Origin: Gemmataceae bacterium
Lineage (GTDB): Bacteria; Planctomycetota; Planctomycetia; Gemmatales; Gemmataceae
Length of the DNA: 64,000 nt
Assembly (NCBI GenBank): GCA_022616435.1
Contig: JAKEET010000045.1
Coordinates: 18,013 to 82,012 of the forward strand
Reading direction: 5' to 3'
Shown here: positions 1 through 64,000 of the stretch, one piece after another
How positions within the stretch are numbered: the first letter of the stretch is position 1
How the letters are laid out: each line of letters begins with the position of its first letter
The notes under the pieces: generated by a model
The model's database searches: none
Told to the model about the DNA's origin: nothing
What the model saw: only the letters and a program-made list of their open reading frames with translations
Made by a program: the position numbers and the translations under genes

Positions 1-1349
1 CGCGGGTGTGGATGGCCGCGGCGCAGCGGGCCCTCGGTCGCCAGGGCCAGGCCGTCGGAGCCGATCGAGCACCACGGCTGCTGCATGGCCAGGTTCATGT
101 CCTTTTCGGTGTGATGATCGAACACCGTCGGCACCGAGCCGCCCTCCTCGACCAGCAGATCGAAGAACTCCTCGACCAGGTCGGCTTTCTTCCCCTTGGT
201 GCGAGCGGCCAGGATGCGGTCCATCGTCAGGCCCTTGTAACCCGTGTTGGCGCTCACGAGCATCCGGCTCCAATCGCCGCCGACGGCCGTGTAATGGTTG
301 TACCAGCCGGGGACGCCGTGCTCGACGTCCTTTCTGATCTTGGCGCGTTCGGCCGGGTCCTTGAGCCGGGCCAGCATCTTGGCCGTGCCGCCTTCGTGGG
401 CCCAGGGCGGGATGATGCTGGCGAGGTTGTTGTGGCCGCGGGTGTAGGGATAGATGTTGGCGCCGACGTTGACGCCATCTTTGCGGGCGTCGTCGATCTT
501 CTGGATGATCAGGTTCATCCGGCCCCAGAACTGCTGATCGGCGATCTTGATGTGGATGATCTCGACGGTGACGCCCGAGCGCCGGCCGATCTCGATCGCC
601 TCCTGGATCGCCTCCAGCACGCCGACGCCCTCGGTGCGGATATGCGACGCGTAAGTGCCGCCATATTTGGCCACGACCTTGCACAATTCGACGATGTCGT
701 CGGTCGTGGCCAGCGACCCGGGCGGCATCATCAGCATGCTCGACAGGCCGGCGGCGCCCTCCTTCATCGCCTGCTCGACGAGGGCCTTCATCTCTTCGAG
801 CTGCGCCTTCGTCGGCCGGGCGTGCGACTTGCCCATGACGCACTCCCAGACCTGGCCGAGCCCGACGAACGTGGTGACGTTGGTCGATATGCCGGCCCGC
901 TCCACGACTTCGAAGTAGCCGCTCAGGGTCGTCCAGCGTACGGTCTTGCCCTGCACCTTGGCGGCACGCGGCGTCAGCTTGCCCACATACGGGGCGACCG
1001 AGCTGCCTTCGCCGAGCACCTCGGTGGTCACGCCCTGACGAATCTTGCTTTGCGCGAGGCCGTCTTCCAGGAGCGTGAAATCGGAATGCGAGTGCATGTC
1101 GATGAACCCGGGCGCGACGATCAGGCCGCGCACGTCGATCTCGCGCTTGGCCTTGCCAGTGATCTTGCCGAGGGCGACGATCTTGCCGTCGCGGATCGCC
1201 AGGTCGCCGTGGAACCACGGATTGCCGGCGCCGTCGACGATCTTGCCGTGGCGGAGGAGGAGGTCGTAGGCGATGTCCTTTTCCTGGGCGCTCAAGATGA
1301 AGGTGGCAGTGAGGAGACAGGGAAGGGCGAAAACGAGAGCGCGGCGCAT
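1..1349 (-). CDS. N-acyl-D-amino-acid deacylase (D-aminoacylase) family amidohydrolase. The N-terminal ~450 aa lie in the window and the 3' end runs off the window start
   Basis: I translated the reverse complement by hand: MRRALVFALPCLLTATFILSAQEKDIAYDLLLRHGKIVDGAGNPWFHGDLAIRDGKIVALGK...GFIDMHSHSD... It has a signal peptide and the amidohydrolase HxH metal motif typical of D-aminoacylases. The start ATG is complementary to 1347-1349. The sense-strand ORF 6..1538 reads as Ala/Arg/Gly junk. Confidence 0.8.
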   Translation of the reverse strand, partial: MRRALVFALPCLLTATFILSAQEKDIAYDLLLRHGKIVDGAGNPWFHGDLAIRDGKIVALGKITGKAKREIDVRGLIVAPGFIDMHSHSDFTLLEDGLAQSKIRQGVTTEVLGEGSSVAPYVGKLTPRAAKVQGKTVRWTTLSGYFEVVERAGISTNVTTFVGLGQVWECVMGKSHARPTKAQLEEMKALVEQAMKEGAAGLSSMLMMPPGSLATTDDIVELCKVVAKYGGTYASHIRTEGVGVLEAIQEAIEIGRRSGVTVEIIHIKIADQQFWGRMNLIIQKIDDARKDGVNVGANIYPYTRGHNNLASIIPPWAHEGGTAKMLARLKDPAERAKIRKDVEHGVPGWYNHYTAVGGDWSRMLVSANTGYKGLTMDRILAARTKGKKADLVEEFFDLLVEEGGSVPTVFDHHTEKDMNLAMQQPWCSIGSDGLALATEGPLRRGHPHP

Positions 1350-1426
1350 GGCGATCTCCGAAGTCGTAAATGGGCACCGCCCACGATACCGAAGTGTCGC
1401 GCGCTTGTCAAAAAGGGACCATACCG

Positions 1427-1537
1427 AACTCATTTAGCCGGCGAGCTTGCTCGCCGCGGTCGGGGCCAATTCTGCGACTGGGGAAATCATTCGCAAGACT
1501 GGACCAGTCCGCGGCGAGCAAGCTCGCCGGCTAAATG
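1427..1537. repeat. large perfect inverted repeat with ~29-bp arms (TCATTTAGCCGGCGAGCTTGCTCGCCGCGG / CCGCGGCGAGCAAGCTCGCCGGCTAAATGA) around a ~50-nt loop
   Basis: Read directly in the sequence between divergent/convergent genes. It lies just downstream of the stop of the 1554..2039 ORF on the minus strand. Confidence 0.7.
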
Positions 1538-1553
1538 AACCTCGCCGGTCGTT

Positions 1554-2039
1554 CTATTTCGGTGCGGATCGTTTCGGCACAGTCGGAAATCCCGCGGGCG
1601 GCAGGGCTCCTTCATCCGGCGGCACGCGCGCTTCCGGAATGTCGAGCGCCCGGCTCAGCAGGCTGCGAATTGTCAGCGTGTCGAGCGGGCTGGCCTTGAT
1701 GAGCAGCGAATTGGTCGCCGGGTCGGCGACCACACGGATGCGCTCGTTCCCAGGCATCATCGGACCGCCGCCGAACCTGCCCCTGTCGGATCGGCCGGCG
1801 TTGAACGCTTCATCCAGCACTCGTGCAACGTTGCCGGCCTGGGCGTGCTTCAAGCGCACCACGTCAAAGTCGCCGTCCGCCGCCGGCGCCTGCATCAGTC
1901 GAATCAATTCCGCGACCAGCGCCAGCACGTCCGGTTCGTCACACGTCACGATCAGCCGGTTGGCGACGGCGGTGATGACGATCGGCGCCCGGCCCTTCGC
2001 GGCCTTCGGCTCTTTGTTCGGGCCCTCGCCCTTCGCCAA
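1554..2039 (-). CDS. C-terminal fragment of a secretin-N (GspD N0/N1-like) repeat protein. It appears to continue from ORF 1939..3252 through a frameshift, and its annotated first codon is TTG
   Basis: Translation contains secretin-N-like modules (APIVITAVANRLIVTCDEPDVLALVAELIRLMQAP; NSLLIKASPLDTLTIRSLLSRAL). The frame stays open upstream of the TTG and overlaps the end of the 437-aa ORF. Confidence 0.5.
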   Translation of the reverse strand: MAKGEGPNKEPKAAKGRAPIVITAVANRLIVTCDEPDVLALVAELIRLMQAPAADGDFDVVRLKHAQAGNVARVLDEAFNAGRSDRGRFGGGPMMPGNERIRVVADPATNSLLIKASPLDTLTIRSLLSRALDIPEARVPPDEGALPPAGFPTVPKRSAPK

Positions 2040-3252
2040 CGGTTCGGGACGGACCGGCCGCCGGCCCTGTCGGCAGGATCACCTTGACCGGGTTGGACCG
2101 CATCTGCGTGAGCATGTTGTGCAGCGCCTCGGCCATCGCGCCGGCGCCGCCGCGCTCCAGGAGGAAGGTCCGCATCTTGCCCGGTGGATTCGCGCCCTCG
2201 CCGAGCAGCCGCAGCACGCTTTTCACTTCCTGCACCTGCTCGGCGCTGCCGCGTACGATCAGCGAGTTGCGGATTGGATCGGCGTCGATGAACGGCCCGC
2301 CCGATCTCGGGTCGCCGAACATGCCGCGCAGCGTGTCGGCCACCTTGGCGGCGTCGAGCGTGTTCAGTTGGAACAGCTCCGTATTGACCCGGGCGGCGTT
2401 CTCCTCGAGGTGCTGGGCGAGCGCAATATGGTCCTCGGCCGTGGCGAAGACGACGATCGAATTCGTTCCGACGGCGGAGACGCGAACCTTGGGCGAATCC
2501 TTGAAGATCTCTTGCACCAGCTTGGCGAGGCGCTCAGCCTGACCGGCGGGAACCGGGTAGGTGCGCAGGATGCCGGCCGCGGCCGGCGATTTTCCGCGGT
2601 CGTTCTCGCGCAGCTCGACCTCTTGAATCAAGTGGATCGCGCGGCGCAGATTGCTGGCGACATCGCGGACCACCAACTGGTTCGCCCGGCTCACAACGAC
2701 CACCTCGCCGAACACGCTCAACAGCTTCTTGAGTTCCGGCGCGAACTCATCAGCCGCGAGACTTTTCAAGCTGATCACGACGGAGACGATTTCCGAATTG
2801 CCGCGCTTGTCCAAGTCCGCAATCGACACGCGCGGAACCAGCGCTGAGTCGAGAGGCTGATCGGCCGACGCCAGAAGGATGGACTTGTCCCGGCGGATCA
2901 AGACGTAATTCTGTGACAAAAGGCCTTCATTGAGGAGATCGATCACTTCGCCGAGAGTGTATTTCTGGTTGGACGGCGCCGGGAAGTAGGTGAAGGTTCC
3001 CTTGGTTGGTTGAGAGCTGGCAATCACCGGCCAACCGGTGGTGCTCGACAACCATTCGAACGTAGCCGGCCAAGGAAGGGTGCGCGGCTGGAAAACGATG
3101 GTTCGTTCCTCCGCTTTGGGCTTGTCCTGCGCTGTCAGCGGTCCGGTAGGCGCCAGACAAGCGAAACCAACCACCAACACGCAACCCCGCTGCCGGGCAT
3201 TCCCGCGGATATTCATGGGTAGACTCCTGAAAGTTGTCGCGGCGACCGTCAA
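1939..3252 (-). CDS. secretin-N domain repeat protein (GspD-like N-terminal domains, signal peptide), N-terminal part. No C-terminal secretin pore domain is present
   Basis: MTVAATTFRSLPMNIRGNARQRGCVLVVGFACLAPTGPLTAQDK signal, then repeated modules ending in motifs like NSLIVRGSAEQVQEVKSVLRLL and NSIVVFATAEDHIALAQHLEE. The last ~35 aa (GPGADRHHRRRQPADRDV) look out-of-frame, consistent with a frameshift into 1554..2039. Confidence 0.6.
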   Translation of the reverse strand: MTVAATTFRSLPMNIRGNARQRGCVLVVGFACLAPTGPLTAQDKPKAEERTIVFQPRTLPWPATFEWLSSTTGWPVIASSQPTKGTFTYFPAPSNQKYTLGEVIDLLNEGLLSQNYVLIRRDKSILLASADQPLDSALVPRVSIADLDKRGNSEIVSVVISLKSLAADEFAPELKKLLSVFGEVVVVSRANQLVVRDVASNLRRAIHLIQEVELRENDRGKSPAAAGILRTYPVPAGQAERLAKLVQEIFKDSPKVRVSAVGTNSIVVFATAEDHIALAQHLEENAARVNTELFQLNTLDAAKVADTLRGMFGDPRSGGPFIDADPIRNSLIVRGSAEQVQEVKSVLRLLGEGANPPGKMRTFLLERGGAGAMAEALHNMLTQMRSNPVKVILPTGPAAGPSRTVGEGRGPEQRAEGREGPGADRHHRRRQPADRDV

Positions 3253-3350
3253 AGAGTTGAACCCACGCCGGGGCCGAAGGTCGCGAGAACTTGGCCGCCG
3301 TCATTCTTCGGTCCGAGTCAAAACGGACAGGTTGGAAAACCTATCCTACG

Positions 3351-4103
3351 TCAAATGGTGATCACCGTCCCCTGCCGCATCGGCGGCAGCGGCGCCTTGG
3401 CCAGGTCGAGCGTGTCCGGATAATGCGTGATGCGCAGCTTCTTGCGAATCGACGGCCGCACCGTCAACAAGTCGTCAAGATTGGTGTGCATGAACGCCGA
3501 GTTGGCCTCGTGGACGATCAGGTGGGCGTCGGCCAGCCAGTCGATGAGCGTCGGGTCGAACATGGTGTCGGCGCTGTAGCCCAGGCAGCGCTTGGCCGCC
3601 GTGCAACGCAACGCGATCGTCGGCACGCTGTGGATCGTCTTGCGGCACGCGATGCGAAATGGCCCGGCCTTGGTTTCCTCGCCCTCCGGCAACAAGCGCA
3701 GGTCGAAGAAATCATCCAGCGCGCGCTGCCGCGGCAAGGCGCCTGGCTTCTCGATCACCCATTCCATCGACCCTGACAGCACGCCGTTCCACAGCGAGTT
3801 GGCGACGTCGATGTGCGTGTACACGACCAGCGACCGCCCCAGGATGTAGCGGAAGTAATAACCGAGGCACTCCAGGCCGGAGACATGATCGCCGTGCAGA
3901 TGCGTGAGCACGATGGCGTCGATCTTGGAAACGTCGAACGCGACGCCGGCGGCCTGCGCCCCTTCGCGGACGATCTTGCGGATCGGATGCGGGCAATCCA
4001 CCATGAGCCAATGCCCGCCGCTTTCCAGCGCGAAGCACGAGGAGTAGTAGAGGGCCGAAAAGGCGTCGCCCGTGCCCAGACACAACAGTCGCAGATCGCT
4101 CAT
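3351..4103 (-). CDS. MBL-fold metallo-hydrolase (β-lactamase superfamily)
   Basis: MSDLRLLCLGTGDAFSALYYSSCFALESGGHWLMVDCPHPIRK...VLTHLHGDHVSGLE carries the HxHxDH motif. The ATG is the complement of 4101-4103 and overlaps the stop of the upstream cytochrome by 4 nt (ATGA coupling). The longer 469-aa ORF has a non-protein-like Arg/Pro-rich N-extension. Confidence 0.75.
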   Translation of the reverse strand: MSDLRLLCLGTGDAFSALYYSSCFALESGGHWLMVDCPHPIRKIVREGAQAAGVAFDVSKIDAIVLTHLHGDHVSGLECLGYYFRYILGRSLVVYTHIDVANSLWNGVLSGSMEWVIEKPGALPRQRALDDFFDLRLLPEGEETKAGPFRIACRKTIHSVPTIALRCTAAKRCLGYSADTMFDPTLIDWLADAHLIVHEANSAFMHTNLDDLLTVRPSIRKKLRITHYPDTLDLAKAPLPPMRQGTVITI

Positions 4104-5569
4104 GGGCTCCCCTTCAGAAATCGTTGCACATCGGGCAAGGGTCCATGCGGCGGCTGCCGAAGCGCGGCGCCGCGGCCGTGCAGCGGTTGGTCGCCGCCGT
4201 GGTAGCGGTGGCACTCGACGCAATCGTGCCGGGCGCCGCCCGCGACGCGGCCGCCGGCTGCGTGCGGCGGCGCGTGACATGTCCGGCAGAGTTTCACGCC
4301 GGGCAACAGCACATCGGCGGGGCCGCGCGATTGTTCCACATCCACATGGCACACGGCGCAGGCCACGCCGCGATGCGCGGTGTGGTCGAAGCGGGCGTGC
4401 TGGAACCAGACCGTCGGGATGTTCGCTGGGTCGATTCGCTGCGTCGCGCCGGTCTCGGTCAGCAGCGACGTGTGGCAGCGGCCGCAGGCGCCCTGGCCGA
4501 ACAGGATCGCTTCGGCGCCGCGGACATTCTCCTGAAGAATATCGGCGAGCTTCCGCGCATGCGCCTCCCGCTCGGGATTCTTGCCGGGCAACGGTCGCAG
4601 CGGCTGCTGGAGGAGCGACGCTCGATCCTTGATGAGGCGGTCGGTGAAGTAGCCGCGCAGCCAGGCGCGAACTTCGTCGGGCTGCAACCGGTGAGGGACG
4701 CTGGGTCGATCGAATCCCTTCGCCTCCTTGGCGAAATCCAGCGGATGGCACGCCTGGCAATGGCGGTCATAATGGATCGGGAGCATGTAATCCCCGGCGG
4801 CGCGGACGCGCTCGGGGGAAGCGCCGTCGGCGCGATGGCACGAAGCGCAATCGAGCTTGACGGGGTCCTTGTCGGCTTGCCCCGCCACGCGATAGCGCTC
4901 GCGGTGCTCGGGCGCGATGTCGGCGAGAACAAACGGCACACTCGTGTTCGCTTGCTCGCGAAGTCCGGCCGCGAGATGCAACTTGTGATTGAAGGCGATG
5001 CGGCCGGGGTCCTTGCCGTGCTCGCGGAGCACGCGGAACTCCGGATGGCGCTCGCCGAGGAAGCTGTCGACGTTCAGGAACGTCGTGGCGGCGCCGTCCT
5101 GGACATGGGCGGTGAGATTGCCGTGGCAGCGTGTGCACTGCTCGTTGGCGACGCGCCGCAAACCGGCGCTCCGGCCGCGATGCTCGCGATGACAGGTCGT
5201 GCAGCCGGCCACTTCCGCCGGCTTTTCGTTGTCGTGGTGGCGCGGTCCGGCATGGCAGGTTTGGCACTGCGCGTCGGCAGCGTGACTGGCGCCCAGGAGC
5301 GTGCCCGCCCAGTTCTGTCCGCTCAACGGTTGCGCGTTCGTGTGGCATGTGTCGCAGCGGTGTTCCCAGGTCGCGTGGACGTGGGCCAACGGGCCGGGCA
5401 GGTAGCGTGCGTCGCCGTGCCTGAACCATCCCCACAGCCAGAACAACGCCACCGCCGTCACCGCCGCGACGGGCAGCCACATCTGGGCCCGCGCGATCCG
5501 GTCGCGGCGACGATACCGCTCCGGCGGCACGTCGGCGAGGTTGTCCAGGATGGCGGCGTCGTGAGGCAT
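4100..5569 (-). CDS. membrane-anchored decaheme cytochrome c
   Basis: Ten CxxCH motifs (CDTCH, CQTCH, CTTCH, CTRCH, CASCH, CQACH, CGRCH, CAVCH, CRTCH, CVECH). There is an N-terminal TM helix (WLPVAAVTAVALFWLWGWF). Confidence 0.85.
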   Translation of the reverse strand: MPHDAAILDNLADVPPERYRRRDRIARAQMWLPVAAVTAVALFWLWGWFRHGDARYLPGPLAHVHATWEHRCDTCHTNAQPLSGQNWAGTLLGASHAADAQCQTCHAGPRHHDNEKPAEVAGCTTCHREHRGRSAGLRRVANEQCTRCHGNLTAHVQDGAATTFLNVDSFLGERHPEFRVLREHGKDPGRIAFNHKLHLAAGLREQANTSVPFVLADIAPEHRERYRVAGQADKDPVKLDCASCHRADGASPERVRAAGDYMLPIHYDRHCQACHPLDFAKEAKGFDRPSVPHRLQPDEVRAWLRGYFTDRLIKDRASLLQQPLRPLPGKNPEREAHARKLADILQENVRGAEAILFGQGACGRCHTSLLTETGATQRIDPANIPTVWFQHARFDHTAHRGVACAVCHVDVEQSRGPADVLLPGVKLCRTCHAPPHAAGGRVAGGARHDCVECHRYHGGDQPLHGRGAALRQPPHGPLPDVQRFLKGSP

Positions 5570-5587
5570 GTTCGGATGTCGATTCTA

Positions 5588-5626
5588 TCAGAGGCTATCC
5601 GAAAAGGGGTCAGACCCCTCAAAATC
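5588..5626. repeat. REP-like palindrome family A (…GAGGCTATCCGAAAAGGGGTCAGACCCCT…). Related copies occur at 26993-27032 and 57243-57292
   Basis: Hairpin-forming sequence immediately 3' of the stop of the 5619..6503 gene. The same core is seen at two other loci, in both orientations. Confidence 0.6.
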
Positions 5627-6503
5627 CCCCGTACCACATACTCAGCGCGACGTGTTCGATCATCAACACGAGAAGGGCCCAGGCCGCCGGACCGTGCACG
5701 AGCAGCCAGAGCCGGCCGAGCTGGTGCAAGCGATACTCCAGGTCCATCGAACGCCGCAGCTCGACGAGCCCCCACAGGTCATCGAGGATCGGTTGCTGCT
5801 TGGCGTCGGCATAGCTGCGCGTGCGCTGATACCAGTTTTCCGACAAAGCTTCCGGCTCCGCCTGGGGATGCCACACCCAGCTCCAGAAGGTCAGCGGCCG
5901 CGCCAGGCAACCCTGCACGGCCGCCCCGCAGAAGCCGCGGATCACGTCAGGGCTCTCGGCCAGTTCTTTCTTGCGAACCAGTTCTTCCGCCGCTTGCAGC
6001 ATGAAGACGCGCTGCGGCTCCAGACGCTCCAGGCCGAATTCCCGGGCCACCATGCGCGGCAGGAAGGAGTAGAGCAACTTCTGGCCGTAGAAACCGACGA
6101 CGCCGGAGATCATGACGATCCAGGTCAGCCACACCAGGGCCAGCGTCAGGGGGCTGTTGGCCCGGCCGCGGCTGTGGACGATGACCAACAAGAACGCCAG
6201 GTACGCCGCGGCGATGTGCCAGCGCAGCCAGGCGGTCATCGGTGGGCCCTGTCGATAGCGGAAGCAGCGCCTGAGGATGTGCAGGTACGGGACCAGCATG
6301 GCGACGAACGCCCCGTAGCCGGCGAGCCGCGCCGCCGCGCGCAGCCCAAACGACTCCCATTCCGGCCCCAAGGCCACGAGAATCCAGAGCAGCACGAGCG
6401 CCGCGAAGAGGCCGATCGAGCCCGGCTGCAAGATGTCCCAGGTGAGGGATCGTTTTCCAGTGGTGCGCATGCCAGCATCCAACACGGCGTCATGTCGCCG
6501 CAC
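5619..6503 (-). CDS. polytopic integral membrane protein (≥5 TM helices, conserved His in helices; possibly a b-type cytochrome/quinol-interacting subunit)
   Basis: Hydrophobic helices (IGLFAALVLLWILVALG; YGAFVAMLVPYLHIL; WHIAAAYLAFLLVIVHS; LALVWLTWIVMISGVVGFY; LWLLVHGPAAWALLVLMIEHVAL). It sits between the cNMP/Fe-S gene and the decaheme cytochrome on the same strand. Confidence 0.55.
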   Translation of the reverse strand: MRRHDAVLDAGMRTTGKRSLTWDILQPGSIGLFAALVLLWILVALGPEWESFGLRAAARLAGYGAFVAMLVPYLHILRRCFRYRQGPPMTAWLRWHIAAAYLAFLLVIVHSRGRANSPLTLALVWLTWIVMISGVVGFYGQKLLYSFLPRMVAREFGLERLEPQRVFMLQAAEELVRKKELAESPDVIRGFCGAAVQGCLARPLTFWSWVWHPQAEPEALSENWYQRTRSYADAKQQPILDDLWGLVELRRSMDLEYRLHQLGRLWLLVHGPAAWALLVLMIEHVALSMWYGGF

Positions 6504-6518
6504 TCCAAGTCGTCCCGC

Positions 6519-8747
6519 TTACTGCCGCCCCGCGAAGTTGGCCCAGCTCTTCAACTGCGGGAAATACTCGACCGGATCGACGCGCTGGGCGGCATCGTAC
6601 GGGCAGCAGGCCACGCAGGGCGGATCGTAGTCGTCGGTCAGGCACAGATCGCACTTGTTGGCCACGATCCCCGGCCGCGAGCTGGGCGCGTCCAGGGGCG
6701 ATGTCGGCTGGTACATGTCGATGACGTCGAAGGGGCATTCGCGGGCGCATTGCTGACAGCCGATGCACCGATCGCGATGGATCTGCACCGCCTGGTTTTC
6801 GAGCCAGGTGATGGCGCCCACGGGACAGACCTGCTGGCACGGCGCGTCGAGGCAGTGCAGGCAGGCGCCGGCGACTTCCCAGTGGCCGAACCGCCATTTC
6901 GGATTGGCGCGATGGAAGCGCGGCTGGCCGTCGTGGGCCTCCGCGCAGCCGCGCACGCACTGGTCGCAGCGCGTACACTTGTCCATGTCGATCAAGAGCA
7001 GGTTGCGCGTCAGCATCAGCTTGTCGGCCAGGGCTTGCGGCGGCTCTTGCGGCGGCAGCAGACGGCCGGCGCGCATGTGCTCGTCGCGCACCGACAGGAG
7101 CCGGCGTTCGCGCTGCAGCTTGGCGCCGAGAGCCTGGTACGGTCCGGCGAACAGCGACCGCAGCACGTCGCGATCGAGCCGCAGCAGCGTGGTGCTGCAC
7201 AGCGTCTCCACGGCGGCGGAGCGGACCGGCATCGCGTCGCCTTCCTCCAGGACCGCGGATTCGCCGAAGTACGCGTCGGCCTCCAGGTTGTTCACCATGG
7301 ATTGCCCGCCCGGCAGGTCGAGACTGACCCGGACCATGCCGCTCAGGAGCAGGAACAAGCAATCGGCAGGGTCGCCTTGCTTGAACACGGCCACGCCTTT
7401 CTTGTCGCTCTTCCTGTCCTTCTGTTCCAGGCGGTCGGGTTGCAGAGGCTTGCCGAACTTCTGGTGATACGCCGCCGCGAAGGCTTCCGTGAAGCCGCGA
7501 AATTCCTCGCCGGTCAACGGGAACGGCCGCGGGCTGCTCGCCACGACGCCGGGCCAAGCCGCCTCCAGCAACAAGCGATTGAGCCGGAAGACCTCACAAT
7601 CGTTGAGCGTGTCGCGCCGCTGCAACGCTTGCCGGGACTCGTCGTCGAGCGCCGACGTGGCCCGCTCGTCCGCCGCGGCCAGCAAACGCCTCCGGGTCAG
7701 CGCTCCATTGAGATGTTCGACAATGTGTGTCTTCTCCGCGAAGTCCAGGCGCTCGGCGGGTTCCTTGAGCAGCCACGGCAACGCTTTGACAAGCCGCTTG
7801 CCCAGCCGGGCCGGCCAGCCGGCGCCCGGGTCGCGCAGCGCGGCCAGCAGCCGCGGCCAGTCCAGGACGTCTTCCACGAACACGCGATCGCGAAACAAGC
7901 GGTTCCTGGCCAGCACGCTCGGCAGCGTGCTTCGCACGAACTCCGCCAGCTCGCGCTCGTAAAAGCGCGGGCTCTTCTTGATGATCTCTTCGAGGGCCTT
8001 GCGCTTGATCAGCAGCATCACGCACGGCTTGCCGCCGTCGTCCGGATCGTCGTCCGCGACCAGCGTCGCCGAGCGCGGCTGATTCCAGAGCGTGCCGGTG
8101 ATGCCCATGAAACGATCTTCGAGCGGCTTGATGTTGTTGGCCGCGTCGCGGATGGTGATGGCGGCCCGGGGGGTCGCGGCGGCTTGACCGGCGGCGGCGA
8201 CAAAGGCGCTGCTCGGGTTGGACAGCTCGCGTTCCAGGCGGTGGACCGGCGGCATGCGTCCGTGGAGGGCGCGGGCGACGTGGTTGCGAACGCGCTGGGC
8301 GGCGGCCGCCGGCAACCAATGCTCGGCGGCATCGATCAGCTTCAGCGGAAGGCCGGGGAGCCGGCGGTACAGCGGCGCCAGCCAGCCGAACCAGCCGCGT
8401 CCCGGCGGCGCGTCCTTGGGCCAGGTCGCGGCCTGGCGGAGCACGGCGTTTTCCAGCCGCCGCGCCAGCGGCTTCTCCCAGCAGCCGCGGCCGACCGGCG
8501 CCGCCGGCGGCGCGATGTCGCGGACGCCGACCCGCCCCTGGATGTGCACGGCGGCATAGTCGCTCGTGGTCCCCTTGGCCATGATGACTTCGCCGGCCGT
8601 GTACTGGATCAGGAAGAAGTGGATGCCGCGCTTGGCTTCGCCTTCCTCGTAGAACGACTTGAGAGTGGCGAGCGCCTTGGCGTCGAGACCGGGAATGCCC
8701 TGCAAGTGTTCCTGAATGGTTTGCCAATCCGCCGGGAGTTGTTGCAT
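6519..8747 (-). CDS. fusion protein with two cyclic-nucleotide-binding (cNMP/CAP-type) domains and a C-terminal 4Fe-4S ferredoxin region
   Basis: The N-terminal region (FFLIQYTAGEVIMAKGTTSDYAAVHIQGRVGV) and a second region (VAVFKQGDPADCLFLLLSGMVRVSL...AYFGESAVLE) look like cNMP-binding β-barrels. The C-terminus carries Cys clusters CTRCDQCVRGC, CLHCLDAPCQQVCP, CIGCQQCARECP and CDLCLTDDYDPPCVACCP. The antisense 1149-aa ORF 5568..9017 is rejected. Confidence 0.7.
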   Translation of the reverse strand: MQQLPADWQTIQEHLQGIPGLDAKALATLKSFYEEGEAKRGIHFFLIQYTAGEVIMAKGTTSDYAAVHIQGRVGVRDIAPPAAPVGRGCWEKPLARRLENAVLRQAATWPKDAPPGRGWFGWLAPLYRRLPGLPLKLIDAAEHWLPAAAAQRVRNHVARALHGRMPPVHRLERELSNPSSAFVAAAGQAAATPRAAITIRDAANNIKPLEDRFMGITGTLWNQPRSATLVADDDPDDGGKPCVMLLIKRKALEEIIKKSPRFYERELAEFVRSTLPSVLARNRLFRDRVFVEDVLDWPRLLAALRDPGAGWPARLGKRLVKALPWLLKEPAERLDFAEKTHIVEHLNGALTRRRLLAAADERATSALDDESRQALQRRDTLNDCEVFRLNRLLLEAAWPGVVASSPRPFPLTGEEFRGFTEAFAAAYHQKFGKPLQPDRLEQKDRKSDKKGVAVFKQGDPADCLFLLLSGMVRVSLDLPGGQSMVNNLEADAYFGESAVLEEGDAMPVRSAAVETLCSTTLLRLDRDVLRSLFAGPYQALGAKLQRERRLLSVRDEHMRAGRLLPPQEPPQALADKLMLTRNLLLIDMDKCTRCDQCVRGCAEAHDGQPRFHRANPKWRFGHWEVAGACLHCLDAPCQQVCPVGAITWLENQAVQIHRDRCIGCQQCARECPFDVIDMYQPTSPLDAPSSRPGIVANKCDLCLTDDYDPPCVACCPYDAAQRVDPVEYFPQLKSWANFAGRQ

Positions 8748-8977
8748 GACCGCTACCGCCGCCGCGCCAAGCGATTGGTGAGAGTCGCGGGGTTATCTTG
8801 GCGCGCCGGGGCCGGACAGGCAAGGATGAAAACGACCTCTCCGCGTCGCCAAGATGCGCAAGCAATGCGCGTCGCGCCGGTCAGTCACGACGAAACGCCA
8901 CGGTGGAACATGCCGGATGCTCATTCCTGCTTGACAGGCTCCGATCTGTCGAGTCATCTTAACTCACGGGGCGAGCG

Positions 8978-9052
8978 TCGCGGCGTGAGCGCGACGTGGT
9001 GTTCGAGCAGTTACTAACCCGCACACACGTCGGGCTCACGCCGCGACGCTCG
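8978..9052. repeat. REP-like palindrome family B (GGCGAGCGTCGCGGCGTGAGC … GGGCTCACGCCGCGACGCTCGCC). Related copies occur at 12537-12631 and ~47690-47760
   Basis: Inverted repeat with 21-bp arms and ~40-nt loop in the divergent intergenic region. It overlaps the 5' end of the longest ORF for the next cytochrome, which argues for a later start. Confidence 0.6.
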
Positions 9053-9070
9053 CCGTTGCTTGAGGTGAAC

Positions 9071-10495
9071 GTGCATCGGCGCCTCTTCGTACTGGGTTCC
9101 ATCCTGCTGTTCCTCGCCGCGGCGTGGGCGCGCCGCGGTCCGTCGGCTCAGGAGCCGTTGCCGCGCCGGGTTCCGACCCCTGTACGTTCCAACTTCGAGC
9201 TGCTTGGGGCCGGCTCGTGCGCCGCGCAGGCGTGCCATAACGCCGACCCTTTGAACGGGATGCAAGGCGGGGAATACCGGATCGCCTACGAGCGCGCTTT
9301 CTCGGGAGAGGCGCCGCACGTCAAGGACAAGCATGCTCAGGCGTTCGCAGTGCTTTTTGACGAACGGTCGCAGCGCATCGTTCGCCAGTGGAAAGGGCTG
9401 TCGGCAAGAGACACGGTTCATCCGGAGCGCGAAGCGTTGTGCCTTCGCTGCCACGTGCATCCGGACTACGATCGGCTTCCCGTTCGGTTCGCCGACGGCG
9501 TGGCCCAGTTTCGCCTGGAGGACGGCGTCAGTTGCGAGGCCTGTCACGGTCCGGCACAGCGCTGGCTGGCGGCGCACTTCCGGCCGGGATGGAAGAACCT
9601 GTCCTCCGCGCGCCGCGCCGAGTTCGGCATGACCGACACGCGTTCGTTGGCCGGGCGCGTGCGCATCTGCCTCGATTGTCACGGCGGCCGCCCGGACGCG
9701 CAAGTCGATCACGATCTCATCGCGGCGGGTCATCCGTGGTTGAAGTTCGAAATGGGCGATTATCACGCGCTCTGGCACAAGCATTGGGACGGCGCCAAGG
9801 ACAAGAAGCCCGGCACGGACCGGCGGGGCCGCGCCGACTTCGAGGCCCGCTTGTGGCTGGTGGGCCAGGTCGCATCCGCCAAGGCCGCGCTCGACTTGCT
9901 GGCGGCAAGGGCGCGCGATCCGAAACGTCCGTGGCCGGAATTCGCCGAGCAGGACTGCTTCGCGTGTCACCATGACTTGAGCGCGAAAGCAGGGCCGCCT
10001 GCCGAAGACGCCAGGGCCGGGGCGCCCGCCTGGAACGCGTGGTACACGGCCATGCTGCCCGCCGCGGTCGGCGAAGATGCCGCGAAGCTCGGCAAGCCGC
10101 TTGGCGAGCTGCGAACGCTGATGGCATCGTGGCGGCCGGATCGAGAGCAAGTCGCGGCACATGCTCGGGAGGCCGCCGCCCAGCTCCAGGCGTGGATCGC
10201 GGCGTGGGAACTCCACGAACCCGGGCCGCTCGCCGTCGACGCGATGACGCGACAACTGCTGGCCATGGGCGACGCACGCGCGTCACAGTCCTGGACGACG
10301 GCCGCCCAGTGGCAGCGCGCCCTATCGGGAATGGAGCGGGCGCGTCAGGATATGAAGGTGCCGGCGCCGGCCTGGTCCGTGCGGCTGCCGCTCCTGGAAA
10401 AGGCCCTGCGGCTGCCGCCCGGTTTCGCGAGTCCGCACGGCTACGATGCCGCGGCAGTCCGCGAGATCATCCGGTCCATGCACGAATCCAAGTAG
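9071..10495 (+). CDS. pentaheme cytochrome c, paralog 1 (signal peptide). The start is uncertain: GTG 9071 or 9065, and the longest ORF starts at GTG 8996
   Basis: CAAQACH, CLRCH, CEACH, CLDCH and CFACHH heme motifs. VHRRLFVLGSILLFLAAAWA is signal-like. GAGG precedes the GTG at 9071. It is paralogous to 10504..12072 and 22342..23721 (shared AAGHP[WP]L and DC[FY]ACHHDL blocks). Confidence 0.75.
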   Translation: MHRRLFVLGSILLFLAAAWARRGPSAQEPLPRRVPTPVRSNFELLGAGSCAAQACHNADPLNGMQGGEYRIAYERAFSGEAPHVKDKHAQAFAVLFDERSQRIVRQWKGLSARDTVHPEREALCLRCHVHPDYDRLPVRFADGVAQFRLEDGVSCEACHGPAQRWLAAHFRPGWKNLSSARRAEFGMTDTRSLAGRVRICLDCHGGRPDAQVDHDLIAAGHPWLKFEMGDYHALWHKHWDGAKDKKPGTDRRGRADFEARLWLVGQVASAKAALDLLAARARDPKRPWPEFAEQDCFACHHDLSAKAGPPAEDARAGAPAWNAWYTAMLPAAVGEDAAKLGKPLGELRTLMASWRPDREQVAAHAREAAAQLQAWIAAWELHEPGPLAVDAMTRQLLAMGDARASQSWTTAAQWQRALSGMERARQDMKVPAPAWSVRLPLLEKALRLPPGFASPHGYDAAAVREIIRSMHESK

Positions 10496-10503
10496 GGGGC
10501 GCC

Positions 10504-12072
10504 ATGTCCGCGAAGCTCATTCTCGCCGGCGCGGGTCTCACGTGCCTCGCGGCTTGCTTCTGGCAACCCTCGGCTCTCGAGCGCGCCGGCGCGGGAGACG
10601 GCAAACCGGCGCTCACCTACTTCGGCAACAGCACCTGCGCCGAATGCCACAACGAGGAGAAGATCCCGCCGAAGAAGAAGGTCGATTTCTCCATGCGCAC
10701 GGAGATGCACACCTGGTATCAACTCGACAAGCACAAGGACGCGATGAAGGTGCTGCTCGAGAAGCGCGGGACCCAGATCGCGGCACGCCTGGGCATCAAG
10801 GGCAAGCTGACCGACGGCAAGACCTGGAACAAGGACTGGGATCAGTGCGTGAGCTGCCACGGCGTGGTCGTGCCGCCGGGGGCCAAGCTCGACGCCTCGT
10901 TCGAGGACCACGAGGAACGCATCAGGAGCGGCGTGAGCTGCGTGTTCTGCCACGGCGCCGACGCGCGCTGGGTCGAGAAGCACGCCACCGACATCCTGGG
11001 CACGTGGGCCAAGTCCACGCGCGCGGAAAAGGAAGCCAAGCACGGCCTCGTCGATCTCTGGGACCCCGTGAAGCGCGCCGCCCTGTGCAGCGAATGCCAC
11101 ATCGGCAATGCGCGCAAGGGCAAGGTGGTCACGCACGAAATGTACGCCGCCGGCCATCCGCCCCTGCCCGGCTTCGAGATCCTGGCGTTCAGCGAGGCCA
11201 TGCCGCGGCACTGGGAGACCTGGTCCGAGAAGCTGGCGCGGCTCCCGAAAAACAAGGCGCTGTACGAACATGCCTATGAAACCAAGGCCGAGGCGTTCGA
11301 CGGCGAGCAGGTCCGGCTTCTGAACGTGTCGTCCGTGGTGGCCTTGCGGGCCGCGATGCAATTGGTCCACGATCTGGCCCGCCGGGACATCGACCATCCG
11401 AACGCCAAGGCGCCCGCCTGGCCGGCGCCCGCATGGCCGGAGCTGGCCGCGTTCGATTGCTACGCGTGCCATCACGACCTCAAGTCCGACAGTTGGCGGC
11501 ACCTGCGGACGACCGCGGGCCGGCCCGGCCGCCCGCACCTGCGTCCCTGGCCCAAGGTCTTGCCGGCCAGCGCCGCACGGCAAGCCGCCCAGCACGGCGC
11601 GGCTCCGTTGGCGGACGAATATCACAAACGCCTGAAGGACATGGGCGACGTGTTCGATCAAGCGCCGTTCGGCGACCCGCGCGCCGTCGCCGACAAGGCG
11701 GGCGCCGTGGTGACGTGGTGCGACCAGATGCTGAGCGCGTTGCCGAAGGACCAGGCCGCCGGTCGCAACGTGCTGATGGCCCTCTTGAACCGTCCGAAGG
11801 GGGAACTGCTCGATTTCGATTCGGCCCGGCAAATCGCCTGGGGCGCTCAAACCCTGCTGCCGGTCGTGGTCCCGGAGGCCGGCAAGCGTGCTGAAGTCAA
11901 AGTGCAGCTCGAGGCGCTGCGGCAGCAACTGATGTTGCAGCTTCCCAGAGGGCAAGTGCGCATCGCGGAGGACTTCTTGCCGCAGGTGTTGAAGCGCATC
12001 AGCACGTATGATCCGCGGCAGTTCCAGCAGACCATGGAAGCGCTCGCGGCGGAGGTCTTCCGCGACCGCTAG
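10504..12072 (+). CDS. pentaheme cytochrome c, paralog 2 (signal peptide)
   Basis: MSAKLILAGAGLTCLAACF signal. CAECH, CVSCH, CVFCH, CSECH and CYACHH motifs. A strong SD (AGGGGG) sits 6 nt before the ATG at 10504. The longer 677-aa ORF overlaps the previous gene and is rejected. Confidence 0.85.
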   Translation: MSAKLILAGAGLTCLAACFWQPSALERAGAGDGKPALTYFGNSTCAECHNEEKIPPKKKVDFSMRTEMHTWYQLDKHKDAMKVLLEKRGTQIAARLGIKGKLTDGKTWNKDWDQCVSCHGVVVPPGAKLDASFEDHEERIRSGVSCVFCHGADARWVEKHATDILGTWAKSTRAEKEAKHGLVDLWDPVKRAALCSECHIGNARKGKVVTHEMYAAGHPPLPGFEILAFSEAMPRHWETWSEKLARLPKNKALYEHAYETKAEAFDGEQVRLLNVSSVVALRAAMQLVHDLARRDIDHPNAKAPAWPAPAWPELAAFDCYACHHDLKSDSWRHLRTTAGRPGRPHLRPWPKVLPASAARQAAQHGAAPLADEYHKRLKDMGDVFDQAPFGDPRAVADKAGAVVTWCDQMLSALPKDQAAGRNVLMALLNRPKGELLDFDSARQIAWGAQTLLPVVVPEAGKRAEVKVQLEALRQQLMLQLPRGQVRIAEDFLPQVLKRISTYDPRQFQQTMEALAAEVFRDR

Positions 12073-12075
12073 GTG

Positions 12076-12426
12076 TCAGCGTTCCACCGGCGGCAGCGCC
12101 TTGGGCCCGTCGGTTCGATACGCCCCGGGGCCGCCTTGGTAACGCCGGCCGTGCCACCAGTTCAAGATGACGCGGCGTCGAAACTGCCCGCCTCGGTAAT
12201 CCCAACCCCACGTCCCGTCATGCGCCAGCGGCGCTTCACCCCTGCCCATCGGAGCGCCGCCGCCGACGTAGTACCCCGTGTAGCGGCCCGTGTCCGACGG
12301 CTTCGCGAAACGCGCCGTCGCTGGCCCGAAGCCGGCGCGGCGATGGTTGTCGTAGGAATCGGCAGGTTCGGCGTGAGCCGTCTGAATCATCAACAGCGCC
12401 GCCAGCCCAACAACTGTGTGTTTCAT
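12076..12426 (-). CDS. small secreted Gly/Tyr/Trp-rich hypothetical protein (~116 aa)
   Basis: MKHTVVGLAALLMIQTAHAEP signal peptide with cat at 12424-12426. The mature part is YYVGGGAPMGRGE...WGWDYRGGQFRRRVILNWWHGRRYQGGPGAYRTD. The opposite-strand 849-aa ORF is antisense junk. Confidence 0.5.
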   Translation of the reverse strand: MKHTVVGLAALLMIQTAHAEPADSYDNHRRAGFGPATARFAKPSDTGRYTGYYVGGGAPMGRGEAPLAHDGTWGWDYRGGQFRRRVILNWWHGRRYQGGPGAYRTDGPKALPPVER

Positions 12427-12536
12427 CGCGATCTCCTGCGTGGAACTCGCGCCGCCGGCGAGCGGCGCGGCGTAAGCCCGACGTGTCAGCATCTCACGAC
12501 GCGCCGGCATCCCACAATCCACGACCGCGTCGCGTC

Positions 12537-12631
12537 CACGGCGGGCTTACGCCGCGCCGCTCGCCTCTTCACGGCGGGCTTACGCCGCGCCGCTCGCCTC
12601 TTCACGGCGGGCTTACGCCGCGCCGCTCGCC
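12537..12631. repeat. tandem direct repeat, 3 x 33 bp (CACGGCGGGCTTACGCCGCGCCGCTCGCCTCTT), REP family B-related. It is not a CRISPR array because the units are adjacent with no spacers
   Basis: The units are identical and adjacent. They are located 3' of the stop of 12640..14559 on the minus strand. The ORF 12483..12692 (HGGLTPRRSPL x3) is a translation artefact of this repeat. Confidence 0.8.
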
Positions 12632-12639
12632 AAGCAGCG

Positions 12640-14559
12640 CTATCGTTCCGGGTTCCGCGGGAGCTTCAAATACGGCGGCCGGATGCCGCTGATGAAGAAC
12701 CGATCGACGCGGATCGCCGCCGGCGCGGAGTAGCCCTTGATGCCGAAGAACGTGACGACATCGTCCTGATCGACGCCGTCGCCGGAGACGCCGAACCCGC
12801 CCACGAGGATCGACTTCTTGTAGACGCCGGAGCTGCCGGGGAAGAAGACGACGCCGTTCTGGTTTTCCGGAATCCCCGGATCGCGGAAGTTCGTCCCGGG
12901 ATTGAACGCGTCAAAGCCCAGCACCGACGTGTGCGCCGCGACCGGCTGGATCGCGCCGACTTGCAGCCCGGTGATGCGGTTGGCGCCGGGATCGTTGAGG
13001 ATCGAGAACGGGCCCGGCGGCGCGCCGCTGACGCTGATCGGAAAGCGCGGATGCGACACGTACCGGAACGTGCGCGCCGTGAAGGCCACGCCCTTGGGCA
13101 ACAACTGATCCTCCGGCTGGATCGCGGCCGGGTCGTTGTAGTACGCCAGGTTGCGGGCCTTGGCGACGGCGACGTCGATCGAGAACACGGTCGCGTCCGG
13201 CATGCGATACAGGCCGAGCACCTCGCCCGTGGAATCGGTGACCGCGAAGACCATGCGGGTCCGTTCGTCCCTGGGCAGACGGATCTGGGCGCGGACGCGT
13301 TGCGCTTCTTGAATCGCCTGGCGGATGATGCGGCGCACCTCGGCGGCTTTGATGCCGGCCCCGGCATGCGGCCTGACCAGAAAGCCGGAGGGGACCGTTG
13401 CGCCGGCCTTGAACGGATCGCCCGCGGAATCAACCGGCTGGAAGCTCGCGCCTGCGAGCGTCCCCAGGCCGATGCCGAAATTGGCCTTGGCGAACGCGAC
13501 CAGGTTGGCGGGCCCGCGGTCGCCGCCGGGGCCGATCACGTCCAGCGTGATGCCGACCAGGTCGATGCGGCCATGGGGAATCGTGAAGCCCCGGAGCGCC
13601 GGGATGCCGCCGAGCGCGCCGACGGGGAAGCCGGCCGCCTTGCTGCCTCCCGCGGCGGCCAGGCCGATGAACTCGGCTTCGAGCGTGCGGTCCGGCCTGG
13701 TCGGATCGAAATCGGCGCTGAGCTTCGAGTTTTCTTCGCTGGCGAAGCCGGTGTCGCCGGGGAAGAACACGCCGATGCCGCCGACCAGCGTCCCGTGCTT
13801 GTAGATCGGGATGCCGCCGGGCAAGGTGGCGATGCCGCGCGATTGGTAGTGGTTGAGCGCCGACAGCCGATCGGCGGCGCTGAGGATGTACTCGCCGTAC
13901 GACAGGGGCGGGTCGATCTCCTTGCCGGCGGGGATGAATGCGGGGTTCACGTTGAAGCGGCTCGGCAGGGGCACGTCGTCGGCTGTGCCCTTCACGTGGT
14001 CGGCGCCGGGGTGCAGGATGCTGTCGCGGTTGCTGTGCTCGATGGCGAACAGGTCCACCTGCGGCGTGAACGCGACGTTCGGCGGGAAGTGGCCCTTGAC
14101 GCCGATGGGCGCGACGAAGCCGGGCCCGCGTTCCAGCGGATCGGTGAGGTTGGGGTTCGACTTGACTTCGCGTTCGGTGATGGTGGTCTGGCTGATGAAC
14201 TGGATGGTGCGCGAAGTCAAGGGAACGGTGTCATTGGCGAAGAACGCCGCGGTGCGCGCCTTGGCGATGGCGCCGTCGATGGCGAAGGCCTTGGTGTCCA
14301 GATCGGCCAGCAGCGCCGCGGAGACGCCGCCCTCCGTCAACACGCCCAGCAGATTGCCGCCGCGATCGACGATGGCGATGATGGCGTCGTCGCTGGCCGT
14401 CGCGACCGCGGCGCGGGCCAGCAGCCGGAACACGTTCGCCTCGGTCAGCACCGGCGGCGTCAGCGCGTTCTGGCTGGAAACCAGCGCCGGCACCGCACGA
14501 TCCTCGAGGGATTCGACGCTCAGCGGCGATCGACGGCGCGGACTCATGCTGGACGACAT
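12640..14559 (-). CDS. secreted protein with two GlcG/HbpS-like (DUF336, heme-binding) domains. The N-terminus carries an SVESLEDRAVPA motif instead of a hydrophobic signal peptide
   Basis: Two copies of the ...AIAKARTAAFF... / ...AVAKARNLAYYN... signature typical of GlcG/HbpS. The ATG at 14557-14559 is preceded by AGGAAGAGGAG, and the track ORF starts at the upstream TTG 14580. The stop is 17 bp downstream of the BBP7-like gene, so they are probably co-transcribed. Confidence 0.55.
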   Translation of the reverse strand: MSSSMSPRRRSPLSVESLEDRAVPALVSSQNALTPPVLTEANVFRLLARAAVATASDDAIIAIVDRGGNLLGVLTEGGVSAALLADLDTKAFAIDGAIAKARTAAFFANDTVPLTSRTIQFISQTTITEREVKSNPNLTDPLERGPGFVAPIGVKGHFPPNVAFTPQVDLFAIEHSNRDSILHPGADHVKGTADDVPLPSRFNVNPAFIPAGKEIDPPLSYGEYILSAADRLSALNHYQSRGIATLPGGIPIYKHGTLVGGIGVFFPGDTGFASEENSKLSADFDPTRPDRTLEAEFIGLAAAGGSKAAGFPVGALGGIPALRGFTIPHGRIDLVGITLDVIGPGGDRGPANLVAFAKANFGIGLGTLAGASFQPVDSAGDPFKAGATVPSGFLVRPHAGAGIKAAEVRRIIRQAIQEAQRVRAQIRLPRDERTRMVFAVTDSTGEVLGLYRMPDATVFSIDVAVAKARNLAYYNDPAAIQPEDQLLPKGVAFTARTFRYVSHPRFPISVSGAPPGPFSILNDPGANRITGLQVGAIQPVAAHTSVLGFDAFNPGTNFRDPGIPENQNGVVFFPGSSGVYKKSILVGGFGVSGDGVDQDDVVTFFGIKGYSAPAAIRVDRFFISGIRPPYLKLPRNPER

Positions 14560-14576
14560 CAAGTCACTCCTCTTCC

Positions 14577-15818
14577 TCAATACCGAAACTCAAACCCCCA
14601 GATCATCCCCTGCGCCCAGTAGTCCGAAGTCCGGAACGCCATGACCGGCTGCCGCGGCGTCGCCGGGCCGCCGAACGAGGCGCTCGTCGGGATCAGGTTG
14701 GGGTTCAGATTGCGGTCGATCTGCTCGCCGGGGCGGACCACGTCGCTCCAGTAGAGGAACGTGTACCCGCCGAACACGGTCAGCCGTTCGCTGATCCGCA
14801 GGCCGAGCTTGGCGCTCACCTCGGGAACCACGGCGAACGAGTCACGCGAGCACCTGCCGGAGTTCGTCGCCAGCGCGAACAACCCCGCCGGCTCGTCGGT
14901 CACCGGCGTCGTATCGATGATCGTTCGGCCGCGAACCAGGATTGTCTCGCGGACGTTGCCGAGCGCGACCTTCGACATCACCTGGAAGGTGAAACGCTTG
15001 TAGTGCAGGTCGATGCCGGCGCCCACCTGGCCGCCGAAGAAGTCGTTGTCCGCCTCGAAACGATCGAGCACGCTGACGCGGCGGCCGGCCAGCGGCCCCG
15101 CGGCCGGCGCCAGGGCCGTGCTTTCGGCGATGCTCAGTTCCTCGTCCAGGTCGAGATAGCGCAGACCGGCGAACACCGTCACATGGCAGCGTTCGCCATT
15201 GCGGAGGACGTGCTGCAGATTCAGCTCGGCCCCTTGCAGGAAACTGTCGGCGTCCACGGCGATGCTGCCGATGGCCGTGCCGGGGAAGCTCACCAGCGAG
15301 CTGTCTTCGCGCCTGTTGACGGCGTCGAAGAACGGCCGCGCCAGGATCGGGCTGCCGGGCGACGCCCGCGTGGGGCCGACGTCGCGGGCGCCGAGCAGGA
15401 AATAACTAGCGGCCAGCGACCACTCGTCGGCGGTCCCGAGCGCCATGACCACCGTGAATCGGCCGCCGTGGCGTTCCTCGAAATCGATGGCGTCGCCGTA
15501 CAGGATGCGCGTGAACTGCCTGCCCACCGCGCCTGGTCGCGGGTCCGACGTCGGCCCGGTCGTCAAGAGCGGCGGGATGCGGTCGTTCTTCGTGAACATC
15601 AAGAGGTAGTCGCCGAGGAAGCGCCAGCGGTGTTGGGCGGGTTCTTCCGCATGGATCACCGCCGCGGCTTCGTCCGTGGAAGGCGCGGCAGCTTCCGACG
15701 TTTCTTCCAGATTGCGACCCCAGGGCGGAACCAGCGCCGACTCCTGCGCGCAGACCTGACGCGGCTGCCACAGGAGCAGCACGAGAAGCAGCCAGAAACG
15801 CCGCCGGCCTTGACGCAT
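14577..15818 (-). CDS. outer-membrane β-barrel protein, BBP7-like (Planctomycete family)
   Basis: MRQGRRRFWLLLVLLLWQPRQVCAQE signal with cat at 15816-15818. Alternating amphipathic β-strands and a C-terminal ...GFEFRY. It is paralogous to 25602..26813, which ends ...QFNLRY. The 466-aa ORF has an implausible N-extension. Confidence 0.6.
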   Translation of the reverse strand: MRQGRRRFWLLLVLLLWQPRQVCAQESALVPPWGRNLEETSEAAAPSTDEAAAVIHAEEPAQHRWRFLGDYLLMFTKNDRIPPLLTTGPTSDPRPGAVGRQFTRILYGDAIDFEERHGGRFTVVMALGTADEWSLAASYFLLGARDVGPTRASPGSPILARPFFDAVNRREDSSLVSFPGTAIGSIAVDADSFLQGAELNLQHVLRNGERCHVTVFAGLRYLDLDEELSIAESTALAPAAGPLAGRRVSVLDRFEADNDFFGGQVGAGIDLHYKRFTFQVMSKVALGNVRETILVRGRTIIDTTPVTDEPAGLFALATNSGRCSRDSFAVVPEVSAKLGLRISERLTVFGGYTFLYWSDVVRPGEQIDRNLNPNLIPTSASFGGPATPRQPVMAFRTSDYWAQGMIWGFEFRY

Positions 15819-16180
15819 GACCGTCGTTCTACGATGGCGAGTTTGGGCAAAGGGTTCCCGACCTGCGGGTTGTATCGGCAGGCGGAAACCGATGCCTGAA
15901 GATGATCGCATTGCGTTCGAAATGCGTTGCGCGATGACGACACACGAGGCGCAACGCATTTTTCCGTGGTATGACACAACCTATTGCTGAGAACCATCTT
16001 AATTCGTCGCGCCGCGAAGTGAGCGCGGCGCGACGCATTTCTCGAGGCGCCTGGACTCCCGGTGCGACGTTATCCAGATTGCCCAGATTGTGAGATCGGC
16101 ACATTCGGGAGATTCGTCAAGGAATCCTTCGGCGGGCGACGATACCTGGAGAGGACGGGAAGTCTTGTCACAGGGCAGCG

Positions 16181-18217
16181 ATGGTGCGCATGGGCGGCTG
16201 CGGGAACAGATCGCGCCGGAACCGATCGCCGTGGATCGCCGGGCTCGGCCTGAGCATCTGCTTGGCCGGCGGGTGGTGCATCGGCCGCGCCCAACCTACC
16301 GACCTGCCGCCGTCCGACCGGCGGCACTCGACCCATCTCGAGGACACAGCCACTGCTCGGGCGGCCGCCGCGCCGGACTCCGAACCGGGCAACGATCGGA
16401 AAACCCCCGAGGAAGCTCCTGCGCCGGCATCGGCCCATAACAATCCGACATTCGGCTACGTGGAAGAAGAGTCCGAAAGCGCCCCGCCCGAAAGCGCCCC
16501 GCCCGAAGCGCCGCAGGTCGAGCCGATCGCCGCCCCGTTCCGCACGCCCATCGACGCCCCGCTCGGCTTTACCGGCCGGTCGGGCGTGCTGCCGCGCGAA
16601 GGGCAGACCGATCCGCGCTTCGTGCCGATGGAGGATCGCTGGCGCATCGGCTTCCCGGAGTGGGACCGCTACGGCAAGGGCCATCCGCCCGTGGACGATT
16701 ATCCCTACGTCACCGGCCGCCGCATCGACCCGTACAATCAAAACGTCCTCAAGGGCGACTTCCCGATCCTCGGCCAGAACACGTTCCTGACGATCACCGG
16801 CACGAGCCGGTCGATCTTCGAGTACCGCGAAGTCCCCATCCCGACGACGCCGTTCGAAACCACGGTCAATCCGGACAGCTTTGCCTTCTTCGGCCGGCCG
16901 AATCAGTTCGCGTACCTGCACTTCTTCGCCTTGTCGCTGGACCTGTTTCACGGCGACGCCGCCTTTCGGCCGGTCGACTGGCGCGTCAAGGTGACGCCGC
17001 TCTTCAACGTCAACTATCTCGCCGGGCAGGAAGTGGCGGTGGTGAGCCCCAACGTCCGCCGCGGCGTCGATCGCGGCCGAAGCTGGTTTGCCCTGGAAGA
17101 GTGGTTCATCGAGACCAAGCTCGCCGACCTGGGCCCCAACTACGACTTCGTCTCGATCCGGGCCGGCGCGCAGCCGTTCCTCAGCGATTTCCGCGGTTTT
17201 GTTTTCAGCGACATCAACCGCGGCGTCCGCCTGTTCGGCAACCACAACTCGAACCGGCAGCAGTTCAACGTCGCCTTCTTCGATCAGCTCGAAAAGGACA
17301 CGAACTCCGGCCTGAACACGTTCGACAGCCGCCAGCAGCGCGTCCTCATCGCCAACTACTTCGTGCAGGACTTCATCTTCCCCGGCTACACGGCCCAGTG
17401 GAGCATGCACTACAACCACGACGATCCGTCGTTCCACTTCGACAAGAACGATTTTCTGGTGCGGCCCGATCCGGTCGGCGTGTTCCAGCCGCACGGGCTG
17501 GACGTGGTCTACCTGGGCTGGACCGGCGACGGCCACATCAACCGCATCAACATCAATCACGCGTTCTACTGGGCGTTCGGCCGCGATTCGCTGAACCCGA
17601 TCGCCAACCAGGGGCAGGACATCAGCGCCCAGATGGGGGCGATCGAATTGTCGTACGACCGCGATTGGATTCGTTTTCGGACGTCGTTCCTGTGGTCGTC
17701 CGGCGACGACGACCCGCGCAACAGCCACGCCACCGGGTTCGACGGCATCTTCGACAACCCGAACTTCGCCGGCGGCGAGTTCAGCTACTGGCAGCGGCAG
17801 GCGGTGCGGCTGTTCGGCGTGAACCTGGTGAATCGCGAGAGCATTTTTCCGAATCTGCGCGCGAGCAAGATCGAAGGCCAGAGCAACTTCGTGAACCCCG
17901 GCCTGTTCCTGGTCAACGTCGGCGCCGACTTCGAGATCACGCCGAAGCTGCGGCTGATCACCAACGCGAACCTGTTGTGGTTCGAGAACACCGAGGTGTT
18001 GAAGACCTTCGTCTTCCAGGAACGCATCGAGCGGCACATCGGCGCCGATTTGAGCGCGGGCGTGGAGTACCGGCCGTTCCTCAACAACAACGTGATCTGC
18101 AACTTCGGTTTTTCGAGCCTGCTTCCCGGACAGGGCTTCAACGACCTCTACGACAACATCCGCGCCGAACGCGGCCCGCTGGTGGCGGCGTTCGTGGATT
18201 TAATTTTGACGTATTGA
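16181..18217 (+). CDS. large outer-membrane β-barrel protein (putative porin), immediately upstream of and translationally coupled to a multiheme cytochrome
   Basis: Signal peptide. Many amphipathic aromatic-rich strands (FLTITGTSRSIFEYREV; VLIANYFVQDFIFPGYTAQWSMHY; LDVVYLGWTGDGHINRININHAFYWAFG; GLFLVNVGADFEITPKLRLITNANLLWFE) and a C-terminal aromatic residue. The stop TGA 18215-18217 overlaps the ATG 18217-18219 of the next gene. Confidence 0.6.
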   Translation: MVRMGGCGNRSRRNRSPWIAGLGLSICLAGGWCIGRAQPTDLPPSDRRHSTHLEDTATARAAAAPDSEPGNDRKTPEEAPAPASAHNNPTFGYVEEESESAPPESAPPEAPQVEPIAAPFRTPIDAPLGFTGRSGVLPREGQTDPRFVPMEDRWRIGFPEWDRYGKGHPPVDDYPYVTGRRIDPYNQNVLKGDFPILGQNTFLTITGTSRSIFEYREVPIPTTPFETTVNPDSFAFFGRPNQFAYLHFFALSLDLFHGDAAFRPVDWRVKVTPLFNVNYLAGQEVAVVSPNVRRGVDRGRSWFALEEWFIETKLADLGPNYDFVSIRAGAQPFLSDFRGFVFSDINRGVRLFGNHNSNRQQFNVAFFDQLEKDTNSGLNTFDSRQQRVLIANYFVQDFIFPGYTAQWSMHYNHDDPSFHFDKNDFLVRPDPVGVFQPHGLDVVYLGWTGDGHINRININHAFYWAFGRDSLNPIANQGQDISAQMGAIELSYDRDWIRFRTSFLWSSGDDDPRNSHATGFDGIFDNPNFAGGEFSYWQRQAVRLFGVNLVNRESIFPNLRASKIEGQSNFVNPGLFLVNVGADFEITPKLRLITNANLLWFENTEVLKTFVFQERIERHIGADLSAGVEYRPFLNNNVICNFGFSSLLPGQGFNDLYDNIRAERGPLVAAFVDLILTY

Positions 18218-21200
18218 TGGAGATCGTCGTGAACGGGAATGGATTCCATCACCGGGAATTGCCGCGCCGCCTCGGCGCGTTCGCCGCCCTCGCCGTCGTC
18301 GTCGCCGCCACGGTGTTCGCGTGCCACCGGCGGCCGGACTGGTTCGCACAGAGTCACGGTCAAGAACCCGGCGCTACGTACGGCGAGGTCAACCTGCTAT
18401 TCCAATCCAAGGAGCAAGCCTTCCGCAAGAGCGTCGGCTGCATCCAGTGCCACGAAGGCGCCCACGATCCGCACTACAAGGAAACGCTGAACCTGGGCTG
18501 CTGCGATTGCCACGGCGGCGATCCCACAACGACGGTCAAGGAATACGCCCACGTGGCGCCGCGCTTCCGCGATGCGTGGAAAAACTCCGGCAACCCCGTC
18601 CGCTCGTACACGCTGCTCAATCACGAAGCGCCCGAGTTCATCCGCTTCGTCAACCCCGGCGACTTGCGCGTCGCCCACATCAGTTGCGGCACGGCCGGCT
18701 GCCACGGCGCCGAGGTGATGCAGAACAAGATGAGCATGATGACCCACGGCTGCATGCTCTGGGGCGCCGCCCTCTACAACAACGGCGCCTTTCCGCTGAA
18801 GCAGGCCCGCTACGGCGAGAGCTACAGCATCAACGGCGTGCCGCAGCGCCTGCAAACCTGGCCGCCGCCCACCGCGGAAGAGATCACCAAGAAAGGCGTC
18901 GTCCCCTATCTCGATCCCCTGCCCCGCTTCGAGATGTCGCAGCCCGGCAACATCCTCCGCTTCTTCGAGCGCGGCGGCCGCTTCTTCCCCGAGATCGGCA
19001 TCCCCGAACGCCTCGAGGAATCCGGCAAGCCGCGCACCCGCCTCAGCATTCGCGGCCTGGGGACCCTCAACCGCACCGACCCGACTTTCGTCGGCCTGCA
19101 GCGCACCCGGCTGCTCGATCCGACGCTCAACTTCCTCGGGACCAACGATCACGCCGGCGACTATCGCTCCAGCGGCTGCACCGCCTGTCACATGGTCTAC
19201 GCGAATGATCGCTCGCCGATCCACTCCGGGCCGTACGCGAAGTACGGCCACCGCGGCACGTCGGCGAGCACCGATCCGACGATTCCCAGGGACGAGCCGG
19301 GCCATCCGATCGAGCACCGGTTCACCCGCGCCATCCCGACGAGCCAGTGCATCGTCTGCCACGTCCACCCCGGCACCAGCGTCATGAACAGCTACCTCGG
19401 CTACATGTGGTGGGACGAGGAAACCGACGGCCATCTCATGTATCCGAAGAAGCAGAAGTACCCCACGGCCGAGGAGTTCGTGCAGGCGGCGCTCAACAAC
19501 CCCGACGAGGCGTCGGCCCGTGGGCTGTGGTCCGACCCGGCGTTTCTCGAACGTGTGTCGGAGCTGAACCCGCACCTGAGGCACACGCAGTTCGCGGATT
19601 TCAACGGCCACGGCTGGGTGTTCCGCGCCGTGTTCAAGAAGGACCGCCGCGGGAACTTCCTCGATCACCAGGGCAAGATCATTCCGCACGTGTCAACCCA
19701 GCACTTGATGACGGCCATGAAGGTCCCGGAATTCGCGAAGGAGAAGTACCGCCAGCCGGAAACCCCCTCACCCCCAGCCCCTCTCCCCCGCGGCGGTGGC
19801 GGGGGGCGCAACGAGGTCGTCTCCGGCCGGGCCACTCCCGTCAACCGCGACGGCATCCCGGTCCACCTGATGGACATCCATCTGGAGCGCGGCATGCACT
19901 GCGTCGATTGCCATTTCGTGCAGGACGTTCACGGCAACGGCAAGCTGTACCAGGAAGTGCGGGCCGCCATCGAAATCCAGTGCGTCGATTGCCACGGCAC
20001 GATCACGAAGTATGGCGCGTTGCGCACCAGCGGGCCGGCCGCGGAAAAGGGTCCTGACACCTTTTTCGGGCGCGACCTGACGGCGCTGCGGACGCCGTTC
20101 GGCAAACGCCGCTTCGAGCAGCGCGGCGCCAGGATCATCCAGAATTCGATGGTCGAGAAGGACCTGAGCTGGGAAGTCCCGCAAGTGAAGGACGTGATCA
20201 CGCCCGGTCATCCGCGGTACAACCAGCTCGGCCATCTTGCCAAGACCGTGCGCTTCGAGTCGCAGGACAAGAACCACTTCGCCTGGGGAAGTGTGCCCGG
20301 CGGCGACGAGTGCAAGGTCGCCCACGCCAACCAGCGGATGAGCTGCATCGCCTGCCACTCGGCGTGGAACCCGAGCTGCTTCGGCTGCCATCTGCCGCAG
20401 CGGGCCAACAAGAAGATGCCCGGCCTGCACAACGAAGGCGAGGTGACCCGCAACTACGTCGCCTACAACTTCCAGACCCTGCGCGACGACGTCTTCATGC
20501 TGGCCAGGGACGGCGACGTCACCGGCAACCGCATCGGCCCGGCCCGGTCCTCGTGCGCCATCCACGTCGGCTCGTACACCGGCAACCGCGACTCCATCTA
20601 CGTCCAGCAGCAGACCATCTCAGCCGACGGCCTCAGCGGCATCGCCTTCAGCACCAACGTCCCGCACACCGTCCGCGGCGGGCCGGCGCGCGGCAAGGAC
20701 GGCCGCTATCTCCACCCGGAGGCGTACATCGGCGGCCGCGGCGAGACCAAGCAGTGCAGCGATTGCCACGTTTCGAAGAACGAGGACAACAACGCCATCA
20801 TGGCCCAGCTCCTGATGCACGGCACCGGTTACGTGAATTTCATGGGCCGCTATTGCTGGGTGGCGGCCAAGGACCACGGACTTTTCGGCGTCGCCGTCAC
20901 CGAGCTGGACGAGCCGCAGGCGGTGATCGGCAGCTATCTCCATCGCCTGGCGTTCCCGGACTTCTTCAAGAAGCATCACGACCGCGGCTACAAGCTCGAC
21001 AAGGCCCACGAGCACCCCGGCATCGACATCGGCGACAAGTTGCGGCGCCCGCTCAAGAAGGCCAACGTGCTGCAGGTGCAGCCGCGCGGCGAGTTCTTGG
21101 TCGCGGCGTGCGGCGAGTTCGGGGTGCGGGTGTTCGACATCGCCTTCATCGACAACAAGTCGTTCTCGGAGCGGATCTTGACGGCCCCGGTGTCGCCGCT

Positions 21201-22212
21201 GGGCCAGCAATTCTACGTGAAGACGGCGTTCGCCGCCGCGGTGGCGGCGCCCTGCACGCCCGCCCCCGATCCGACGCGCAACCAGAACCCGAAGAACAAG
21301 GAGCCGCAAGTTCATCCGCTCTTCGGATACCTGTACGTGGCCGACCTGCACGAAGGCTTGATCCTGATCGGCGCCGGCACGACCATCGACGGCAACCCGA
21401 CGAACAACTTCCTGCGCCGCGAGGTGACCTTCAACCCCGACGGCCTGCTCAACGGCGCTCGCAACGTGACCATCGTGGGCAACTACGCCTACGTGTGCTG
21501 CGACGCAGGCCTGGTGGTCGTCAGCATCGACAATCCGAAGAACCCGTACGTCACCGGCGTCGTCGGCGCGCCGTTCATCCGGGGCGCGCGGGCCGTGCAG
21601 GCCCAGTTCCGCTACGCCTTCGTGTGCGACGGCGAAGGGGTGAAGGTGCTCGACATCACCGATCCGGCCAGGCCGGCGCCGGTCAGCGCCGTGCGGATTG
21701 CCGATGCCCGGAACATCTACCTGGCGCGCACCTATGCGTACGTCGCGGCCGGGCATCAAGGGTTGGTGATCCTCGACATCACGAAGCCGACGCGGCCGGC
21801 GCTCGACCAGGTGTACAACGCCGGCGGGCATCTGAATGACGTGAACGACGTGAAGCTCGGCATCACCTACGTCAGCGAGTTCGCGTACATCGCCGACGGC
21901 CACAACGGCCTGCGGGTGGTGCAGCTCACGTCGCCGGAGACGCCGGGCAACCAGGGCTTCAGTCCGCGGCCGACGCCGCACCTGGTCGCGACCTTCCCGA
22001 TCCCCGAAGGCGGGCACGCGCTGTCCGTGGGACGGGCGCTGGATCGCGACCGCGCCGTCGATGAAAGCGGCAATGCCATTGGGGTGTTCGGCCGGATCGG
22101 GGCGCGGGCCCTCAATTTCGACGAGCAGCGGAAAATGTACCTCCGCAACGGAAGCGTGTGGCGGGTAAGCGACGATCCGGCGGATGGGATGTATCGCCAT
22201 CAACAGAAATGA
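18217..22212 (+). CDS. giant multiheme cytochrome c (~10 hemes) with C-terminal LVIVD-repeat β-propeller domain
   Basis: N-terminal TM/signal (LGAFAALAVVVAATVFA). Heme motifs CIQCH, CCDCH, CTACH, CIVCH, CVDCH x2, CIACH, CFGCH and CSDCH, plus a CGTAGCH (CX4CH) site. The C-terminus has repeated YAYVCCDAGLVVVSIDNPKNP / YAFVCDGEGVKVLDITDPARP / YAYVAAGHQGLVILDITKPTRP / FAYIADGHNGLRVVQLTSPETP blocks typical of LVIVD repeats. The upstream 1850-aa track ORF beginning at 16660 is an out-of-frame extension and is rejected. Confidence 0.8.
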   Translation: MEIVVNGNGFHHRELPRRLGAFAALAVVVAATVFACHRRPDWFAQSHGQEPGATYGEVNLLFQSKEQAFRKSVGCIQCHEGAHDPHYKETLNLGCCDCHGGDPTTTVKEYAHVAPRFRDAWKNSGNPVRSYTLLNHEAPEFIRFVNPGDLRVAHISCGTAGCHGAEVMQNKMSMMTHGCMLWGAALYNNGAFPLKQARYGESYSINGVPQRLQTWPPPTAEEITKKGVVPYLDPLPRFEMSQPGNILRFFERGGRFFPEIGIPERLEESGKPRTRLSIRGLGTLNRTDPTFVGLQRTRLLDPTLNFLGTNDHAGDYRSSGCTACHMVYANDRSPIHSGPYAKYGHRGTSASTDPTIPRDEPGHPIEHRFTRAIPTSQCIVCHVHPGTSVMNSYLGYMWWDEETDGHLMYPKKQKYPTAEEFVQAALNNPDEASARGLWSDPAFLERVSELNPHLRHTQFADFNGHGWVFRAVFKKDRRGNFLDHQGKIIPHVSTQHLMTAMKVPEFAKEKYRQPETPSPPAPLPRGGGGGRNEVVSGRATPVNRDGIPVHLMDIHLERGMHCVDCHFVQDVHGNGKLYQEVRAAIEIQCVDCHGTITKYGALRTSGPAAEKGPDTFFGRDLTALRTPFGKRRFEQRGARIIQNSMVEKDLSWEVPQVKDVITPGHPRYNQLGHLAKTVRFESQDKNHFAWGSVPGGDECKVAHANQRMSCIACHSAWNPSCFGCHLPQRANKKMPGLHNEGEVTRNYVAYNFQTLRDDVFMLARDGDVTGNRIGPARSSCAIHVGSYTGNRDSIYVQQQTISADGLSGIAFSTNVPHTVRGGPARGKDGRYLHPEAYIGGRGETKQCSDCHVSKNEDNNAIMAQLLMHGTGYVNFMGRYCWVAAKDHGLFGVAVTELDEPQAVIGSYLHRLAFPDFFKKHHDRGYKLDKAHEHPGIDIGDKLRRPLKKANVLQVQPRGEFLVAACGEFGVRVFDIAFIDNKSFSERILTAPVSPLGQQFYVKTAFAAAVAAPCTPAPDPTRNQNPKNKEPQVHPLFGYLYVADLHEGLILIGAGTTIDGNPTNNFLRREVTFNPDGLLNGARNVTIVGNYAYVCCDAGLVVVSIDNPKNPYVTGVVGAPFIRGARAVQAQFRYAFVCDGEGVKVLDITDPARPAPVSAVRIADARNIYLARTYAYVAAGHQGLVILDITKPTRPALDQVYNAGGHLNDVNDVKLGITYVSEFAYIADGHNGLRVVQLTSPETPGNQGFSPRPTPHLVATFPIPEGGHALSVGRALDRDRAVDESGNAIGVFGRIGARALNFDEQRKMYLRNGSVWRVSDDPADGMYRHQQK

Positions 22213-22247
22213 TGAGACGTTTTAGGCCGGGTTGATGACGTTTAGCC

Positions 22248-22337
22248 CCGGCTCGAAGAACCGGGGCGGACAAGATCCCGCGCGTGGGATTCAGCCATTG
22301 CCAGCCGCCTGTCCGCCCCGGTTCTTCGAACCGGGGC
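22248..22337. repeat. REP-like palindrome family C (GTTTAGCCCCGG[C/T]TCG[A/C]AGAACCGGGGCGGAC arms, ~34 bp), between convergent cytochrome genes. A related tandem array is at 37199-37290
   Basis: A near-perfect inverted repeat is read directly in the sequence. It acts as a likely bidirectional terminator. Confidence 0.65.
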
Positions 22338-22341
22338 TAAA

Positions 22342-23721
22342 CTATTCGCGCAGGCGGCGAACGATCGAGCGCGGGTCCACATCGCCGCGCGGCGTGGCGT
22401 ACCCGGGCGGCAGGGCGCGCACATCCAGCAACGACTTCAAACGCTCGCCAAGGGCCGTATCCTTCGCCGTCTGGTTCAGCGCGACGAATGCCAGGTAAAG
22501 CTGCTCCGCCTCATCCCAGCTCGTGACGTTGTCCGACATCAGCAGGCCCTGGATTTTCCCAAGCGCGAACGGGCCGCCCCCATCCCAAGCGTTCACCGGG
22601 GCGTGCAACCGCCGCAACTCGACGAGGGCGGCGTCGATCTTCTCCACCGCCACATCCCGCGCCGGCCGCGGCTTCGCCATGATCCGCTTCAGCTCATCGA
22701 GCGCCGGCGTCCCTGTCGCGCCGGCAGCGCCGGCAAGCCAGCGCGGCATCGAGAAGTACCACGTCCCCCACGCCAGCGCGCCCCGGCGACCGAGTGGTCG
22801 CCGCCAGGTTGGCTCCTGCAAATCGTGGTGGCAGGCGGTGCAATCGTATTCCGCGAACTCCGGCCACACCGCAGTCGTGCGGTGCTTCAACAACTCAAGC
22901 GCGGCCGCCGCGCTCACGACCTGGCCGGCCGCCCACAGCTGGTTCTCGTTGCGCGGCCTGGGCTTCCAGTGCGGCGGCAGATTGGCGACGAACGCGCTGG
23001 CCTCGAAGGCCAGCCGTGGATGGCCGGCGGCGATCAGGTCGTGATTGACGTCGCGCACCGGCGCCCCGTTGCCAGGAGGCGCGCCGACGTGACAGCCGGC
23101 GCAAGCCTTCACGAGCGCCGCGGGGTCGCCGAGCGGAACCAGGCCGTGCTCGCGGAATTTTTCCTCGGCCGATTTCGTCTGCCATTCCTTCGTTAGATGC
23201 GCGTCGAGCCAGCGCGGCGCCGTGCCGTGACAGGCTTCGCAGCCGACGCCGGCGGCGCGTTCACGGCGGATCGAGGCGGCGTCCACCGAATCCTGGATCG
23301 GTCCGGACGCGGCCGGTTGCGTGTGGCAGCTCAGACATGCCGCGGCTTCGTGGGCCCCGCGCGGCAAGCCGAGCCGCCTGGCGATCTCCTGGGCGAGCGG
23401 CTCATGCAGCGTCCGGTAGGCGCGGGTGTGCGGATCGTGCTGGACCCACAACGTGTATTCCATCTGCCAGGAAGTCGCGCGCTCGATGGCGTCGAGGCTG
23501 CCGTGACAGGATCGGCCGGCGCACGATGCGGTCCCGGCGAAGGGACTTGACGATGTCGCCGGCGTGAGCCGCGGCGGCGCACCATCGTCCGCCTTCGGCG
23601 CCGCCACGGGCGGCCGGCGCCACCAGACGACGCCCACGATCACAAGGACCATGGCGCCGACGACCACGAGGCCGCGTGATGTCAACATGAGGACTCCGAC
23701 GTCGTTTCGCCAGGCTGGCAT
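22342..23721 (-). CDS. pentaheme cytochrome c, paralog 3 (TM/signal anchored). An alternative start is at M12 (23688)
   Basis: CAGRSCH, CLSCH, CEACH, CAGCH and CTACHH motifs. It shares the AAGHPRL and DCTACHHDL blocks with the two + strand paralogs. The sense-strand ORFs here are Arg/Ala junk. Confidence 0.8.
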   Translation of the reverse strand: MPAWRNDVGVLMLTSRGLVVVGAMVLVIVGVVWWRRPPVAAPKADDGAPPRLTPATSSSPFAGTASCAGRSCHGSLDAIERATSWQMEYTLWVQHDPHTRAYRTLHEPLAQEIARRLGLPRGAHEAAACLSCHTQPAASGPIQDSVDAASIRRERAAGVGCEACHGTAPRWLDAHLTKEWQTKSAEEKFREHGLVPLGDPAALVKACAGCHVGAPPGNGAPVRDVNHDLIAAGHPRLAFEASAFVANLPPHWKPRPRNENQLWAAGQVVSAAAALELLKHRTTAVWPEFAEYDCTACHHDLQEPTWRRPLGRRGALAWGTWYFSMPRWLAGAAGATGTPALDELKRIMAKPRPARDVAVEKIDAALVELRRLHAPVNAWDGGGPFALGKIQGLLMSDNVTSWDEAEQLYLAFVALNQTAKDTALGERLKSLLDVRALPPGYATPRGDVDPRSIVRRLRE

Positions 23722-23758
23722 TCAGTTTTCGAATGCTCCTGGATATCATGTTGGCTAT

Positions 23759-25585
23759 ATGAGTTCTGGCAATGCGAGCGCCGCTTGGGAAGTCGATATC
23801 TTCGAGAACTTCAAGTCGGTGTTCAACGTGTCGTTCGTCGGCACCCTGGAGCTGGGGCGGCAGGATCGCGGCGAGCCGGCCCCGTACGGCGTCAAGGCCG
23901 AAGGCAAGCACACGCGGCTGGTGATCGCCTATCTGGAAGAGGACCGGGTGCCGCGCCGGTACCTGCGCATCGATCCGCAGCCGAACGGGACCGTCACGAT
24001 CACCAACCTGAGTCCGCGCGTCCCGATCCGGATGGAACAGGGGCCGCTGGTCAAGCCGGACGGGCAGCTGACGCTGCCGCCGCCGTTGACGCTGCTGATC
24101 GAGCACCGGGCGGTGCGCGTGCAGCCGTCGTCGGCGTCGGCGGCCAACCTGCAATCGCTCCCCGATTCGACGATGGCGCCGTTCCAGCACGTGTCGCTGT
24201 CGGGCAACATTTCCAGCATCATCGGCAAGGGCGAGGAAAACGTCACGGGCGTGGTCCGCTGGCTGCAGGCGGCGATGGGCGTCTTGCAAAGCGCCGCCGG
24301 CTCCTCGGATTTCTTCCAGCGCGCCGCCCGCGCCGTCGTCGACCTGGTCGGCCTCGACAGTTGCCGCGTGCTGCTGCGCGAGCAAGGGGCCTGGAGAATG
24401 CAGGCGCTGCAGACCGCCGAGGGGGTGCCGCGGCTGGGCGACGCCCAGGGCAGCCGCCACATCCTCGACAAGATCCTCCAGGAGAAACGGACCTTCTGGG
24501 AGCTGCCGAGTGCGAACTTCACCGCCAGCCTGATGGGGGTCAAGGCCCTGGTGGCGGCGCCGATCCTCAGTCCCCAGGGCGACGTGATCGGCGTCCTGTA
24601 CGGCGACCGCTCGAGCAAGTCCGACGGCCTGCGGCCGATCACGCACATCGAAGCCTTGCTGGTCGAGCTGCTGGCGAGCGGCGTCGCCGCCGGGCTGGCC
24701 CGCGTCGAGCAGGAACAGGCGGCGCTGCGCGCCCAGGTGACGTTTCAGCAATATTTCACGCCGCGGCTGTCGCGGCGGCTGGCCGACAACCCGGAGCTGC
24801 TCGACCCGCGCGACGAGGAAGTCAGCGTCTTGTTCTGCGACATCCGCGCGTTCAGCCGCATCACCGAGCGCCTGGGCACCAAGCGGACGGTCAACTGGAT
24901 CGGCGACGTGCTGGGCGTGCTCTCGGAGTGCGTGATGCGCGAAGAAGGCACGCTGGTCGATTACGTCGGCGACGAATTGATGGCGATCTGGGGGGCGCCC
25001 GACGAGCAGCCGGACCACGCGCGGCGCGCGTGCCGGGCGGGCCTGGACATGCTGGCTCAGCTCCCGGCCCTCAACCAGCGCTGGCAGACGGAGCTGAGCG
25101 AGCCGATCCGCGTCGGCATCGGCATCAACAGCGGCGTGGCGTCGGTGGGCAACATCGGCTCGCACATCAAGTTCAAGTACGGTCCGCGCGGCACCATCGT
25201 CAACGTCGCCAGCCGCGTGCAAGGGGCCAACAAGTTCTGGAAGACGTCGCTCCTGGTCACCGGATCGACGCACGCCCAGCTCGACGGCGCGTTCGGCTCG
25301 CGCCGGCTCGGCGCCGTGCGCGTCGTGAACATCGCCGAGCCGGTGACGCTGCACGAAGTCGTCCCGCCCGGCCTGGCGCCGTGGCCGAAGCTGGAGCGCG
25401 ATTACGAAGCCGCGCTGGCGCACTTCGAAAAGCAAGAGTTCCGCGAGACGGTGCGCGTCCTGGGCAACCTGCTTCCCGATTATCCCGACGACGGGCCGAC
25501 CTTCGTGCTGATGGCCCGGGCCGTGCAGTGCCTCGTCGATGAGCCGGAGACCTTCGACCCGGTGTGGAGCCTGCCGGGGAAGTGA
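23759..25585 (+). CDS. class III adenylate/guanylate cyclase with N-terminal FHA-like and GAF-like regions
   Basis: The C-terminal catalytic domain has EVSVLFCDIRAFSRITERLG...LVDYVGDELMAIWGAP...IRVGIGINSGVASVGNIGS. A GAF-like block reads ALVAAPILSPQGDVIGVLYGDRS. The ATG at 23759 is preceded by a poor SD, and the track ORF begins upstream at 23564 and overlaps the divergent cytochrome. Confidence 0.75.
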   Translation: MSSGNASAAWEVDIFENFKSVFNVSFVGTLELGRQDRGEPAPYGVKAEGKHTRLVIAYLEEDRVPRRYLRIDPQPNGTVTITNLSPRVPIRMEQGPLVKPDGQLTLPPPLTLLIEHRAVRVQPSSASAANLQSLPDSTMAPFQHVSLSGNISSIIGKGEENVTGVVRWLQAAMGVLQSAAGSSDFFQRAARAVVDLVGLDSCRVLLREQGAWRMQALQTAEGVPRLGDAQGSRHILDKILQEKRTFWELPSANFTASLMGVKALVAAPILSPQGDVIGVLYGDRSSKSDGLRPITHIEALLVELLASGVAAGLARVEQEQAALRAQVTFQQYFTPRLSRRLADNPELLDPRDEEVSVLFCDIRAFSRITERLGTKRTVNWIGDVLGVLSECVMREEGTLVDYVGDELMAIWGAPDEQPDHARRACRAGLDMLAQLPALNQRWQTELSEPIRVGIGINSGVASVGNIGSHIKFKYGPRGTIVNVASRVQGANKFWKTSLLVTGSTHAQLDGAFGSRRLGAVRVVNIAEPVTLHEVVPPGLAPWPKLERDYEAALAHFEKQEFRETVRVLGNLLPDYPDDGPTFVLMARAVQCLVDEPETFDPVWSLPGK

Positions 25586-25601
25586 CTGCCGCTTGACAGC
25601 A

Positions 25602-26813
25602 TCAATACCGCAGGTTGAACTGCACGAGCGCTTCCACGTCGTAGGGCCGCGGGCCAGTGACCGGCGTCGCCACGCCCAGGGTCAGCAGCGATCGCGCGCC
25701 GACGCCGAGGTGGACGCCGCCGGTGAGGACCACCAGGTCGAGGCCGCGAATCTCGTCGTTTTGGCTGCGGTGGTCGAGCGGCGTGGTCACGTGGACTTCA
25801 AGGGCGGGGATGACCGAGCGGACAAAGCCGTAGCGTTCCAGGAGCTGATAGCCGAAGCCGACGTCGTTGAACCAGACGGTGAGGTCGTTGTCATCGGTCG
25901 GAATGGCGATCGACGTGAAGCCGTAGACCAGCCGCCGGCCGCTGTTGATCTGGTAGCCCAGGAACGGCTGGATGAGGGTGGTGTGCAGCTCGCCGCTGGG
26001 GGTTTCGATATCGGGCCCGGTGGGGGCGGTGACGGCCAGGCCGAGGGACATGCCGGAGCCGGACTCGCGCTCCAGGAACGCCTCCGGCGCCCACTTGACG
26101 ATGAACGAGATGTCGCCGAGGTCCGCGTCCTCGAAGTCGCCGGTCTGCTGGAAGATCGGCACGCGGATGCCGAGCGAGAAGCGGTCGTCGAGGAACGATT
26201 TTTCCAGGCCGAAGGTCTCGCGATGGATGTCGCCGCGCGGCGCCGCGGCGCCGGGGACGAAGACGTCGGCGTCGAAGGTCTGGCCGCGGACGACGACCTT
26301 TTGGGTGGAGGCTTGGAGCGCATCGGCGCCGTCCGCGGGGCCCTGGACGTTGTTGTAATAGTTGTACGTGAAGTAGGCACGGGTGCCGGGCATGACCGTT
26401 TCGTTCTCGCCGATCTTGATGCCGCCGCGGCTGGCGACCGCGACACGGACCTTGCGCGTGCCGGTGAAGGGGACGTCGATGGTTCGCGTCGAATCCGGGA
26501 TCCGGAGCTTGGCCAGGGCGGGGATCGGGACGAGGACGAGGCTGTAGATGCCTTGATCGCCCATCATCTGGGGATACTGCGGGCGGGGCGCTTCGGCGAA
26601 TTGCGGCGGCGCCTCGGTCAAGTCGATCTGCGGCGGCGCGGTCTTGTCCTTATCCTTCTCCGGTTGCTGCTGCACCACCACGATGATCGGCGCGCCGGAG
26701 TTCACCGGCATCGGCGCCGATTTGGCCACTCCGGGCTCCAGGGCCGCGACGCCATGGGTTGCCAGGCAGAAGAACGTCAGGCCGCAAGCGAGCAGCGCCC
26801 ATCTCATGGTCAA
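25602..26813 (-). CDS. outer-membrane β-barrel protein, BBP7-like paralog
   Basis: MTMRWALLACGLTFFCLATHGVAA signal, a Pro/Gln-rich linker, β-strand pattern and C-terminal ...VQFNLRY. It is similar to 14577..15818. Confidence 0.6.
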   Translation of the reverse strand: MTMRWALLACGLTFFCLATHGVAALEPGVAKSAPMPVNSGAPIIVVVQQQPEKDKDKTAPPQIDLTEAPPQFAEAPRPQYPQMMGDQGIYSLVLVPIPALAKLRIPDSTRTIDVPFTGTRKVRVAVASRGGIKIGENETVMPGTRAYFTYNYYNNVQGPADGADALQASTQKVVVRGQTFDADVFVPGAAAPRGDIHRETFGLEKSFLDDRFSLGIRVPIFQQTGDFEDADLGDISFIVKWAPEAFLERESGSGMSLGLAVTAPTGPDIETPSGELHTTLIQPFLGYQINSGRRLVYGFTSIAIPTDDNDLTVWFNDVGFGYQLLERYGFVRSVIPALEVHVTTPLDHRSQNDEIRGLDLVVLTGGVHLGVGARSLLTLGVATPVTGPRPYDVEALVQFNLRY

Positions 26814-26992
26814 TCCTCAACCACGGGGCGGCACCCGACACATCCGCGCCAGGCGCCTGGATGCGACGTGTGCCGGTTCGGGGGAAGTTACGGTCAATAT
26901 CGGTTGCAGCGGCCGCGCGCGCGCAAACAACAAGAACTGCCGAGAACATGGGGCGTTTCGTCCGGGCAAGCTGTGGCGCTTGTGCCGAACAA

Positions 26993-27031
26993 ACGGCGGG
27001 AAAGGGGTCCGTCCCCTTTCCGGATAGCCTG

Positions 27032-27032
<1 letters not shown>
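26993..27032. repeat. REP-like palindrome family A copy (GGGAAAGGGGTCCGTCCCCTTTCCGGATAGCC)
   Basis: Hairpin directly 3' of the kinase stop codon. It is the reverse-orientation variant of the 5588 and 57243 copies. Confidence 0.6.
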
Positions 27033-30682
<3,650 letters not shown>

Positions 30683-31004
30683 CTGATCAGCCCTCTCCGT
30701 TCATCGCGAGGCTTCTATCTTGTCTATCCACTATTTGGGACGAAAGCGGCCTTCGGATCGATTGTGTCAGAGTCGTGGCATGGCCGCAAGGTTGAGTCAG
30801 GACATCTTGTTGGGCGGCTTGCCGTTTAGCGCTCACAGCATCCTGCGAGCGCGAAACGGCAAGCCGATGTCAACTCGCGAACCTTGGAGAATGTGCCGGA
30901 GTCTGCATTCCATGCGAACCGCCCGGCCGGCGGCGCTCGCGGCCCCGCAACGCGGTTGGCGGCGCGCGTTCCGTGAACGGGTTCTAACGACGGCGGTTGG
31001 CAAC

Positions 31005-31076
31005 GCGTGGTTAGCTCATTGGTAGAGCGCTAGGCTCAGGACCTAGAAGTAGTGGGTTCAACTCCCGCACCACGCT
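31005..31076 (+). tRNA. tRNA with anticodon CAG (which would read Leu CUG) but a class-I body with a 5-nt variable loop and U73 discriminator. The identity is atypical
   Basis: Manual fold: acceptor GCGTGGT/ACCACGC, D-arm TAGCTCATTGGTAGAGC, anticodon stem CTAGG/CCTAG with loop CTCAGGA (U33, G37), variable AAGTA, T-arm GTGGG-TTCAACT-CCCGC. CCA is not encoded. Confidence 0.65.
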
Positions 31077-31448
31077 CGGGGATTTCCTCGAGCACACGTA
31101 GACGCCTGAAAAGCGTTTAACCACAAGCCCGCGGGAGGCGGGCGCCCGGAGGATCTGCCGCCGTGGGGGAGGTTCCAACCTGCCCCACCTAAGCAACATG
31201 AGTCGCGGCCCTGCAGTGCGTGGATACCGCTGGGGCAGCCTCGGCAGGCCGGCAGACTCCGCCGGCGAATCTCGTGCGGCAACGCCCGCCGCATGGCTCG
31301 CTGGCCACTCTGCGACGCCCGTCGAAGGCCGCGCCAGCTCAAGCGCCACTCCGCCGCGGCACGTGGGATCGCCGGGCTGCCCCGCTTCCCAACGGCGTTT
31401 TTTTTTCGTGGGGCAAGCGAGCTGTTTGCCCCGGAGAGGAGGTCGCCC

Positions 31449-32552
31449 ATGATCCTCAAGCTCATCAAGATCCAGCGCTACGACGTGGGTCTGTACTTCA
31501 AGGACGGCGCGTTCCGCGGCCTGCTCGACGCCGGTTGGCACGTGTTGTTCCACCCGCTCGGCCGGGTCCGCGTCGATGTGGTGTCGCTGCGCTCGCCGTG
31601 GCTTTTGCACGACAAGCTCGACGTCATCGTGAAGTCGGGCGTCCTCGACGGCCGGGCCAAGGTCGTAGACCTCAAGGACTACGAGCGCGGCCTGGTGTGG
31701 ATCGACGGCCGGTTCGCCCAGGTGCTGCCGGCCGGCCTGTTCGCCTACTGGACGACGATGCGCGACGTGAAGATCGAAGTTGTCGATGCGCGGGCCGTGC
31801 GCTTCGTGCACCGCGACCTGGCGGTCATCGCGGCGTCGCCGGCGGTCGAGCGCGTGCTCGTCCAGCACACGATCCCGGCGGGCCACGTCGGCGCTCTCTA
31901 CCAGGACGGCGAGTTCATCGAGACGCTGCTGGCGGGCCGGCACGCCTTCTGGAAGGGCATTGCCGATGTGAAGCTCGTGCCGATTGACACGCGCGAGTCG
32001 ATCCTCGACGTCGCCGGCCAGGAGATCATGACGGCCGACAAGGTCACGCTGCGGCTCAATGCGCTGGTGACCTACCGGATCACGGACGCCCAGTTGGCGC
32101 TCGGCGTGGCCGATGACGCCCGCCAGGCGCTGTACCGCGAGACGCAGCTCGTGTTGCGCGCGCTGCTCGGCGCTCGCGAGCTGGACGGCTTCCTGGCCGA
32201 CAAGGACGGCGTCGTCACGGAGCTGGAGCAGGGCCTGCGGCGCCGGGCGCCGGCCCTGGGCGTGGACGTGATCTCGGTCGGCATCCGCGACGTCATCTTG
32301 CCGGGCGAGATGAAGGACCTGCTCAACAAGGTGACGGAAGCCAAGAAGGCGGCCGAGGCCAACCTGATCGCGCGGCGTGAGGAAACGGCCGCGATGCGCA
32401 GCCAGGCCAACACGGCCAAGCTGCTCCAGGACAACCCGACGCTCATGCGGCTGCGTGAGCTGGAGGTCCTGGAAAAGGTGGCCGCCACGTCGAAGCTGAA
32501 CGTCGTGCTCGGCGACAAGGGATTGACGGAGCGCGTCGTGAACGTGTTGTAA
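31449..32552 (+). CDS. SPFH/Band-7 (stomatin/prohibitin-like) domain protein
   Basis: MILKLIKIQRYDVGLYFKDGAF... and the coiled-coil-rich C-terminus are typical of SPFH proteins. A strong SD (GGAGAGGAGG) precedes the ATG 31449. The track ORF begins upstream at 31293 with a junk extension. Confidence 0.7.
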   Translation: MILKLIKIQRYDVGLYFKDGAFRGLLDAGWHVLFHPLGRVRVDVVSLRSPWLLHDKLDVIVKSGVLDGRAKVVDLKDYERGLVWIDGRFAQVLPAGLFAYWTTMRDVKIEVVDARAVRFVHRDLAVIAASPAVERVLVQHTIPAGHVGALYQDGEFIETLLAGRHAFWKGIADVKLVPIDTRESILDVAGQEIMTADKVTLRLNALVTYRITDAQLALGVADDARQALYRETQLVLRALLGARELDGFLADKDGVVTELEQGLRRRAPALGVDVISVGIRDVILPGEMKDLLNKVTEAKKAAEANLIARREETAAMRSQANTAKLLQDNPTLMRLRELEVLEKVAATSKLNVVLGDKGLTERVVNVL

Positions 32553-32744
32553 CGTAAGAATCACCACGGATTTCACGGTTCACACGGATCATGAAGGACT
32601 CTTCGATCCGTGTGATCCGTGGAATCTGTGGTTTGCCTGGTTTGGTCGCCATCCGTCGTTTTCGCTGGAAATCTGGTTGCGGCCATCGCATTCGGCGGGT
32701 ACACTTCCATTGTCAACTTCAAGCAGCCTGCCTGGGGGGATCAC

Positions 32745-33050
32745 ATGGAACAACGATTCGAAGGCAGCCCGCGCGCCATGATCTACTTGCAGGGGCGGCG
32801 CGTGCACCGGACCGAGGTCTACCACGATTGGGGCCTGCGCCTCCAGTGGGTGATCCGCCGCAACGGCCAGGTGATCGCCACCGTCCCCGCTCGCGCCGAC
32901 GCCAGCTACGAGCACCCCGACGCGGCGCCCGGCAACTACGAGATCGTCTTGCAATCGTGGAAGTACGTCAACTACCGCAAGAACCCGCAAGGCGAATTCA
33001 CCGACAGCCGGTTCATCGATATCTCGAACCAGGTGTCGTACACCGTTTGA
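32745..33050 (+). CDS. small hypothetical protein (~101 aa). The longest ORF starts at 32619
   Basis: The ATG 32745 is preceded by GGGGGGA. Translation is protein-like (MEQRFEGSPRAMIYLQGRRVHRTEVYHDWGLRLQWVIRRNGQ...). Confidence 0.4.
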   Translation: MEQRFEGSPRAMIYLQGRRVHRTEVYHDWGLRLQWVIRRNGQVIATVPARADASYEHPDAAPGNYEIVLQSWKYVNYRKNPQGEFTDSRFIDISNQVSYTV

Positions 33051-33062
33051 ATCCCGCCCGCA

Positions 33063-33120
33063 TTCGCCGCTTGCGGCTTAGCGCTCGCGCCAACCTACCG
33101 CAAACGCTAAGCCGCAAGCG
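33063..33120. repeat. REP-like palindrome family D (CCGCTTGCGGCTTAGCGCTCGCG … CGCTAAGCCGCAAGCGG). Related copies occur at 43491-43544 (inside a CDS) and ~41405-41460
   Basis: 17-bp inverted arms are read directly. It is intergenic between 32745..33050 and the DUF1501 gene. Confidence 0.65.
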
Positions 33121-33153
33121 GCATCACGATTCCTCCGCAAGGAGCGCCTTCCC

Positions 33154-34539
33154 ATGTTGAATATCGGCAACGTCAAGGTTCCGGTGTGCCACGGCCACGG
33201 CTTCAGCCGCCGCAGCTTTTTGCAGGCCGGTACGGCGGGCATGGCCGGCATGGTGTTGCCGAACTTGCTTGGTCTTGGATCGGCCGGCGCCGTCGAATCA
33301 CGCCGCGCCCGCATCAAGAACTGCATCACGATCTTCCTCGTTGGCTCGCCGGGCCACCTCGACACCTGGGACATGAAGCCCGACGCTCCGGAGAACGTGC
33401 GCGGCAAGTTCAAGCCGATCCGCACCAACGTCGCCGGCGTGCAGATCTGCGAGCACTTCCCGCTCATGGCGCGAATGATGAACAAGGTGTCGCTGATCCG
33501 CAGCCTGCACCACCGCACCGGCGCCACCCACGAGAACGGCCAGCGCTGGATGATGACCGGCCACGACTTCAACGCCGACAGCATGAAGCCGCACTGCGGC
33601 AGCGTGGTGTCGCGCATGTTCGGCCAGAAGAGCGAATTGCCGGCCAACGTGGTCCTTCCCGGCCCGATCGGCAACACCGGCGCCGGCCCGCTCCATGGCC
33701 AGACCGCGGCGCACCTCGGCAGCGCTCACGAACCGTTCTTCCTGAACGCCGATCCGGCGGCCCGCGATTTCCGGGTCGGCGATCTGGAAGCGCCCGCGGG
33801 CACGTCGGCCTCACGGCTCGACGCGCGCCGGCAACTGCTCGATCAGCTCGACCAGATTCAACGCCGCACCGAGACGCGCAGCACGCAGATGCACGATAGC
33901 TCCTATGAACGGGCCTTTCGCTTGCTGACATCCCAGCGCGCCAAGGACGCGTTCGATCTGGACAAGGAGCCGCACCGTTTGCGCGATCGCTATGGCCGCA
34001 ATACGTTCGGGCAAAGTTGCCTGATGGCCCGCCGGCTGATCGAGGGCGGCGTCCGCTACGTGACCGTCAATCACTTCGACACGGTCTTCAACCTGACCTG
34101 CTGGGACATGCACGCCGACGGCGGCGGTTTGAACAATACTTATCTCGACTACGAGCGCCACCTGTGCCCGCAGTTCGACTGGGCCTTCACCGCCCTGATC
34201 GAGGACCTGGAACAACGCGGCCTGCTGCAAGAGACGGTCGTCGCCGTGCTGAGCGAGTTCGGCCGCACGCCGCAAGTGAACGGCCGCGGCGGCCGCGACC
34301 ACTACCCGCAGGCCTGGACCAACTTCCTGTGCGGCGGCAACATCCGCGGCGGCCAGGTGGTCGGCGCCACCGACCGCATCGGCTCGCGGCCGATCGACAG
34401 CCCGGTCGAGCCGCCGCAGATCCTGGCCACGATCTACCACGGCATGGGCATCGATCTCGACAACACCATGATGCCCGGCCCCGGCGAACGGCCGATCCGG
34501 CTGGTGGAAGCGGAGCCGATCCGGCAGTTGTTTGTGTGA
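33154..34539 (+). CDS. DUF1501 family protein (sulfatase-like, Tat signal), Planctomycete hallmark
   Basis: Tat motif SRRSFLQAGTAGMAGM and conserved DUF1501 blocks (TIFLVGSPGHLDTWDMKP; RSLHHRTGATHENG; HYPQAWTNFLCGGNIRGGQVVGATD). Confidence 0.85.
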   Translation: MLNIGNVKVPVCHGHGFSRRSFLQAGTAGMAGMVLPNLLGLGSAGAVESRRARIKNCITIFLVGSPGHLDTWDMKPDAPENVRGKFKPIRTNVAGVQICEHFPLMARMMNKVSLIRSLHHRTGATHENGQRWMMTGHDFNADSMKPHCGSVVSRMFGQKSELPANVVLPGPIGNTGAGPLHGQTAAHLGSAHEPFFLNADPAARDFRVGDLEAPAGTSASRLDARRQLLDQLDQIQRRTETRSTQMHDSSYERAFRLLTSQRAKDAFDLDKEPHRLRDRYGRNTFGQSCLMARRLIEGGVRYVTVNHFDTVFNLTCWDMHADGGGLNNTYLDYERHLCPQFDWAFTALIEDLEQRGLLQETVVAVLSEFGRTPQVNGRGGRDHYPQAWTNFLCGGNIRGGQVVGATDRIGSRPIDSPVEPPQILATIYHGMGIDLDNTMMPGPGERPIRLVEAEPIRQLFV

Positions 34540-34878
34540 GCGCGGATCGAATGCGTAACGCTGACTCGCGAGAAGCCCATGCATCAAACCGATGAAGCAG
34601 TCTCCAATGATAACGGCGACGCCAACTGTCTGAATGAAGCTGCTTTGCTAAGTGAAGCGGCTCTCGCTGAAGACTGGAATCGGCCTGAGGAGGATGCGGC
34701 GTGGTCGTACCTTCGCCGCGCAGAATAGCCAAGTGCGTTCGATCTTCGGCACACACGCACGCCAGCCTGTTGCTGAGATCCGTCGGAACCCTGACCGATC
34801 CCGCCTTTGATGTCTCATCGCGAGTGTCGTACAACTGTTCCTTCCCCGCAACAAGCCGTAATCGCAGATTTGTCAGTC

Positions 34879-37197
34879 ATGCATGCCGAATCTACTCGTA
34901 GTCAGTTAGCTGTGCTAACCTTGCTGGCTCTTGGTCTGCCGCTCGGAGCTGCCGAGCCCGCCCTCCGCAACCTCAACGTCCGCGGCCTGCAGATCAACGG
35001 CACCACGACGCTCGTCTGCGACGGCGACGACTTCGGCAAGGCGCCGCGCCTGCTGTTGCCGTTCCGCGCCAAGCAAGTCCTCAAGCCCGGCTCGACCGAC
35101 AAGCAAGCCACGTTCGACGTCACGCTGTCCGACGAGGTTGTTCCCGGCTATCACCATGTGCGCATCGTCACGGACGGCGGCGTCAGCCTGCCGGTCGTCG
35201 TCGCCGTCGATCGTCTGCCGCAGCGTCCCTTCACCGCCTCCATCGACCCGTTGCCCGTGGCCCTGCACGGTTCCGTCGGCGGCAGTCAGACTCTCGAAAC
35301 CAGGTTCACCGGCAAAGCCGGCCAGAAGGTGATGGTCGAAGTCGAGGCGCAACGCTTGGGAAGCAAGTTGCGGCCGATCCTGCACCTGAACAGTCCGAAG
35401 AACCTGCAGCTCGCGTGGGCGTGGGGAACGCCAGCGCTGTTCGGCGACACCCGGCTGGAAGCGACGCTGCCCGCGGACGGTGTGTATTCCGTCACGCTGC
35501 ATGACGCCGAATATGCGGCGCCGGCCCCGAACTTCTTCCGCCTGCGGATCGGCCAGTGGGCCTACGTGGATCAAGTGTTCCCGCCGGCCGTGCGCATCGG
35601 CTCGAAGCAAGGGCTCGAGGCCATTGGCCGATCGTCGCGCGCACCCACGGATCACGTCGAGTCCATCACCCCCGGCATCGTCCCGCTTGGCTTCCACGGA
35701 ATCGACGAGAGCGGTCCGCAGCCGTTTGTGATCATCAGTCCGCATCCAGAGGTCAATGAGCAGCTCGCCCCCGGAAAGCTGCTGGAGATCCCGACGAGGC
35801 CGCAAGGTGTGAATGGACGCCTGAGCGCGCCGTTCGAGGAGGATCGCTTCAAGCTCGCCGTGGTTCCGCTGACCAAGATCCGCTTCGACGTTTTTGCCGA
35901 GCGTCTCGGCTCGCCGATCGATGTCGCCCTGGTAATCCGGAATGAAAAAGGCGACCAGCTCGCTCGTGCCGAGGACGGCGCCGGCACCCTCGATCCGGCG
36001 CTGGAGTACGCCGTGCCGGACAAGGTGACGACGGTCATCGTCGGCATCGTCGATGCCCAGGGACGCGGCGGCCCGCGCGGCATCTACCGCCTGGCCATCA
36101 AGCCGCAGTCGCCGGCGGTGTTGTACGACTGCAAACTCAGCACACCGGTCCAGCGCGTGACGCTGCCTCTGGGCGGCCGCAGCGTCATTCCTGTGGTGGT
36201 CGAGCGCCGCGGCTTTCAGGGTGAGATTGAATTGTCGCCGATCGTCTTCCTCCATGACGCAACCAAGGCGATCAAGTTCGAAGGAACGGTCATTCCCGAT
36301 GGCGCCGATGGCACGCTGCTCTCCTTGACGCGGAACGATTCGCCATTCGAGGCCTTCGTCAGCAGGTTGCGCGGCCGCGACGCCGGCGACAGAGAGCAGC
36401 CGGTGATCGTCAAGGGCCATCCGCTGGAGCGCCTGCAACCGTGGCTGGCGACGGAGATCGCGGTCGCCCCGAGCGCCGCGAAGGCCGCCGATTTCCAGGT
36501 TGCCTTCGGCAGCTTGCCGTCGGACGCCGCCATCGTCCCCGGCAACAAGCTCAAGCTGCCGATCAACGTGACCCGTACGAACCCGAAGACGGTCGTGAAG
36601 CTCACGCTGCTGACGAGCCAGCTGGCGCCGCTGGTCAACAACCAGCCCGATCCGAACAAGACGATCCGGCAGGAAAAGCCGGTCGAGCTGGGCGACAAGG
36701 CAGCGAGCGGTGAGTTGGACGTCGTCGTGCCGGTCGAGTTGCCGTCTCCCGTCTACGACATCGCCGTGCAAGCGGAGCTGTTGACGCCGGATAAGAAGAT
36801 CGTGCTGGCCAGCGCCGTCACGCCGGTGCGTCGCTTGCCTGTGCGTTTGCCATTGGTGGTGAGCCTCGATGGCCCTGCTCGAATTGACGTCGCGCTGGAT
36901 GCGAAGAAGGGCGCCACGCTGAAGGTTCCCGGCAAGATCGAACGTCGCGAAAGCCTGAAGGGCGACGTGGCCGTGACCCTGACCGGACTGCCGCCCGGCG
37001 CGAAGGCCGACGCGGTCACCGTGAAGGCCGACGCGATCGCATTCACGCTGAACGTCGCGCTGCCGCCGAATGTGCCGGCCGGCGAGGTCCGGGGCCTGAA
37101 ACTCGCCGCCAGCGCCGCGCCCGATCCGAAACAGCCCGCCCGTCGCGTCAAGAGCCGCGACGTGGAGGTGACCCTGGTCGTGAAGACCGCGAAATAA
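34879..37197 (+). CDS. large secreted hypothetical protein (772 aa, signal peptide). It sits between the DUF1501 and DUF1549/DUF1553 genes
   Basis: MHAESTRSQLAVLTLLALGLPLGAAEP signal with ATG 34879. There is no family I can name. The antisense 1641-aa ORF 34915..39840 is rejected. Confidence 0.55.
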   Translation: MHAESTRSQLAVLTLLALGLPLGAAEPALRNLNVRGLQINGTTTLVCDGDDFGKAPRLLLPFRAKQVLKPGSTDKQATFDVTLSDEVVPGYHHVRIVTDGGVSLPVVVAVDRLPQRPFTASIDPLPVALHGSVGGSQTLETRFTGKAGQKVMVEVEAQRLGSKLRPILHLNSPKNLQLAWAWGTPALFGDTRLEATLPADGVYSVTLHDAEYAAPAPNFFRLRIGQWAYVDQVFPPAVRIGSKQGLEAIGRSSRAPTDHVESITPGIVPLGFHGIDESGPQPFVIISPHPEVNEQLAPGKLLEIPTRPQGVNGRLSAPFEEDRFKLAVVPLTKIRFDVFAERLGSPIDVALVIRNEKGDQLARAEDGAGTLDPALEYAVPDKVTTVIVGIVDAQGRGGPRGIYRLAIKPQSPAVLYDCKLSTPVQRVTLPLGGRSVIPVVVERRGFQGEIELSPIVFLHDATKAIKFEGTVIPDGADGTLLSLTRNDSPFEAFVSRLRGRDAGDREQPVIVKGHPLERLQPWLATEIAVAPSAAKAADFQVAFGSLPSDAAIVPGNKLKLPINVTRTNPKTVVKLTLLTSQLAPLVNNQPDPNKTIRQEKPVELGDKAASGELDVVVPVELPSPVYDIAVQAELLTPDKKIVLASAVTPVRRLPVRLPLVVSLDGPARIDVALDAKKGATLKVPGKIERRESLKGDVAVTLTGLPPGAKADAVTVKADAIAFTLNVALPPNVPAGEVRGLKLAASAAPDPKQPARRVKSRDVEVTLVVKTAK

Positions 37198-37198
37198 C

Positions 37199-37290
37199 CG
37201 GCATTCGTTTAGCCCCGGTTCGCAGAACCGGGACGGACGGTTCGCAGAACCGGGACGGACGGTTCGCAGAACCGGGGCGGACCGACGACC
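37199..37290. repeat. tandem array of REP family C hairpins (GTTTAGCCCCGGTTCGCAGAACCGGGACGGAC followed by 2 more GGTTCGCAGAACCGGG[A/G]CGGAC units)
   Basis: Each unit is itself a short palindrome (CCCGGTTC-GCA-GAACCGGG). It sits directly after the stop of 34879..37197. Confidence 0.7.
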
Positions 37291-37359
37291 GACCGAAACT
37301 GATATACTCATCGGGGACCCTGCCCGCGTCGCTCTGCGAGCGGTGACCAAAAACTTGAG

Positions 37360-39828
37360 GTGATTGACATGGTTGCGCGCTGGCCAGTCCTCGTCGCGGT
37401 TGCCCTTGGCGTCTCGGCCGTCCGAGATGCCGGCGCTCAAGATCCCATGCCCGCGCCCGCATCGATCACGGTCCAGCCGGCCACCCTGGAATTGCGCCAG
37501 CACCGCCAGCCGCACTCCCTTCAAGTGCTCGGCGTTTCCGCCGACGGCTACTCCGTCGATCTCCGCGCTCAAGCGAAATTCACCAGCGCCCATCCCGCCG
37601 TCGCGGCCGTCGATCCTCAGGGCTGGGTGCAGCCGAAGTCGAACGGCCAAACCACGATCACGGTCGTCGCCGCCGGGCAAACGCGAACGGTGCCGGTGAA
37701 GGTCCAGCTTCCCGCGACCGAGCCGCCGCTGAGCTTTCGCCACGAAGTCATGGCGGTGCTGTCCCGCGCCGGCTGCAACCAGGGGGCCTGCCACGGCTAC
37801 TCGCTCGGCAAGAACGGCTTCAAGCTGTCGCTGCGCGGCTCGGACCCGGAGCCGGATTATTTCGCCATCGCCCGCGAGCTCAATAGCCGGCGCGTGAACT
37901 TCATTGCGCCCGCCGCCAGCCTGGTCGTCGCCAAGGCCCGCGGCGAGGTCCCGCACGAAGGCGGCGTGCGCTTCTCGCGCGCCAGCCTCGAAAACGACAT
38001 CCTCGTGAGATGGATTCAACACGGCGCTCCGAACGATCTGGCGGACAAGGCCCATGTCGTCGGCGTGCGTCTCGTCCCGGACAAGCTCGTGCTGCAACCC
38101 GGCCAGAAACATCGTCTCCAATTCCTGGCCACCTATGACGACGGCACGGTTCGCGATGTGACGCGCCTCGGCATTCTGTCGGCGAACAACACGCAATTCG
38201 CGGATGTGGATGAAGAAGGCGTCGTCACCGCCGGCGACGCCGGCGAGACTGTCATCGTCGGCCGCTTCGAGCGAACCTTCGCCGCATCGAGCGTCATGGT
38301 GCTCAAGCCCGATGCGGCGTTCAAATCCACGCCGGTCCCGCAAGACCACCTGATCGACAAGCACGTCGTCGACAAACTCAACCGCGTGAAGATCACGCCT
38401 TCGCCGCCGGCCGGGGATGAGGAGTTCCTGCGCCGCGTGTTTCTCGACCTGATCGGCGTGCAGCCCAAGCCGGATGAAGTCCGCGCGTTCCTGGCCGACA
38501 AGAACCCGAAGAAACGCGAGCAGATCATCGACAGCCTGTTCGCCCGGCCGGAATTCGTCGATCACTGGTCGCTCAAGTGGGGCGACCTGCTGCAGAACTC
38601 GCGCAACGCGGTCAGCCAGCAATCGGTGTACCTGTTCCGCGAGTTCATCCGCAGCGCCGTCGCCTCGAACATGCCGCTCGACGAATTCGCGCGCAAGCTG
38701 GTCACGGCCCGCGGCGGCGCCGTCGATAACCCCGCCAGCGTTTACTTCGCCATCAGCAAGGACACCAACGACACCGTCGAGCGCGCCACGCAAGTCTTCT
38801 GCGGCGTGCGCATGCTGTGCGCCCGCTGCCATTCGCATCCGCTCGAAAACTGGACGCAGGCCGATTACTACGGCCTGGCCAGCTTCTTCACGCAGGTGAG
38901 TCCGCGCCAGGACGGCCGGCTTCGCAATGTCGGCAACGCCAAGCTGATCCAGGTGAACCGCGCCGCCGGCGACGCGACCAACCCGCGCACCAATCGGCCG
39001 CAGCCGCCGCGCTTCCTGGGCGGCGTCGAGCCAACGCTGGCCGCCGGCGTCGATCGCCGCGAGGCCTACGCGAAATGGTTGACGGCGCCCGACAATCCGT
39101 TCTTCGCCCGCGGCCTGGTGAACCGCTACTGGAGCTACTTCTTCCATCGCGGCATCATCGACCCCGTGGACGACATCCGCAGCACCAACCCGCCGATCAA
39201 TCCCGCGCTGCTCGACGCCTTGACGAAGGACTTCATCGACGCGAAATTCGATGTGCGTCACCTGATGCGCCGCATCGCCACGTCGGCGACCTACCAGCGG
39301 ACCAGCGTTCCCAACGCGTCGAACAAGTACGACGAGCAGAACTTCTCGCACGCCATCCCGCGGCGCGTGCCGGCCGAGGCGCTGCTCGACTCGCTCGTCC
39401 AGGCCACCGGCGTCCCGGAGAACTTCGGCGGCGCCCCCGGCGGCTTCCGGGCCGCCCAGTTGCCCGACGGCAACGTCGACAGCGACTTCTTGAAGCTCTT
39501 CGGCAAGGCGCAACGCATGGAGGCCTGCGAGTGCGAGCGCGACAACACCTCGAACATGCTGCAGGCGCTGCACTTCATCAACGGCAAGACGATCCTGAGC
39601 CGCGTGCAGAATCCGGCCGGCCGCGTCATGCAGCTCTTGAAGCAGAAACTGCCGGACGACAAGCTCGTGACCGAGCTGTTCCTGTGGTCGCTGGCCCGGC
39701 ACCCGCGCCCGGAGGAGTTGAAGGTGACGGTCGAGTTCTTCCGCTCCTATGGCGACCGGAAGGCTGAAGCCGCTCAAGACCTGTTCTGGGCGCTCTTGAA
39801 CAGCCGCGACTTCTTGATGGTGCATTGA
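37360..39828 (+). CDS. DUF1549/DUF1553 (PSD1/PSCyt-type) protein, Planctomycete hallmark
   Basis: CNQGACHGYSLGKNGFKLSLRG (DUF1549 block) near the N-terminus and a DUF1553-like C-terminal region (CECERDNTSNMLQALHFINGKTI...DLFWALLNSRDFLMVH). Signal peptide present. Confidence 0.85.
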   Translation: MIDMVARWPVLVAVALGVSAVRDAGAQDPMPAPASITVQPATLELRQHRQPHSLQVLGVSADGYSVDLRAQAKFTSAHPAVAAVDPQGWVQPKSNGQTTITVVAAGQTRTVPVKVQLPATEPPLSFRHEVMAVLSRAGCNQGACHGYSLGKNGFKLSLRGSDPEPDYFAIARELNSRRVNFIAPAASLVVAKARGEVPHEGGVRFSRASLENDILVRWIQHGAPNDLADKAHVVGVRLVPDKLVLQPGQKHRLQFLATYDDGTVRDVTRLGILSANNTQFADVDEEGVVTAGDAGETVIVGRFERTFAASSVMVLKPDAAFKSTPVPQDHLIDKHVVDKLNRVKITPSPPAGDEEFLRRVFLDLIGVQPKPDEVRAFLADKNPKKREQIIDSLFARPEFVDHWSLKWGDLLQNSRNAVSQQSVYLFREFIRSAVASNMPLDEFARKLVTARGGAVDNPASVYFAISKDTNDTVERATQVFCGVRMLCARCHSHPLENWTQADYYGLASFFTQVSPRQDGRLRNVGNAKLIQVNRAAGDATNPRTNRPQPPRFLGGVEPTLAAGVDRREAYAKWLTAPDNPFFARGLVNRYWSYFFHRGIIDPVDDIRSTNPPINPALLDALTKDFIDAKFDVRHLMRRIATSATYQRTSVPNASNKYDEQNFSHAIPRRVPAEALLDSLVQATGVPENFGGAPGGFRAAQLPDGNVDSDFLKLFGKAQRMEACECERDNTSNMLQALHFINGKTILSRVQNPAGRVMQLLKQKLPDDKLVTELFLWSLARHPRPEELKVTVEFFRSYGDRKAEAAQDLFWALLNSRDFLMVH

Positions 39829-39924
39829 GCCGCGGAACACTAATCCGCGCTAATCTTCGCTCATGGAACGGGATCAGTGTCGATTCGTGGCGATTAGCGT
39901 TCCCCCATGACCGGTTGATGGAAC

Positions 39925-41406
39925 ATGTCCATCTCCCTTGTTCATGTTCTGCGGTCAACGGTCCAGCAACGAGCACCGCTTCCTGCGCTCGTGGTCCAAG
40001 GTCGAACCTTGTCATACTCGGAGCTGGACGCCCTGGCGCGCCGCGGCGCCGCGTTGCTGCAAAGTTTGGGTGTCGAACCCGGTGACCGCGTCGTCGTGTG
40101 CACCGCCAACAAGCTGGCGTTCCTCATTGGCCATCTGGCGACGCTGTACGCCGGCGGCATCTCGTTGCCTCTGAACCCACGCTTCACGCGCGAGGAGCTT
40201 CGGTTCTTCCTCGGCGACAGCGGCGCCCGCGTTGCCTTGGTCGATGATTCGGTTCGACCCGTTGTTGATTCACTGCAACCGGAATTGCCGGAGTTGCGCG
40301 CGGTCATTCCCGACGTCGCGATCGTGGACACGCCGCTGGGCGTCTATCGGGAACCGGCCATCGCGGCGAGCGATCCGTGCCTGATCGTCTACAGCTCCGG
40401 CACCACCGGCTGGCCGAAAGGGATCGTGCACACCCACGCCAATGTCGCGTCGAGCCTGGTCGCGCTGCAACGCTGCTGGCGGTTCACGCCCGACGATGTC
40501 GTTCTCAACGTGCTGCCCCTTTTTCACATCCACGGCTTGTCGTTCGCGACCCAGCTCACGCTCATGACCGGCGGCTGCGTGATCCTCGATGACTTCCATC
40601 CGCACGAAACCCTCGAGCGTCTCGCCGACTGCACCATCTTCATGGCGGTACCGACCATCTACTATCGATTCCTGGAAGAGCCGACGTTCCGCGACGCCGC
40701 CCGAACCTGGTCGAAGGTCAGGCTCTTCACGTGCGGCTCGGCGCCGATTCGCGCCGAAGTGCTGCCGGAACTGGAAGCGATCCTCGGCCGGCCGGTCATC
40801 AATCGTTACGGCATGACCGAGGCGTTCGTGATCACCAGCCTGCCGCTCGACGGACCCTGGCCGTGCGGTTCCGTCGGGCTGCCGCTCGACGGCGTCGAAG
40901 TGCGGGTGATGATGGAAGACCGTGCGGCCGAGCCGGGCGAAGTCGGCGCCGTGCAACTGCGCGGGCCGAACCTGTTTCGTGAATACTGGCGGCAGCCCGA
41001 AGCGACGCGCGCCGCCTTCGCCAGCGGCTGGTTCGACACCGGCGATCTCGGCTCGCGCGACGCCGCCGGGTTCCTCACGCTCGTCGGCCGCAAGCACGAT
41101 CTGATCATCACCAGCGGCTTCAACGTCTATCCGCAGGTGGTCGAGCGCGTCATCAACAGTTGCCCCGGCGTGCGCGAGTCGGCCGTGGTGGGCGTTGCCG
41201 ACGCGCGCAAGGGCGAACGCGTGGCCGCCGCCGTCGTCCGCGATGACCAGACGCTCGACGAAGATCAATTGCGCATGTTCTGGAATGAGCGGCTCGTTGA
41301 TTACCAACGGCCCAGGGACATCCTGTTCGTGGATGCACTGCCGCGCAATGCGCTTGGCAAAGTGCTGCGCCGCGCGCTGCGCGATCGGATAGAACAATCG
41401 ACATGA
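39925..41406 (+). CDS. AMP-dependent synthetase/ligase (acyl-CoA synthetase family)
   Basis: YSSGTTGWPKG (AMP-binding motif), YGMTE, GWFDTGD and ...LPRNALGKVLRRAL. Confidence 0.85.
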   Translation: MSISLVHVLRSTVQQRAPLPALVVQGRTLSYSELDALARRGAALLQSLGVEPGDRVVVCTANKLAFLIGHLATLYAGGISLPLNPRFTREELRFFLGDSGARVALVDDSVRPVVDSLQPELPELRAVIPDVAIVDTPLGVYREPAIAASDPCLIVYSSGTTGWPKGIVHTHANVASSLVALQRCWRFTPDDVVLNVLPLFHIHGLSFATQLTLMTGGCVILDDFHPHETLERLADCTIFMAVPTIYYRFLEEPTFRDAARTWSKVRLFTCGSAPIRAEVLPELEAILGRPVINRYGMTEAFVITSLPLDGPWPCGSVGLPLDGVEVRVMMEDRAAEPGEVGAVQLRGPNLFREYWRQPEATRAAFASGWFDTGDLGSRDAAGFLTLVGRKHDLIITSGFNVYPQVVERVINSCPGVRESAVVGVADARKGERVAAAVVRDDQTLDEDQLRMFWNERLVDYQRPRDILFVDALPRNALGKVLRRALRDRIEQST

Positions 41407-41488
41407 CGCCGCTGGCGGCTTGGCGCTCGCGATTCTGGCCGGACGCGCGAGCGCGAAACAGCAAGCGAGCTGACCTTGTGGGATTCTG

Positions 41489-42730
41489 ATGCTGCCCAAA
41501 CCCTGGACCCAGCGCCTCGCCGCCGTGCGAGCGACCGCCGTCAACCGCGTGCTGCAGGAAGCGCGGCAAGTGCAGGCGGAAGGCCGCTCGCTGGTGTCGC
41601 TGATGCGCGGCCAGCCGGATACGCCGACGCCCGGCCACATCGTCGAGGCGGCAATCAAGGCCTTGCGCGACGGCCACACTGGTTATCCGGACAACCAGGG
41701 CGAGCCGATCCTGCGGCAAGCGGTCGCTGCGAAACTGGAGCGCGAGCAGGGATTGAAATACGATCCCGACCGCGAAATCCTGATCACCGACGGCGCCACG
41801 GCCGGCCTGTTCTGCGCCCTGGGAATCTTGCTGCAGCCCGACGACAACGTCCTGTTGCCCGATCCGATTTATGATGCGTACGCTTCGCCGATTGCGCTTT
41901 GGGGAGGCCGCCCCCTGGCTGTTCGCTCCAGAATCCGCGACGGCCGCTTCACGCTGGAGCACGACCTCCTGAAGTCGATCTGCACGCCGCGCTCGCGAGC
42001 GCTTCTCTTGAACACGCCCTGGAACCCGACCGGAACCGTGTTGACGCGCGACGAACTGGCCGCATGCGTCGCATTTGCGGAGCGGGCCGACCTCTACGTC
42101 ATCAGCGACGAAATCTACGAGAACCTGATCTACGACGGGCGGCGGCACGTCTCCCCGGCTGCCATCTCGCCGGAAGCCAGGAAACGCACGCTGATCGTCA
42201 ACAGTCTGTCCAAGACGTATGCCATGACGGGCTGGCGCGTCGGCTATTGCGCGGGGCCGGCCGAGATCATCCAGGCGATGTACCTGGTGCTGCAGCAATT
42301 CAGCCGCGGCCCGGCCACGTTCGTGCAGCACGCGGCGGCCGCGGCGCTGAACGGCGCTCAAGCGTGCGTCCAGGCCATGAGGGCGGAGTATCAAGCGCGT
42401 CGCGATCGCGTGGTGGAAGCGCTGCGCGGCTTGCCGCCCGGGCGCCTGGAGGACGGCTCGGTCGCCAAGACTTGGAACAATGAGCCGCTGGTCCCTGAAG
42501 GAGGCCTCTTTGTGATGCTCGATCTGCGCGGGCTTGGAATGCGGTCCGACGACGTGCGTCGCTTTCTGCTCCGCGAAGCCGGCGTGGTCGTCATCCACGG
42601 CGCCGCCTACGGCGACGGCGGCGAACATACCCTGCGCATTTCGTTCGCGGCTGGCGGCACGGTGCTCGAGCAGGGCCTGCAGCGACTGCGCGAAGGATTA
42701 CTCCGGCTTGCGTCCCGCACGATGCCCTAG
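41489..42730 (+). CDS. class I/II PLP-dependent aminotransferase
   Basis: NSLSKTYAMTGWRVGY (PLP-Lys region). Overall aspartate/aromatic aminotransferase-like layout. Confidence 0.8.
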   Translation: MLPKPWTQRLAAVRATAVNRVLQEARQVQAEGRSLVSLMRGQPDTPTPGHIVEAAIKALRDGHTGYPDNQGEPILRQAVAAKLEREQGLKYDPDREILITDGATAGLFCALGILLQPDDNVLLPDPIYDAYASPIALWGGRPLAVRSRIRDGRFTLEHDLLKSICTPRSRALLLNTPWNPTGTVLTRDELAACVAFAERADLYVISDEIYENLIYDGRRHVSPAAISPEARKRTLIVNSLSKTYAMTGWRVGYCAGPAEIIQAMYLVLQQFSRGPATFVQHAAAAALNGAQACVQAMRAEYQARRDRVVEALRGLPPGRLEDGSVAKTWNNEPLVPEGGLFVMLDLRGLGMRSDDVRRFLLREAGVVVIHGAAYGDGGEHTLRISFAAGGTVLEQGLQRLREGLLRLASRTMP

Positions 42731-42739
42731 CTCCAAATC

Positions 42740-45700
42740 ATGAGTCTCGCGTCCCTGCCGCTGGTCGATGGTCCATCGGCCGCCGATCGGCGATCGGTGG
42801 ATGCCGCCGCGGTGCGGGGCGCCTTGACGTCCGCCGTTTCCGGCGAAGTCCGCTTCGAGCGACTCGATCGCGCCCTGTACTCCACCGACGCCAGCGTCTT
42901 CCAGATCGTACCGCTCGGCGTCGTCATTCCCAAGTCTCGCGCCGACGTGATTGCCACGCTCGAAACCTGCGCCCGCTTCGGCGTGCCGATCACCGCCCGC
43001 GGCGGCGGCACCTCGCAGGCCGGCCAGTGCATCGGCGCCGGCGTCATCCTCGACTTCTCGAAATACCTGAACCGGATTCTCGAAGTGAACCCGGCCGAAC
43101 AGTGGGTGCGCGTCGAGCCCGGCTGCGTACTCGACGATCTCAATCATCATGTGAAACCGCACGGCCTGCTGTTCGCGCCCGACATCTCCACCGCCAACCG
43201 CGCCACCATCGGCGGCATGATCGCCAACAATTCCTCCGGCACGCACTCGCTGATCCACGGCAAGACCATCGATCACCTGCTCGAGCTGACGGTACTGCTC
43301 GCCGACGGCAGCCTCGTTCATTGCCGACCTTTGAACGAAGCAGCGCTTGCGGCGAAGTGCCGGCAGACCGATCTAGAGGGGAGCGGTTATCAGGTGGTTC
43401 GACGATTGGCGACGGAACACGCGGACGAAATCGACCGCCGCTTTCCGAAGATATTGCGCCGCGTTGGGGGGTATAATCTGGATCGCTTCGCCGCTTGCGG
43501 CTTAGCGCTCGCGGTGTCCGACACGAGCGCTAAGCCGCAAGCGGCGGAATTCAACCTTGCCGATCTCTTCGTCGGCGCCGAAGGCACGCTCGGCATCGTC
43601 CTCGAAGCGAAGCTGCGCCTCGTGGAACTTCCCAAAACCAAGGCCCTGCTCGTCGTGCAGTTCGCGGGTTTGCTGGAAGCCCTGGCCGCGACGCCGGCGA
43701 TCTTGACGCATCGTCCCGCCGCCGTCGAAGTCATGGATCGCTTCATCCTCGACTGCACGCAACTCAATCCCGAAGCGAGCCGGCTGCGCGACTTCATCCA
43801 GGGCGATCCGGGCGCGATCCTGATCATCGAGTTCTATGGCGACCAGGCAGCCGAGCTGCCGCCGCGCCTCGAAGCGCTGGAAGCTGACCTCCGTTCCCGC
43901 AACTTCGGCTACCACCACCATCGCGCCGTCGATCCGGCGGCCCAGGCCCGCATCTGGAAGCTGCGCACGCTGGCGCTCGGCCTGTCGATGGCGGAAAAAG
44001 GCGACGCCAAGGCGATCTCGTTCGTCGAAGACACCGCCGTCGATCCGGAGCGGCTGCGCGACTACATCGGAGAGTTCTTGCAAGTCATCGAACGCCATGG
44101 GACCAAGGCCGGCGTCTATGCCCACGCCTCGGTCGGCTGTTTGCACGTCCGGCCCATCATCAATCTGAAAACCGACGACGGCGTCCGCCGCTTCCAAGCG
44201 ATCGCGGATGAAGTCGCCGACCTGGTCCTGAAGTACGGCGGCGCTCTGTCCGGCGAGCACGGCGACGGCCTGGTCCGCAGCCCGTTCCAGGAAAAAATGT
44301 TCGGCCCGATACTGTACCAAGCGTTTCGCGAGATCAAGCGCACGTTCGATCCGCAGAACCTGCTCAACCCCGGCAAGATCGTCGATGCGCCGCCGCTGAC
44401 CGCCAACCTGCGCTACGGGCCTGCGTACGTCACCCCGGACGTGGCGACCACCTTCGACTTCTCGAGCGACGGCGGCCTGACGCGCGCCGCGGAGTTGTGC
44501 GCCGGCATCGGTGAATGCCGCAAGACCCGCGCAGGGACGATGTGCCCTTCGTATCACGCGATCCGCGACGAGCTGCACAGCACCCGCGGCCGGGCCAACA
44601 CGCTGCGGCTGGCGCTCACCGGGCAGCTCGACCTGAACGGCCTGACCGACCCCGCCGTTCATGCCGCCATGGATCTTTGCCTGGAATGCAAAGCGTGCAA
44701 GAGCGAATGCCCGACCAACGTGGACATGGCGCGATTGAAGGCGGAGTTCCTGCACCAGCATCACGCGAAGCACGGCCTGCCCTGGCGAAGCTGGCTGTTC
44801 GGCAATGTTGCCGCGCTCGGGAAATGGGGCTGTCGTCTGACGCCGGTCTCGAACTGGTTGACACGCAATCGTTCTACTCGGTGGCTGAACGACAAGCTGC
44901 TCGGCATCGACCGACGGCGACCGCCGCCGCGGTTTGCATCACGGAAGGACCGGGCCGCCCTTGCGGACTTTCTGTTCACCGCCTGCCAGGACCGCGATCA
45001 GCCGCCCAGGCAAAACGTCGTATTCTTCCCGGACACGTTCGTGCGCTACTACGAACCGGCCGTCGGGCTGGCCGCCTGTCAGCTGCTGGATCAGCTCGGG
45101 TGCGGCATCTACCTCGATTTCGAGCTCGACTGCTGGGACTCGATCCCGACTCCGCCCCTGAGCGATCTGTTCCCGCGTGCGCGCTGCTGCGGCCGGCCGT
45201 ACATCTCCAACGGCATGCTCGATCAGGCAATCCGCTGCGCCAGCGCCAACATCGAATGGCTGTACCCGCTCGCGGCCGAGGGCAATCCCATCGTCGCCTG
45301 CGAGCCGAGCTGCATCTTGACGATCAAGGACGACTACCCTGCCCTGCTGCGCGGCGAGCTGCGCCGGCAAGCCGAGGCGGTCGCGGCGCGATGCGTCACG
45401 TTCGAGGAGTTTGTCGGGGAGCAATTCGCGACAACGGGCCAAACGTTGCAGCCGGGCCCGAAGAAAATCCTCGTGCAGGGTCATTGCCACCAGCGTTCGC
45501 TGGCCGGCATGAGCGCGACGCTTCGGCTACTGCGCCGCATCCCGGGCGCCGAAGTCATCGATCTCGATGCCGGCTGCTGCGGCATGGCCGGGTCGTTCGG
45601 CTACGAGAACGAGCACTACGAGATTTCGCGCCTCGTCGGCGAGCAGCGATTGTTCCCGGCAGTGCGCCAGGCTGATCCGGAGCAGGCTGAGCCGGAGCAG

Positions 45701-45802
45701 GCGATCGTGGCGCCGGGCTTTTCGTGCCGATTGCAAATCGAGCATTTCACGGGACGACAAGCGGTGCATCCGGCGATGTTGTTGCGCACCAGCATGTTAT
45801 GA
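42740..45802 (+). CDS. FAD-linked oxidase (GlcD-like) fused to 4Fe-4S and CCG cysteine-rich (GlcF/GlpC-like) domains, ~1020 aa
   Basis: FAD-binding PCMH region (VIPKSRADVIATLETCARFGVPITARGGGTSQAGQ). 4Fe-4S motif CLECKACKSECP. C-terminal CCG-type repeats (CEPSC...; DAGCCGMAGSFGYE). Confidence 0.8.
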   Translation: MSLASLPLVDGPSAADRRSVDAAAVRGALTSAVSGEVRFERLDRALYSTDASVFQIVPLGVVIPKSRADVIATLETCARFGVPITARGGGTSQAGQCIGAGVILDFSKYLNRILEVNPAEQWVRVEPGCVLDDLNHHVKPHGLLFAPDISTANRATIGGMIANNSSGTHSLIHGKTIDHLLELTVLLADGSLVHCRPLNEAALAAKCRQTDLEGSGYQVVRRLATEHADEIDRRFPKILRRVGGYNLDRFAACGLALAVSDTSAKPQAAEFNLADLFVGAEGTLGIVLEAKLRLVELPKTKALLVVQFAGLLEALAATPAILTHRPAAVEVMDRFILDCTQLNPEASRLRDFIQGDPGAILIIEFYGDQAAELPPRLEALEADLRSRNFGYHHHRAVDPAAQARIWKLRTLALGLSMAEKGDAKAISFVEDTAVDPERLRDYIGEFLQVIERHGTKAGVYAHASVGCLHVRPIINLKTDDGVRRFQAIADEVADLVLKYGGALSGEHGDGLVRSPFQEKMFGPILYQAFREIKRTFDPQNLLNPGKIVDAPPLTANLRYGPAYVTPDVATTFDFSSDGGLTRAAELCAGIGECRKTRAGTMCPSYHAIRDELHSTRGRANTLRLALTGQLDLNGLTDPAVHAAMDLCLECKACKSECPTNVDMARLKAEFLHQHHAKHGLPWRSWLFGNVAALGKWGCRLTPVSNWLTRNRSTRWLNDKLLGIDRRRPPPRFASRKDRAALADFLFTACQDRDQPPRQNVVFFPDTFVRYYEPAVGLAACQLLDQLGCGIYLDFELDCWDSIPTPPLSDLFPRARCCGRPYISNGMLDQAIRCASANIEWLYPLAAEGNPIVACEPSCILTIKDDYPALLRGELRRQAEAVAARCVTFEEFVGEQFATTGQTLQPGPKKILVQGHCHQRSLAGMSATLRLLRRIPGAEVIDLDAGCCGMAGSFGYENEHYEISRLVGEQRLFPAVRQADPEQAEPEQAIVAPGFSCRLQIEHFTGRQAVHPAMLLRTSML
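43491..43544. repeat. 54-bp perfect palindrome of REP family D, inserted in-frame (18 codons, ...FAACGLALAVSDTSAKPQAA...) within the FAD/Fe-S oxidase CDS
   Basis: CCGCTTGCGGCTTAGCGCTC-GCGGTGTCCGACAC-GAGCGCTAAGCCGCAAGCGG. The arms are identical to the intergenic copy at 33063-33120. The CDS frame is preserved. Confidence 0.7.
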
Positions 45803-46046
45803 CTTGCCGAGGGATCTTTACACTCCTCAGATTAGGTGCTTTCCCGTAGTCGCAGATGCAACATGTTCCAGATCAACGAGTTAAGCATTTCTTCTCATCG
45901 GGCAGTTTCGGACCACCATCTGGTTCGCTGAGACTAACAAGTTGTAATTGGTTATGCGTCAATGAGTTATACCTCGGCACACGCGCAGCGCGGACATTTC
46001 TTCTCACGACGGGCCTGCTCGTGAGATGAGATGAGAAGAAACAGCC

Positions 46047-47357
46047 TCACCACAGCAACCCGTACAGCACATAGCACCACACCGCCCCGACCACCGACAT
46101 CGCCAGCCCCCACAAGAGCATCTTCACGAACACCTTCTGCCGGTCTTCCTCCGGCCCGGCGCCGGCGATGCACAGCGCCCCGATCGTGGACAAGGGCGAC
46201 GAATCGACCAGGTGCCCGGCCACGATCACGGCCAGCGCCAGGGCCAACGGATCGCTGTCGGGCAGGCGCTCGGCGATCCCCGAGACCATCTGCAGGAACA
46301 CCGGCAACACGACCGCCGAGGTGCTGCTGTAGACCGACACGATCGCCGCCACGAAGCCGAGCACGGCCGGGGCGGTTTGCGGTGTGGAGATCTGCACCAC
46401 GAGCTGGGCGAACAGCTCGTTGCCGCCGGTCTTTTCGAGCAGGGCCGTCAGGACATTGATGCCGCACACCATCAAGATGACGCTCCAGGGCATTTTCTTG
46501 ACCGCGTCGCGGTCGTCGGCCAGTCCGGTGACGGCCAGGATGATCGCACAGGCAAACGCTCCCATGCCGACGTGGACTCCACCCAGAAGCACCGCGATCA
46601 AGAGCGTGCCGATCAAGCCGATGGTCAGCCAGTGCGCTGCCTCGAATCGGTGTTCGCGGACGGGCTGATCCTCGGCGGCGGCCGGCGCCGCGTACCAGCG
46701 CAACAGCAGCGGCAAGCCGCCGAAGATCACGAACGCCAGCGCCGCCACGGCCGCGTGGGCAATGAGATTGTGGACGAACATCTCGCTGGTGTGATCGGGC
46801 AGACGGATCTTGGACATCTGCGTGTCGGCGATGATCCCGGTCGGCGAGATCGGCGACAGCGCGCCGGCCAGCGAGCCATGGCCGACGACGATCGCCATCA
46901 AGGCCGCCGGGATCCGCGCCTTGCCGGCAATGTTCATGGCGGTCGGCGCGATCAGCGCCGCGGCGGCGATGTTCCCGGCGCCGACCATCGCGAACCCGGC
47001 CGCCAGCAGGAAGAACATCCACGGCATCAAGCCGACGTTGCCGCGGCACAGCCCGATGGCGGCGTGGGCGATCCGGTCGAGCGTGCCGTTCACCTGGGCT
47101 TGCGTGAACAGCAAGCTGACGCCGCAGAGCGTCAAGAACAGATCGATGGGAAACCCGCCGACCACGTCGCGCATGAGCTCGCGCGTGGTGAGGTTGACGC
47201 CGTAGAGCGGCCGCAGGTACATGCCGATGATCCAGGCCAGGGCGATGGCCAGGAAGCCCGGATGCACGCGGTTGGTGCAGCTCAGGACGATGACGATGAA
47301 CAGCGCGATCAGCGAGACCCAGGCCAGGCTCATGAGGATGCCTCGGTAAGAGTTCAT
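46047..47357 (-). CDS. anion permease (ArsB/NhaD-CitMHS superfamily-like), ~12 TM
   Basis: MNSYRGILMSLAWVSLIALFIVIVL... is highly hydrophobic with internal-repeat topology. cat at 47355-47357. The 503-aa ORF in the other frame (45967..47478) is Arg/Gly-rich junk. Confidence 0.65.
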   Translation of the reverse strand: MNSYRGILMSLAWVSLIALFIVIVLSCTNRVHPGFLAIALAWIIGMYLRPLYGVNLTTRELMRDVVGGFPIDLFLTLCGVSLLFTQAQVNGTLDRIAHAAIGLCRGNVGLMPWMFFLLAAGFAMVGAGNIAAAALIAPTAMNIAGKARIPAALMAIVVGHGSLAGALSPISPTGIIADTQMSKIRLPDHTSEMFVHNLIAHAAVAALAFVIFGGLPLLLRWYAAPAAAEDQPVREHRFEAAHWLTIGLIGTLLIAVLLGGVHVGMGAFACAIILAVTGLADDRDAVKKMPWSVILMVCGINVLTALLEKTGGNELFAQLVVQISTPQTAPAVLGFVAAIVSVYSSTSAVVLPVFLQMVSGIAERLPDSDPLALALAVIVAGHLVDSSPLSTIGALCIAGAGPEEDRQKVFVKMLLWGLAMSVVGAVWCYVLYGLLW

Positions 47358-47588
47358 CGCAGTATGGCCCGGCGCGAGGACTTTCGCAAGGAAATGCCGG
47401 CGTCCCGTGCGGAAGTGAACCTGGGCGGCGGCCGCGCGTCTCTTTGGAAGGCCCGATTGCCGGTGTTGAGCGGCACACGAGCCTTTGCTAGAATGCGTAG
47501 GTAGCCGGATTCTGATCATGAATCAGAGCCGGCCGAGCCGATCTTGCCAACAGCAGGCTCGGACTTATGATTGGCTCAGCCAATCCAC

Positions 47589-47663
47589 GGTGGGTGTAGC
47601 TCAGCTGGTTAGAGCGTCAGACTGTGGATCTGAATGTCGGGGGTTCGAGTCCCCTCACCCACC
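47589..47663 (+). tRNA. tRNA-His (anticodon GTG) with encoded G-1
   Basis: G-1 + acceptor GTGGGTG/CACCCAC, D-arm TAGCTCAGCTGGTTAGAGC, anticodon loop CTGTGGA, T-arm GGGGG-TTCGAGT-CCCCT, discriminator C. Confidence 0.85.
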
Positions 47664-47933
47664 CTTTGCTCATCCTCGGCAGCCGGCGAGCGTTGAAGCG
47701 TAAGCTCAACGCGCTCGCCTCCACGTCGGGCTTACGCCGCGACGCTCGCCTCCCATTTTTCTGGAAAGTCTGAACAAGAATGGTTATCTTCTGAGGAACT
47801 ACGTGACGCTGCTCGCGTATGCCGAGGTCATTCGCAAGGTCCTGCCCGGAGAACGCCGCCGCGAGGTTGCTTCGGTCAGGCGTCTGACCTCGGAAAGTTG
47901 ATTCCCACCGACGATTCCTTCCTCGAGGACGCC

Positions 47934-48548
47934 ATGGCCAAGAAAAAGACCGTGATCACCCCGGAGTACGACGCCATTCGCCCGACGCTCGACACGGGCG
48001 ACATTGTCCTGTTCGGCGGCAAGGGGGCGCTCAGCCAAGGGATCAAATGGTTCACGCGGAGCCGCTGGTCGCATGTGGGCATGGTGATCCAGCTGGAGTG
48101 GGGCGTCTTTCTGTGGGAATCGACGACGCTGACCGACCTCGAGGATTTCGACACCGGCACGATGACCGAGGGCGTGCAGCTCGTGGTGCTCAGCGAACGG
48201 ATCAAGAAGTACGACGGCGAGATCGCGGTCCGCCGGCTGGAATGCGAGCGGACCGCCGCCATGCTCGACAACCTGAAGCAATTGCGTCTGGAGCTGCGCG
48301 GCAAACCGTACGAGAAGGCCAAGATCGAGCTGATCAAGGCGGCCTACGACGGCCCGTGGGGCGACAACATCGAGGACCTCTCCAGCCTGTTCTGCAGCGA
48401 GATGGTCGCGGAGGCTTACCAGGCCATGGAGCTGCTGGGCGAGGATAAGCCATCCAATGAATACACGCCGGCCGACTTTTCGACGGAGACAGAGCTGGAC
48501 TTGCTGGGCGACGCCCGCCTGCACAAGGAGAAGCTGATCAAGGCGTGA
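47934..48548 (+). CDS. YiiX/YaeF-like permuted papain-fold amidase (DUF830/C92 family-like)
   Basis: [29 protein letters not shown] signature. A GAGGA SD precedes ATG 47934. Local GC is lower than the surrounding genome. Confidence 0.5.
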
Positions 48549-48582
48549 CCGTACTCATTCCACTCGATCCAAGGAGCTTCCG

Positions 48583-49911
48583 ATGCGTCATTCCCTGGTA
48601 ACCCGCCGCGATTTCCTGGCCGCCAGCGCGGGCGCCCTGGCCACGGCGCCGGCATGTCTGCGGGCGCAGGACGCCAACAGTCGCCTCAACATCGCCATCA
48701 TCGGCTCCGGCGGCCGCGGCGGCGGCAATCTTTCGAGCGTCAGCTCCGAGAACATCGTGGCCCTGTGCGACGTGAGTCAGAACGCCCTCGATGCCGCCGG
48801 GGCCAGGTTCCCCAAGGCGCGCAAGGAACGTGACTTCCGCCGGCTGTTCGACCATCAGCGCGAGTTCGACGCCGTCGTCGTCAGCACTTGCGAGCACACG
48901 CACGCTTTCGCCACCATGCTGGCGTTGCGGCACAACAAGCACGTCTACTGCGAGAAGCCGCTGACGCACGGCATCTGGGAAGCGCGGCGGATTCGCGAGG
49001 TCGCCGCCCAGACCAAGGTGGCCACCCAGATGGGCATCCAGATCCACGCCACCGAGAACTACCGCCGCGTGGTCGAGCTGGTGCGCGCCCAGGTCGTCGG
49101 ACCGATTCGCGAGGCCCACGTGTGGGTCGGCCGGGTCTGGGGCTGGCAGAGCGCCGAAGCCGCCAAGCGGAACCGCGACATCATTCACACCGTGGACCGG
49201 CCCAAGGAAGAGATGCCGGTTCCCGCGGGGCTCGACTGGGAGTTGTGGCTCGGCCCGGCGCCCTACCGCCCGTTCCATTCGGTCTACGTGCCGGGGCCGC
49301 GCTGGTATCGCTGGTGGGACTTCGGCTCGGGGACAATGAGCGACCTGGGGAGCCACTGGGTCGATCTGCCGTTCTGGGCCTTGCAACTCGAGGCGCCGTT
49401 GACGGTCGAAGGCAGCGGACCGCCGCCGCACCGCGAGATCGCGCCGGCGTCGATGAGCGCGACCTACGAGTACGGCCCGCGCGGCCAGCTGCCGCCGGTG
49501 CGGCTCACCTGGTATCAAGGCGAAGACAAGCCGCGCATCTGGCGCGACCGCGGCATCCCGCAATGGGACAGCGGCTGCCTGTTCATCGGCGCCAAGGGGA
49601 TGATCCTCGCCAACTACGGCCGCTACGTGTTGCTGCCCGAAGAAGCGTTCCGCGACACGCGCTTGCCCGAGCCGACGTTGCCGCGCGTGCGCAGCCATCA
49701 CGCGGAGTGGATCGACTGCTGCAAATCGGGCCGCGAGTGCTCCGCGAACTTCACCTATTCGGGCTGGCTGACCGAAGCGAATCATTTAGGGAGCGTCGCC
49801 TATCGCCTGGGCAGGAAACTGGAATGGGATGCCAGGAACCTGCGGGCGACGAATGCGCCGGAGGCGAACGCTTTGATCCGGAGGGGATATCGTAAGGGAT
49901 GGGAACTATAG
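48583..49911 (+). CDS. Gfo/Idh/MocA family oxidoreductase with Tat signal
   Basis: [13 protein letters not shown] Tat motif. NAD-binding N-terminus ([12 protein letters not shown]...[12 protein letters not shown]). ...[15 protein letters not shown]. Confidence 0.8.
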
Positions 49912-49952
49912 ATCGACCGGAACCGCCAGTCCATTTATTGGAGATCGCACTG

Positions 49953-50891
49953 ATGAAAGCTTTCCGCCGCGCTGTGTTGCTCGCACTTCTGTTCTGCTGG
50001 TTCGCCGGCCCGCTGGCCGCGGGCGACAAGGACAAGGACATCTTCAACTACGTCGCCCAGAAGAAGGCGCCCGAGAGCGTCAAGAAGATCGTGTTCGTCG
50101 CCGACACCAGCCCGCACGGTCCGCGCGGCAACCATGAGTTCATGGCCGGCGCCGTCTACATGGCCCGCACCCTCAACGCCCATTACGACAACGTCTACGC
50201 CACCGTCCATCCGCAGTACCAGTGGCCCAAGGATCTGGCCCATGCCGACGCCATCATCGTGCTGCTCAATCACGGCGGCTCGGCGGTCAACCCGGCGGTG
50301 CGGGCGGCGGTCGAGCGCGGCGCCGGCTTCATGGCGATCCACTACGGCGTCGAGGTCAACAAGGGCAAGCAGGGCGACGCGTTCCTCCAATGGATCGGCG
50401 GTTATTTCGAAACCTACTGGTCGGTCAATCCGTGGTGGACGCCGACGTTCGACAAGATCCCCAAGCACGAGACCACGCGCGGCGTCAAGCCGTTCACGGT
50501 CAACGACGAATGGTACTATCACATGCGCTTCGTCAGCGACATGAAGAACGTGACGCCGATCCTGACCGCCACGCCGCCGCTCAAGACGCTCGGCAACAGC
50601 GACAAGCCGTCGGCCCGCGGCGGCAACCCGGACGTCTTCAAGGCCGTCAAGGACGGCGCGCCGCAGCACATGGCCTGGGCCTACGTCCGCCCCGACGGCA
50701 ACCGCGGCTTCGGCTTCACCGGTTACCACCGCTACGAGAACCTGCAGAACGACAGCTTCCGCACGCTGCTCTTGAACGCCGTGGCGTGGGTCACGAAGCT
50801 CGACGTGCCGGCCGCCGGCGTGCCGTCAAGGACGCCGACCAAGGATGAACTGGAGAAACTCGCGGATGAGGCACTGCGGTGGCGGAAGTAG
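49953..50891 (+). CDS. ThuA-domain protein (type-1 glutamine-amidotransferase-like), signal peptide
   Basis: MKAFRRAVLLALLFCWFAGPLAA signal. ThuA-like blocks (KKIVFVADTSPHG...; DAIIVLLNHGG). Pairing with an upstream Gfo/Idh/MocA gene is common. Confidence 0.65.
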   Translation: MKAFRRAVLLALLFCWFAGPLAAGDKDKDIFNYVAQKKAPESVKKIVFVADTSPHGPRGNHEFMAGAVYMARTLNAHYDNVYATVHPQYQWPKDLAHADAIIVLLNHGGSAVNPAVRAAVERGAGFMAIHYGVEVNKGKQGDAFLQWIGGYFETYWSVNPWWTPTFDKIPKHETTRGVKPFTVNDEWYYHMRFVSDMKNVTPILTATPPLKTLGNSDKPSARGGNPDVFKAVKDGAPQHMAWAYVRPDGNRGFGFTGYHRYENLQNDSFRTLLLNAVAWVTKLDVPAAGVPSRTPTKDELEKLADEALRWRK

Positions 50892-50976
50892 CATTGGGCG
50901 CCATGCCCACGCAAGTCCGTGGGCATGGCGCCCAAGTCCTTCGAACCTGAAAGCCTGACGGTGACACAGCGCTTAG

Positions 50977-52509
50977 GTGGCTTCGCTTATGCCCGCTCCG
51001 GAATCATCCAGGTCGTGGGCTTGGCGTTGTGCCGTGCTCGCTCTTGCTTGTCAATGTCTGACTATCCTTTTCCCCCCGCGCGTCCCGCTGGTCGATTGGC
51101 CCAACCACATGGCCCGGCACGTGCTGGAAGCCGATGGGCTGGCGGGTCGTGAGCTTCCCTCGTTCTACGCGATCGACTATCGCGTGCTGCCGAACCTGGG
51201 GGGCGACCTGGTGATGCCGCTGTTGCTGCTCGTGCTCGAACCGCCGGCGGCAAGCAAGCTCTTTCTGACGCTCGCCGTTCTCGTGTACTGGCTCGGACCG
51301 ACGCTGTACATCTTGCAAGCCAACAACTTCAGACCACACGCGTTGTGGGCGGCGCTGCTCTTGTTGCCATGGAGCTTTTCGAGCCAGTTCTTCTGGGGGT
51401 TCCTGAACTACTATTCCGGACTCGGACTGGCGTTTCTGCTGCTGACCCACGGCGTGCGGATGCATCGTCGTCAATCCGTCCGAGGCTGGGAATGGCTCGT
51501 CCATGCGGCGCTCGTGGCCTTGTTGTTCCTGTGGCATCTGGCGGCCTGGGGCATGTACGGCGTCCTCATGGGCAGCCACGTGATTGCCGATCTTGTCACT
51601 CGGTACCGAGGCGGTTCGACGATGGGCGTCCTCGCCAAGGGCGTCGTTGCGTTTGGCGCCGTGTGTCTGCCGAGCATGGTGCTGGCAGCGATCTACGTTT
51701 CCGAAAAAACCGGCGACGGCGTCGGCGCAACCGACTGGGGCACGGTCGTTCGCAAGCTATACATGCCGCTGACCTTGTTCCGCGGCTACGATTACCGGGC
51801 GGACGGCGTCGCGGCGGCGGCCTGGCTCGCTGCGGCGCTATTCATGTTTGCGGGAAGGCGTCGCGATCCCGGCGAAACGCCGCAAGGCGCAACGCCGCAA
51901 GTCTCGTTCGCGGCGCCATGGATCGGTTTCATCCTGCTCACCGCGTTGTACGTCGCGATTCCGTTTCAGCTTGGCGGAACCAGCGATACCGATTCGCGCT
52001 TGCTGCCCGCCATGCTGGTGTGCGCCCTGGCATGGCTTGGCTCGCAACCGCTCCGTCGCGTCGGCCTGGGATTGACGTTCCTGGCGATCTGCTTCGTCAT
52101 CCGCCAGGGGAGCATCATCCGCGCCTGGCACGAACATTCGCGCCGGCTGGACGTTCATGCCAAGGCTTTCGATCATCTAAAACTGAACAGCCGCGTTCTG
52201 CCCTTGGTGCTCGTGCCGCAGTCGAAGGACTATCCCGAGATTCACTTCCCTTGCTGGGCCGTTGTCGAACACCGGGCGTTCGTGCCCACCCTGTTCGCCT
52301 TTCGCGACCAGCAACCCCTGCGCATCGTTCCGCCGGTCCCGGTTGCGACGACCAGGACGGACGCCGGTTGGCAGTTGGACGAGCCTCTCGTGCGGCAACT
52401 CTACGACTTCGTCTGGATTTACAACCCGGACAACGCTACCGTGCTGGTCCCCGCGTCGTTCGAACTGACGTTCGCGGCCGACGGGCTGGAGCTGTGGCGT
52501 GTGCGCTGA
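50977..52509 (+). CDS. polytopic membrane protein (≥10 TM; possibly a glycosyltransferase-39/ArnT-like fold)
   Basis: Highly hydrophobic translation with many aromatic-rich helices. No family assigned. Confidence 0.5.
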   Translation: MASLMPAPESSRSWAWRCAVLALACQCLTILFPPRVPLVDWPNHMARHVLEADGLAGRELPSFYAIDYRVLPNLGGDLVMPLLLLVLEPPAASKLFLTLAVLVYWLGPTLYILQANNFRPHALWAALLLLPWSFSSQFFWGFLNYYSGLGLAFLLLTHGVRMHRRQSVRGWEWLVHAALVALLFLWHLAAWGMYGVLMGSHVIADLVTRYRGGSTMGVLAKGVVAFGAVCLPSMVLAAIYVSEKTGDGVGATDWGTVVRKLYMPLTLFRGYDYRADGVAAAAWLAAALFMFAGRRRDPGETPQGATPQVSFAAPWIGFILLTALYVAIPFQLGGTSDTDSRLLPAMLVCALAWLGSQPLRRVGLGLTFLAICFVIRQGSIIRAWHEHSRRLDVHAKAFDHLKLNSRVLPLVLVPQSKDYPEIHFPCWAVVEHRAFVPTLFAFRDQQPLRIVPPVPVATTRTDAGWQLDEPLVRQLYDFVWIYNPDNATVLVPASFELTFAADGLELWRVR

Positions 52510-52538
52510 CTCGGCAAGACCGGGGCTGAATCGCCCGG

Positions 52539-52653
52539 CCGCGTTTGCTCCGCTGGACGCACGACCTATGCTTGGTCCAGAGTCGCGGCCCGGCCGCAGG
52601 AATCGCCGGCCTGCCGCTGGCCACGGCGCTTCGGACCAGGAATCGATTTCAAT
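52539..52653. repeat. direct repeat copy 1 (~115 bp, ~80% identical to 53311-53427). Together they flank the DUF4058-like gene
   Basis: Shared blocks GCCGCGTTTGC...ACCTATGCTTGGTCCAG...GGAC[C/A]AGGAATCGATTTCA[A/T]TG are read in both copies. Confidence 0.65.
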
Positions 52654-52727
52654 GCGCGGACGAGGGCCGGCTTCGCTTGCCCTGGCGCAGCGGTTACAAT
52701 GGGGGTGTGCTTTCTGGAGAACTGCGT

Positions 52728-53537
52728 ATGCCTGTCCATGACTGGACGCTGGTCGAAGCCGGCATTGATCATGCTTTTCACACCGCTTGGGTCACCGAGA
52801 TTCAGAAGGCCCTGAACGACGGTGTGCTGCCTGCCGGCTTCTATGCGTTGGCCGAACAACATTTCGGTCGACCGATTGCCGATGTGTCGACCCTGCATAC
52901 CAGCGATCCGGGTCAAGAGCCAGCGCCATTTCCTTCGGAGCGGGGAGGCATCGCTGTTGCCGACGCGCCGCCCAAAGCGCGCCTCAAGCAGTCGGTGGAC
53001 CGGCCGGCGGCGCTGACACATCGGCGCAGCCTCGCGATTCGTCATGTGAGCGGCCATCGCTTGGTCGCGCTCTTGGAAATCGTTTCGCCGGCCAACAAGG
53101 ATCGCGGCAGCAGTGTCGAGGCATTCTTGGAGAAAATCATGTCGGCATTGGACGTTGGCGTACACGTGACGTTGGCGGACCTGATTCCCCCAGGTCCGCA
53201 CGATCCGAAAGGACTGCACGGCGCCATGCTGGAGCGACTTGAACCGGCCCAGGATACGTTCGAGCTTCTCCCCGACGAACCGCTCACTCTGGCCACGTCC
53301 GCCGCGTTTGCACCTGTCAGCGCCACAACCTATGCTTGGTCCAGGATCGCCGCCCGATCGAAGATCGCCGGCTCTTCCTGCTGGCGGCGTATTGGCGCCG
53401 CCCGTCGGACAAGGAATCGATTTCATGAATCCTTTGGACGTGTCGGTGATCGTGCCGACCTATCGCGAAGCGGAAAACCTGCCGGTGCTGGTCCCTCGGA
53501 TCGCGACTGCTTTGCAGGAAGCGCAGCTCACGTTTGA
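52728..53537 (+). CDS. DUF4058-like protein. The 3' ~75 codons read into repeat copy 2 and overlap the GT start, so the C-terminus is probably not native
   Basis: MPVHDWTLVEAGIDHAFHTAWVTEIQKALNDGVLPAGFYALAEQHF resembles the DUF4058 N-terminal block (W..FH..LI...L...LP..YYA..E). The ATG 52728 follows TACAAT-like sequence. Confidence 0.4.
   Translation: MPVHDWTLVEAGIDHAFHTAWVTEIQKALNDGVLPAGFYALAEQHFGRPIADVSTLHTSDPGQEPAPFPSERGGIAVADAPPKARLKQSVDRPAALTHRRSLAIRHVSGHRLVALLEIVSPANKDRGSSVEAFLEKIMSALDVGVHVTLADLIPPGPHDPKGLHGAMLERLEPAQDTFELLPDEPLTLATSAAFAPVSATTYAWSRIAARSKIAGSSCWRRIGAARRTRNRFHESFGRVGDRADLSRSGKPAGAGPSDRDCFAGSAAHV
53311..53427. repeat. direct repeat copy 2. It also forms the 5' leader and start codon of the GT2 gene
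   Basis: See copy 1. The copy ends at ...GGACAAGGAATCGATTTCATG, which is the GT start. Confidence 0.65.
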
Positions 53538-54555
53538 GATCGTCATCGTCGATGACAACAGTCCGGACGCGACGCCGCGAGTCTGCGCGGACTTGGCGGC
53601 GCGGTTCCCGGTCCGGCTCGAGACGCGCACGACCGAGCGCGGCCTGTCGAGCGCCGTCATGCACGGCATGAACGTGGCCCGCGGCGATGTCCTGGTGTGC
53701 ATGGACGCCGACCTGTCGCACCCGCCGGAGAAAGTGCCGGAGCTGGTCAGGACCTTGAATGAGGGCGCCGACTTCGTCCTCGGCAGCCGCTACGTCAAGG
53801 GCGGCGCCACCGCCGAGGGCTGGGGCTTGTTTCGCTGGCTGAATTCCAAGGTCGCCACGCTCATGGCCTGGCCGCTCACGGCGACCTCCGATCCCATGGC
53901 CGGCTTCTTCGCCATCGGCCGCGATACGTTTGAGGCGGCCCGGAACCTCGATCCGATCGGCTACAAGATTGCCCTGGAATTGCTCGTCAAATGCCGCTGC
54001 CGGGACGTGCGCGAAGTGCCCATCCATTTCGAGAACCGCCTGCACGGCGCCAGCAAGCTGTCGTTCCAGGAACAAGTCAACTACCTGCGGCACCTGAAGC
54101 GGCTCTACGAGTTCAAGTTCGGCGCCCTGGCCAGGCTAGCCCAGTTCTTGCTCATCGGCGGCACCGGCATGGTCGTCGATCTCGCTTTCTACGTGCTGTT
54201 GCTGGGCTGGCTGCCTCTGGGCCTCGCCCGCGCCGCGGCGATCTGGGTGGCAATGACCTGGAATTACTGGCTCAATCGCCGCATCACGTTCTCGTTCGCG
54301 CGCCGCCGGGCGGTCTTGCCGCAGTATGCCATGTTCTGCCTGTCGTGCGGCCTCGGCGCGGCGGTGAACTGGTCGGTGTCGCTCGCGCTGTCCAGCCTGC
54401 TGACGGTGTTCGGCGGCCGGCCGCTCCTGGCCGCGGTCGTCGGCATCATCGCGGGAAGCTTGTTCAACTTCATCTTGTGCAACACCGCGGTGTTCCATCG
54501 CACCAAGCCGGCGCCGGAGTCGGTTGGCGAACCCGTGCTGGTTGACAATCCCTGA
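53425..54555 (+). CDS. family 2 glycosyltransferase (polyprenol-phosphate sugar transferase, DPM1/GtrB-like) fused to a GtrA-like C-terminal membrane domain
   Basis: SVIVPTYREAENL and VIVDDNSPD...DADLSHPPE motifs. The C-terminus has 4 TM helices (GtrA-like). Confidence 0.85.
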   Translation: MNPLDVSVIVPTYREAENLPVLVPRIATALQEAQLTFEIVIVDDNSPDATPRVCADLAARFPVRLETRTTERGLSSAVMHGMNVARGDVLVCMDADLSHPPEKVPELVRTLNEGADFVLGSRYVKGGATAEGWGLFRWLNSKVATLMAWPLTATSDPMAGFFAIGRDTFEAARNLDPIGYKIALELLVKCRCRDVREVPIHFENRLHGASKLSFQEQVNYLRHLKRLYEFKFGALARLAQFLLIGGTGMVVDLAFYVLLLGWLPLGLARAAAIWVAMTWNYWLNRRITFSFARRRAVLPQYAMFCLSCGLGAAVNWSVSLALSSLLTVFGGRPLLAAVVGIIAGSLFNFILCNTAVFHRTKPAPESVGEPVLVDNP

Positions 54556-54560
54556 GTTTC

Positions 54561-55769
54561 TCACGGTCCCCTGGGTTCTCGCACGCCTGCCAGCAGCACG
54601 ACGGCCACCAGCGCCAGCCCCGCGCCGCAGCCGAACGCCGCCCAGACTCCGAAATACTGGTACAGCGCGCCGAACAGCAAGCTCGACGGCAGCGTGGCGA
54701 TGCCGATGGCGCAGTGGAACCAGCCGAAGGCCAGTCCTTTGCGCTCGCTGCCGGCGAGGTTGACAACCAGCGTCTTCTCCGCCGGCTCCGTCAGCCCGTA
54801 GAACAGGGCGTACGCCAGGAAGCAGGCCCACGCTTCCCACGCCGCCGTCGCCCAGGCAAACGCCACGTAAATGCCGGCATACATGCACCAGCCGAGCATG
54901 AGGAACGGCCGCGGACCGAGCGCGTCCACGGCGCGGCCCAGGATCAGGTTGCTCGAGCTCTTGACGATGTGGAAGACGCACCACAAGACCGGCAGCAGCA
55001 CGGCCGGCACCCCCAGCTCCCCGGCCCGCACGAGCAGAAACGTGTCGCTCGAATTCCCCAGGGTGAACACGACCAGGGCCAGCAGATACAATCGGAAGTT
55101 CCGATCGAACGGTTGCAGCGACAATCGGACCCGTTCCTTGGTCGGCTCGGTGGGCAGCGGCTCGGTCGCCGCCGTCTCGCGCAGCCCGAACATCAATAAC
55201 CCAAGAACGAGCAAGCCCGGCACGAGCGTCAGCAGGAACAGCGTGCGCAGCGAGTCCGGCCACAGCCAGAGAAACCCGAACGCCAGCAGCGGACCGATGG
55301 CCGCGCCGAGATGATCCATCGCGCGATGGAAGCCGAACGCCCGGCCGCGGCTCGCCGGCTCGGTGGCGTCGGCGATCAAGGCGTCGCGCGGCGCCGTGCG
55401 CACGCCCTTGCCGATGCGATCGCTGATGCGGATGACGAATAGCTGCCAGGGCGCCACGATCACGCCGATCACGGGACGTGTCAGCACAGCGAGCGAATAG
55501 CCGAACAGCACGAAGCCTTTGCGGCGGCCGGCCTGGTCGGATCGCCCGCCCGACCAGAGCTTCAGGAAGCTGGCGACGGAATCGGCGGCCCCTTCGATGA
55601 CGCCGAGGTGAAACTTGTTGCCCGCAAGGACCGTCAGCAAGAACCCCGGCAGCAGCGGATAGATCATCTCGCTGGCGATGTCGTTGACGAGGCTGACGCC
55701 GCCGAGGACCTTGACGTTGCGCGGCAGCGGCGGAGCGGGACCGGCGGCGGCAGTGGCAGGTGGATTCAT
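54561..55769 (-). CDS. MFS transporter
   Basis: 12-TM hydrophobic profile with MFS-like loop motifs (GRAVDALGPRP, DRIGKGVRTAPRDALIAD). Confidence 0.75.
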   Translation of the reverse strand: MNPPATAAAGPAPPLPRNVKVLGGVSLVNDIASEMIYPLLPGFLLTVLAGNKFHLGVIEGAADSVASFLKLWSGGRSDQAGRRKGFVLFGYSLAVLTRPVIGVIVAPWQLFVIRISDRIGKGVRTAPRDALIADATEPASRGRAFGFHRAMDHLGAAIGPLLAFGFLWLWPDSLRTLFLLTLVPGLLVLGLLMFGLRETAATEPLPTEPTKERVRLSLQPFDRNFRLYLLALVVFTLGNSSDTFLLVRAGELGVPAVLLPVLWCVFHIVKSSSNLILGRAVDALGPRPFLMLGWCMYAGIYVAFAWATAAWEAWACFLAYALFYGLTEPAEKTLVVNLAGSERKGLAFGWFHCAIGIATLPSSLLFGALYQYFGVWAAFGCGAGLALVAVVLLAGVREPRGP

Positions 55770-55780
55770 CGAGGAACGAG

Positions 55781-55871
55781 CGGAGAGGGCGGGATTCGAA
55801 CCCGCGGTAAGGATTTGACTCCCTACACCGGTTTAGCAAACCGGCGCTATCGGCCACTCAGCCACCTCTCC
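55781..55871 (-). tRNA. tRNA-Ser (anticodon GCT), class II with long variable arm
   Basis: Reverse complement GGAGAGGTGGCTGAGTGGCCGATAGCGCCGGTTTGCTAAACCGG-TGTAGGGAGTCAAATCCTTACCGC-GGGTTCGAATCCCGCCCTCTCCG. Anticodon loop TTGCTAA. Confidence 0.85.
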
Positions 55872-56038
55872 GGCGGCGCGGTTGCTTGAATCGCATTTTA
55901 GCGTGCGGTGCGTGGCTCGGCAAAGGCAATTGCGGCGCTCCGACCGGACAGGGCACGTTCTTTGGCATGGCAGCCGCCCGTCCCGCCCATTATCATCATC
56001 AGTGAGCGCCTGTCGGTCTGTAGTGAAGGATACCGTGC

Positions 56039-57241
56039 ATGTCGTTCTACCGTTTGATCTTCTACCACGCGATGCTCGGCGGCTGGGCCGCGTTCTTCGG
56101 CTGGCTGGTGAGCGAGGTGTTCCTGCTGCGGCGTTCGGGCGACCTGGGCACGTTGCCCGTGTTCTTCACCTCGGCCCTGGTCGGCGCGGCCATCGGCGCC
56201 GGCATCGCGCTGGTCACCGCGGTCGCCAACGGCCATTTCAAGGGCGTTGTCGTCCGATCTGTTTTCTGCCTGGCGGGCGGCTTCGCCGGCGGCGCGATGG
56301 GCGGCCTCATCGGCAACGTCATCTATAGCGTGTTGCCGTATTCGATCGTGCGCGTTCTCGGCTGGATGCTGATGGGGCTGGGGATCGGCGGCGTGGAAGG
56401 CCTGTTCGATCGCTCGGTCAAGAAGATTCGCAACGGCCTGATCGGCGGGGCCATCGGCGGCTTCCTCGGCGGCTTGTGTTTCGATCCCGTGGTCCGCTTC
56501 GTCGGCGGCAACATGTCCGGCCGGGCCATCGCCTTCGTCATCCTCGGCATGTGCATCGGCCTGTTCATCGGGCTGGCGCAGATCATCCTGCGCGAGGCCT
56601 GGCTCACGGTCGAGCAGGGTTTTCGTCCCGGCCGGCAATTCGTGCTCAACATCCCGGTCACCATCCTGGGAACGTCGGAAAAGGCGCAATTGTCGTTCAT
56701 CGCCTATGGCGCGAAAGGGGTCGAGCCGATCCACCTGCGCATCGAGCAGCAACCGGACGGCCATTTTTTGGTGCGCGACAACGGTTCGCGGACCGGCACG
56801 TTCGTCAACGGCCGGCGCGTGCAGGAAGAAGTGCTGCACCACGACGACGTGATCCAGCTGGGCCCGAACCTGGTGCGGTTCCGCGAGGCGGTCCGGCATG
56901 TGTCGGCCGACGGCGGCGCGCGGCGTAGGCCGCAGCCGGCCGTTGCGTTGCCGGAAGCGACGCCGATCATGGCGACACCGCCGCCCGTCCCGGCCCCAGG
57001 GGCGATCAAGTCCGGACCGCCGCCCGTGCCGGCGCCGGCCTCAGGGGCGATCAAGCCGGGGCCGGCGCGTGCGCCGGTGGCGCAGCAAGTAGCGATTCAG
57101 CCTGCGGCCGCCGCGCCGCCGGCGCCCAAGCCGGCGTCGGCTGGGCCGCGCGGCAAGCCGTGCCCCAAATGCGCCAAGCCGGGCACGCCGATCCCAGGGA
57201 CCGGCCACCATCTGTGCATGAGCTGCGATCTGAAGTATTGA
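56039..57241 (+). CDS. membrane protein with N-terminal TM bundle, central FHA domain, Pro-rich linker and C-terminal zinc-ribbon (CPKC...CMSC)
   Basis: FHA-like block GRQFVLNIPVTILGTSEKAQLSFIAYGAKGVEPIHLRIEQQPDGHFLVRDNGSRTGTFVNGRRV. Multiple glycine-zipper TM helices. Confidence 0.7.
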   Translation: MSFYRLIFYHAMLGGWAAFFGWLVSEVFLLRRSGDLGTLPVFFTSALVGAAIGAGIALVTAVANGHFKGVVVRSVFCLAGGFAGGAMGGLIGNVIYSVLPYSIVRVLGWMLMGLGIGGVEGLFDRSVKKIRNGLIGGAIGGFLGGLCFDPVVRFVGGNMSGRAIAFVILGMCIGLFIGLAQIILREAWLTVEQGFRPGRQFVLNIPVTILGTSEKAQLSFIAYGAKGVEPIHLRIEQQPDGHFLVRDNGSRTGTFVNGRRVQEEVLHHDDVIQLGPNLVRFREAVRHVSADGGARRRPQPAVALPEATPIMATPPPVPAPGAIKSGPPPVPAPASGAIKPGPARAPVAQQVAIQPAAAAPPAPKPASAGPRGKPCPKCAKPGTPIPGTGHHLCMSCDLKY

Positions 57242-57242
57242 G

Positions 57243-57292
57243 CGGCGATCCGAAAAGGGGGTCAGACCCCTTTTCGGATCGCCTCTGAAAGG
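57243..57292. repeat. REP-like palindrome family A copy (GATCCGAAAAGGGGGTCAGACCCCTTTTCGGATCGCCTCTGAAAGGATA)
   Basis: Perfect hairpin directly after the FHA-gene stop. It shares its core with the 5588 and 26993 copies. Confidence 0.65.
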
Positions 57293-57298
57293 ATAACG

Positions 57299-58462
57299 AT
57301 GCAACGCCTCATCGATGCCGGAGTTCTCGGGGTCCTGGTGTTCGCCCTCTTGCTCGTCGTCCTCGTCGACAAGCTGCTCAGCGGCCGGGACACGAGCGAC
57401 CAGCGCGTCATCTCGCAACCCGCGAACGTGACCCCATTCAAGGTGGCGACCCGGCCGCTGCGTCTGGCGGTGACCGATTCCCAAAAAGACAAGGACGGCC
57501 GCATCTGGGACGACATGGGCAAGCTGTTGTCGTCGCTGGGCGAAGGCTACCAGTTCACGCAGTTCCACGCCCGGCAGCTCCTGGACGGGAAGAAGATGGC
57601 CGACTTCGACGTCCTGTTTCTCACCTGCGCTCCCGGCGGGGCCGATCCGATTTTCGACGGCACCCCCCTGCGTGTCGAGCCGGCGTTTGCCGAGAACCTG
57701 CGCAACTTTGTCGCGCAAGGGGGCACGCTGTACGCCTCCGACTGGCGTTACGATGCGCTCGAAGCCGCCTTTCCCGACGTGGCCTCGCTCCGGCTCAAGG
57801 ATGACGGCCGCGCCCAATCCGTAACCGCCGACGTGGTCGATCCTGGTCTGCGCGACATGCTGCAGCTCGACACGGTCCCGCTCAATTTCGACCTGGACAA
57901 GTGGAAGACCGCCGCCTTCGCCGGCGACCGCGTCAAGGTGCTGATCGAAGGGAAGTATCAGCGGCAGCGCGGCGGCGTCAGCCGGGCGCCGCTGCTGGTG
58001 AGGTTCCAGTTCGGCAAAGGGACCGTGATCTTCACGTCGTTCCACAACGAGCGCCAGAACAGTGTCATCGAGCAGCAGTTGCTGAAGTACCTGGTGTTCA
58101 GCGCCGTCACCGCCCAGATCGACAATCAGGTGAACCGGACCCTGATTGAAGGGGGTTTCGCGCCCCAGAAACAGAACCTGCTGAGCGCCACCAAGGACAA
58201 TCCGCAGGTGACCTACACCTACCAGAGCACCAAGGCCGGAAAGATCCAGTTCGTGCTCGGCTTCCAGGACCGCGGCGCCAAGCTGCGTCTCGCCGTGGTC
58301 AGCCCCGGCGGCAAGAAGACCGAGCACGTCGGCACGTCCACGTTCGCCATCGAGGAGACCAGCACCGGACCCGGCGAATGGCGCTACACGGTCACGGCGA
58401 TCGAGCGGCCGTTTGACGAGTTTCCGTTCACGGTGACGGTGGCCGAGTCGGAAGGGCCGTGA
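57299..58462 (+). CDS. hypothetical protein with N-terminal TM anchor (387 aa), possibly co-transcribed with the FHA protein
   Basis: MQRLIDAGVLGVLVFALLLVVLV anchor. The rest is protein-like with no family assigned. Confidence 0.5.
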   Translation: MQRLIDAGVLGVLVFALLLVVLVDKLLSGRDTSDQRVISQPANVTPFKVATRPLRLAVTDSQKDKDGRIWDDMGKLLSSLGEGYQFTQFHARQLLDGKKMADFDVLFLTCAPGGADPIFDGTPLRVEPAFAENLRNFVAQGGTLYASDWRYDALEAAFPDVASLRLKDDGRAQSVTADVVDPGLRDMLQLDTVPLNFDLDKWKTAAFAGDRVKVLIEGKYQRQRGGVSRAPLLVRFQFGKGTVIFTSFHNERQNSVIEQQLLKYLVFSAVTAQIDNQVNRTLIEGGFAPQKQNLLSATKDNPQVTYTYQSTKAGKIQFVLGFQDRGAKLRLAVVSPGGKKTEHVGTSTFAIEETSTGPGEWRYTVTAIERPFDEFPFTVTVAESEGP

Positions 58463-58466
58463 TGAG

Positions 58467-58655
58467 GAGTTGAACCACAGAGACGCGAGGCACAGAGACG
58501 ACAAGATCAGATTCAATCACGAAATTCAATCACGAAAACACGAAAAGACGAAAGAAGTTGTGGAGCTTGACTTGCCCATGCCTATCATTTCGTGATTTCG
58601 TACTGTCGTGTTTTCGTGATTCTGTTTTCTCCGTGCCTCCGTGTCCTGTGGCTCA
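58467..58655. promoter_or_regulatory. AT-richer intergenic region forming a long imperfect inverted repeat, with tandem AATCACGAAA/TTCGTGATT motifs, upstream of the MATE transporter gene
   Basis: Left arm CACAGAGACGCGAGGCACAGAGACGAC...ATTCAATCACGAAATTCAATCACGAAAACACGAAAAGACGAAAG. Right arm ...CATTTCGTGATTTCGTACTGTCGTGTTTTCGTGATTCTG...CCGTGCCTCCGTGTCCTGTG. The centre contains TTGACT. Confidence 0.45.
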
Positions 58656-58687
58656 GCTCTTTTCCATGAGGTTCGAGAACATCGTTC

Positions 58688-60175
58688 ATGGACGGAATGG
58701 ACGATAGCGACGCGAACATTGCACGGCCGGCGGTGTCCACTCCTGCTATGACGCCGGCTGCCGCGGTTTCCCGGGAACAATCGCTGCCGTTGCCATCCTG
58801 GCGCCTGGTGATCGCGCTGGCGCTGCCGGTGCTCGGTCAGCAGGGGTTGAGTTTCCTCGTCTATCTCTCCGATCGCTACCTGGCAGGACATATCGACAAC
58901 GTCGCTGACCTCGCGGCGCTGCAAGCGGCGCAAACGACCGCACACTACCTGTCCTGGGCCATCACCTGCTACACGGTGCTGGTGACGGTGGGCAGCACGG
59001 CCCTGGTGGCCCGCTTCGTGGGCGCCGGCGATCGCGAGCAGGCCATCGACGTGACGCACCAGTCCATCCTGCTGGCCGTGATCCTGGGCGCCATGGGCAC
59101 GCTGTTCGCGCTGTGCGGCGGCATTCCGCTCCTGACGGACATCGTCCAGCAGCACGGCGCGGCCGCGGAGTACGCGGAAGGATTCTTGCGGCCGCTGTTC
59201 TTCCTGCTCGTCTTTCAGATCGTCGAGGTGGCGGGGATTGCCTGCCTGGTCGGGGCCGGCGACACGCGTACCGGCCTTTGGGTGCTGGGCGGCGTGGCGC
59301 TCGTCAATATCCCGCTGGCGTGGGGATTCTGCCGGGGGCTGGGAGGCCTGCCGGAGCTGGGCTTCGTCGGCATCGCCCTGGGAACGGCGCTCAGCCACAC
59401 GCTCGGTTGCTTGGCGGTCGTCTGCGTGCTGGCCCGCGGTCGGTTCGGTCTGGCGCTTTCCTGGCGGAGGTTCAAGCCGCGATTCGATCTGATGCGCCGG
59501 ATGCTCCGCGTCAGCATTCCGGCCGGGTTTGACAGCATGTCGGTCGTCGTGGGCCAGTTCTGGTTTCTGGGCATCGTCAACGTCATGGGCAAGGTGGTGG
59601 GCGCCGCCCACGGCATCGCCCTGGTCTGGGAAGGGCTCGGTTACCTGTCGGGCGCGGCGTTCGGGACGGCGGCGATGACGCTGGTGGGTCAGAACCTCGG
59701 GGCCGGCCGGCCGCAGGAAGCGGCGCGGGCGGGCTGGCGCGCCTTTGCGCTCGCTGCGATCGTGATGAGCATCATGGGGGCGATTTTCTTCACGTTCGCC
59801 CACGGCATGTTCCGCGTGTTTTGCCCGCAGCCGGACCAGCAGCCGATCATCGACGCCGGCGTGCCGGCGCTGCGGCTGGTCGCGTTCACCATGCCGTGCC
59901 TGGCCGCGACCATCGTGTTCACGAGCGCCCTGCGCGGCGCCGGCGACACCCGCGTCCCGGTGCTGTTCACCTGGATCGGGTTCTTCGCGGTGCGCATTCC
60001 ACTGGCCTATTTCCTGACAACGTCCGCGGTCAATCTGGGGCCGCTCGGCGTCTGGCCGGGCCTGGACCTCGGCCTGCTCGGCGCCTGGTGGGCGATGTTC
60101 GCGGACCTGATCATCCGCGGGCTGTTCTTCTTGTATCGGTTTGCCCACGGCGCCTGGACGAAACAGAAGGTCTAG
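58688..60175 (+). CDS. MATE family efflux transporter. An alternative start is at 58748
   Basis: 12-TM profile. MATE-like blocks (ALALPVLGQQGLSFLVYLSDRYLAGH; LRGAGDTRVPV). The antisense 558-aa ORF is rejected. Confidence 0.8.
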   Translation: MDGMDDSDANIARPAVSTPAMTPAAAVSREQSLPLPSWRLVIALALPVLGQQGLSFLVYLSDRYLAGHIDNVADLAALQAAQTTAHYLSWAITCYTVLVTVGSTALVARFVGAGDREQAIDVTHQSILLAVILGAMGTLFALCGGIPLLTDIVQQHGAAAEYAEGFLRPLFFLLVFQIVEVAGIACLVGAGDTRTGLWVLGGVALVNIPLAWGFCRGLGGLPELGFVGIALGTALSHTLGCLAVVCVLARGRFGLALSWRRFKPRFDLMRRMLRVSIPAGFDSMSVVVGQFWFLGIVNVMGKVVGAAHGIALVWEGLGYLSGAAFGTAAMTLVGQNLGAGRPQEAARAGWRAFALAAIVMSIMGAIFFTFAHGMFRVFCPQPDQQPIIDAGVPALRLVAFTMPCLAATIVFTSALRGAGDTRVPVLFTWIGFFAVRIPLAYFLTTSAVNLGPLGVWPGLDLGLLGAWWAMFADLIIRGLFFLYRFAHGAWTKQKV

Positions 60176-60207
60176 ATGAGCGCGCGTGATCCGCTGCACC
60201 AACCCGA

Positions 60208-60268
60208 AGCGTAAGCGAGGGATTGGTACTCCCCTCGCTTACGCTTCGGGTTGGTGTCCGGTCAACTT
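60208..60268. repeat. perfect 25-bp-arm palindrome (CACCAACCCGAAGCGTAAGCGAGGG-ATTGGTACT-CCCCTCGCTTACGCTTCGGGTTGGTG) 3' of the MATE gene
   Basis: Read directly. A likely terminator/REP element. Confidence 0.7.
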
Positions 60269-60395
60269 GGAAAGCGTTGGAAAGCCCGTCCCCCAGCGGT
60301 TCACGCGCGCGCAAGTTCGGGCCGCCCCTGCGTTCTCCGCTGAATACGAAGCTCGCCCACAAGACTCCCACCAGAACTTCCAAAAGGAGATTGCC

Positions 60396-60734
60396 GTGTC
60401 CCGATTGATGTCCTTCTTCGCTCTTGGCGCAGTGGCCCTGGGCTTTTCGCTTGCCACCCCCGCGACCAGCCAGGCCCAGACCCGCTTCGGATTGCATGTT
60501 GGCGTGGGTCCGGTCCATGTCGATGTGAATCGCGGTTACTACAGCTACTCTCCCAGCTATTCGCGGTACGATCCGCGTTTCCATCCGGGCCGTCACCACC
60601 ATCACGGCCGGCACCACCACCGCGATGTCATCGTGGTGCCCAGCTACTATCACTGGACGCCGGGTCTGGGCTACCACACCCACGGCACGATCGTCGTCCC
60701 GCCCCGCGTTCCCGTGTACGTTCGGCCGTATTGA
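60396..60734 (+). CDS. small secreted His-rich protein (~112 aa), GTG start
   Basis: AAGGAGA SD 5 nt before GTG 60396. The signal is SRLMSFFALGAVALGFSLATPATSQAQ. The mature part contains HPGRHHHHGRHHHRD and Tyr/Pro-rich repeats. It is followed by a canonical terminator. Confidence 0.55.
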   Translation: MSRLMSFFALGAVALGFSLATPATSQAQTRFGLHVGVGPVHVDVNRGYYSYSPSYSRYDPRFHPGRHHHHGRHHHRDVIVVPSYYHWTPGLGYHTHGTIVVPPRVPVYVRPY

Positions 60735-60757
60735 TCGAAACGCCGGCGGTTTGAACC

Positions 60758-60786
60758 AACGCCTGACTCCGTCAGGCGTTTTTTTG
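60758..60786 (+). terminator. rho-independent terminator (AACGCCTGAC-TCC-GTCAGGCGTT + TTTTTTTG)
   Basis: 10-bp perfect stem with a 3-nt loop, followed by a T-tract. Confidence 0.8.
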
Positions 60787-60919
60787 TTGCGCCGCCCGGC
60801 TGCCGCCCGTCCGGCACGTCGAGAAAGGTTTCGCGCCGTTGATCCCGGGAGGCGGACAAAATGAAGAAATGGATTGCAAACCCGCCGGGGGCAGCGTAGC
60901 GTAGTAATATCCAGATTCC

Positions 60920-61393
60920 GTGAAGGTTGTGATGCTGCGCTACTTCGGCCACCTCCGAATCAGCCGTTGGACAAGAATTATTCTTGCCGTGGTCGGGGTG
61001 TCGATTGCGGCGGACAGCCGTGCACATGCAGGTTGCGGCGAGCACACGTTCGTTTCCTTCGCATCCTTTACGCAAGAAACAAGTTCCACCGGCCAGCATT
61101 CAACCTCGGCGCCAGCCCAAGTCAAGCGGACCGGCGCGTTGCCGTGCGGCCAGTGTCCGCGCGCGCCGCTGCCGGAACCGTGTCGCGGCCCGTCCTGCTC
61201 GGGGCAAAACCTGCCCGACGGACTGCCCACGACGACAACGACGACAAGCCACCGCGAATCGCAGCCGACCGCATTCGTCGCGATGTTGGCGGCTTGCACG
61301 CCGCCAGACGGCGGCGAGCGCCACTGCATTGACGATACGTTCGAACCGATCACCTCCACCGATTCCATTTTCCATCCGCCGCGCATGGGATAG
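60920..61393 (+). CDS. possible small Cys- and Thr-rich secreted protein. Low confidence because its codon usage is atypical for this genome
   Basis: ORF with a hydrophobic N-terminus (ILAVVGVSIAA), Cys pairs (CGQCP, CRGPSC) and a poly-Thr linker. Many A/T-ending codons, unlike neighbouring genes. Confidence 0.25.
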   Translation: MKVVMLRYFGHLRISRWTRIILAVVGVSIAADSRAHAGCGEHTFVSFASFTQETSSTGQHSTSAPAQVKRTGALPCGQCPRAPLPEPCRGPSCSGQNLPDGLPTTTTTTSHRESQPTAFVAMLAACTPPDGGERHCIDDTFEPITSTDSIFHPPRMG

Positions 61394-61588
61394 ATCCGCT
61401 TGCGGCAAGCTAGCGCGCTGGGGCCATGTCCCGAGTCTGCGCGCGCCGTCCGGCCATTGCTGCCGTTCGGCGTGAATCGGACCGCAAAGCGGACGCCTCC
61501 GGACGTGTTCCAGGGGCGAATTTCTCCCAAGAAACAACCAGAGAAGTAGTCGTCCCATGCATTCATTCTCATTGTCTGGAGGTCCAAG

Positions 61589-62548
61589 ATGAATCGTCGC
61601 GGTTTCACGTTGATCGAGCTGCTGGTGGTGATTGCCATCATCGCCATCCTCATCGCGCTCCTGGTCCCGGCCGTGCAAAAGGTCCGCGAGGCGGCCGCAC
61701 GCACGCAGTGCCAGAACAACCTCAAGCAGCTGGCCCTGGCGTCCCACAATCACTGCGACGCCCGCAAGGCCTTCCCGCCCGGCGGCGGCGCCTTCATGGG
61801 CGGCAACCTCGCCAACCAACGGTTCTCGGCGCACAGCTACCTGCTCCCGTACCTCGAGCAGGACGCGGTGTATCGCCTCATCCATTTCACGGTGAGTCCC
61901 GACGCCGCCGCCAACGCCGCGGCCAGGGCCCAGGTGATTCCGGGATTCCTGTGCCCGTCCGATCCGCAGGGCATCGCCCCCAGCGGCTGGGCCGGCAACA
62001 ACTACGTGGCCAACTACAGCGCCGACATCCGCTGGCAGCAGGACCAGTCCGGAGCGAGCGGCGTGTACTGGTTTGCCAGCACGACCACCATGATGGGCGC
62101 CAACTTCTCCGACCTCAGAGACGGCAGCAGCAATACGGCGGCGTTCAGCGAGCGCCTCAAGGGGGACTGGAGCAACGCCGTGGCGACGGCCCGCACCGAT
62201 TTCTTCAACCCGGGCGCATCGCCGACAACCCGCGACCAGGCCATGAACGCATGCGAAGGGCTGGATCCGACCAACCTGGCTCTTCAGCAACGGTCCGACG
62301 GCGGGGGCTACTGGCTGCGCGGCTGGCACATGACCCTGTACACGCACGTGTCTCCGCCCAACGCGCGGGCATGTAATTTCAACAAGAACGCGACCGCGAC
62401 CATGCCGGCCAGCAGCGCCCACACCAACGGCCTGAACGTGGCCTTGTGCGACGGCTCGGTGCGCTTCGTGAGCAATTCGGTCAGCCTGGCCACCTGGCGG
62501 GCTCTGGGCTCGCGCGGCGGCGGCGAGGTGCTGAGCAACGATTTCTAG
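61589..62548 (+). CDS. DUF1559 protein with prepilin-type N-terminal cleavage/methylation domain and C-terminal H-X9-DG motif
   Basis: [54 protein letters not shown].... The C-terminus reads ...[21 protein letters not shown] (H-X9-DG). Confidence 0.9.
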
Positions 62549-62580
62549 GGGTCAGAGGTCAGGGGTCAGGAGTCAGAATC

Positions 62581-62988
62581 ATGCCCGCATCCGTTTCCCA
62601 ACAACACCTGCCTTGGCGACGGTCGATGGTGGCCGGCGCGGCCTGCCTGGTCTGCGGCCTGGTCGGCTGCAGCCGCGGTTCGCTGCCCGAGCAAGCAGAT
62701 CCCGACAAGGCCAAGCGGGCACTGCGGACGGCGCTGGCTGCCTGGAAAAAGGGCGAATCCATCGAGGCGTTGGCCAAGGGCTCGCCGCCGATCTACTTCA
62801 ACGATCCGAAAGTCCAGAAGGGTCTGCGCCTTGCGTCCTACGAAGTCAACGACAGCCATGAGTTCTTTGGCCAATCCGTCCGCGTCACGGTGAAGGCCAC
62901 CTTCGAACGAGACGACGGCGATGCCAAGGAGCGGCAACTGACCTACCTGGTGGACACGGCGCCGGTGGTCGTCATCGTGCCCGACTGA
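62581..62988 (+). CDS. small lipoprotein (lipobox LVGC), commonly found 3' of DUF1559 genes
   Basis: MPASVSQQHLPWRRSMVAGAACLVCGLVGCS... The ATG is at 62581. The longest ORF starts at 62446 in a GC-junk extension. Confidence 0.6.
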   Translation: MPASVSQQHLPWRRSMVAGAACLVCGLVGCSRGSLPEQADPDKAKRALRTALAAWKKGESIEALAKGSPPIYFNDPKVQKGLRLASYEVNDSHEFFGQSVRVTVKATFERDDGDAKERQLTYLVDTAPVVVIVPD

Positions 62989-63054
62989 TCTGCGCGGCCC
63001 GATGGCGCCGTGGCGTTGGCGCCGTGGCCGATTACGCCTCAACAGGAGAAACCG

Positions 63055-64000
63055 ATGAAAACTCGCATATGGTTCACCCTCGCCCTGCTGGCCGCGCCGG
63101 CGGCGCCGGCCCTGGCCGATCCCCCGGTGACCAGCAACGACGCGCCCGCTCCCGGACCCGTGCAACTCCGCATGTGGCTGGAGGCGATGGTGCAGGCGCC
63201 GTGGGCGGAGTGCTTCGGTCCGGATTTCCGCCGCTCCGAGGCGCTGCGGATGCTGCTCGCCGTGCAACGAAATCAAAAACTCGGCCCCGGCGTCGGCTGG
63301 TATGACCCCAGCCGGCGGACGCTGGATTGGCAATGGCTCGCCGCCCGCTTTGACGCCGACGCCGACGGCCACGTCGTTGCCAAGGAACAAAACGGCGCCG
63401 CCGACCTCTTCGCCGTGCTCGACCGCGACCGGGACGGAGCCGTGACCCGCGACGATCTCGATTGGTCGCAGAACTCCGCCTGGGTGCGCAACGACGCGCT
63501 GTCGCTGCGGTTCCTGCGCCTGATCGACTCCAACGGCAACGGCCGCGTCACCGACAAGGAATGGCTGGCGATGTTCAAGAAGATGGCCAAGGACCGGGAT
63601 CATTTCAACGCCGAGGACATGCGCTACGCGTTCATGGCCAGCGACCGCAACCGCGGCGGCGACGGCAAGGGCAAACGCGTCTTCAAGAAACACTGGCTCC
63701 GGTGCCTGGTCGAAGGCGATCTCGGTTCGCCGTTCGAGGGGCCGCGCCCCGGACAGGTTGCGCCCGACTTCACGTTGCCGACCCCCGACGGCCAGAAGCA
63801 GATCACGCTCTCGGATTATCGCGGCAAGAAGCCGGTGGTGCTCATCTTCGGCAGCTTCACCTGAGGACCGTACCGGGCCCAGTTTGGCGCCCTGGAGGAA
63901 CTCAACAAGCGCTATGGCGATCGCGCCGAATTCATTGCCGTGTACGTCCGCGAGGCCCATCCGACCGACGGGGCCAGTTCGCCGCAAAACGCGAAGGCCG
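63055..64000 (+). CDS. EF-hand (x3) + thioredoxin-fold (redoxin/deiodinase-like) protein with an in-frame TGA at 63862-63864 in the active-site position (candidate selenocysteine; ...VVLIFGSFT-U-GPYRAQFGALEEL...). The 3' end is beyond the window
   Basis: AGGAGAA SD before ATG 63055. Signal peptide present. EF loops DADADGHVVAKE, DRDRDGAVTRDD and DSNGNGRVTDKE. The redoxin N-terminus reads APDFTLPTPDGQKQITLSDYRGKKPVVLIFGSFT, then TGA, then an in-frame continuation GPYRAQFGALEELNKRYGDRAEFIAVYVREAHPTDG that is protein-like and matches the FGS[CA]TUPPF...EAHxSDG pattern of deiodinase-like selenoproteins. A candidate SECIS hairpin GGGCCCAGTTTGGCGCCC sits at 63875-63892. Confidence 0.55.

What the first reader, a model, noticed from the sequence alone, without database searches (positions are those of the whole stretch)
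3351..23721. Multiheme cytochrome island: five multiheme cytochromes c (one decaheme, one ~10-heme giant, three paralogous pentahemes) with OM barrels and heme-binding GlcG-domain proteins
Twenty kilobases contain 10+10+5+5+5 predicted c-type hemes. They occur with two BBP7-like OM barrels, a porin-like barrel and a double GlcG/HbpS (heme-binding) protein. The three pentahemes share conserved blocks (AAGHP.L, DC[FY/T]ACHHDL) and so arose by duplication. The density suggests a dedicated respiratory or extracellular redox pathway rather than scattered housekeeping cytochromes.
Basis: partly seen in the sequence, partly recalled or inferred. Interest (0 to 1): 0.6.

Follow-up and report, generated by a model that had tools for sequence, protein, structure and literature searches.

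The report
Conserved planctomycete multiheme cytochrome gene cluster
A 22-kb stretch of a Gemmataceae genome encodes 35 c-type heme sites in five cytochromes, plus an outer-membrane channel, a membrane b-type cytochrome candidate and a cyclic-nucleotide-binding iron-sulfur protein; the gene set recurs across the phylum Planctomycetota, no source names it and I found no study of it, so it looks like an uncharacterised electron-transfer chain through the cell envelope.

Summary
The core observation holds. Five multiheme cytochromes c carry 10+10+5+5+5 heme sites (32 CxxCH + 3 Cx4CH; about 0.009 expected by chance). The three pentahemes are paralogs. Corrections: there is one BBP7 barrel, not two. 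The 'porin-like' protein is an 18-stranded AlgE-like barrel. Heme binding by the double GlcG/HbpS protein is untested. The range starts in a metallo-beta-lactamase-fold phosphodiesterase gene. A GAF-cyclase lies at the other end. The locus is not an NrfA, HAO or Mtr locus. The pentahemes have a cytochrome c554-like core and no CxxCK. The 1331-aa decaheme/LVIVD-propeller protein has no solved relative and no assigned function. It occurs at 53-76% identity in at least 596 species genomes of Planctomycetota, usually just downstream of the barrel gene and near GlcG2, the pentaheme pair and the inner-membrane module. Best reading: a cyclic-nucleotide-controlled electron relay from cytoplasm to an outer-membrane channel/cytochrome terminal module. 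Substrate and direction are unknown. I rate it a new variant of a known kind.

The parts
3351..4103 (-). 250-aa MBL-fold hydrolase, Apyc1-like, candidate cyclic-nucleotide phosphodiesterase. Its start overlaps the decaheme stop by 4 nt.
   Evidence: Pfam PF23023 Anti-Pycsar_Apyc1 at 59.4 bits (cutoff 50), plus Lactamase_B_2. Weak NCBIfam match to cyc_nuc_deg_phdiest. A different MBL/PDEase_II-like gene family recurs in 6 related loci. The window protein itself has no blastp ortholog in the 80 loci.
4100..5569 (-). 489-aa decaheme cytochrome c with one N-terminal transmembrane anchor (aa 31-50). The heme domain is inferred to face the periplasm.
   Evidence: 10 CxxCH, all invariant in 15 homologs, plus 11 further invariant His. 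Pfam Cytochrome_C7 and c3 modules. Hydropathy. No close solved relative.
5619..6503 (-). 294-aa integral membrane protein, candidate di-heme b-type cytochrome.
   Evidence: Four to five hydrophobic helices. His96/His110 and His270/His284 (two H-x13-H pairs) are invariant in the homologs aligned (5, 13, 7). Only faint Pfam hints (Ni_hydr_CYTB 14.6 bits, DUF4405). No solved sequence relative.
6519..8747 (-). 742-aa cytoplasmic protein. It has a cyclic-nucleotide-binding domain (aa 449-534, FGE...RSA cassette) followed by a HydN/AegA-N-like module with sixteen Cys, enough for four [4Fe-4S] clusters.
   Evidence: Pfam cNMP_binding at 73 bits and several Fer4 families. NCBIfam AegA/HydN/DsrO-type matches, all below cutoff. 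16 Cys invariant in 9 homologs and the cassette Arg conserved. No signal peptide or TM segment.
8996..10495 (+). Pentaheme cytochrome c, A-type (first site CAAQACH = Cx4CH, then 4 CxxCH). The start codon is uncertain (GTG at 8996 or 9065).
   Evidence: Pfam Cytochrome_C554 at 34.6 bits (cutoff 20.8). Groups with A-type orthologs.
10504..12072 (+). Pentaheme cytochrome c, B-type (5 CxxCH), starting 8 nt after pentaheme A.
   Evidence: Pfam Cytochrome_C554 at 31 bits. The B-type subfamily is usually next to the giant gene in other genomes. Most orthologs have SPI-type signal peptides.
12640..14580 (-). 646-aa protein made of two diverged GlcG/HbpS/EfgA-like (DUF336) domains with large insertions. 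It has an N-terminal RR...LExLExR motif.
   Evidence: Pfam HbpS-like at 60.4 bits with 4 stretches. The halves align at E 0.004. Solved relatives are EfgA and the PduO C-terminal domain. 44-58% identical orthologs lie beside the barrel/giant pair in 26 loci. The N-terminal motif is present in 19 of 27 sequences (the window protein and 26 orthologs).
14577..15977 (-). BBP7-family outer-membrane beta-barrel, directly upstream of GlcG2 in the same orientation. The likely start is Met54 at about 15818.
   Evidence: Pfam BBP7 at 283 bits, E 4.7e-84. C-terminal ...FEFRY. The same BBP7-GlcG2 pair is seen in L001 and in a JGI contig but not in other orders.
16181..18217 (+). 678-aa outer-membrane protein: signal peptide, Pro/Ala/Glu-rich linker, a conserved segment of about 75 aa, then an 18-stranded AlgE-like beta-barrel ending ...LILTY.
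   Evidence: No Pfam or NCBIfam hit. AlphaFold2 pLDDT 77 with 18 long strands. Foldseek best hits are AlgE at E 1e-14 and target-normalised TM 0.63-0.70, then MOMP, chitoporin and OprD/Occ. About 7,500 homologs; the 120 listed are 59-80% identical and all unnamed. Directly upstream of the giant gene in 41 of 80 loci.
18217..22212 (+). 1331-aa secreted decaheme cytochrome c (heme domain about aa 60-950) fused to a C-terminal LVIVD beta-propeller. Its ATG overlaps the barrel's TGA.
   Evidence: 9 CxxCH plus CGTAGCH. Pfam LVIVD at 76 bits. All 10 sites and at least 9 further His are invariant even in 41-58% identical relatives. SPI-type signal peptides and no lipobox. No solved sequence relative for the heme domain. 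ExtM NCBIfam scores 72.8 bits against a cutoff of 800. TGATG overlap.
22342..23721 (-). Pentaheme cytochrome c, second A-type copy (CAGRSCH + 4 CxxCH), with an N-terminal hydrophobic anchor.
   Evidence: 39% identical to pentaheme A. About 2,000 homologs named only 'cytochrome c family' or 'c554 and c-prime'. A profile of the family matches cytochrome c554 (1BVB) at E 5e-11.
23759..25585 (+). GAF-domain class III adenylate/guanylate cyclase, divergent from pentaheme C. The start is uncertain; the ORF opens at 23564.
   Evidence: Pfam Guanylate_cyc at 68 bits and GAF at 32 bits. A GAF-cyclase family recurs in 16-17 of 80 related loci.
25602..26813 (-). 403-aa putative outer-membrane beta-barrel. 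Its membership of the cluster is doubtful.
   Evidence: Signal peptide and C-terminal ...QFNLRY. No Pfam hit. No similarity to BBP7. Homologs in only 2 related loci.

Best explanation
The region encodes a multi-tier electron-transfer chain across the planctomycete cell envelope. The chain is conserved as a gene neighbourhood across the phylum.

Inner-membrane module (operon 8747 to 3351, minus strand):
- A cytoplasmic Fe-S protein with sixteen Cys, whose cNMP-binding domain makes it cyclic-nucleotide responsive, exchanges electrons with a di-heme b-type membrane protein.
- That protein passes electrons across the membrane to the membrane-anchored periplasmic decaheme.
- A cyclase at one end of the region and an MBL-fold phosphodiesterase at the other end would set the cyclic-nucleotide level.

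Periplasmic relay: soluble c554-like pentahemes (the A/B pair plus an extra A copy).

Terminal module:
- The secreted 1331-aa decaheme/LVIVD-propeller protein, made from the same transcript as an 18-stranded AlgE-like outer-membrane channel and probably docked to it.
- The exported double-GlcG protein, here paired with a BBP7 barrel, as an accessory.
- I think the redox substrate most likely reaches the giant cytochrome through or at the channel, as a soluble or polymer-bound acceptor or donor. I think it less likely that the cytochrome threads the barrel as MtrA does.

Shown: the gene content, the heme, His and Cys inventories, the barrel fold, the topology signals and the conserved synteny.
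Inferred: every cofactor, the protein contacts, the direction of flow (outward seems likelier because the inner end is a cytoplasmic ferredoxin-like protein) and the substrate, which is unknown.
For: - Cofactor inventory: 35 invariant heme sites with enough invariant His for mostly bis-His ligation. Sixteen invariant Cys in the Fe-S protein and a canonical cNMP cassette. Two invariant H-x13-H pairs in transmembrane helices of the membrane protein.
- Topology: the Fe-S protein has no export signal. The decaheme has one N-terminal anchor. The pentahemes and the giant have Sec/SPI-type signal peptides. The barrel has a signal peptide and a terminal aromatic residue.
- Tight operon structure: gaps of 15 and 49 nt and a 4-nt overlap in the inner-membrane operon, a TGATG overlap for barrel/giant, and an 8-nt gap between pentahemes A and B.
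- Synteny in 80 related loci from four orders: barrel-giant adjacency in 41, GlcG2 in 26, pentahemes in 31, decaheme in 14, the membrane protein family in 13, the Fe-S protein in 12 and GAF-cyclase in 16-17.
- Barrel fold: 18 strands, AlgE/OprD/chitoporin-like, all substrate channels.
- The giant and the barrel are each 53-80% identical across orders and similarly abundant, as expected for obligate partners.
Against: - No experiment and no characterised homolog bears on any component.
- The AlphaFold2 model of the giant's heme domain failed (pLDDT 47), so its fold, heme arrangement and any open coordination site are unknown.
- Linkage is not obligatory. In several genomes (L014, L042, L072 Gemmata algarum, L081) the giant gene stands alone within 10 kb. 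The inner-membrane module accompanies it in only about a quarter of well-flanked loci, so the two modules might serve different partners.
- The membrane protein matches no known cytochrome b family above threshold.
- The window's MBL gene has no ortholog in the related loci.
- An 18-strand barrel, a non-lipoprotein giant and about 95-130 aa per heme differ from proven porin-cytochrome conduits.
Confidence: 0.5

Rival explanations
1. A true porin-cytochrome extracellular electron conduit of the Mtr/Pcc type. Part of the giant cytochrome would thread the barrel and its LVIVD propeller would sit on the cell surface. Electrons would go to insoluble Fe(III)/Mn(IV) oxides or humics, or be taken up from Fe(II).
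For: - Barrel gene and large multiheme cytochrome gene are translationally coupled, as in mtrAB and ombB-omaB.
- There is a tiered set of periplasmic and inner-membrane cytochromes.
- LVIVD propellers are described as cell-surface domains (paper 10.1101/2022.05.06.490989, read).
- There are weak ExtM/ExtN/ExtS-type matches.
Against: - The barrel has 18 strands and resembles AlgE, against 26 strands in MtrB (the MtrB figure is from my own knowledge).
- There is no Pfam hit of any kind for the barrel, so no MtrB_PioB match.
- The giant has an SPI-type signal peptide and no lipobox.
- It has only one heme per about 95-130 aa.
- It is far more conserved than the known surface cytochromes I am aware of.
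- Its carriers include aerobic heterotrophic isolates (lifestyle from my own knowledge).
Confidence: 0.2
2. The two halves are functionally separate. The barrel, giant and GlcG2 (with BBP7) would be a self-contained unit of unknown function. The Fe-S protein, b-type membrane protein, decaheme and pentahemes would be a different respiratory module that merely tends to lie nearby.
For: - The giant occurs alone, or only with barrel and GlcG2, in many loci.
- The decaheme is present in 7 of 25 well-flanked loci. In the stricter blastp count the Fe-S and membrane proteins appear in only 1 of 25 each, although the clustering finds their families in 12-13 loci.
- The order and orientation of the modules differ between genomes.
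Against: - Pentahemes lie directly beside the giant in 15 of 25 well-flanked loci. In loci such as L025, L026, L040 and L060 the order is giant, pentaheme B, pentaheme A, membrane protein, decaheme, pentaheme, Fe-S protein, without interruption.
- Co-location recurs in Gemmatales, Isosphaerales, Pirellulales and Planctomycetales.
Confidence: 0.15
3. A reductive iron or heme acquisition or handling system. An outer-membrane channel and HbpS-like heme-binding or heme-degrading protein would take up heme or Fe(III) chelates. The cytochromes and a ferric-reductase-like di-heme b protein would supply reducing power.
For: - An HbpS-like domain is present.
- H-x13-H pairs also occur in ferric-reductase-type membrane domains (own knowledge).
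- The barrel has a substrate-channel fold.
- Near-universal conservation in the phylum suggests a housekeeping need.
Against: - DUF336 relatives include non-heme binders such as EfgA, and no heme-ligand residue could be tested.
- No TonB, ABC importer, heme oxygenase or Fur-type gene was found among the recurrent neighbour families or in the window's flanks.
- 35 hemes is a heavy investment for iron uptake.
Confidence: 0.08
4. An ordinary nitrogen- or sulfur-cycle multiheme enzyme locus (NrfA/NrfB, ONR/OTR, HAO or MccA type).
For: - A profile of the pentaheme family gives local matches to two NrfA structures (E 3.5e-7 and 0.0036), OcwA (6i5b) and NrfB.
- The heme density of about 100 aa per heme resembles enzymes.
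Against: - There is no CxxCK and no CX15CH.
- No Pfam Cytochrom_C552 or Multi-haem_cyto hit was returned.
- NCBIfam NrfB scores 16 bits against a cutoff of 184.
- The matches cover only about 100 residues of shared heme-packing motifs, and c554 is the better match.
- Six extra invariant His are enough for bis-His ligation of all five hemes.
- The giant has no detectable similarity to any solved multiheme enzyme.
- The conserved Cys780 and Cys965 are lost in divergent relatives.
Confidence: 0.04

Closest known systems
Porin-cytochrome conduits (Shewanella MtrCAB; Geobacter OmbB-OmaB-OmcB and the Ext clusters)
   Same: An outer-membrane beta-barrel gene is co-transcribed with a large multiheme cytochrome gene. 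Further periplasmic and inner-membrane-associated multiheme cytochromes lie in the same neighbourhood. The presumed role is moving electrons between the cytoplasmic membrane and the cell periphery.
   Different: - No sequence homology: the best match is ExtM NCBIfam at 72.8 bits against a cutoff of 800, and the barrel has no MtrB_PioB hit.
- The barrel is 18-stranded and AlgE-like rather than 20-26-stranded (strand numbers of the known porins from my own knowledge and PMC5877670).
- The partner cytochrome is a 1331-aa non-lipoprotein fused to a beta-propeller with sparse hemes.
- The inner end is a cytoplasmic Fe-S protein plus a b-type membrane protein, not a NapC/CymA, ImcH or CbcL-type quinol dehydrogenase.
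Cytochrome c554 (CycA) of Nitrosomonas europaea, PDB 1BVB/1FT5
   Same: The N-terminal core of the pentahemes is homologous. Pfam PF13435 scores above threshold in all three copies. The family profile matches c554 residues 12-139 at E 5e-11. The giant's first three hemes align weakly to the same module (hhalign probability 61%).
   Different: These proteins have five hemes, not four, and in the A-type the first site is Cx4CH. A helical C-terminal extension of about 160-200 aa carries the fifth site (DCxACHHDL). They are 459-522 aa long against 211 aa. There is no ammonia-oxidation gene context.
Desulfovibrio transmembrane redox complexes (Tmc, Hmc) and the NarHI-type Fe-S plus di-heme b arrangement
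   Same: Architecture only: a periplasmic multiheme cytochrome c, an integral membrane cytochrome b and a cytoplasmic Fe-S protein encoded together, able to pass electrons across the membrane (own knowledge of these complexes).
   Different: The families differ. The Fe-S protein is HydN/AegA-N-like with a cNMP-binding domain and has no CCG/HdrD domain. The membrane protein matches no known cytochrome b family. There is no NrfD-type subunit.
AlgE alginate-export barrel and the OprD/Occ and chitoporin substrate channels
   Same: 18-stranded monomeric barrel fold (Foldseek E about 1e-14, target-normalised TM 0.63-0.70).
   Different: 12-14% sequence identity and no Alginate_exp Pfam hit. The protein has an extra conserved N-terminal segment and a long, highly conserved internal loop region. 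Its genomic partner is a cytochrome, not polysaccharide-synthesis genes.
GlcG/HbpS/EfgA/PduO-C (DUF336) proteins
   Same: Pfam PF03928 scores above threshold, and solved relatives include EfgA and the PduO C-terminal domain.
   Different: Two tandem, strongly diverged domains with large insertions make 646 aa, against about 130-165 aa. The protein has a planctomycete-type N-terminal RR...LExLExR motif and is linked to outer-membrane barrels and cytochromes. Its ligand is unknown.

Membership tests
NrfA pentaheme nitrite reductase | Active-site heme bound by CxxCK | tested here: not met
   No CxxCK in any of the five cytochromes.
NrfA pentaheme nitrite reductase | Full-length match to the family model (Pfam PF02335 Cytochrom_C552) | tested here: not met
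   The family was not returned by hmmscan at E <= 0.01. The profile search gives only matches of about 100 residues to two NrfA structures (E 3.5e-7 and 0.0036).
Cytochrome c554 family (PF13435) | Model match above the gathering score | tested here: met
   34.6, 31.0 and 40.2 bits against a cutoff of 20.8. The family profile matches 1BVB at E 5e-11.
Cytochrome c554 family (PF13435) | Tetraheme protein of about 210 aa | tested here: not met
   Five conserved sites in 459-522 aa, with a C-terminal extension.
Mtr/Pcc porin-cytochrome complex | Barrel gene adjacent to a multiheme cytochrome gene | tested here: met
   TGATG overlap at 18215-18219. Adjacency in 41 of 80 related loci.
Mtr/Pcc porin-cytochrome complex | Large (20-26-strand) MtrB/PioB- or OmbB-type porin | tested here: not met
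   The model has 18 strands and is AlgE-like, and the barrel has no Pfam hit at E <= 10.
Mtr/Pcc porin-cytochrome complex | Compact heme-dense periplasmic cytochrome inserted in the porin, plus a surface lipoprotein cytochrome | tested here: not met
   The giant has one heme per about 95-133 aa, an SPI-type signal peptide and no lipobox. A lipobox is seen in only 2 of 23 B-type pentahemes.
Geobacter extHIJKLMNOPQS proteins (NCBIfam ExtM/N/O/S) | Score above the equivalog cutoff | tested here: not met
   ExtM 72.8 bits against 800; ExtN and ExtO 23.1 against 200; ExtS 16.8 against 100.
BBP7 outer-membrane barrel (PF07585) | Full-length model match | tested here: met
   283 bits, model positions 5-350 of 350, for 14577-15977 only. 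No second BBP7 lies in the range.
HbpS-like/GlcG (PF03928) | Model match above the gathering score | tested here: met
   60.4 bits against 25, with four stretches, and two homologous halves.
HbpS-like/GlcG (PF03928) | Heme binding or degradation | not testable with these tools
   The family includes non-heme binders such as EfgA, and no diagnostic ligand residue is known to me.
AlgE/alginate-export barrels | 18-stranded barrel fold | tested here: met
   AlphaFold2 pLDDT 77 with 18 long strands. Foldseek E 1.3e-14, target-normalised TM 0.63-0.70.
AlgE/alginate-export barrels | Sequence family membership (Pfam Alginate_exp) and a polysaccharide-export gene context | tested here: not met
   No Pfam hit. 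The neighbours are cytochromes.
Di-heme membrane cytochrome b (e.g. PF01292 Ni_hydr_CYTB) | Model match above the gathering score | tested here: not met
   14.6 bits against a cutoff of 30.1. No PDB sequence match.
Di-heme membrane cytochrome b (e.g. PF01292 Ni_hydr_CYTB) | Four conserved His in transmembrane helices, spaced to bind two stacked hemes | tested here: met
   His96/110 and His270/284 are invariant in the homologs aligned. Heme binding itself is untested.
Pycsar-type cyclic-nucleotide defence system | PycC cyclase plus a cNMP-binding TM or TIR effector | tested here: not met
   Only domain-level PADLOC hits (PycC 55.8 bits to the cyclase domain, 27 bits to the cNMP domain). The cNMP-binding protein is an Fe-S protein in a cytochrome operon.

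The most novel reading that the evidence does not exclude
The barrel, the giant decaheme-propeller protein and the double-GlcG protein form a previously unrecognised redox machine that is almost universal in the phylum. It would be either a new class of outer-membrane-channel-coupled multiheme oxidoreductase or a new design of extracellular electron conduit. It would give supposedly strictly aerobic, heterotrophic Planctomycetota an unsuspected redox capability, for example humic, metal or oxyanion reduction or oxidation. It would be wired to the cytoplasm through a new cyclic-nucleotide-gated Fe-S/di-heme-b transmembrane module.
Probability: 0.35. Interest if true: 0.85.

Novelty: new variant of a known kind. 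Interest (0 to 1): 0.65.

Why it matters
Planctomycetota are abundant in soils, lakes, oceans and wastewater. Outside the anammox lineage they are generally treated as aerobic polymer degraders with conventional respiration.

This work finds a gene set with 35 hemes, an outer-membrane channel and a transmembrane Fe-S/b-type module. Its central 1331-aa protein is 53-76% identical across four orders and is found in at least 596 species genomes. Every source that names it calls it 'hypothetical protein'.

Such conservation implies an important function under strong selection that is missing from current metabolic models of the phylum. If the function is extracellular or periplasmic electron exchange with metals, humics or oxyanions, it would change how these organisms are placed in carbon, iron and manganese cycling.

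Cultured carriers exist (Tundrisphaera sp. TA3, Gemmata algarum, Rhodopirellula maiorica), so the question can be tested directly. The cNMP-binding polyferredoxin, with a linked cyclase and phosphodiesterase, also suggests second-messenger control of an electron-transfer chain, for which I found no description.

Tried and rejected
- AlphaFold2 on the giant's heme domain (aa 56-960, 64-sequence alignment) gave pLDDT 47. No fold search was run on it and nothing is claimed about its fold.
- Sequence and profile searches of the PDB found nothing usable for the giant, the decaheme or the membrane protein.
- The AFDB50 fold library was unavailable.
- A His/Cys-ligated catalytic heme involving the conserved Cys780 or Cys965 was considered. 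It was dropped because both Cys are replaced in divergent full-length relatives.
- A lipoprotein status for pentaheme B (LAAC lipobox in the window) was considered. The lipobox is present in only 2 of 23 B-type sequences.
- A shared upstream element CATCTTAAYTC plus a GC-rich hairpin occurs before both plus-strand operons. It is not conserved at the equivalent positions in the related loci, and the chance test is circular, so it is recorded only as a passing note.
- A search for further conserved neighbour families by all-against-all clustering of ORFs in 80 loci mostly returned shadow ORFs of these high-GC genomes. The real additions were a GAF-cyclase, an MBL/PDEase_II-like gene and DUF1501.
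- A Pycsar defence reading of the cyclase, the cNMP-binding protein and the Apyc1-like hydrolase was rejected.
- Exact look-up of the window's own giant protein in the contig index failed.
- Cluster look-ups gave no names or accessions.
- Five literature searches found no description of this cluster or of an LVIVD-cytochrome fusion. The verrucomicrobial porin-cytochrome clusters described in bioRxiv 10.1101/150078 are a different system, with porins of at least 20 strands and 8-heme cytochromes.
- Labels such as 'Candidatus Kuenenia', 'Clostridia' or 'Chitinophaga' on some MAG loci were not trusted. Their GC content of 46-60% and lake origins suggest mis-binning or mis-naming, so presence in anammox bacteria is not claimed.

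Full report
GENE MAP

The window has about 66% GC, so many long ORFs are spurious. Third-position GC singles out the following genes between 3351 and 26813.

| Coordinates | Strand | Product |
|---|---|---|
| 3351-4103 | - | 250-aa MBL-fold hydrolase |
| 4100-5569 | - | 489-aa decaheme cytochrome c |
| 5619-6503 | - | 294-aa membrane protein |
| 6519-8747 | - | 742-aa cNMP-binding Fe-S protein |
| 8996-10495 | + | pentaheme A |
| 10504-12072 | + | pentaheme B |
| 12640-14580 | - | 646-aa double GlcG/HbpS protein |
| 14577-15977 | - | BBP7 barrel |
| 16181-18217 | + | 678-aa protein with no family hit |
| 18217-22212 | + | 1331-aa cytochrome with LVIVD repeats |
| 22342-23721 | - | pentaheme C |
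| about 23759-25585 | + | GAF-cyclase |
| 25602-26813 | - | 403-aa putative barrel |

Genes further right are unrelated to electron transfer: a Ser/Thr kinase, a Band 7 protein, DUF1501, PSCyt2/PSD1 and assorted metabolic enzymes. Genes to the left are an amidohydrolase-like ORF and a split secretin-N gene. The window's giant protein is 100% identical to an NCBI 'hypothetical protein' of a Gemmataceae MAG.

CHECK OF THE OBSERVATION

The heme count is right: 32 CxxCH plus 3 Cx4CH, or 35 sites in 3301 residues, against 0.009 CxxCH expected from local amino-acid composition. The Cx4CH sites are real heme sites. They are conserved in homologs. In divergent relatives of the giant the same column carries an ordinary CxxCH.

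The GlcG protein is a genuine tandem of two DUF336 domains.

- There is one BBP7 barrel in the range, not two. The other candidate barrel (25602-26813) is outside the range and is not BBP7-like.
- The range begins in a hydrolase gene.
- The Fe-S protein and the membrane protein were overlooked.

WHAT THE PARTS ARE

Decaheme. It has one N-terminal transmembrane helix. It carries 10 invariant CxxCH and 11 further invariant His, enough for bis-His ligation throughout.

Membrane protein. Its hydrophobic helices carry His96/His110 and His270/His284, two H-x13-H pairs that are invariant in every alignment of its homologs. This spacing is the one used by membrane di-heme b cytochromes (my own knowledge of cytochrome b of bc1, FdnI and ferric-reductase domains). 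No family model or solved structure matches it.

Fe-S protein. It has no export signal. It has a cNMP-binding domain with an FGE...RSA phosphate-binding cassette and 16 invariant Cys in a HydN/AegA-N-like module, enough for four [4Fe-4S] clusters.

These three genes and the MBL hydrolase form one tightly packed minus-strand operon, with gaps of 15 and 49 nt and a 4-nt overlap. The hydrolase passes Pfam's threshold for the Apyc1 family of cyclic-nucleotide-degrading enzymes.

Pentahemes. They contain a cytochrome c554-like core. PF13435 scores above threshold in all three, and a 49-sequence profile matches 1BVB at E 5e-11. NrfA, OcwA and NrfB follow, but only over about 100 residues of shared heme-packing motifs. 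There is no CxxCK. Six extra invariant His would allow bis-His ligation of all five hemes. A neighbour-joining tree of 58 sequences splits them into a B-type (five CxxCH) and an A-type (Cx4CH first). The window's A and C copies both fall in the A-type, so the A/B duplication is ancient and the C copy is a later extra. Most orthologs have ordinary Sec signal peptides.

The 678-aa protein. It has a signal peptide, a low-complexity linker and a terminal ...LILTY. AlphaFold2 (pLDDT 77, pTM 0.74) gives 18 long strands. Foldseek places it next to the alginate exporter AlgE (E about 1e-14, target-normalised TM 0.63-0.70). Campylobacter MOMP, chitoporins and OprD/Occ channels follow.

The giant. It has an SPI-type signal peptide and no lipobox. 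A heme domain of about 900 aa holds ten invariant sites and at least nine further invariant His. A C-terminal LVIVD propeller follows. Its first three hemes resemble the c554 module weakly. Nothing in the PDB matches the heme domain by sequence or profile. The only named family that responds is Geobacter ExtM, at 72.8 bits against a cutoff of 800. The structure prediction of this domain failed.

CONSERVATION ELSEWHERE

The giant has about 8,000 homologs in the 5.8-billion-protein collection. The best 120 are 66-100% identical over more than 95% of its length, and every source name among them is 'hypothetical protein'. The best 80 are 53-76% identical. They come from Gemmatales, Isosphaerales, Pirellulales and Planctomycetales, including the isolates Tundrisphaera sp. 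TA3, Gemmata algarum and Rhodopirellula maiorica.

Against 1.84 billion 50%-identity representatives the heme domain finds only 611 proteins at E below 1e-30. Most are fragments. The full-length ones are 41-58% identical and keep all ten heme sites. The family is therefore compact and unusually constrained. The barrel has about 7,500 homologs with no Pfam domain, and the 120 listed are 59-80% identical.

In the 80 loci the recurrent order is: GlcG2 (reverse strand), barrel, giant (both forward), pentaheme B and pentaheme A (both reverse). In a subset this is followed by the membrane protein, the decaheme, a third pentaheme and the Fe-S protein.

| Component | Loci with >6 kb on both sides (n = 25) |
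|---|---|
| Barrel | 17 |
| GlcG2 | 13 |
| Pentaheme | 15 |
| Decaheme | 7 |
| GAF-cyclase | 6 |

Clustering all ORFs of the loci adds a GAF-cyclase family (17 loci) and an MBL/PDEase_II-like family (6 loci). It finds the membrane protein family in 13 loci and the Fe-S protein in 12. An independently called JGI contig shows BBP7, an HbpS-like protein (646 aa), a 664-aa protein and the giant in the same arrangement. BBP7 itself appears beside the cluster only in Gemmataceae. In a few genomes the giant stands alone. The window is a rearranged version of the common layout, with all modules present.

HOW IT PROBABLY WORKS

The inventory and topology fit a relay with these steps:
1. A cytoplasmic Fe-S protein.
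2. A di-heme b membrane protein.
3. The anchored periplasmic decaheme.
4. Soluble c554-like pentahemes.
5. The giant decaheme, at an outer-membrane channel.

The double-GlcG protein carries an N-terminal RR...LExLExR motif, present in the window protein and 18 of its 26 orthologs (19 of 27 sequences). To my knowledge this motif is typical of exported planctomycete proteins. It would act as an accessory at the outer membrane.

The cNMP-binding domain sits inside the Fe-S protein, and a cyclase and a phosphodiesterase-like hydrolase are linked to it. This suggests that electron entry is controlled by a cyclic nucleotide.

I favour a terminal module in which the substrate reaches the giant cytochrome through or at the AlgE-like channel:
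- All structural neighbours of the barrel are substrate channels.
- The giant is not a lipoprotein.
- The giant has few hemes for its size.
- Both proteins are far more conserved than the surface cytochromes I am aware of.

A true Mtr-like conduit remains possible. Direction of flow and substrate are unknown. Every cofactor assignment is an inference from sequence.

COMPARISON WITH KNOWN SYSTEMS AND NOVELTY

The cluster works like a porin-cytochrome or Tmc/Hmc-type transmembrane redox system in outline. It fails the membership tests for Mtr/Pcc, the Geobacter Ext proteins, NrfA and known cytochrome b families (see the membership table). The only secure family assignments are c554-like (core only), BBP7, HbpS-like/DUF336, cNMP-binding, 4Fe-4S ferredoxin-like, LVIVD and class III cyclase.

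Five full-text searches found no paper describing this cluster or an LVIVD-cytochrome fusion. The verrucomicrobial porin-cytochrome clusters reported in bioRxiv 10.1101/150078 are a different system. The library does not cover subscription journals, so an existing description cannot be excluded.

I rate the finding as a new variant of a known kind: an envelope-spanning multiheme electron-transfer cluster built from uncharacterised, phylum-specific components.

Noticed in passing
window 12537-12631: A perfect 33-bp tandem repeat of 2.9 copies (CACGGCGGGCTTACGCCGCGCCGCTCGCCTCTT). It lies in the 567-bp gap between the convergent pentaheme B and GlcG2 genes, ending 8 nt from the GlcG2 stop.
   Followed up: no
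window 1554-3252 (minus strand): A gene with three Secretin_N domains is split into two overlapping ORFs in different frames (1939-3252 and 1554-2039). No C-terminal secretin barrel domain is visible, so it may be a frameshifted or truncated secretin. It has no counterpart next to the cluster in other genomes.
   Followed up: partly
window 8955-8989 and 15995-16039: Both plus-strand operons (pentaheme A/B and barrel/giant) are preceded by CATCTTAAYTC within 10 nt of a GC-rich inverted repeat (12 and 16 nt arms). These are the only two matches in the 64 kb. The motif was derived from these two sites, and it is not found at equivalent positions in the related loci.
   Followed up: partly
window 12640-14580, N-terminus; orthologs in L001-L077: The double-GlcG protein lacks a classical signal peptide. 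It starts with a basic stretch followed by [LIVMF]ExLExR (here SPLSVESLEDRAVPA). The motif is present in 19 of 27 sequences (the window protein and 26 orthologs) and in no other N-terminus in the window; the one other match lies inside the DUF1501 gene. It may be a planctomycete-specific export or sorting signal.
   Followed up: partly
window 3351-4103, 6519-8747, 23759-25585: Three cyclic-nucleotide functions lie in one locus: an Apyc1-like MBL hydrolase, a cNMP-binding domain inside an Fe-S protein, and a GAF-cyclase. PADLOC gives only domain-level Pycsar hits. GAF-cyclase and MBL/PDEase_II genes recur near the cluster elsewhere.
   Followed up: yes
window 25602-26813 (minus strand): A 403-aa protein with a signal peptide and a C-terminal ...QFNLRY, probably another outer-membrane barrel. 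It has no Pfam family and only 2 weak homologs in the related loci.
   Followed up: partly
P0385 (representative library): One 1648-aa relative of the giant carries 28 CxxCH motifs, so an additional multiheme domain appears to be fused to the conserved ten-heme core.
   Followed up: no
L012, L016, L063, L064, L078, L079, L010: Several loci that carry the giant gene come from MAGs labelled Candidatus Kuenenia, Clostridia or Chitinophaga. Their GC content is 46-60% and some are from lake samples, so the labels look unreliable.
   Followed up: partly
window 33154-34539 and 37360-39828; L008 8036-9442: DUF1501 and PSCyt2/PSD1 genes typical of Planctomycetota lie downstream in the window. A DUF1501 family also recurs in 8 related loci, which is probably only a reflection of how common these genes are in the phylum.
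   Followed up: no

Follow-up and report, generated by a model that had tools for sequence, protein, structure and literature searches.

A CNB–polyferredoxin fusion in a Gemmataceae operon and its possible role in a cyclic-nucleotide-controlled transmembrane electron conduit

Organisation of the locus

In a 64,000-nt stretch of a Gemmataceae MAG (the window), a gene for a protein with both cyclic-nucleotide-binding (CNB) and iron–sulfur (FeS) domains is followed by genes for a membrane protein, a multihaem cytochrome and an MBL-fold hydrolase. This arrangement raises the question of whether electron transfer across the membrane is placed under cyclic-nucleotide control. The features concerned are as follows.

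6519..8747 (−): CNB-FeS fusion (PtdE-like), 742 aa, defined by the ORF, Pfam and NCBIfam matches and a 28-sequence alignment
5619..6470 (−): predicted di-haem cytochrome b (PtdF-like), 283 aa, with five TM helices and a cytoplasmic helical domain
5602..5618 (−): short GC hairpin GGGGTCTGACCCC followed by TTTT, between the membrane protein and decahaem genes
4100..5569 (−): decahaem c-type cytochrome (PtdG-like), 489 aa, 10 CxxCH motifs, N-terminal membrane anchor at aa ~30–50
3351..4103 (−): MBL-fold protein assigned to the Apyc1 cyclic-nucleotide phosphodiesterase family, 250 aa, HxHxDH motif, ATGA overlap with the decahaem stop
3325..3346 (−): terminator-like hairpin directly past the MBL gene, from a consensus scan only

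We read the four co-directional genes from 8747 to 3351 (−) as encoding a cyclic-nucleotide-controlled transmembrane electron conduit, an interpretation to which we assign an about even chance. The gene arrangement agreed with the original prediction. The membrane protein ORF (5619–6503, −; start annotated at 6470) lies on the same strand as the fusion gene at a distance of 15 nt, or 48 nt from the annotated start, and the decahaem and MBL genes share the sequence ATGA, in which the TGA stop of the former overlaps the ATG start of the latter. The REP hairpin expected before the decahaem gene was also present; its palindrome recurred at 57254–57274 and, more loosely, at 27000–27020 (six matches vs. 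0.12 expected).

Distribution and gene order

The operon is one instance of a widely distributed gene cluster, for which a name already exists. A 2024 preprint called such a cluster ptd (PtdE/PtdF/PtdG) and described its function as “completely unknown” (bioRxiv 10.1101/2023.11.21.568154). The 83 related loci were distributed over Planctomycetota, Acidobacteriota and one Methylomirabilia MAG, and in nearly all of them the CNB-FeS, membrane protein and decahaem genes were adjacent in that order. The first two remained adjacent even where no decahaem gene was nearby, and a C554-like cytochrome was also syntenic with the trio (~80 loci, Planctomycetota and Acidobacteriota). The fusion had been regarded as unusual, a description that needs qualifying: clustering at 90% identity divides its family into at least 4,706 groups, and the 742-aa protein matches, at 100% identity, one from a Gemmataceae MAG that is annotated as “cyclic nucleotide-binding domain-containing protein”. 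Far from being rare, the fusion is common and carries annotation already.

The iron–sulfur domain of the fusion protein

The fusion protein lacks a signal peptide and is thus expected to be cytoplasmic. From the N-terminus, it comprises the following parts.

7878..8642 (−): divergent CNB-like beta-barrel (CNB-A), aa ~36–290, cassette FMGITGTLWNQPRSATLVA with Glu replaced by Ile and Arg225 invariant
8172..8480 (−): helical insertion of ~100 aa within this first barrel (aa ~90–192), from the alignment and AlphaFold (AF2) helices 93–188
7503..7877 (−): helical linker domain, aa ~291–415, from AF2 helices
7068..7460 (−): canonical CNB domain (CNB-B), aa ~430–560, cassette FGESAVLEEGDAMPVRSA with Gly495, Glu496 and Arg509 invariant
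6552..7001 (−): HycB/HydN-type polyferredoxin domain, aa ~583–732, four Cys motifs with 16 invariant Cys

The predicted ferredoxin-type Cys clusters were recovered. Several Pfam Fer4 families matched aa 588–720, and the nearest relatives of aa 583–732 were the HydN/AegA N-terminus in NCBIfam and HycB (7z0s_B, E 7e-16) and HycB3 (7qv7) in the PDB. Four CxxCxxCxxxC-type motifs supply 16 Cys that are invariant in 28 homologs, enough for four [4Fe-4S] clusters, which we infer to be the number loaded; the AlphaFold model of this domain had a pLDDT of < 50. HycB, HydN and HycB3-4 of formate hydrogenlyase and HDCR are likewise cytoplasmic four-[4Fe-4S] wires with the same Cys pattern, and the clusters of the window protein would form a similar wire. 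However, those proteins are stand-alone subunits of ~180–210 aa linking soluble enzymes, whereas the domain in the window follows ~580 aa of sensor and linker sequence in the same polypeptide and has a predicted di-haem membrane protein as its partner.

The 742-aa protein could instead be mainly a signalling protein, in which the FeS clusters sense redox state or O2 by the logic of FNR and, together with nucleotide binding, control its partners instead of relaying electrons for respiration. CNB domains are a typical feature of regulators, FNR provides a precedent as a CRP-type domain combined with an FeS cluster, and a Pfam search of the fusion protein showed no catalytic domain. The same search, however, showed no HTH or other output domain, and four wire-type clusters with fully conserved ligands are typical of a relay, not of sensing. 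Given also that the gene adjoins those for the di-haem protein and the decahaem cytochrome in nearly all loci, and that a HoxU-like module is fused to it in most relatives, we regard a primarily signalling role as improbable.

The membrane protein and the direction of electron flow

Two His pairs of the membrane protein, His85/His99 and His259/His273, are invariant and each spaced 14 residues apart (His-x13-His), and the structure model confidently placed five TM helices. The protein is therefore predicted to be a di-haem cytochrome b, in which each b haem would be held by one His from helix 3 and one from helix 5, with one haem near each membrane face. FdnI and HyaC were among its fold matches. 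NarH–NarI and FdnH–FdnI similarly combine a four-cluster FeS subunit with a di-haem cytochrome b; the pair in the window differs in having no molybdoenzyme partner and a multihaem cytochrome c at the outer face, and its membrane protein, which combines five TM helices with a helical domain in the cytoplasm, belongs to an unrelated family.

The decahaem cytochrome was confirmed by exactly 10 CxxCH motifs in the product of 4100–5569 (−) and by matches to the Pfam families Cytochrome_C7, c3_2 and Paired_CXXCH. The conduit proposed for the window resembles the Tmc/Hmc complexes of sulfate reducers and the Cbc/ImcH cytochromes of Geobacter, in which a cytoplasmic FeS protein, a cytochrome b in the membrane and a multihaem cytochrome c in the periplasm work together, but those systems use CCG-type FeS proteins and NrfD/HybB-like membrane subunits, and none is known to have a cyclic-nucleotide sensor domain. 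Further multihaem proteins are encoded nearby.

8996..10495 (+): C554-like multihaem cytochrome, four CxxCH and one CxxxxCH, divergently oriented, supported by Pfam and synteny
10504..12072 (+): second C554-like pentahaem cytochrome (Pfam, haem-motif count)
18397..22212 (+): LVIVD-repeat protein of ~1270 aa with nine CxxCH
22342..23721 (−): third C554-like cytochrome, divergent from the cyclase gene described below (Pfam, haem-motif count)

In the proposed conduit, the FeS protein would dock on the five-helix membrane protein, which would pass electrons to the membrane-anchored periplasmic decahaem; the C554-like cytochromes encoded nearby and the LVIVD nonahaem protein would be the next acceptors. 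Electrons would thus run from the cytoplasm to the periplasm. This direction is suggested by the acidobacterial relatives, in which the fusion starts with a HoxU-like FeS module and lies downstream of a NuoE–NuoF-like NADH/FMN module; NuoEF-like genes occurred in 70 of the 83 loci and a HoxU-like N-terminus on the fusion in 71.

Alternatively, electrons might flow inward, or to the quinone pool at most. An external donor would then reduce the periplasmic cytochromes and, via the b haems, the cytoplasmic FeS wire, as in a NarI–NarH-like redox loop; or the di-haem protein would reduce quinone or oxidise quinol, with the decahaem working separately as a quinol dehydrogenase of the CymA/NapC type. 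In NarH–NarI, the four-cluster FeS protein sits at the cytoplasmic face of the di-haem b subunit, an arrangement resembling that proposed here. The fold matches named above, the decahaem's own membrane anchor and the fact that no NuoEF/HoxU-like NADH donor was found in the window point the same way. Nevertheless, an NADH-oxidising front end (NuoEF and HoxU-like) is fused or adjacent in most relatives, which fits NADH as the donor, and electrons moving inward to low-potential [4Fe-4S] clusters and NAD+ would have to go uphill, against the membrane potential. We therefore consider inward or quinone-limited flow rather unlikely. Under the outward conduit, electrons bypassing the proton pumps would deplete reducing power, and this would account for the need for an allosteric switch.

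The CNB domains and proposed nucleotide turnover

Two CNB domains had been predicted, and the second was clearly supported: Pfam cNMP_binding matched aa 449–534 (E 1.6e-20, 73.3 bits vs. a cutoff of 27.5), with Gly495, Glu496 and Arg509 invariant across the 28 aligned sequences. CNB-A fell below this cutoff (17.8 bits, or 20.5 with the insertion removed). It was detected against CNB profiles by profile–profile alignment (hhalign, E 2e-5 to 6e-5), its AF2 model had a CNB-like strand/helix pattern (pLDDT 70–90), and it retains a recognisable ...PRSATLVA cassette. On these three lines only, CNB-A appears to be a degenerate domain with a CNB-like fold. Conservation of the nucleotide-contacting Arg and Glu applied to both residues in CNB-B and to Arg225 in CNB-A, where Ile replaces the ribose-binding Glu. 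The insertion was shorter in homolog P0044, was accompanied by an extra Ig-like segment in P0025–P0031, and has a counterpart at the same site in acidobacterial CNB1. For the linker, hhalign detected no relatives outside the planctomycete clade.

These features bear on a further explanation, namely, that the same conduit operates without nucleotide control and that planctomycete CNB-like domains are relics serving as a scaffold or in dimerisation, or binding another ligand such as a metal, haem or redox-active compound via the invariant Cys89/Cys242 and His43/His68. The weakness of CNB-A and its missing Glu are consistent with this view, as are the two Cys of CNB-A, invariant in the 28-sequence alignment, and the precedents in the CRP family for domains that bind haem, as in CooA, or an FeS cluster, as in FNR. 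Moreover, the CNB-B cassette loop in the planctomycete clade is variable and 4 to > 30 residues longer than usual, and the Ser/Thr following the cassette Arg is replaced in several homologs (RKA, RAA or RGS for R[ST]A), so that the sensor domains of this clade look derived. On the other hand, CNB-B of the window protein, at 73 bits, keeps Gly-Glu and Arg-Ser-Ala, and among acidobacterial relatives, 51 of 74 fusions have the canonical FGE...R[ST]A cassette in each of their two CNB domains and nearly all have it in at least one. The putative enzymes for nucleotide turnover described next also argue against it, and we judge these relic and other-ligand readings, taken together, to be doubtful.

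23759..25585 (+): GAF and class III nucleotide cyclase, 608 aa, with Asp/Gly at the substrate-specifying positions

The MBL protein matched Pfam Apyc1 (59.3 bits vs. a cutoff of 50) and, over its full length, Apyc1 7u2r_A (E 6e-25), and by sequence it is a member of this phosphodiesterase family. It shares the MBL fold and HxHxDH motif with the anti-Pycsar Apyc1 enzymes (7u2r, 7u2s, 7t28), but its gene lies in a chromosomal, respiratory-type operon and not in a phage; PADLOC gave generic matches to the cyclase and CNB only and did not detect a Pycsar system. An ortholog occupied the same operon position in locus L084, and the window-type MBL gene was found in none of the 83 loci. The cyclase, 15 kb from the cluster, had been taken for a class III adenylate cyclase; the class stands, but the protein lacks the Lys/Asp pair that adenylate cyclases typically have, making cAMP an assumption. 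A cyclase was near the cluster in only 12 of the 83 loci. In the planctomycete locus L002, however, an ortholog (42% identity, full length) lies within the operon together with an MBL gene.

Under nucleotide control of the conduit, the CNB domain(s) would bind a cyclic mononucleotide supplied by the GAF-cyclase and cleared by the Apyc1-type phosphodiesterase, the gene of which is translationally coupled to that of the decahaem. Binding would determine whether the FeS wire connects with its donor or with the haems of the membrane protein. The synteny across 83 loci, Apyc1 membership and the cyclase in the L002 operon strengthened the central idea of a cyclic-nucleotide-sensing electron-transfer protein acting with the membrane protein and cytochrome, although the first CNB domain is degenerate and cAMP was assumed. 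CRP, the Rv0998 acetyltransferase, the EAL protein Bd1971 and MloK1/SthK have other cyclic-nucleotide-regulated outputs, whereas the output here would be an FeS electron wire; our searches found no characterised protein with such an output.

Neighbouring genes and comparison with ptd

12640..14580 (−): HbpS-like (DUF336/GlcG) domain protein, 646 aa, present close to the cluster at 25 of the 83 loci
14577..15977 (−): BBP7 outer-membrane beta-barrel porin (planctomycete-specific), Pfam 283 bits

The ptdABCDEFG cluster was described in marine Alphaproteobacteria UBA11136, reported in Planctomycetes too and proposed to function in extracellular or periplasmic electron transfer (bioRxiv 10.1101/2023.11.21.568154). 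By described architecture, not sequence, it resembles the window in its CNB protein with 4Fe-4S clusters, ferric-reductase-like TM protein and periplasmic decahaem, alongside 4–5-haem cytochromes and a porin. It differs in encoding the FAD/NAD(P) oxidoreductase PtdC, for which no equivalent was identified among the scanned window genes. Conversely, the BBP7 porin, Apyc1-type phosphodiesterase, GAF-cyclase, LVIVD nonahaem protein and HbpS-like proteins are not among the listed ptd genes. The preprint gives two FeS clusters, compared with four Cys motifs in the window protein, and its examples came from marine or saline samples, whereas the window derives from a Gemmataceae MAG. The first C554-like cytochrome probably starts near 9071, where its signal peptide begins. 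The LVIVD protein shared 52%–53% identity with its acidobacterial orthologs and was encoded close to the cluster at 59 of the 83 loci, and the BBP7 porin gene adjoins the cluster in L002 too.

Organisation of the Operon

The four genes analysed here may encode a transmembrane electron conduit under nucleotide control. Judged from the sequence, this statement as a whole is evenly balanced between true and false; its conduit part is probable, whereas nucleotide control in the planctomycete clade stands at or slightly under an even chance. The central gene encodes a fusion of cyclic nucleotide-binding (CNB) and iron–sulfur domains, which showed 100% identity with a Gemmataceae MAG protein annotated by NCBI as ‘cyclic nucleotide-binding domain-containing protein’. 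All four genes are co-directional, in a window with a G+C content of ca. 66%:

6519-8747, minus strand: fusion gene, 742 aa
5619-6503, minus strand: membrane protein gene (annotated start 6470, giving 283 aa)
4100-5569, minus strand: decahaem cytochrome gene, 489 aa
3351-4103, minus strand: MBL-fold protein gene, 250 aa

The tight spacing described in the original prediction was confirmed. The fusion and membrane genes are separated by 15–48 nt, the membrane and cytochrome genes by 49 nt containing a small hairpin (GGGGTCTGACCCC, then TTTT), and the cytochrome stop overlaps the MBL start by 4 nt (ATGA). A terminator-like hairpin lies 3′ of the MBL gene. The palindrome GGGGTC(T/A)GACCCC followed by a T-run, found at 5602-5618, 57254-57274 and 27000-27020 (six strand-matches in the window vs. 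0.12 expected), is a REP-like or bidirectional terminator-like element. An Rfam scan of the whole window detected no riboswitch near the operon, its only hits being three tRNAs. Immediately past the operon (1939-3252, minus strand), a protein with three Secretin_N domains resembles type II/III secretion secretins.

Domain Architecture of the Fusion Protein

The four C-terminal Cys clusters were correctly recognised as ferredoxin-type. Pfam placed a series of Fer4 family matches at aa 588–720, where four motifs (CTRCDQCVRGC, CLHCLDAPCQQVCP, CIGCQQCARECP and CDLCL...CVACCP) provide 16 ligands in a 3 + 1 ligation pattern, and all 16 Cys were invariant in an alignment of 28 homologs. Residues 583–732 matched HycB (7z0s_B, E = 6.9e-16) and HycB3 (7qv7_A, E = 1.9e-15) in the PDB, and the C-terminal 150 aa were closest to the cytoplasmic polyferredoxins HycB, HycB3/B4 of HDCR and HydN. 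The NCBIfam models HydN and AegA matched this domain locally, under their whole-protein cutoffs. We assign aa 583–732 to the HycB/HydN/DmsB-type four-cluster ferredoxin domains, the clusters themselves being predicted. The fusion protein has no signal peptide and is thus expected to be cytoplasmic. One homolog (P0134) appeared to join a Fer4 domain to the membrane protein, which would have shown physical coupling; it was rejected because it reads as a frameshifted read-through of two adjacent genes.

Two cNMP-binding domains had been proposed ahead of these clusters, and one of them is clear. The second domain (CNB-B, aa 430–560) has the CNB fold and contains the single match to Pfam cNMP_binding (PF00027) over the cutoff in the protein (aa 449–534; 73.3 bits vs. 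27.5; E = 1.6e-20). Its phosphate-binding cassette, FGESAVLEEGDAMPVRSA, contains both the Gly-Glu and the Arg-(Ser/Thr)-Ala elements, and G495, E496 and R509 were invariant among the 28 homologs (44%–80% identity). The cassette loop is 4 aa longer than the canonical one, with the key residues kept; elsewhere in the clade, it exceeds the usual length by up to 30 or more residues, and Ser/Thr is substituted in some members.

The N-terminal domain (CNB-A, aa 36–290) remained below the same cutoff of 27.5, scoring 17.8 bits over the full region and 20.5 bits with aa 89–191 removed. Its cassette, FMGITGTLWNQPRSATLVA, retains Arg-Ser-Ala with an invariant R225, whereas the Glu position is occupied by Ile, Val or Leu throughout the clade. 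Of the Arg and Glu whose conservation in both barrels the original prediction proposed to check, CNB-B retains both and CNB-A only the Arg. The Glu contacts the ribose of the cyclic nucleotide. Profile–profile comparison (hhalign) matched CNB-A with CNB-B of the same protein (E = 6e-5) and with both CNB domains of the acidobacterial homologs (E = 2e-5 and 4e-5), the first of which contains an insertion at the same point. In the AlphaFold model (pLDDT 70–90), a beta-barrel is broken by helices at 93–188 and followed by a long C-helix. Taken together, the sub-cutoff score, the profile matches, the barrel model and the loss of Glu indicate that CNB-A is a divergent CNB-like domain, in which nucleotide binding in the standard way may be absent. 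A helical linker (aa 291–415) connects the two domains; profile–profile comparisons revealed no detectable relatives of it.

The state of CNB-A would be in keeping with a constitutive conduit in which the sensor domains are relics. The intact cassette of CNB-B speaks for a sensor in use, as does that of the acidobacterial proteins, in which the canonical FGE...R[ST]A cassette was found in both CNB domains in 51 of 74 and in at least one domain in nearly all. A nucleotide-responsive conduit is the reading followed below.

Two further features of the N-terminal region were observed. Cys89 and Cys242 (codons 8480-8482 and 8021-8023) were invariant in CNB-A across the planctomycete clade, with His43 and His68 near-invariant; these residues could be a thiol switch or a metal/cofactor site. 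In a group of fusion homologs (P0025-P0031), an extra Ig-like segment (PF05345) is present within the first-barrel insertion.

Membrane Protein and Cytochromes

The membrane protein contains four His that were invariant among 27 homologs with identity down to 26%: H85 and H99 on TM3, and H259 and H273 on TM5, spaced 14 residues apart within each helix. Its model (pLDDT 86.8) comprises five TM helices, TM4 and TM5 being separated by a helical domain in the cytoplasm. The model and the positive-inside loops place one His of each helix close to the cytoplasmic side (H85 and H259) and the other close to the periplasmic side (H99 and H273), the pattern of a bis-His di-haem bundle; the protein is a predicted di-haem cytochrome b. 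Its fold resembled known di-haem four-helix bundles, with matches to STEAP4, cytochrome b, cytochrome b561, the NOX5 TM domain, Dcytb, FdnI, b6 and HyaC, although the scores were moderate and unrelated helical bundles were mixed in among the matches. Pfam and NCBIfam searches gave no match and hence no named family (Ferric_reduct, Cytochrom_B561 or DUF4405), and the acidobacterial homolog reached only a sub-threshold score for DUF4405 (24.6 bits vs. 26.7). A full HMM search collected 2534 representatives at 50% identity (E <= 1e-3), 1048 of them at E <= 1e-10, and the protein belongs to a large unnamed family. In three homologs (P0113, P0125 and P0132), the TM4–TM5 cytoplasmic domain is 100–200 aa larger. 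The variable parts of the fusion and membrane proteins are the cytoplasmic faces of both partners.

Ten CxxCH motifs were counted in the product of 4100-5569, as expected for the decahaem cytochrome originally described, and a hydrophobic N-terminal anchor follows an Arg-rich sequence. Beyond the fusion gene, the window contains the following genes:

8996-10495 and 10504-12072, divergent from the fusion gene: two C554-like cytochromes with 4–5 haems
12076-12522, minus strand: small ORF
12640-14580, minus strand: 646-aa protein with HbpS-like (DUF336/GlcG) domains
14577-15977, minus strand: BBP7 porin
ca. 18397-22212, plus strand: LVIVD-repeat protein of ca. 1270 aa with nine CxxCH motifs (LVIVD nonahaem)
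22342-23721, minus strand: third C554-like cytochrome
23759-25585, plus strand, divergent from the third C554-like gene: GAF and class III cyclase

Searches of PDB sequences found no relatives of the decahaem or LVIVD nonahaem proteins.

Distribution and Variation of the Gene Cluster

With one genome scanned per species, relatives turned up in 488 genomes. The best 80 loci came from a few Planctomycetota (Gemmataceae, Isosphaeraceae and Gemmatales), many Acidobacteriota (Terriglobales, Vicinamibacterales and Korobacteraceae) and one Methylomirabilia MAG. Nearly all of them keep the order fusion, di-haem-b homolog, decahaem homolog and have a C554-like gene upstream, at a distance of a few kb; metagenomic contigs showed the same arrangement. 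In these loci, the fusion co-occurs with multihaem cytochromes, a point that the original prediction proposed to examine. A profile search with CNB-B plus the iron–sulfur domain returned at least 4706 clusters at 90% identity. The fusion is thus common, and its initial description as unusual does not hold: it belongs to a widespread system and is no one-off oddity.

On two planctomycete contigs, only the fusion and membrane genes occur together. As this pair is kept where the rest is not, it is the invariant core. An iron–sulfur protein with a purely regulatory role is another explanation, with which the CNB domains would agree; the invariant pairing with a predicted di-haem protein and the resemblance to HycB-type polyferredoxins favour a part in electron transfer, which we adopt here.

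Non-planctomycete proteins match the window fusion only at aa ca. 451–732. Their architecture consists of Fer2_4, a NuoG-type cluster and 2x[4Fe-4S] (HoxU-like), followed by two CNB domains and 4x[4Fe-4S], and the preceding gene encodes a NuoE–NuoF fusion with FMN/NADH and FeS sites. In a global profile alignment, the planctomycete N-terminus gave no credible match to the HoxU-like N-terminus of the acidobacterial proteins; only aa ca. 404–742 aligned confidently.

Genes found within 10 kb in 83 related loci
NuoEF-like: 70/83
HoxU-like N-terminus: 71/83
LVIVD nonahaem: 59/83
GH63-like glycosidase: 48/83
HbpS-like: 25/83
Cyclase: 12/83
BBP7 porin: 1/83
Window-type MBL: 0/83

That most relatives have an NADH-oxidising front end is an argument for outward electron flow, from the cytoplasm to the periplasm. 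Inward or quinone-linked flow is the competing explanation, for which the window itself, where no NuoEF homolog was found, leaves more room. Outward flow is assumed in the model below.

Predicted Genes for Cyclic Nucleotide Metabolism

The MBL protein matched Pfam Apyc1 (PF23023; 59.3 bits vs. a cutoff of 50), aligned over its full length with Apyc1 structures (7u2r_A, E = 6.4e-25, aa 3–235 vs. 2–227; also 7t28_A and 7u2s_A) and contains an HLHGDH (HxHxDH) motif. By these sequence comparisons, it is a member of the Apyc1 family. Apyc1 enzymes are cyclic-mononucleotide phosphodiesterases. In the window, the decahaem gene and this gene are translationally coupled, and a GAF-cyclase gene lies 15 kb off, beside a C554-like gene. 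One related locus (L084; fusion protein 68% identical) has an Apyc1-like gene in the same position. In another (L002; 51% identical), the fusion, membrane protein, decahaem, C554-like, GAF-cyclase and MBL genes form one co-directional string; its cyclase is 42% identical to that of the window over the full length, whereas its MBL protein is only 25% identical and gave no Apyc1 match. Since tblastn detected no window-type MBL in the 83 related loci, the link to a phosphodiesterase is drawn from the window and L084, with weaker support from L002. Cyclase hits also occur ca. 8 kb away from the cluster in about 11 acidobacterial loci; these were left out as independent evidence, being in similar positions in closely related genomes.

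The gene at 23759-25585 had been read as a class III adenylate cyclase. Its class III catalytic domain was confirmed (Guanylate_cyc, 68 bits; closest PDB relatives, bacterial class III cyclases), but the adenine-specifying Lys/Asp pair of adenylate cyclases is missing. The first substrate position is Asp (..GTLVDYVGD..), compared with Lys in CyaB and Glu in the guanylate cyclase Cya2. Gly occupies the second (..KYGPRG..), which we take to be the site of the specifying Asp in mammalian adenylate cyclases. The resulting Asp/Gly pair differs from both Lys/Asp of adenylate cyclases and Glu/Gly of Cya2, and the L002 cyclase has Ser and Gly. The product predicted for the window cyclase is therefore uncertain, and cAMP should not be assumed. 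A Pycsar defence system was also considered and rejected; a PADLOC scan returned generic class III cyclase and CNB matches only.

Comparison With Known Systems

Literature searches for the CNB–iron–sulfur fusion found one paper, a preprint describing the ptdABCDEFG cluster of marine Alphaproteobacteria, also present in Gammaproteobacteria, Nitrospirales and Planctomycetes (bioRxiv 10.1101/2023.11.21.568154). There, a CNB protein with 4Fe-4S clusters is named PtdE, a ferric-reductase-like membrane protein PtdF and a periplasmic decahaem PtdG; the pentahaem PtdA, tetrahaem PtdD, porin PtdB and FAD/NAD(P) oxidoreductase PtdC complete the cluster, the function of which was described as completely unknown, with a porin–cytochrome complex suggested (10.1101/2023.11.21.568154). 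The window fusion resembles PtdE in architecture (CNB plus 4Fe-4S). The membrane gene adjoins it as a counterpart of PtdF, its fold matches including the NOX5 and STEAP TM domains, and the decahaem with its 10 CxxCH motifs adjoins the membrane gene as a counterpart of PtdG. The three nearby C554-like proteins, with 4–5 haem motifs, plausibly match PtdA and PtdD by description, and the BBP7 porin at 14577-15977 may be analogous, not homologous, to PtdB. In contrast, no FAD/NAD(P)-binding oxidoreductase like PtdC was found among the window genes scanned (3351-25585), and the acidobacterial relatives have a NuoEF-like module in its place. Judged by architecture, the window system probably belongs to this widespread, named, uncharacterised system or represents its planctomycete variant. 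The nearest characterised functional analogues are NarH–NarI and FdnH–FdnI, in which an iron–sulfur wire sits on a di-haem b protein, and Tmc/Hmc-type complexes; to our knowledge, none of these carries a sensor domain.

Proposed Mechanism and Implications

The reading best supported by the evidence is a path across the membrane. Electrons would leave the four-cluster wire in the cytoplasm, cross the membrane by way of two b haems and reach the anchored decahaem, which would pass them to soluble or outer cytochromes. Such a path would bypass proton pumping, and a switch would thus make physiological sense. The CNB tandem of the acidobacterial proteins is flanked by the HoxU-like and HycB-like FeS modules, a position at which a domain shift caused by the ligand could close or interrupt the chain of clusters. 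The window protein has its sensor region ahead of the wire, and docking to a donor or to the membrane subunit could be regulated from there. More tentatively, and with the odds somewhat against it, a second messenger might gate a respiratory-type wire directly: cNMP binding to the polyferredoxin-embedded CNB would switch an NAD(P)H/ferredoxin-to-periplasm ‘valve’, with the dedicated cyclase and the Apyc1-type phosphodiesterase setting the signal.

The feature was real and mostly described correctly. Its interpretation as a cNMP-sensing electron-transfer protein agrees with the domains, the synteny and the nucleotide enzymes in three planctomycete loci; the divergence of CNB-A weighs against it, cAMP as the nucleotide is an assumption, and regulation remains attractive but unproven. 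New with respect to the earlier picture are a di-haem signature in the membrane subunit, the assignment of the MBL gene to Apyc1, the in-operon cyclase of a relative, a tightly conserved LVIVD nonahaem partner and the NuoEF/HoxU-fused form of Acidobacteriota, an indication that NADH is the donor.

Bacterial cyclic nucleotides control transcription, channels, acetylation and c-di-GMP turnover, and our literature searches found no characterised case of a cNMP directly controlling an iron–sulfur/haem electron path. If correct, the proposal would mean that thousands of Acidobacteriota and Planctomycetota in soil and freshwater control electron flow as such by allostery, at the post-translational level. 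Conservation of the module extends over at least 488 genomes at species level and over metagenomic protein clusters in the thousands, including abundant soil Acidobacteriota, where the module is connected to an NADH-oxidising front end and multihaem cytochromes resembling extracellular-electron-transfer machinery. A regulated electron outlet would bear on redox balance or external-acceptor reduction in non-model soil bacteria and would represent an electron conduit that is compact, genetically encoded and switchable by a ligand. With small parts and readily assayed predicted ligands (a cNMP, four [4Fe-4S] clusters and two haems b), the hypothesis is directly testable.

Additional Conserved Neighbours

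A GH63/MGH1-like glycoside hydrolase of ca. 900 aa adjoins the cluster in 48 of 83 loci (e.g., L047, 1000-3702; L086, 3622-6339; L087, 7357-10053); it was not found in the scanned part of the window and has no obvious connection to electron transfer. Two planctomycete contigs (P0012 contig, 16441-19414; L001, 5367-7118) encode a 2-oxoacid:ferredoxin oxidoreductase (POR/PFOR_II + TPP) or TPP enzyme within a few kb of the cluster. This enzyme could be a ferredoxin-reducing donor in the NuoEF-less clade, but the association is too irregular to serve as evidence.

The LVIVD nonahaem protein of the window is 52%–53% identical over ca. 1290 aa to its counterpart in Acidobacteriota (L047, 16162-19935, minus strand), compared with 25%–37% for other cluster proteins, and its only NCBIfam match, a local one, was to the selenite/tellurite-reduction cytochrome ExtM. 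It may be a terminal or catalytic component, or may have been horizontally transferred. The large, secreted-looking HbpS-like protein is encoded near the cluster in both phyla (L002, 3201-5198; L011, 12870-14815), and a small conserved ORF follows its gene in both the window and L002 (49% identical).

Follow-up and report, generated by a model that had tools for sequence, protein, structure and literature searches.

The closest described system to the locus reported here is that of b7a-tRNA, which a citing summary (bioRxiv 10.1101/312249, summarising Burroughs & Aravind 2016) presents as a predicted noncoding RNA that adjoins band-7 and RtcB genes and occasionally Rsr, and which, according to the same summary, was without experimental validation as of 2018. 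A second tRNA mimic, YrlA, keeps the interactions of the D/T elbow and is not aminoacylated (Chen et al. 2014; bioRxiv 10.1101/312249); it is encoded together with its ring-shaped protein partner, Ro60/Rsr, in rtc-type RNA-repair operons (bioRxiv 10.1101/312249). In a trcR mutant of Anabaena, the slipin gene alr0740 is de-repressed 42-fold, rtcB and an operon of 26 tRNAs being de-repressed with it; chloramphenicol also induces alr0740, and the slipin gene, rtcB and the tRNA operon are co-induced under translational stress (PMC10272220). P. aeruginosa PaFlo8 is embedded in an rtc locus (PMC13086221). These two cases provide independent support for a link between slipins and RNA repair or translation stress.

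We analyzed a 64,000-nt stretch of DNA from a Gemmataceae bacterium, referred to below as the window, in which a tRNA-like element precedes a slipin gene. The element is a planctomycete, stand-alone member of the known, predicted b7a-tRNA class, and we consider its identity as a non-decoding mimic of the b7a type to be very likely. Our best explanation for the locus is that the element is probably the tRNA-shaped, non-decoding domain of a noncoding RNA that is genetically coupled to the downstream slipin gene and would serve slipin as an RNA partner or leader when tRNA is damaged or translation is under stress.

The element is 72 nt long. On direct reading it has a 7-bp acceptor stem, GCGUGGU/ACCACGC, followed by U8 and A9; a D arm with the stem GCUC/GAGC and a 7-nt loop, AUUGGUA, that includes G18 and G19, followed by G26; an anticodon arm with the stem CUAGG/CCUAG and the loop C32-U33-C34-A35-G36-G37-A38, giving the anticodon CAG; a 5-nt variable loop, AAGUA; and a T arm reading GUGGG-UUCAACU-CCCGC. 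The discriminator is U73, and CGG follows in place of an encoded CCA. The tRNA-His in the window is likewise without an encoded CCA. ARAGORN calls a tRNA-Leu(cag) at 31005-31077 (+), the Rfam model RF00005 matches end to end over 31005-31076 (66.2 bits and E 2e-13, the gathering score being 29), and the cloverleaf is the minimum free energy fold of the single sequence (-29.6 kcal/mol, z -2.9). The family model R1 scores the element at 80.6 bits.

The class-I body of 72 nt with a leucine anticodon is therefore real, and every detail listed in the preliminary description (the CAG anticodon, U33 and G37, the 5-nt variable loop, the D arm and U73) is correct on direct reading. The concern raised there that the fold might have been mis-called can be set aside, as the fold is canonical by ARAGORN, by the Rfam tRNA model and by minimum free energy, and no alternative fold with a long variable arm exists within the 72 nt. 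The body that was expected of all bacterial tRNA-Leu, a class II body with a long arm and A73, is missing in both respects. The element was accordingly rejected as a canonical bacterial tRNA-Leu: its body is not class II, its variable loop has 5 nt, and its discriminator is U73 instead of A73, the latter being a LeuRS identity feature.

Table 1. Features of the slipin locus, in window coordinates.
Feature	Position	Strand	Description
Ser/Thr-kinase-TPR gene	27032-30682	-	Divergently oriented neighbor
5' domain	30914-31001	+	Closing stem GAACCGCC/GGCGGUU around a GC-rich branched hairpin
tRNA-like domain	31005-31076	+	Class-I cloverleaf, loop CUCAGGA, U73, no encoded CCA
Small hairpin	31077-31090	+	CGGGG-AUUU-CCUCG, directly 3' of the tRNA-like domain (direct reading)
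Hairpin	31100-31118	+	AGACGC-CUGAAAA-GCGUUU; helix 9, 100% paired in 6 sequences
Long rod-like hairpin domain	31127-31396	+	~270 nt, with a side hairpin of variable size
T-run	31398-31406	+	3' edge of the conserved block
Slipin-family SPFH/band-7 gene	31449-32552	+	367 aa; Pfam Band_7, 2e-25

A parent isoacceptor was sought by a metagenome scan with the pattern TAGAGCGCTAGG-N-T-N5-CCTAG, which returned at least 120 ordinary tRNAs (His, Lys, Arg, Phe, Met and others); among the matches listed, none was a close relative of the element and none carried CAG. The scan is uninformative because its anticodon stem is generic. When the 73 nt were searched by BLAST, phages yielded nothing beyond generic tRNA similarity, the best match being a Caulobacter phage tRNA-Pro (83% over 57 nt), and E. 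coli genomes yielded no match.

The element lies in a 766-nt gap between the divergent kinase gene and the slipin gene, the latter starting 372 nt downstream on the same strand. The window corresponds to contig CCWXVZ010000120.1 of assembly GCA_973355775.1, and its GC content is ~66%. The protein encoded downstream is named "slipin family protein [Gemmataceae bacterium]" at NCBI. The genes called within ~10 kb of the element encode the kinase-TPR protein, slipin, DUF1501, PSCyt2/PSD1, an AMP-binding protein and an aminotransferase, and there is no aminoacyl-tRNA synthetase paralogue among them. Searches of the 64-kb window by tblastn and by motif found no RtcB, RtcR, Rsr or nucleotidyltransferase, so that any link to RNA repair at this locus rests on module homology only. 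As regards a defense-system reading, PADLOC had no match for the slipin or for two neighboring ORFs.

To compare this locus with its orthologues, we located these through slipin proteins 75-82% identical to that of the window and fetched their contigs, giving six Gemmataceae loci in all (the window, L200, L205, L209, L210 and L211). A homologous tRNA-like element is found upstream of slipin in all five of the additional distinct loci for which DNA was available, and the gap upstream of slipin is 600-800 nt in every orthologous locus. The flanking genes, by contrast, differ at every locus, toxin-antitoxin pairs being frequent among them, and neither the 401-aa ORF, the 101-aa ORF nor the kinase of the window is conserved at the orthologous loci, generic kinase similarity aside. 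The RNA and slipin thus form a two-part module whose flanks differ in every genome. The suggestion in the preliminary description of a tRNA-like regulatory element, offered there as a fallback, was essentially right insofar as a tRNA-like noncoding RNA is coupled to the slipin gene across loci.

In the six-locus alignment the D arm, the T arm, the anticodon stem and the inner acceptor pairs GUGGU/ACCAC are near-invariant. No part of the element is less conserved than the anticodon loop: the six orthologues have six different loops, CUCAGGA (window), CCAUGAA, UUUGAC, CUAAGGA, ACCUUAC and CGUUGGA, so that the "anticodons" besides the CAG of the window are AUG, AAG, CUU and UUG, the last with G33, plus one loop of only 6 nt. 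Pairwise identity in the loop averages ~0.4, lower than the 0.55-0.71 found for fourfold sites in the neighboring slipin gene, whereas the rest of the tRNA-like body reaches 0.66-0.89. With the loop below and the body above the identity of fourfold sites, the reverse of the pattern of a decoding tRNA, a conserved CUG-reading function is ruled out in the Gemmataceae clade. L200, L209 and L211 have mismatches at both of the outermost acceptor pairs. Of all copies in the clade, that of the window most resembles a tRNA, having a perfect 7-bp acceptor stem, a 7-nt loop, U33 and G37.

These last features are what a decoding tRNA that reads CUG as an amino acid other than leucine would be expected to have. 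The cloverleaf is perfect, and G36-G37 matches the context for m1G37 formation by TrmD, which is typical of readers of codons starting with C. Glycine could be the amino acid, by way of an acceptor-stem identity set. The identity set of bacterial tRNA-Gly comprises U73, G1:C72, C2:G71 and G3:C70 plus C35 and C36, and the G1:C72, C2:G71, G3:C70 and U73 of the window copy presumably correspond to the acceptor part of this set as recognized by GlyRS. That part is present in the window copy but absent in L200, L209, L210 and L211, and the C35 and C36 that GlyRS requires are absent from the window copy itself, which has the anticodon CAG. Neither the anticodon nor the outer acceptor pairs are conserved in any of the five orthologues, the loop falls below the identity of neutral (fourfold) sites, no synthetase paralogue is encoded nearby, and the element sits inside a larger RNA that is itself conserved and structured. 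Misreading of CUG would moreover be costly, because CUG is expected to be very common at 66% GC. We therefore regard a decoding role as very improbable, although, to judge from the intact acceptor stem and loop, the window copy may be processed, CCA-added and partly charged in this one organism.

The preliminary description had proposed deliberate mistranslation of the tRNAProX type. The tRNAProX/ProRSx pair of Streptomyces reportedly combines a conserved anticodon and identity set with a dedicated synthetase paralogue. The Gemmataceae element resembles tRNAProX in that its anticodon is mismatched to its tRNA body, but it changes its anticodon in every orthologue, its acceptor ends decay with mismatches in the outer pairs, and it has no synthetase paralogue nearby, and the proposal is not upheld. 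This removes a false lead: there is very probably no genetic-code ambiguity here, and the pipeline label "tRNA-Leu(CAG)" is wrong.

We also scanned 185,579 species genomes, once, for class-I tRNAs with a YUCAGRA loop. The scan gave 77 loci, of which 42 are tRNA-like (33 called by ARAGORN and 9 with defective acceptor stems) and the remainder are chance matches in coding sequence; none of the 42 is a close sequence relative of the window element. By tblastn, a full-length slipin homologue (28-65% identity) lies 100-600 nt downstream on the same strand in 14 of the 42; three others, L035, L061 and L076, are repeats of the same sequences on contigs that end too soon for the slipin test. The 14 slipin-linked elements come from Planctomycetaceae (L017, L020, L022 and L050), Phycisphaerales (L009), Steroidobacter-like Gammaproteobacteria (L038, L053 and L063), Wenzhouxiangellaceae (L067), Competibacter (L036), Bradyrhizobium (L013, L041 and L070) and Neomegalonema (L045).

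Members of the set also recur in RNA-repair and tRNA-array settings. The tRNA-likes of L003, L040 and L048 lie upstream of Rsr, the TROVE/Ro60 orthologue, inside a Y-RNA-like stem, and sub-threshold matches to YrlA were seen only in the Rsr-linked loci L003 and L048. RtcB is encoded directly after the tRNA-like of L043 and ~4 kb upstream of that of L038. In L038, L063, L009, L040 and an IMG/VR locus, L213, the class-I CAG element closes an array of 14-32 tRNA genes and is itself followed by slipin or Rsr. The arrays of L038, L063 and L213 hold a genuine class II tRNA-Leu(CAG) of 85-86 nt; the coexistence of the genuine 85-nt tRNA with the class-I element in L038 and L063 indicates that they are separate entities. 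A nucleotidyltransferase gene follows the slipin homologue in both Citrobacter and E. coli, and the Citrobacter slipin gene adjoins rtcR. Model R1 found no complete tRNA-like in the E. coli (L206) or Citrobacter (L208) locus, where only a T-arm-like hairpin can be made out by eye.

Because the genome scan selected for a CAG loop, we offset this selection with pattern-independent samples, that is, slipin loci found through the protein alone. Their loops vary widely. Two IMG/VR slipin loci have CCGUGAA and UUAGGGA, Photobacterium has UUCAUAG, and among Burkholderia species the loop is 6 nt in B. stagnalis, 5 nt in B. multivorans and a GAAA tetraloop of the GNRA type in B. cenocepacia. The family is therefore not defined by its anticodon. 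YUCAGRA nevertheless recurs in slipin-, Rsr- and RtcB-linked tRNA-likes of at least nine distant lineages. This loop may be ancestral, or selected in a subset of the family; its recurrence suggests selection on the loop in some lineages, which a pure scaffold role does not explain.

One account of this recurrence is that the element is a decoy or sentinel for anticodon-loop nucleases, with an anticodon arm that was ancestrally CUCAGRA and resembled that of tRNA-Leu-CAG; tRNases of toxins or phages would cut this arm, and slipin and RtcB would sense or handle the cut or its repair. The persistence of YUCAGRA across at least nine distant lineages while the stems covary, the linkage of the module to RtcB and RtcR and the toxin-antitoxin modules that often flank it are all consistent with such a decoy. 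However, the YUCAGRA sample was itself selected on the loop, the loci found through the protein have no conserved loop, the Burkholderia elements having a GNRA tetraloop or loops of 5-6 nt, and a nuclease is neither known nor found at the locus. We consider a decoy function, which would leave the tetraloop variants unexplained, improbable.

We scored the standard cloverleaf on an alignment of 23 family members, in which 91% of cells pair, as compared with 32-45% in slid controls. Pairing reaches 99% in the anticodon stem, where each of the five pairs shows compensatory changes, and 100% in the T stem; the D stem does not vary, while acceptor pairs 1-4 do not form in 6-15 of the 23 members. The combination of maintained stems and failing acceptor ends indicates that selection keeps the L-shape and the anticodon arm rather than a chargeable 3' end or a codon-reading triplet. 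The same data bear on whether the element is a decaying tRNA pseudogene, or the integration scar of a mobile element that carries slipin. Flanks that differ in every genome, the toxin-antitoxin genes common nearby and the degraded acceptor ends of many family members would fit decay or integration, but across phyla the stems of the anticodon and T arms are maintained by covariation, the D arm does not vary and the tRNA-like body is more conserved than fourfold sites. The genes called beside the module also include no integrase, and no repeat of a tRNA 3' half was noticed on a non-systematic reading of the loci. This explanation is largely refuted by the covariation of the stems across phyla, and we give it hardly any credence.

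Conservation extends far beyond the tRNA-like element. In the six Gemmataceae orthologues, conserved non-coding sequence runs from ~30914 to ~31397, a block of ~480 nt whose parts are listed in Table 1 and which no Rfam family matches. A protein is excluded, as the conserved blocks contain indels of 1-2 nt and the only ORF of the window in this region loses its ATG. Of 152 pairs predicted for the block, 92.6% of cells pair and 35 pairs are doubly changed, as compared with 7-12 in slid controls, the structure being both derived from and scored on the same six sequences. The 5' domain has a pairwise identity of 0.70-0.92 among the six orthologues, as against 0.55-0.71 at fourfold sites of the adjacent coding sequence, and in its RNAalifold helices 1-3 pairing is 92-100% and 6 pairs are doubly changed. 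The rod holds the majority of the 35 such pairs of the block, its helices 10-18 being 83-100% paired.

Two small hairpins follow the tRNA-like domain. At the place equivalent to the small hairpin the five other orthologues have a 7-bp hairpin, GGACGAG...CUCGUUC, of which the window version is shifted. The loop of helix 9 is 7 nt in the window and L200, GAAA in L209, L210 and L211, and GCGA in L205, the last two sequences both being GNRA-type. A kissing-loop partner for the changing "anticodon" was looked for, and no complementary segment occurs at a common alignment position. In the window alone, UCAGG of the anticodon loop region is complementary to CCUGA, a segment of the helix-9 hairpin that runs across the 3' end of its stem and its loop.

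Similar surroundings are detectable outside the Gemmataceae. By nhmmer, weak similarity to the 5' domain lies directly upstream of the tRNA-likes of L028, L020 and L009, and similarity to the rod lies downstream of those of L020 (E 3e-6) and L050 (E 8e-5); this weak flank homology covers tRNA-likes of Planctomycetaceae, Phycisphaerales and a Bdellovibrionales MAG. In Steroidobacter-type loci the tRNA-like is followed on its 3' side by an anticodon-arm-like hairpin, a GCAA hairpin, a T-arm-like hairpin and a rod of ~230 nt. Taken together, the Steroidobacter-type layout and the flank homologies indicate that the extended architecture around the tRNA-like seems to be general.

The position of the block raises the alternative that the tRNA-like and the rod are the 5' untranslated leader of the slipin mRNA, serving as an RNase P/RNase Z processing or stabilizing signal or as an expression sensor. 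The element is always on the same strand as the slipin start codon and 100-800 nt ahead of it, and the Citrobacter equivalent lies between rtcR and slipin with no intervening gene. No sigma-70-like promoter was found in 30600-31500, and hence none between the tRNA-like and slipin, by a scan whose models do not cover planctomycete promoters. The 3' edge of the block speaks both ways: a T-rich run, which may be a terminator or pause site, ends the block in four of the six orthologues (the window, L205, L210 and L211), while in the other two, L200 and L209, there is no T-run between block and slipin. A leader, however, has no need for a conserved elbow (G18, G19 and the T loop) together with a 270-nt rod, and the occurrence of like tRNA-likes beside Rsr and RtcB rather than slipin favors a trans-acting RNA. 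We judge a purely cis-acting leader to be rather unlikely, noting that the leader and trans-acting readings are compatible, because operon-encoded Y RNAs are cut from mRNA precursors.

If the element is instead an RNA partner of slipin, the properties of the protein become relevant. The slipin has three tandem N-terminal beta-rich repeats, the third of which is the start of the SPFH domain, followed by that domain and a long helix (coiled coil), and it has no hydrophobic N-terminal helix. By Foldseek, the C-terminal two-thirds of its AlphaFold2 model (pLDDT 80) resembles stomatin, HflK/C and prohibitin, the top matches, and also flotillin. As these relatives all form rings or cages, a soluble oligomeric cage formed by slipin is plausible from the model. 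The window slipin aligns with the slipin of the RtcB locus L038 over residues 1-366 (38% identity, E 8e-68), with that of E. coli (L206) over residues 1-345 (35%) and with that of the rtcR-adjacent Citrobacter locus (L208) over residues 4-366 (34%), placing it in the same subfamily as the partners in rtc-linked loci.

How such a pair might work is suggested by the Y RNA-Ro60 system. The RNA would be transcribed with, or just ahead of, slipin and would fold into a tRNA mimic; this mimic would be the scaffold or bait partner of a soluble, ring- or cage-forming slipin, and the complex would bind damaged tRNAs, or factors that themselves bind tRNA, when the cell is under translation or tRNA-damage stress. 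By this analogy we consider a ribonucleoprotein scaffold mechanism possible, though short of an even chance. With more reserve, we propose as a tentative and somewhat doubtful extension that the real unit could be the whole ~480-nt RNA (5' domain, tRNA mimic and 270-nt rod), as the dedicated partner of a cage-forming slipin that surveys or repairs damaged tRNA. If this were so, the ~480-nt RNA and slipin would make up a bacterial ribonucleoprotein whose logic resembles that of Ro-Y RNA or of vaults, widespread in Planctomycetota and Proteobacteria and tied to tRNA arrays and RtcB.

SPFH proteins are usually regarded as membrane scaffolds, and a soluble slipin with an RNA partner would widen this view. 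Planctomycete members are now added to the b7a-tRNA class, which had been predicted by comparative genomics only, and cultivable carriers such as Bradyrhizobium and Burkholderia open the module to experiments.

Among known systems, YrlA is similar to the window element insofar as each is a tRNA mimic that retains the elbow and is encoded beside a protein partner, in the window a proposed one, and homologous modules share its rtc-type contexts. YrlA differs in its permuted topology, in which a loop closes the acceptor stem, there is no anticodon loop and the ends form the Ro-binding stem, whereas the window element has normal tRNA topology with an anticodon loop; the Rfam model of YrlA had no match in window positions 29000-33000 at E<=1. 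The trn/TrcR regulon of Anabaena likewise combines a slipin-family gene with tRNA arrays, as do, with slipin or Rsr, the array-ending loci L038, L063, L009, L040 and L213 considered above, but there is no tRNA array in the window. The eukaryotic vault consists of an MVP cage with an SPFH-like domain, vault RNA and the TROVE protein TEP1. It offers a lead in that it too would combine a cage-forming SPFH-like protein, a small structured noncoding RNA and a TROVE link, the structural comparison made here covering the SPFH-cage Foldseek matches (stomatin, HflK/C, prohibitin and flotillin).

The nearest match is b7a-tRNA, in the form in which the citing summary, our source for the original work, describes it. 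Like b7a-tRNA, the window element is tRNA-like in fold and adjoins a band-7/SPFH gene, and homologous modules adjoin RtcB (L038 and L043), Rsr (L003, L040 and L048) and rtcR (Citrobacter L208). The window module differs in standing alone, with no RtcB, RtcR or Rsr within 64 kb, in its Gemmataceae (Planctomycetota) host and in that its tRNA-like lies within a structured block of ~480 nt. We found no published description of this ~480-nt RNA or of a slipin-RNA particle, the original account of b7a-tRNA being represented here by that summary. Relative to what the summary states, the new observations are that a large RNA surrounds the tRNA-like, that its anticodon drifts and that it is linked to tRNA arrays.

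In several Proteobacteria, the slipin-linked tRNA-like has an immediate neighbour that is either another tRNA-like module or a T-arm-like hairpin standing alone; ARAGORN labelled these "Tyr(ata)", "???(ga)" and, for one of 75 nt, "Ser(gct)". Downstream of the tRNA-like, the Steroidobacter-type loci carry an anticodon-arm-like hairpin whose loop reads CUUCAAA or CUGAUAA, then a hairpin with a GCAA tetraloop and the T-arm-like GGGGUUCGAUUCCCC; taken together, these three resemble a class II tRNA lacking its 5' third. Beyond them lies a rod of ~230 nt. The slipin leader of the Citrobacter locus L208 contains the T-arm-like GUGGGUUCGAUUCCCA and no complete tRNA-like. Between rtcR and this leader, at 5675-5700, we read a sigma-54-like element, TGGCAC-N5-TGGCA.

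In several unrelated genomes, the region immediately upstream of the RNA-slipin module holds a toxin-antitoxin pair (ParE/Phd, HicAB, RelE/XRE). In one orthologous Gemmataceae locus, L209, the conserved RNA block and the slipin start codon are separated by about three tandem copies of a ~110-nt repeat (3643-3990), across which a 118-aa ORF was called. In the window itself, the loop bases UCAGG (31033-31037) of the tRNA-like are complementary to CCUGA (31105-31109), which spans the stem 3' end and loop of the hairpin at 31100-31118, and none of the five Gemmataceae orthologues has an equivalent complementarity.

Further class-I tRNAs carrying the anticodon CAG occur without slipin linkage, including one in Urbifossiella (Gemmataceae). 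In most of them the anticodon seems to differ by a single base from that of a normal tRNA, the loop changing either from CUCCGGA of Arg-CCG to CUCAGGA or from CUCAUAA of Met/Ile2 to CUCAGAA. Such genes may be genuine variants or pseudogenes, or may reflect errors in MAGs. Two ordinary tRNAs in the window serve as in-window examples of the normal tRNA genes of this genome.

Features of the tRNA-like loci and reference tRNAs
Feature	Locus	Position	Strand	Remark
Second module or T-arm-like hairpin	L067	204-276
	L070	4628-4696		also L013, L041, L061
	L045	6505-6579
	L207	about 5195-5225
Steroidobacter-type extended region	L063	5270-5690	-
	L038	1910-2330	-
	L053	2975-3360	+
Upstream toxin-antitoxin pair	L200	7552-8144
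	Q1	8765-9273
	L209	2235-2787
	L210	2884-3382
	L208	3248-3939
Slipin-unlinked class-I CAG tRNA	L060	5517-5590		Urbifossiella; also L011, L014, L015, L021, L023, L046, L047, L049, L057, L066, L073, L074
tRNA-His(GUG)	window	47590-47664	+	G-1, C73, CCA not encoded
tRNA-Ser(GCU)	window	55780-55871	-	class II
Rsr-linked CAG tRNA-like	L003	1244-1320	-
	L040	6363-6438	-
	L048	215-290	+
tRNA array + terminal CAG tRNA-like	L038	3198-7877
	L063	6665-7942
	L009	1974-7965
	L040	1784-5703
	L213	28-2375

The three CAG tRNA-likes linked to Rsr, from Acidobacteriota and one cyanobacterium, have UACAUAC in common as their 5' acceptor strand, and their flanks pair with each other in the manner of a Y-RNA stem. 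Near those of L003 and L048, YrlA matches were found below threshold. A class-I CAG-type tRNA-like is also the last member of long tRNA gene arrays (14-32 genes), after which slipin or Rsr follows. Genuine long-arm tRNA-Leu(CAG) genes of 85-86 nt are present as well in the arrays of L038, L063 and L213, and RtcB lies within that of L038. The arrangement resembles the stress-induced trn operon of Anabaena.
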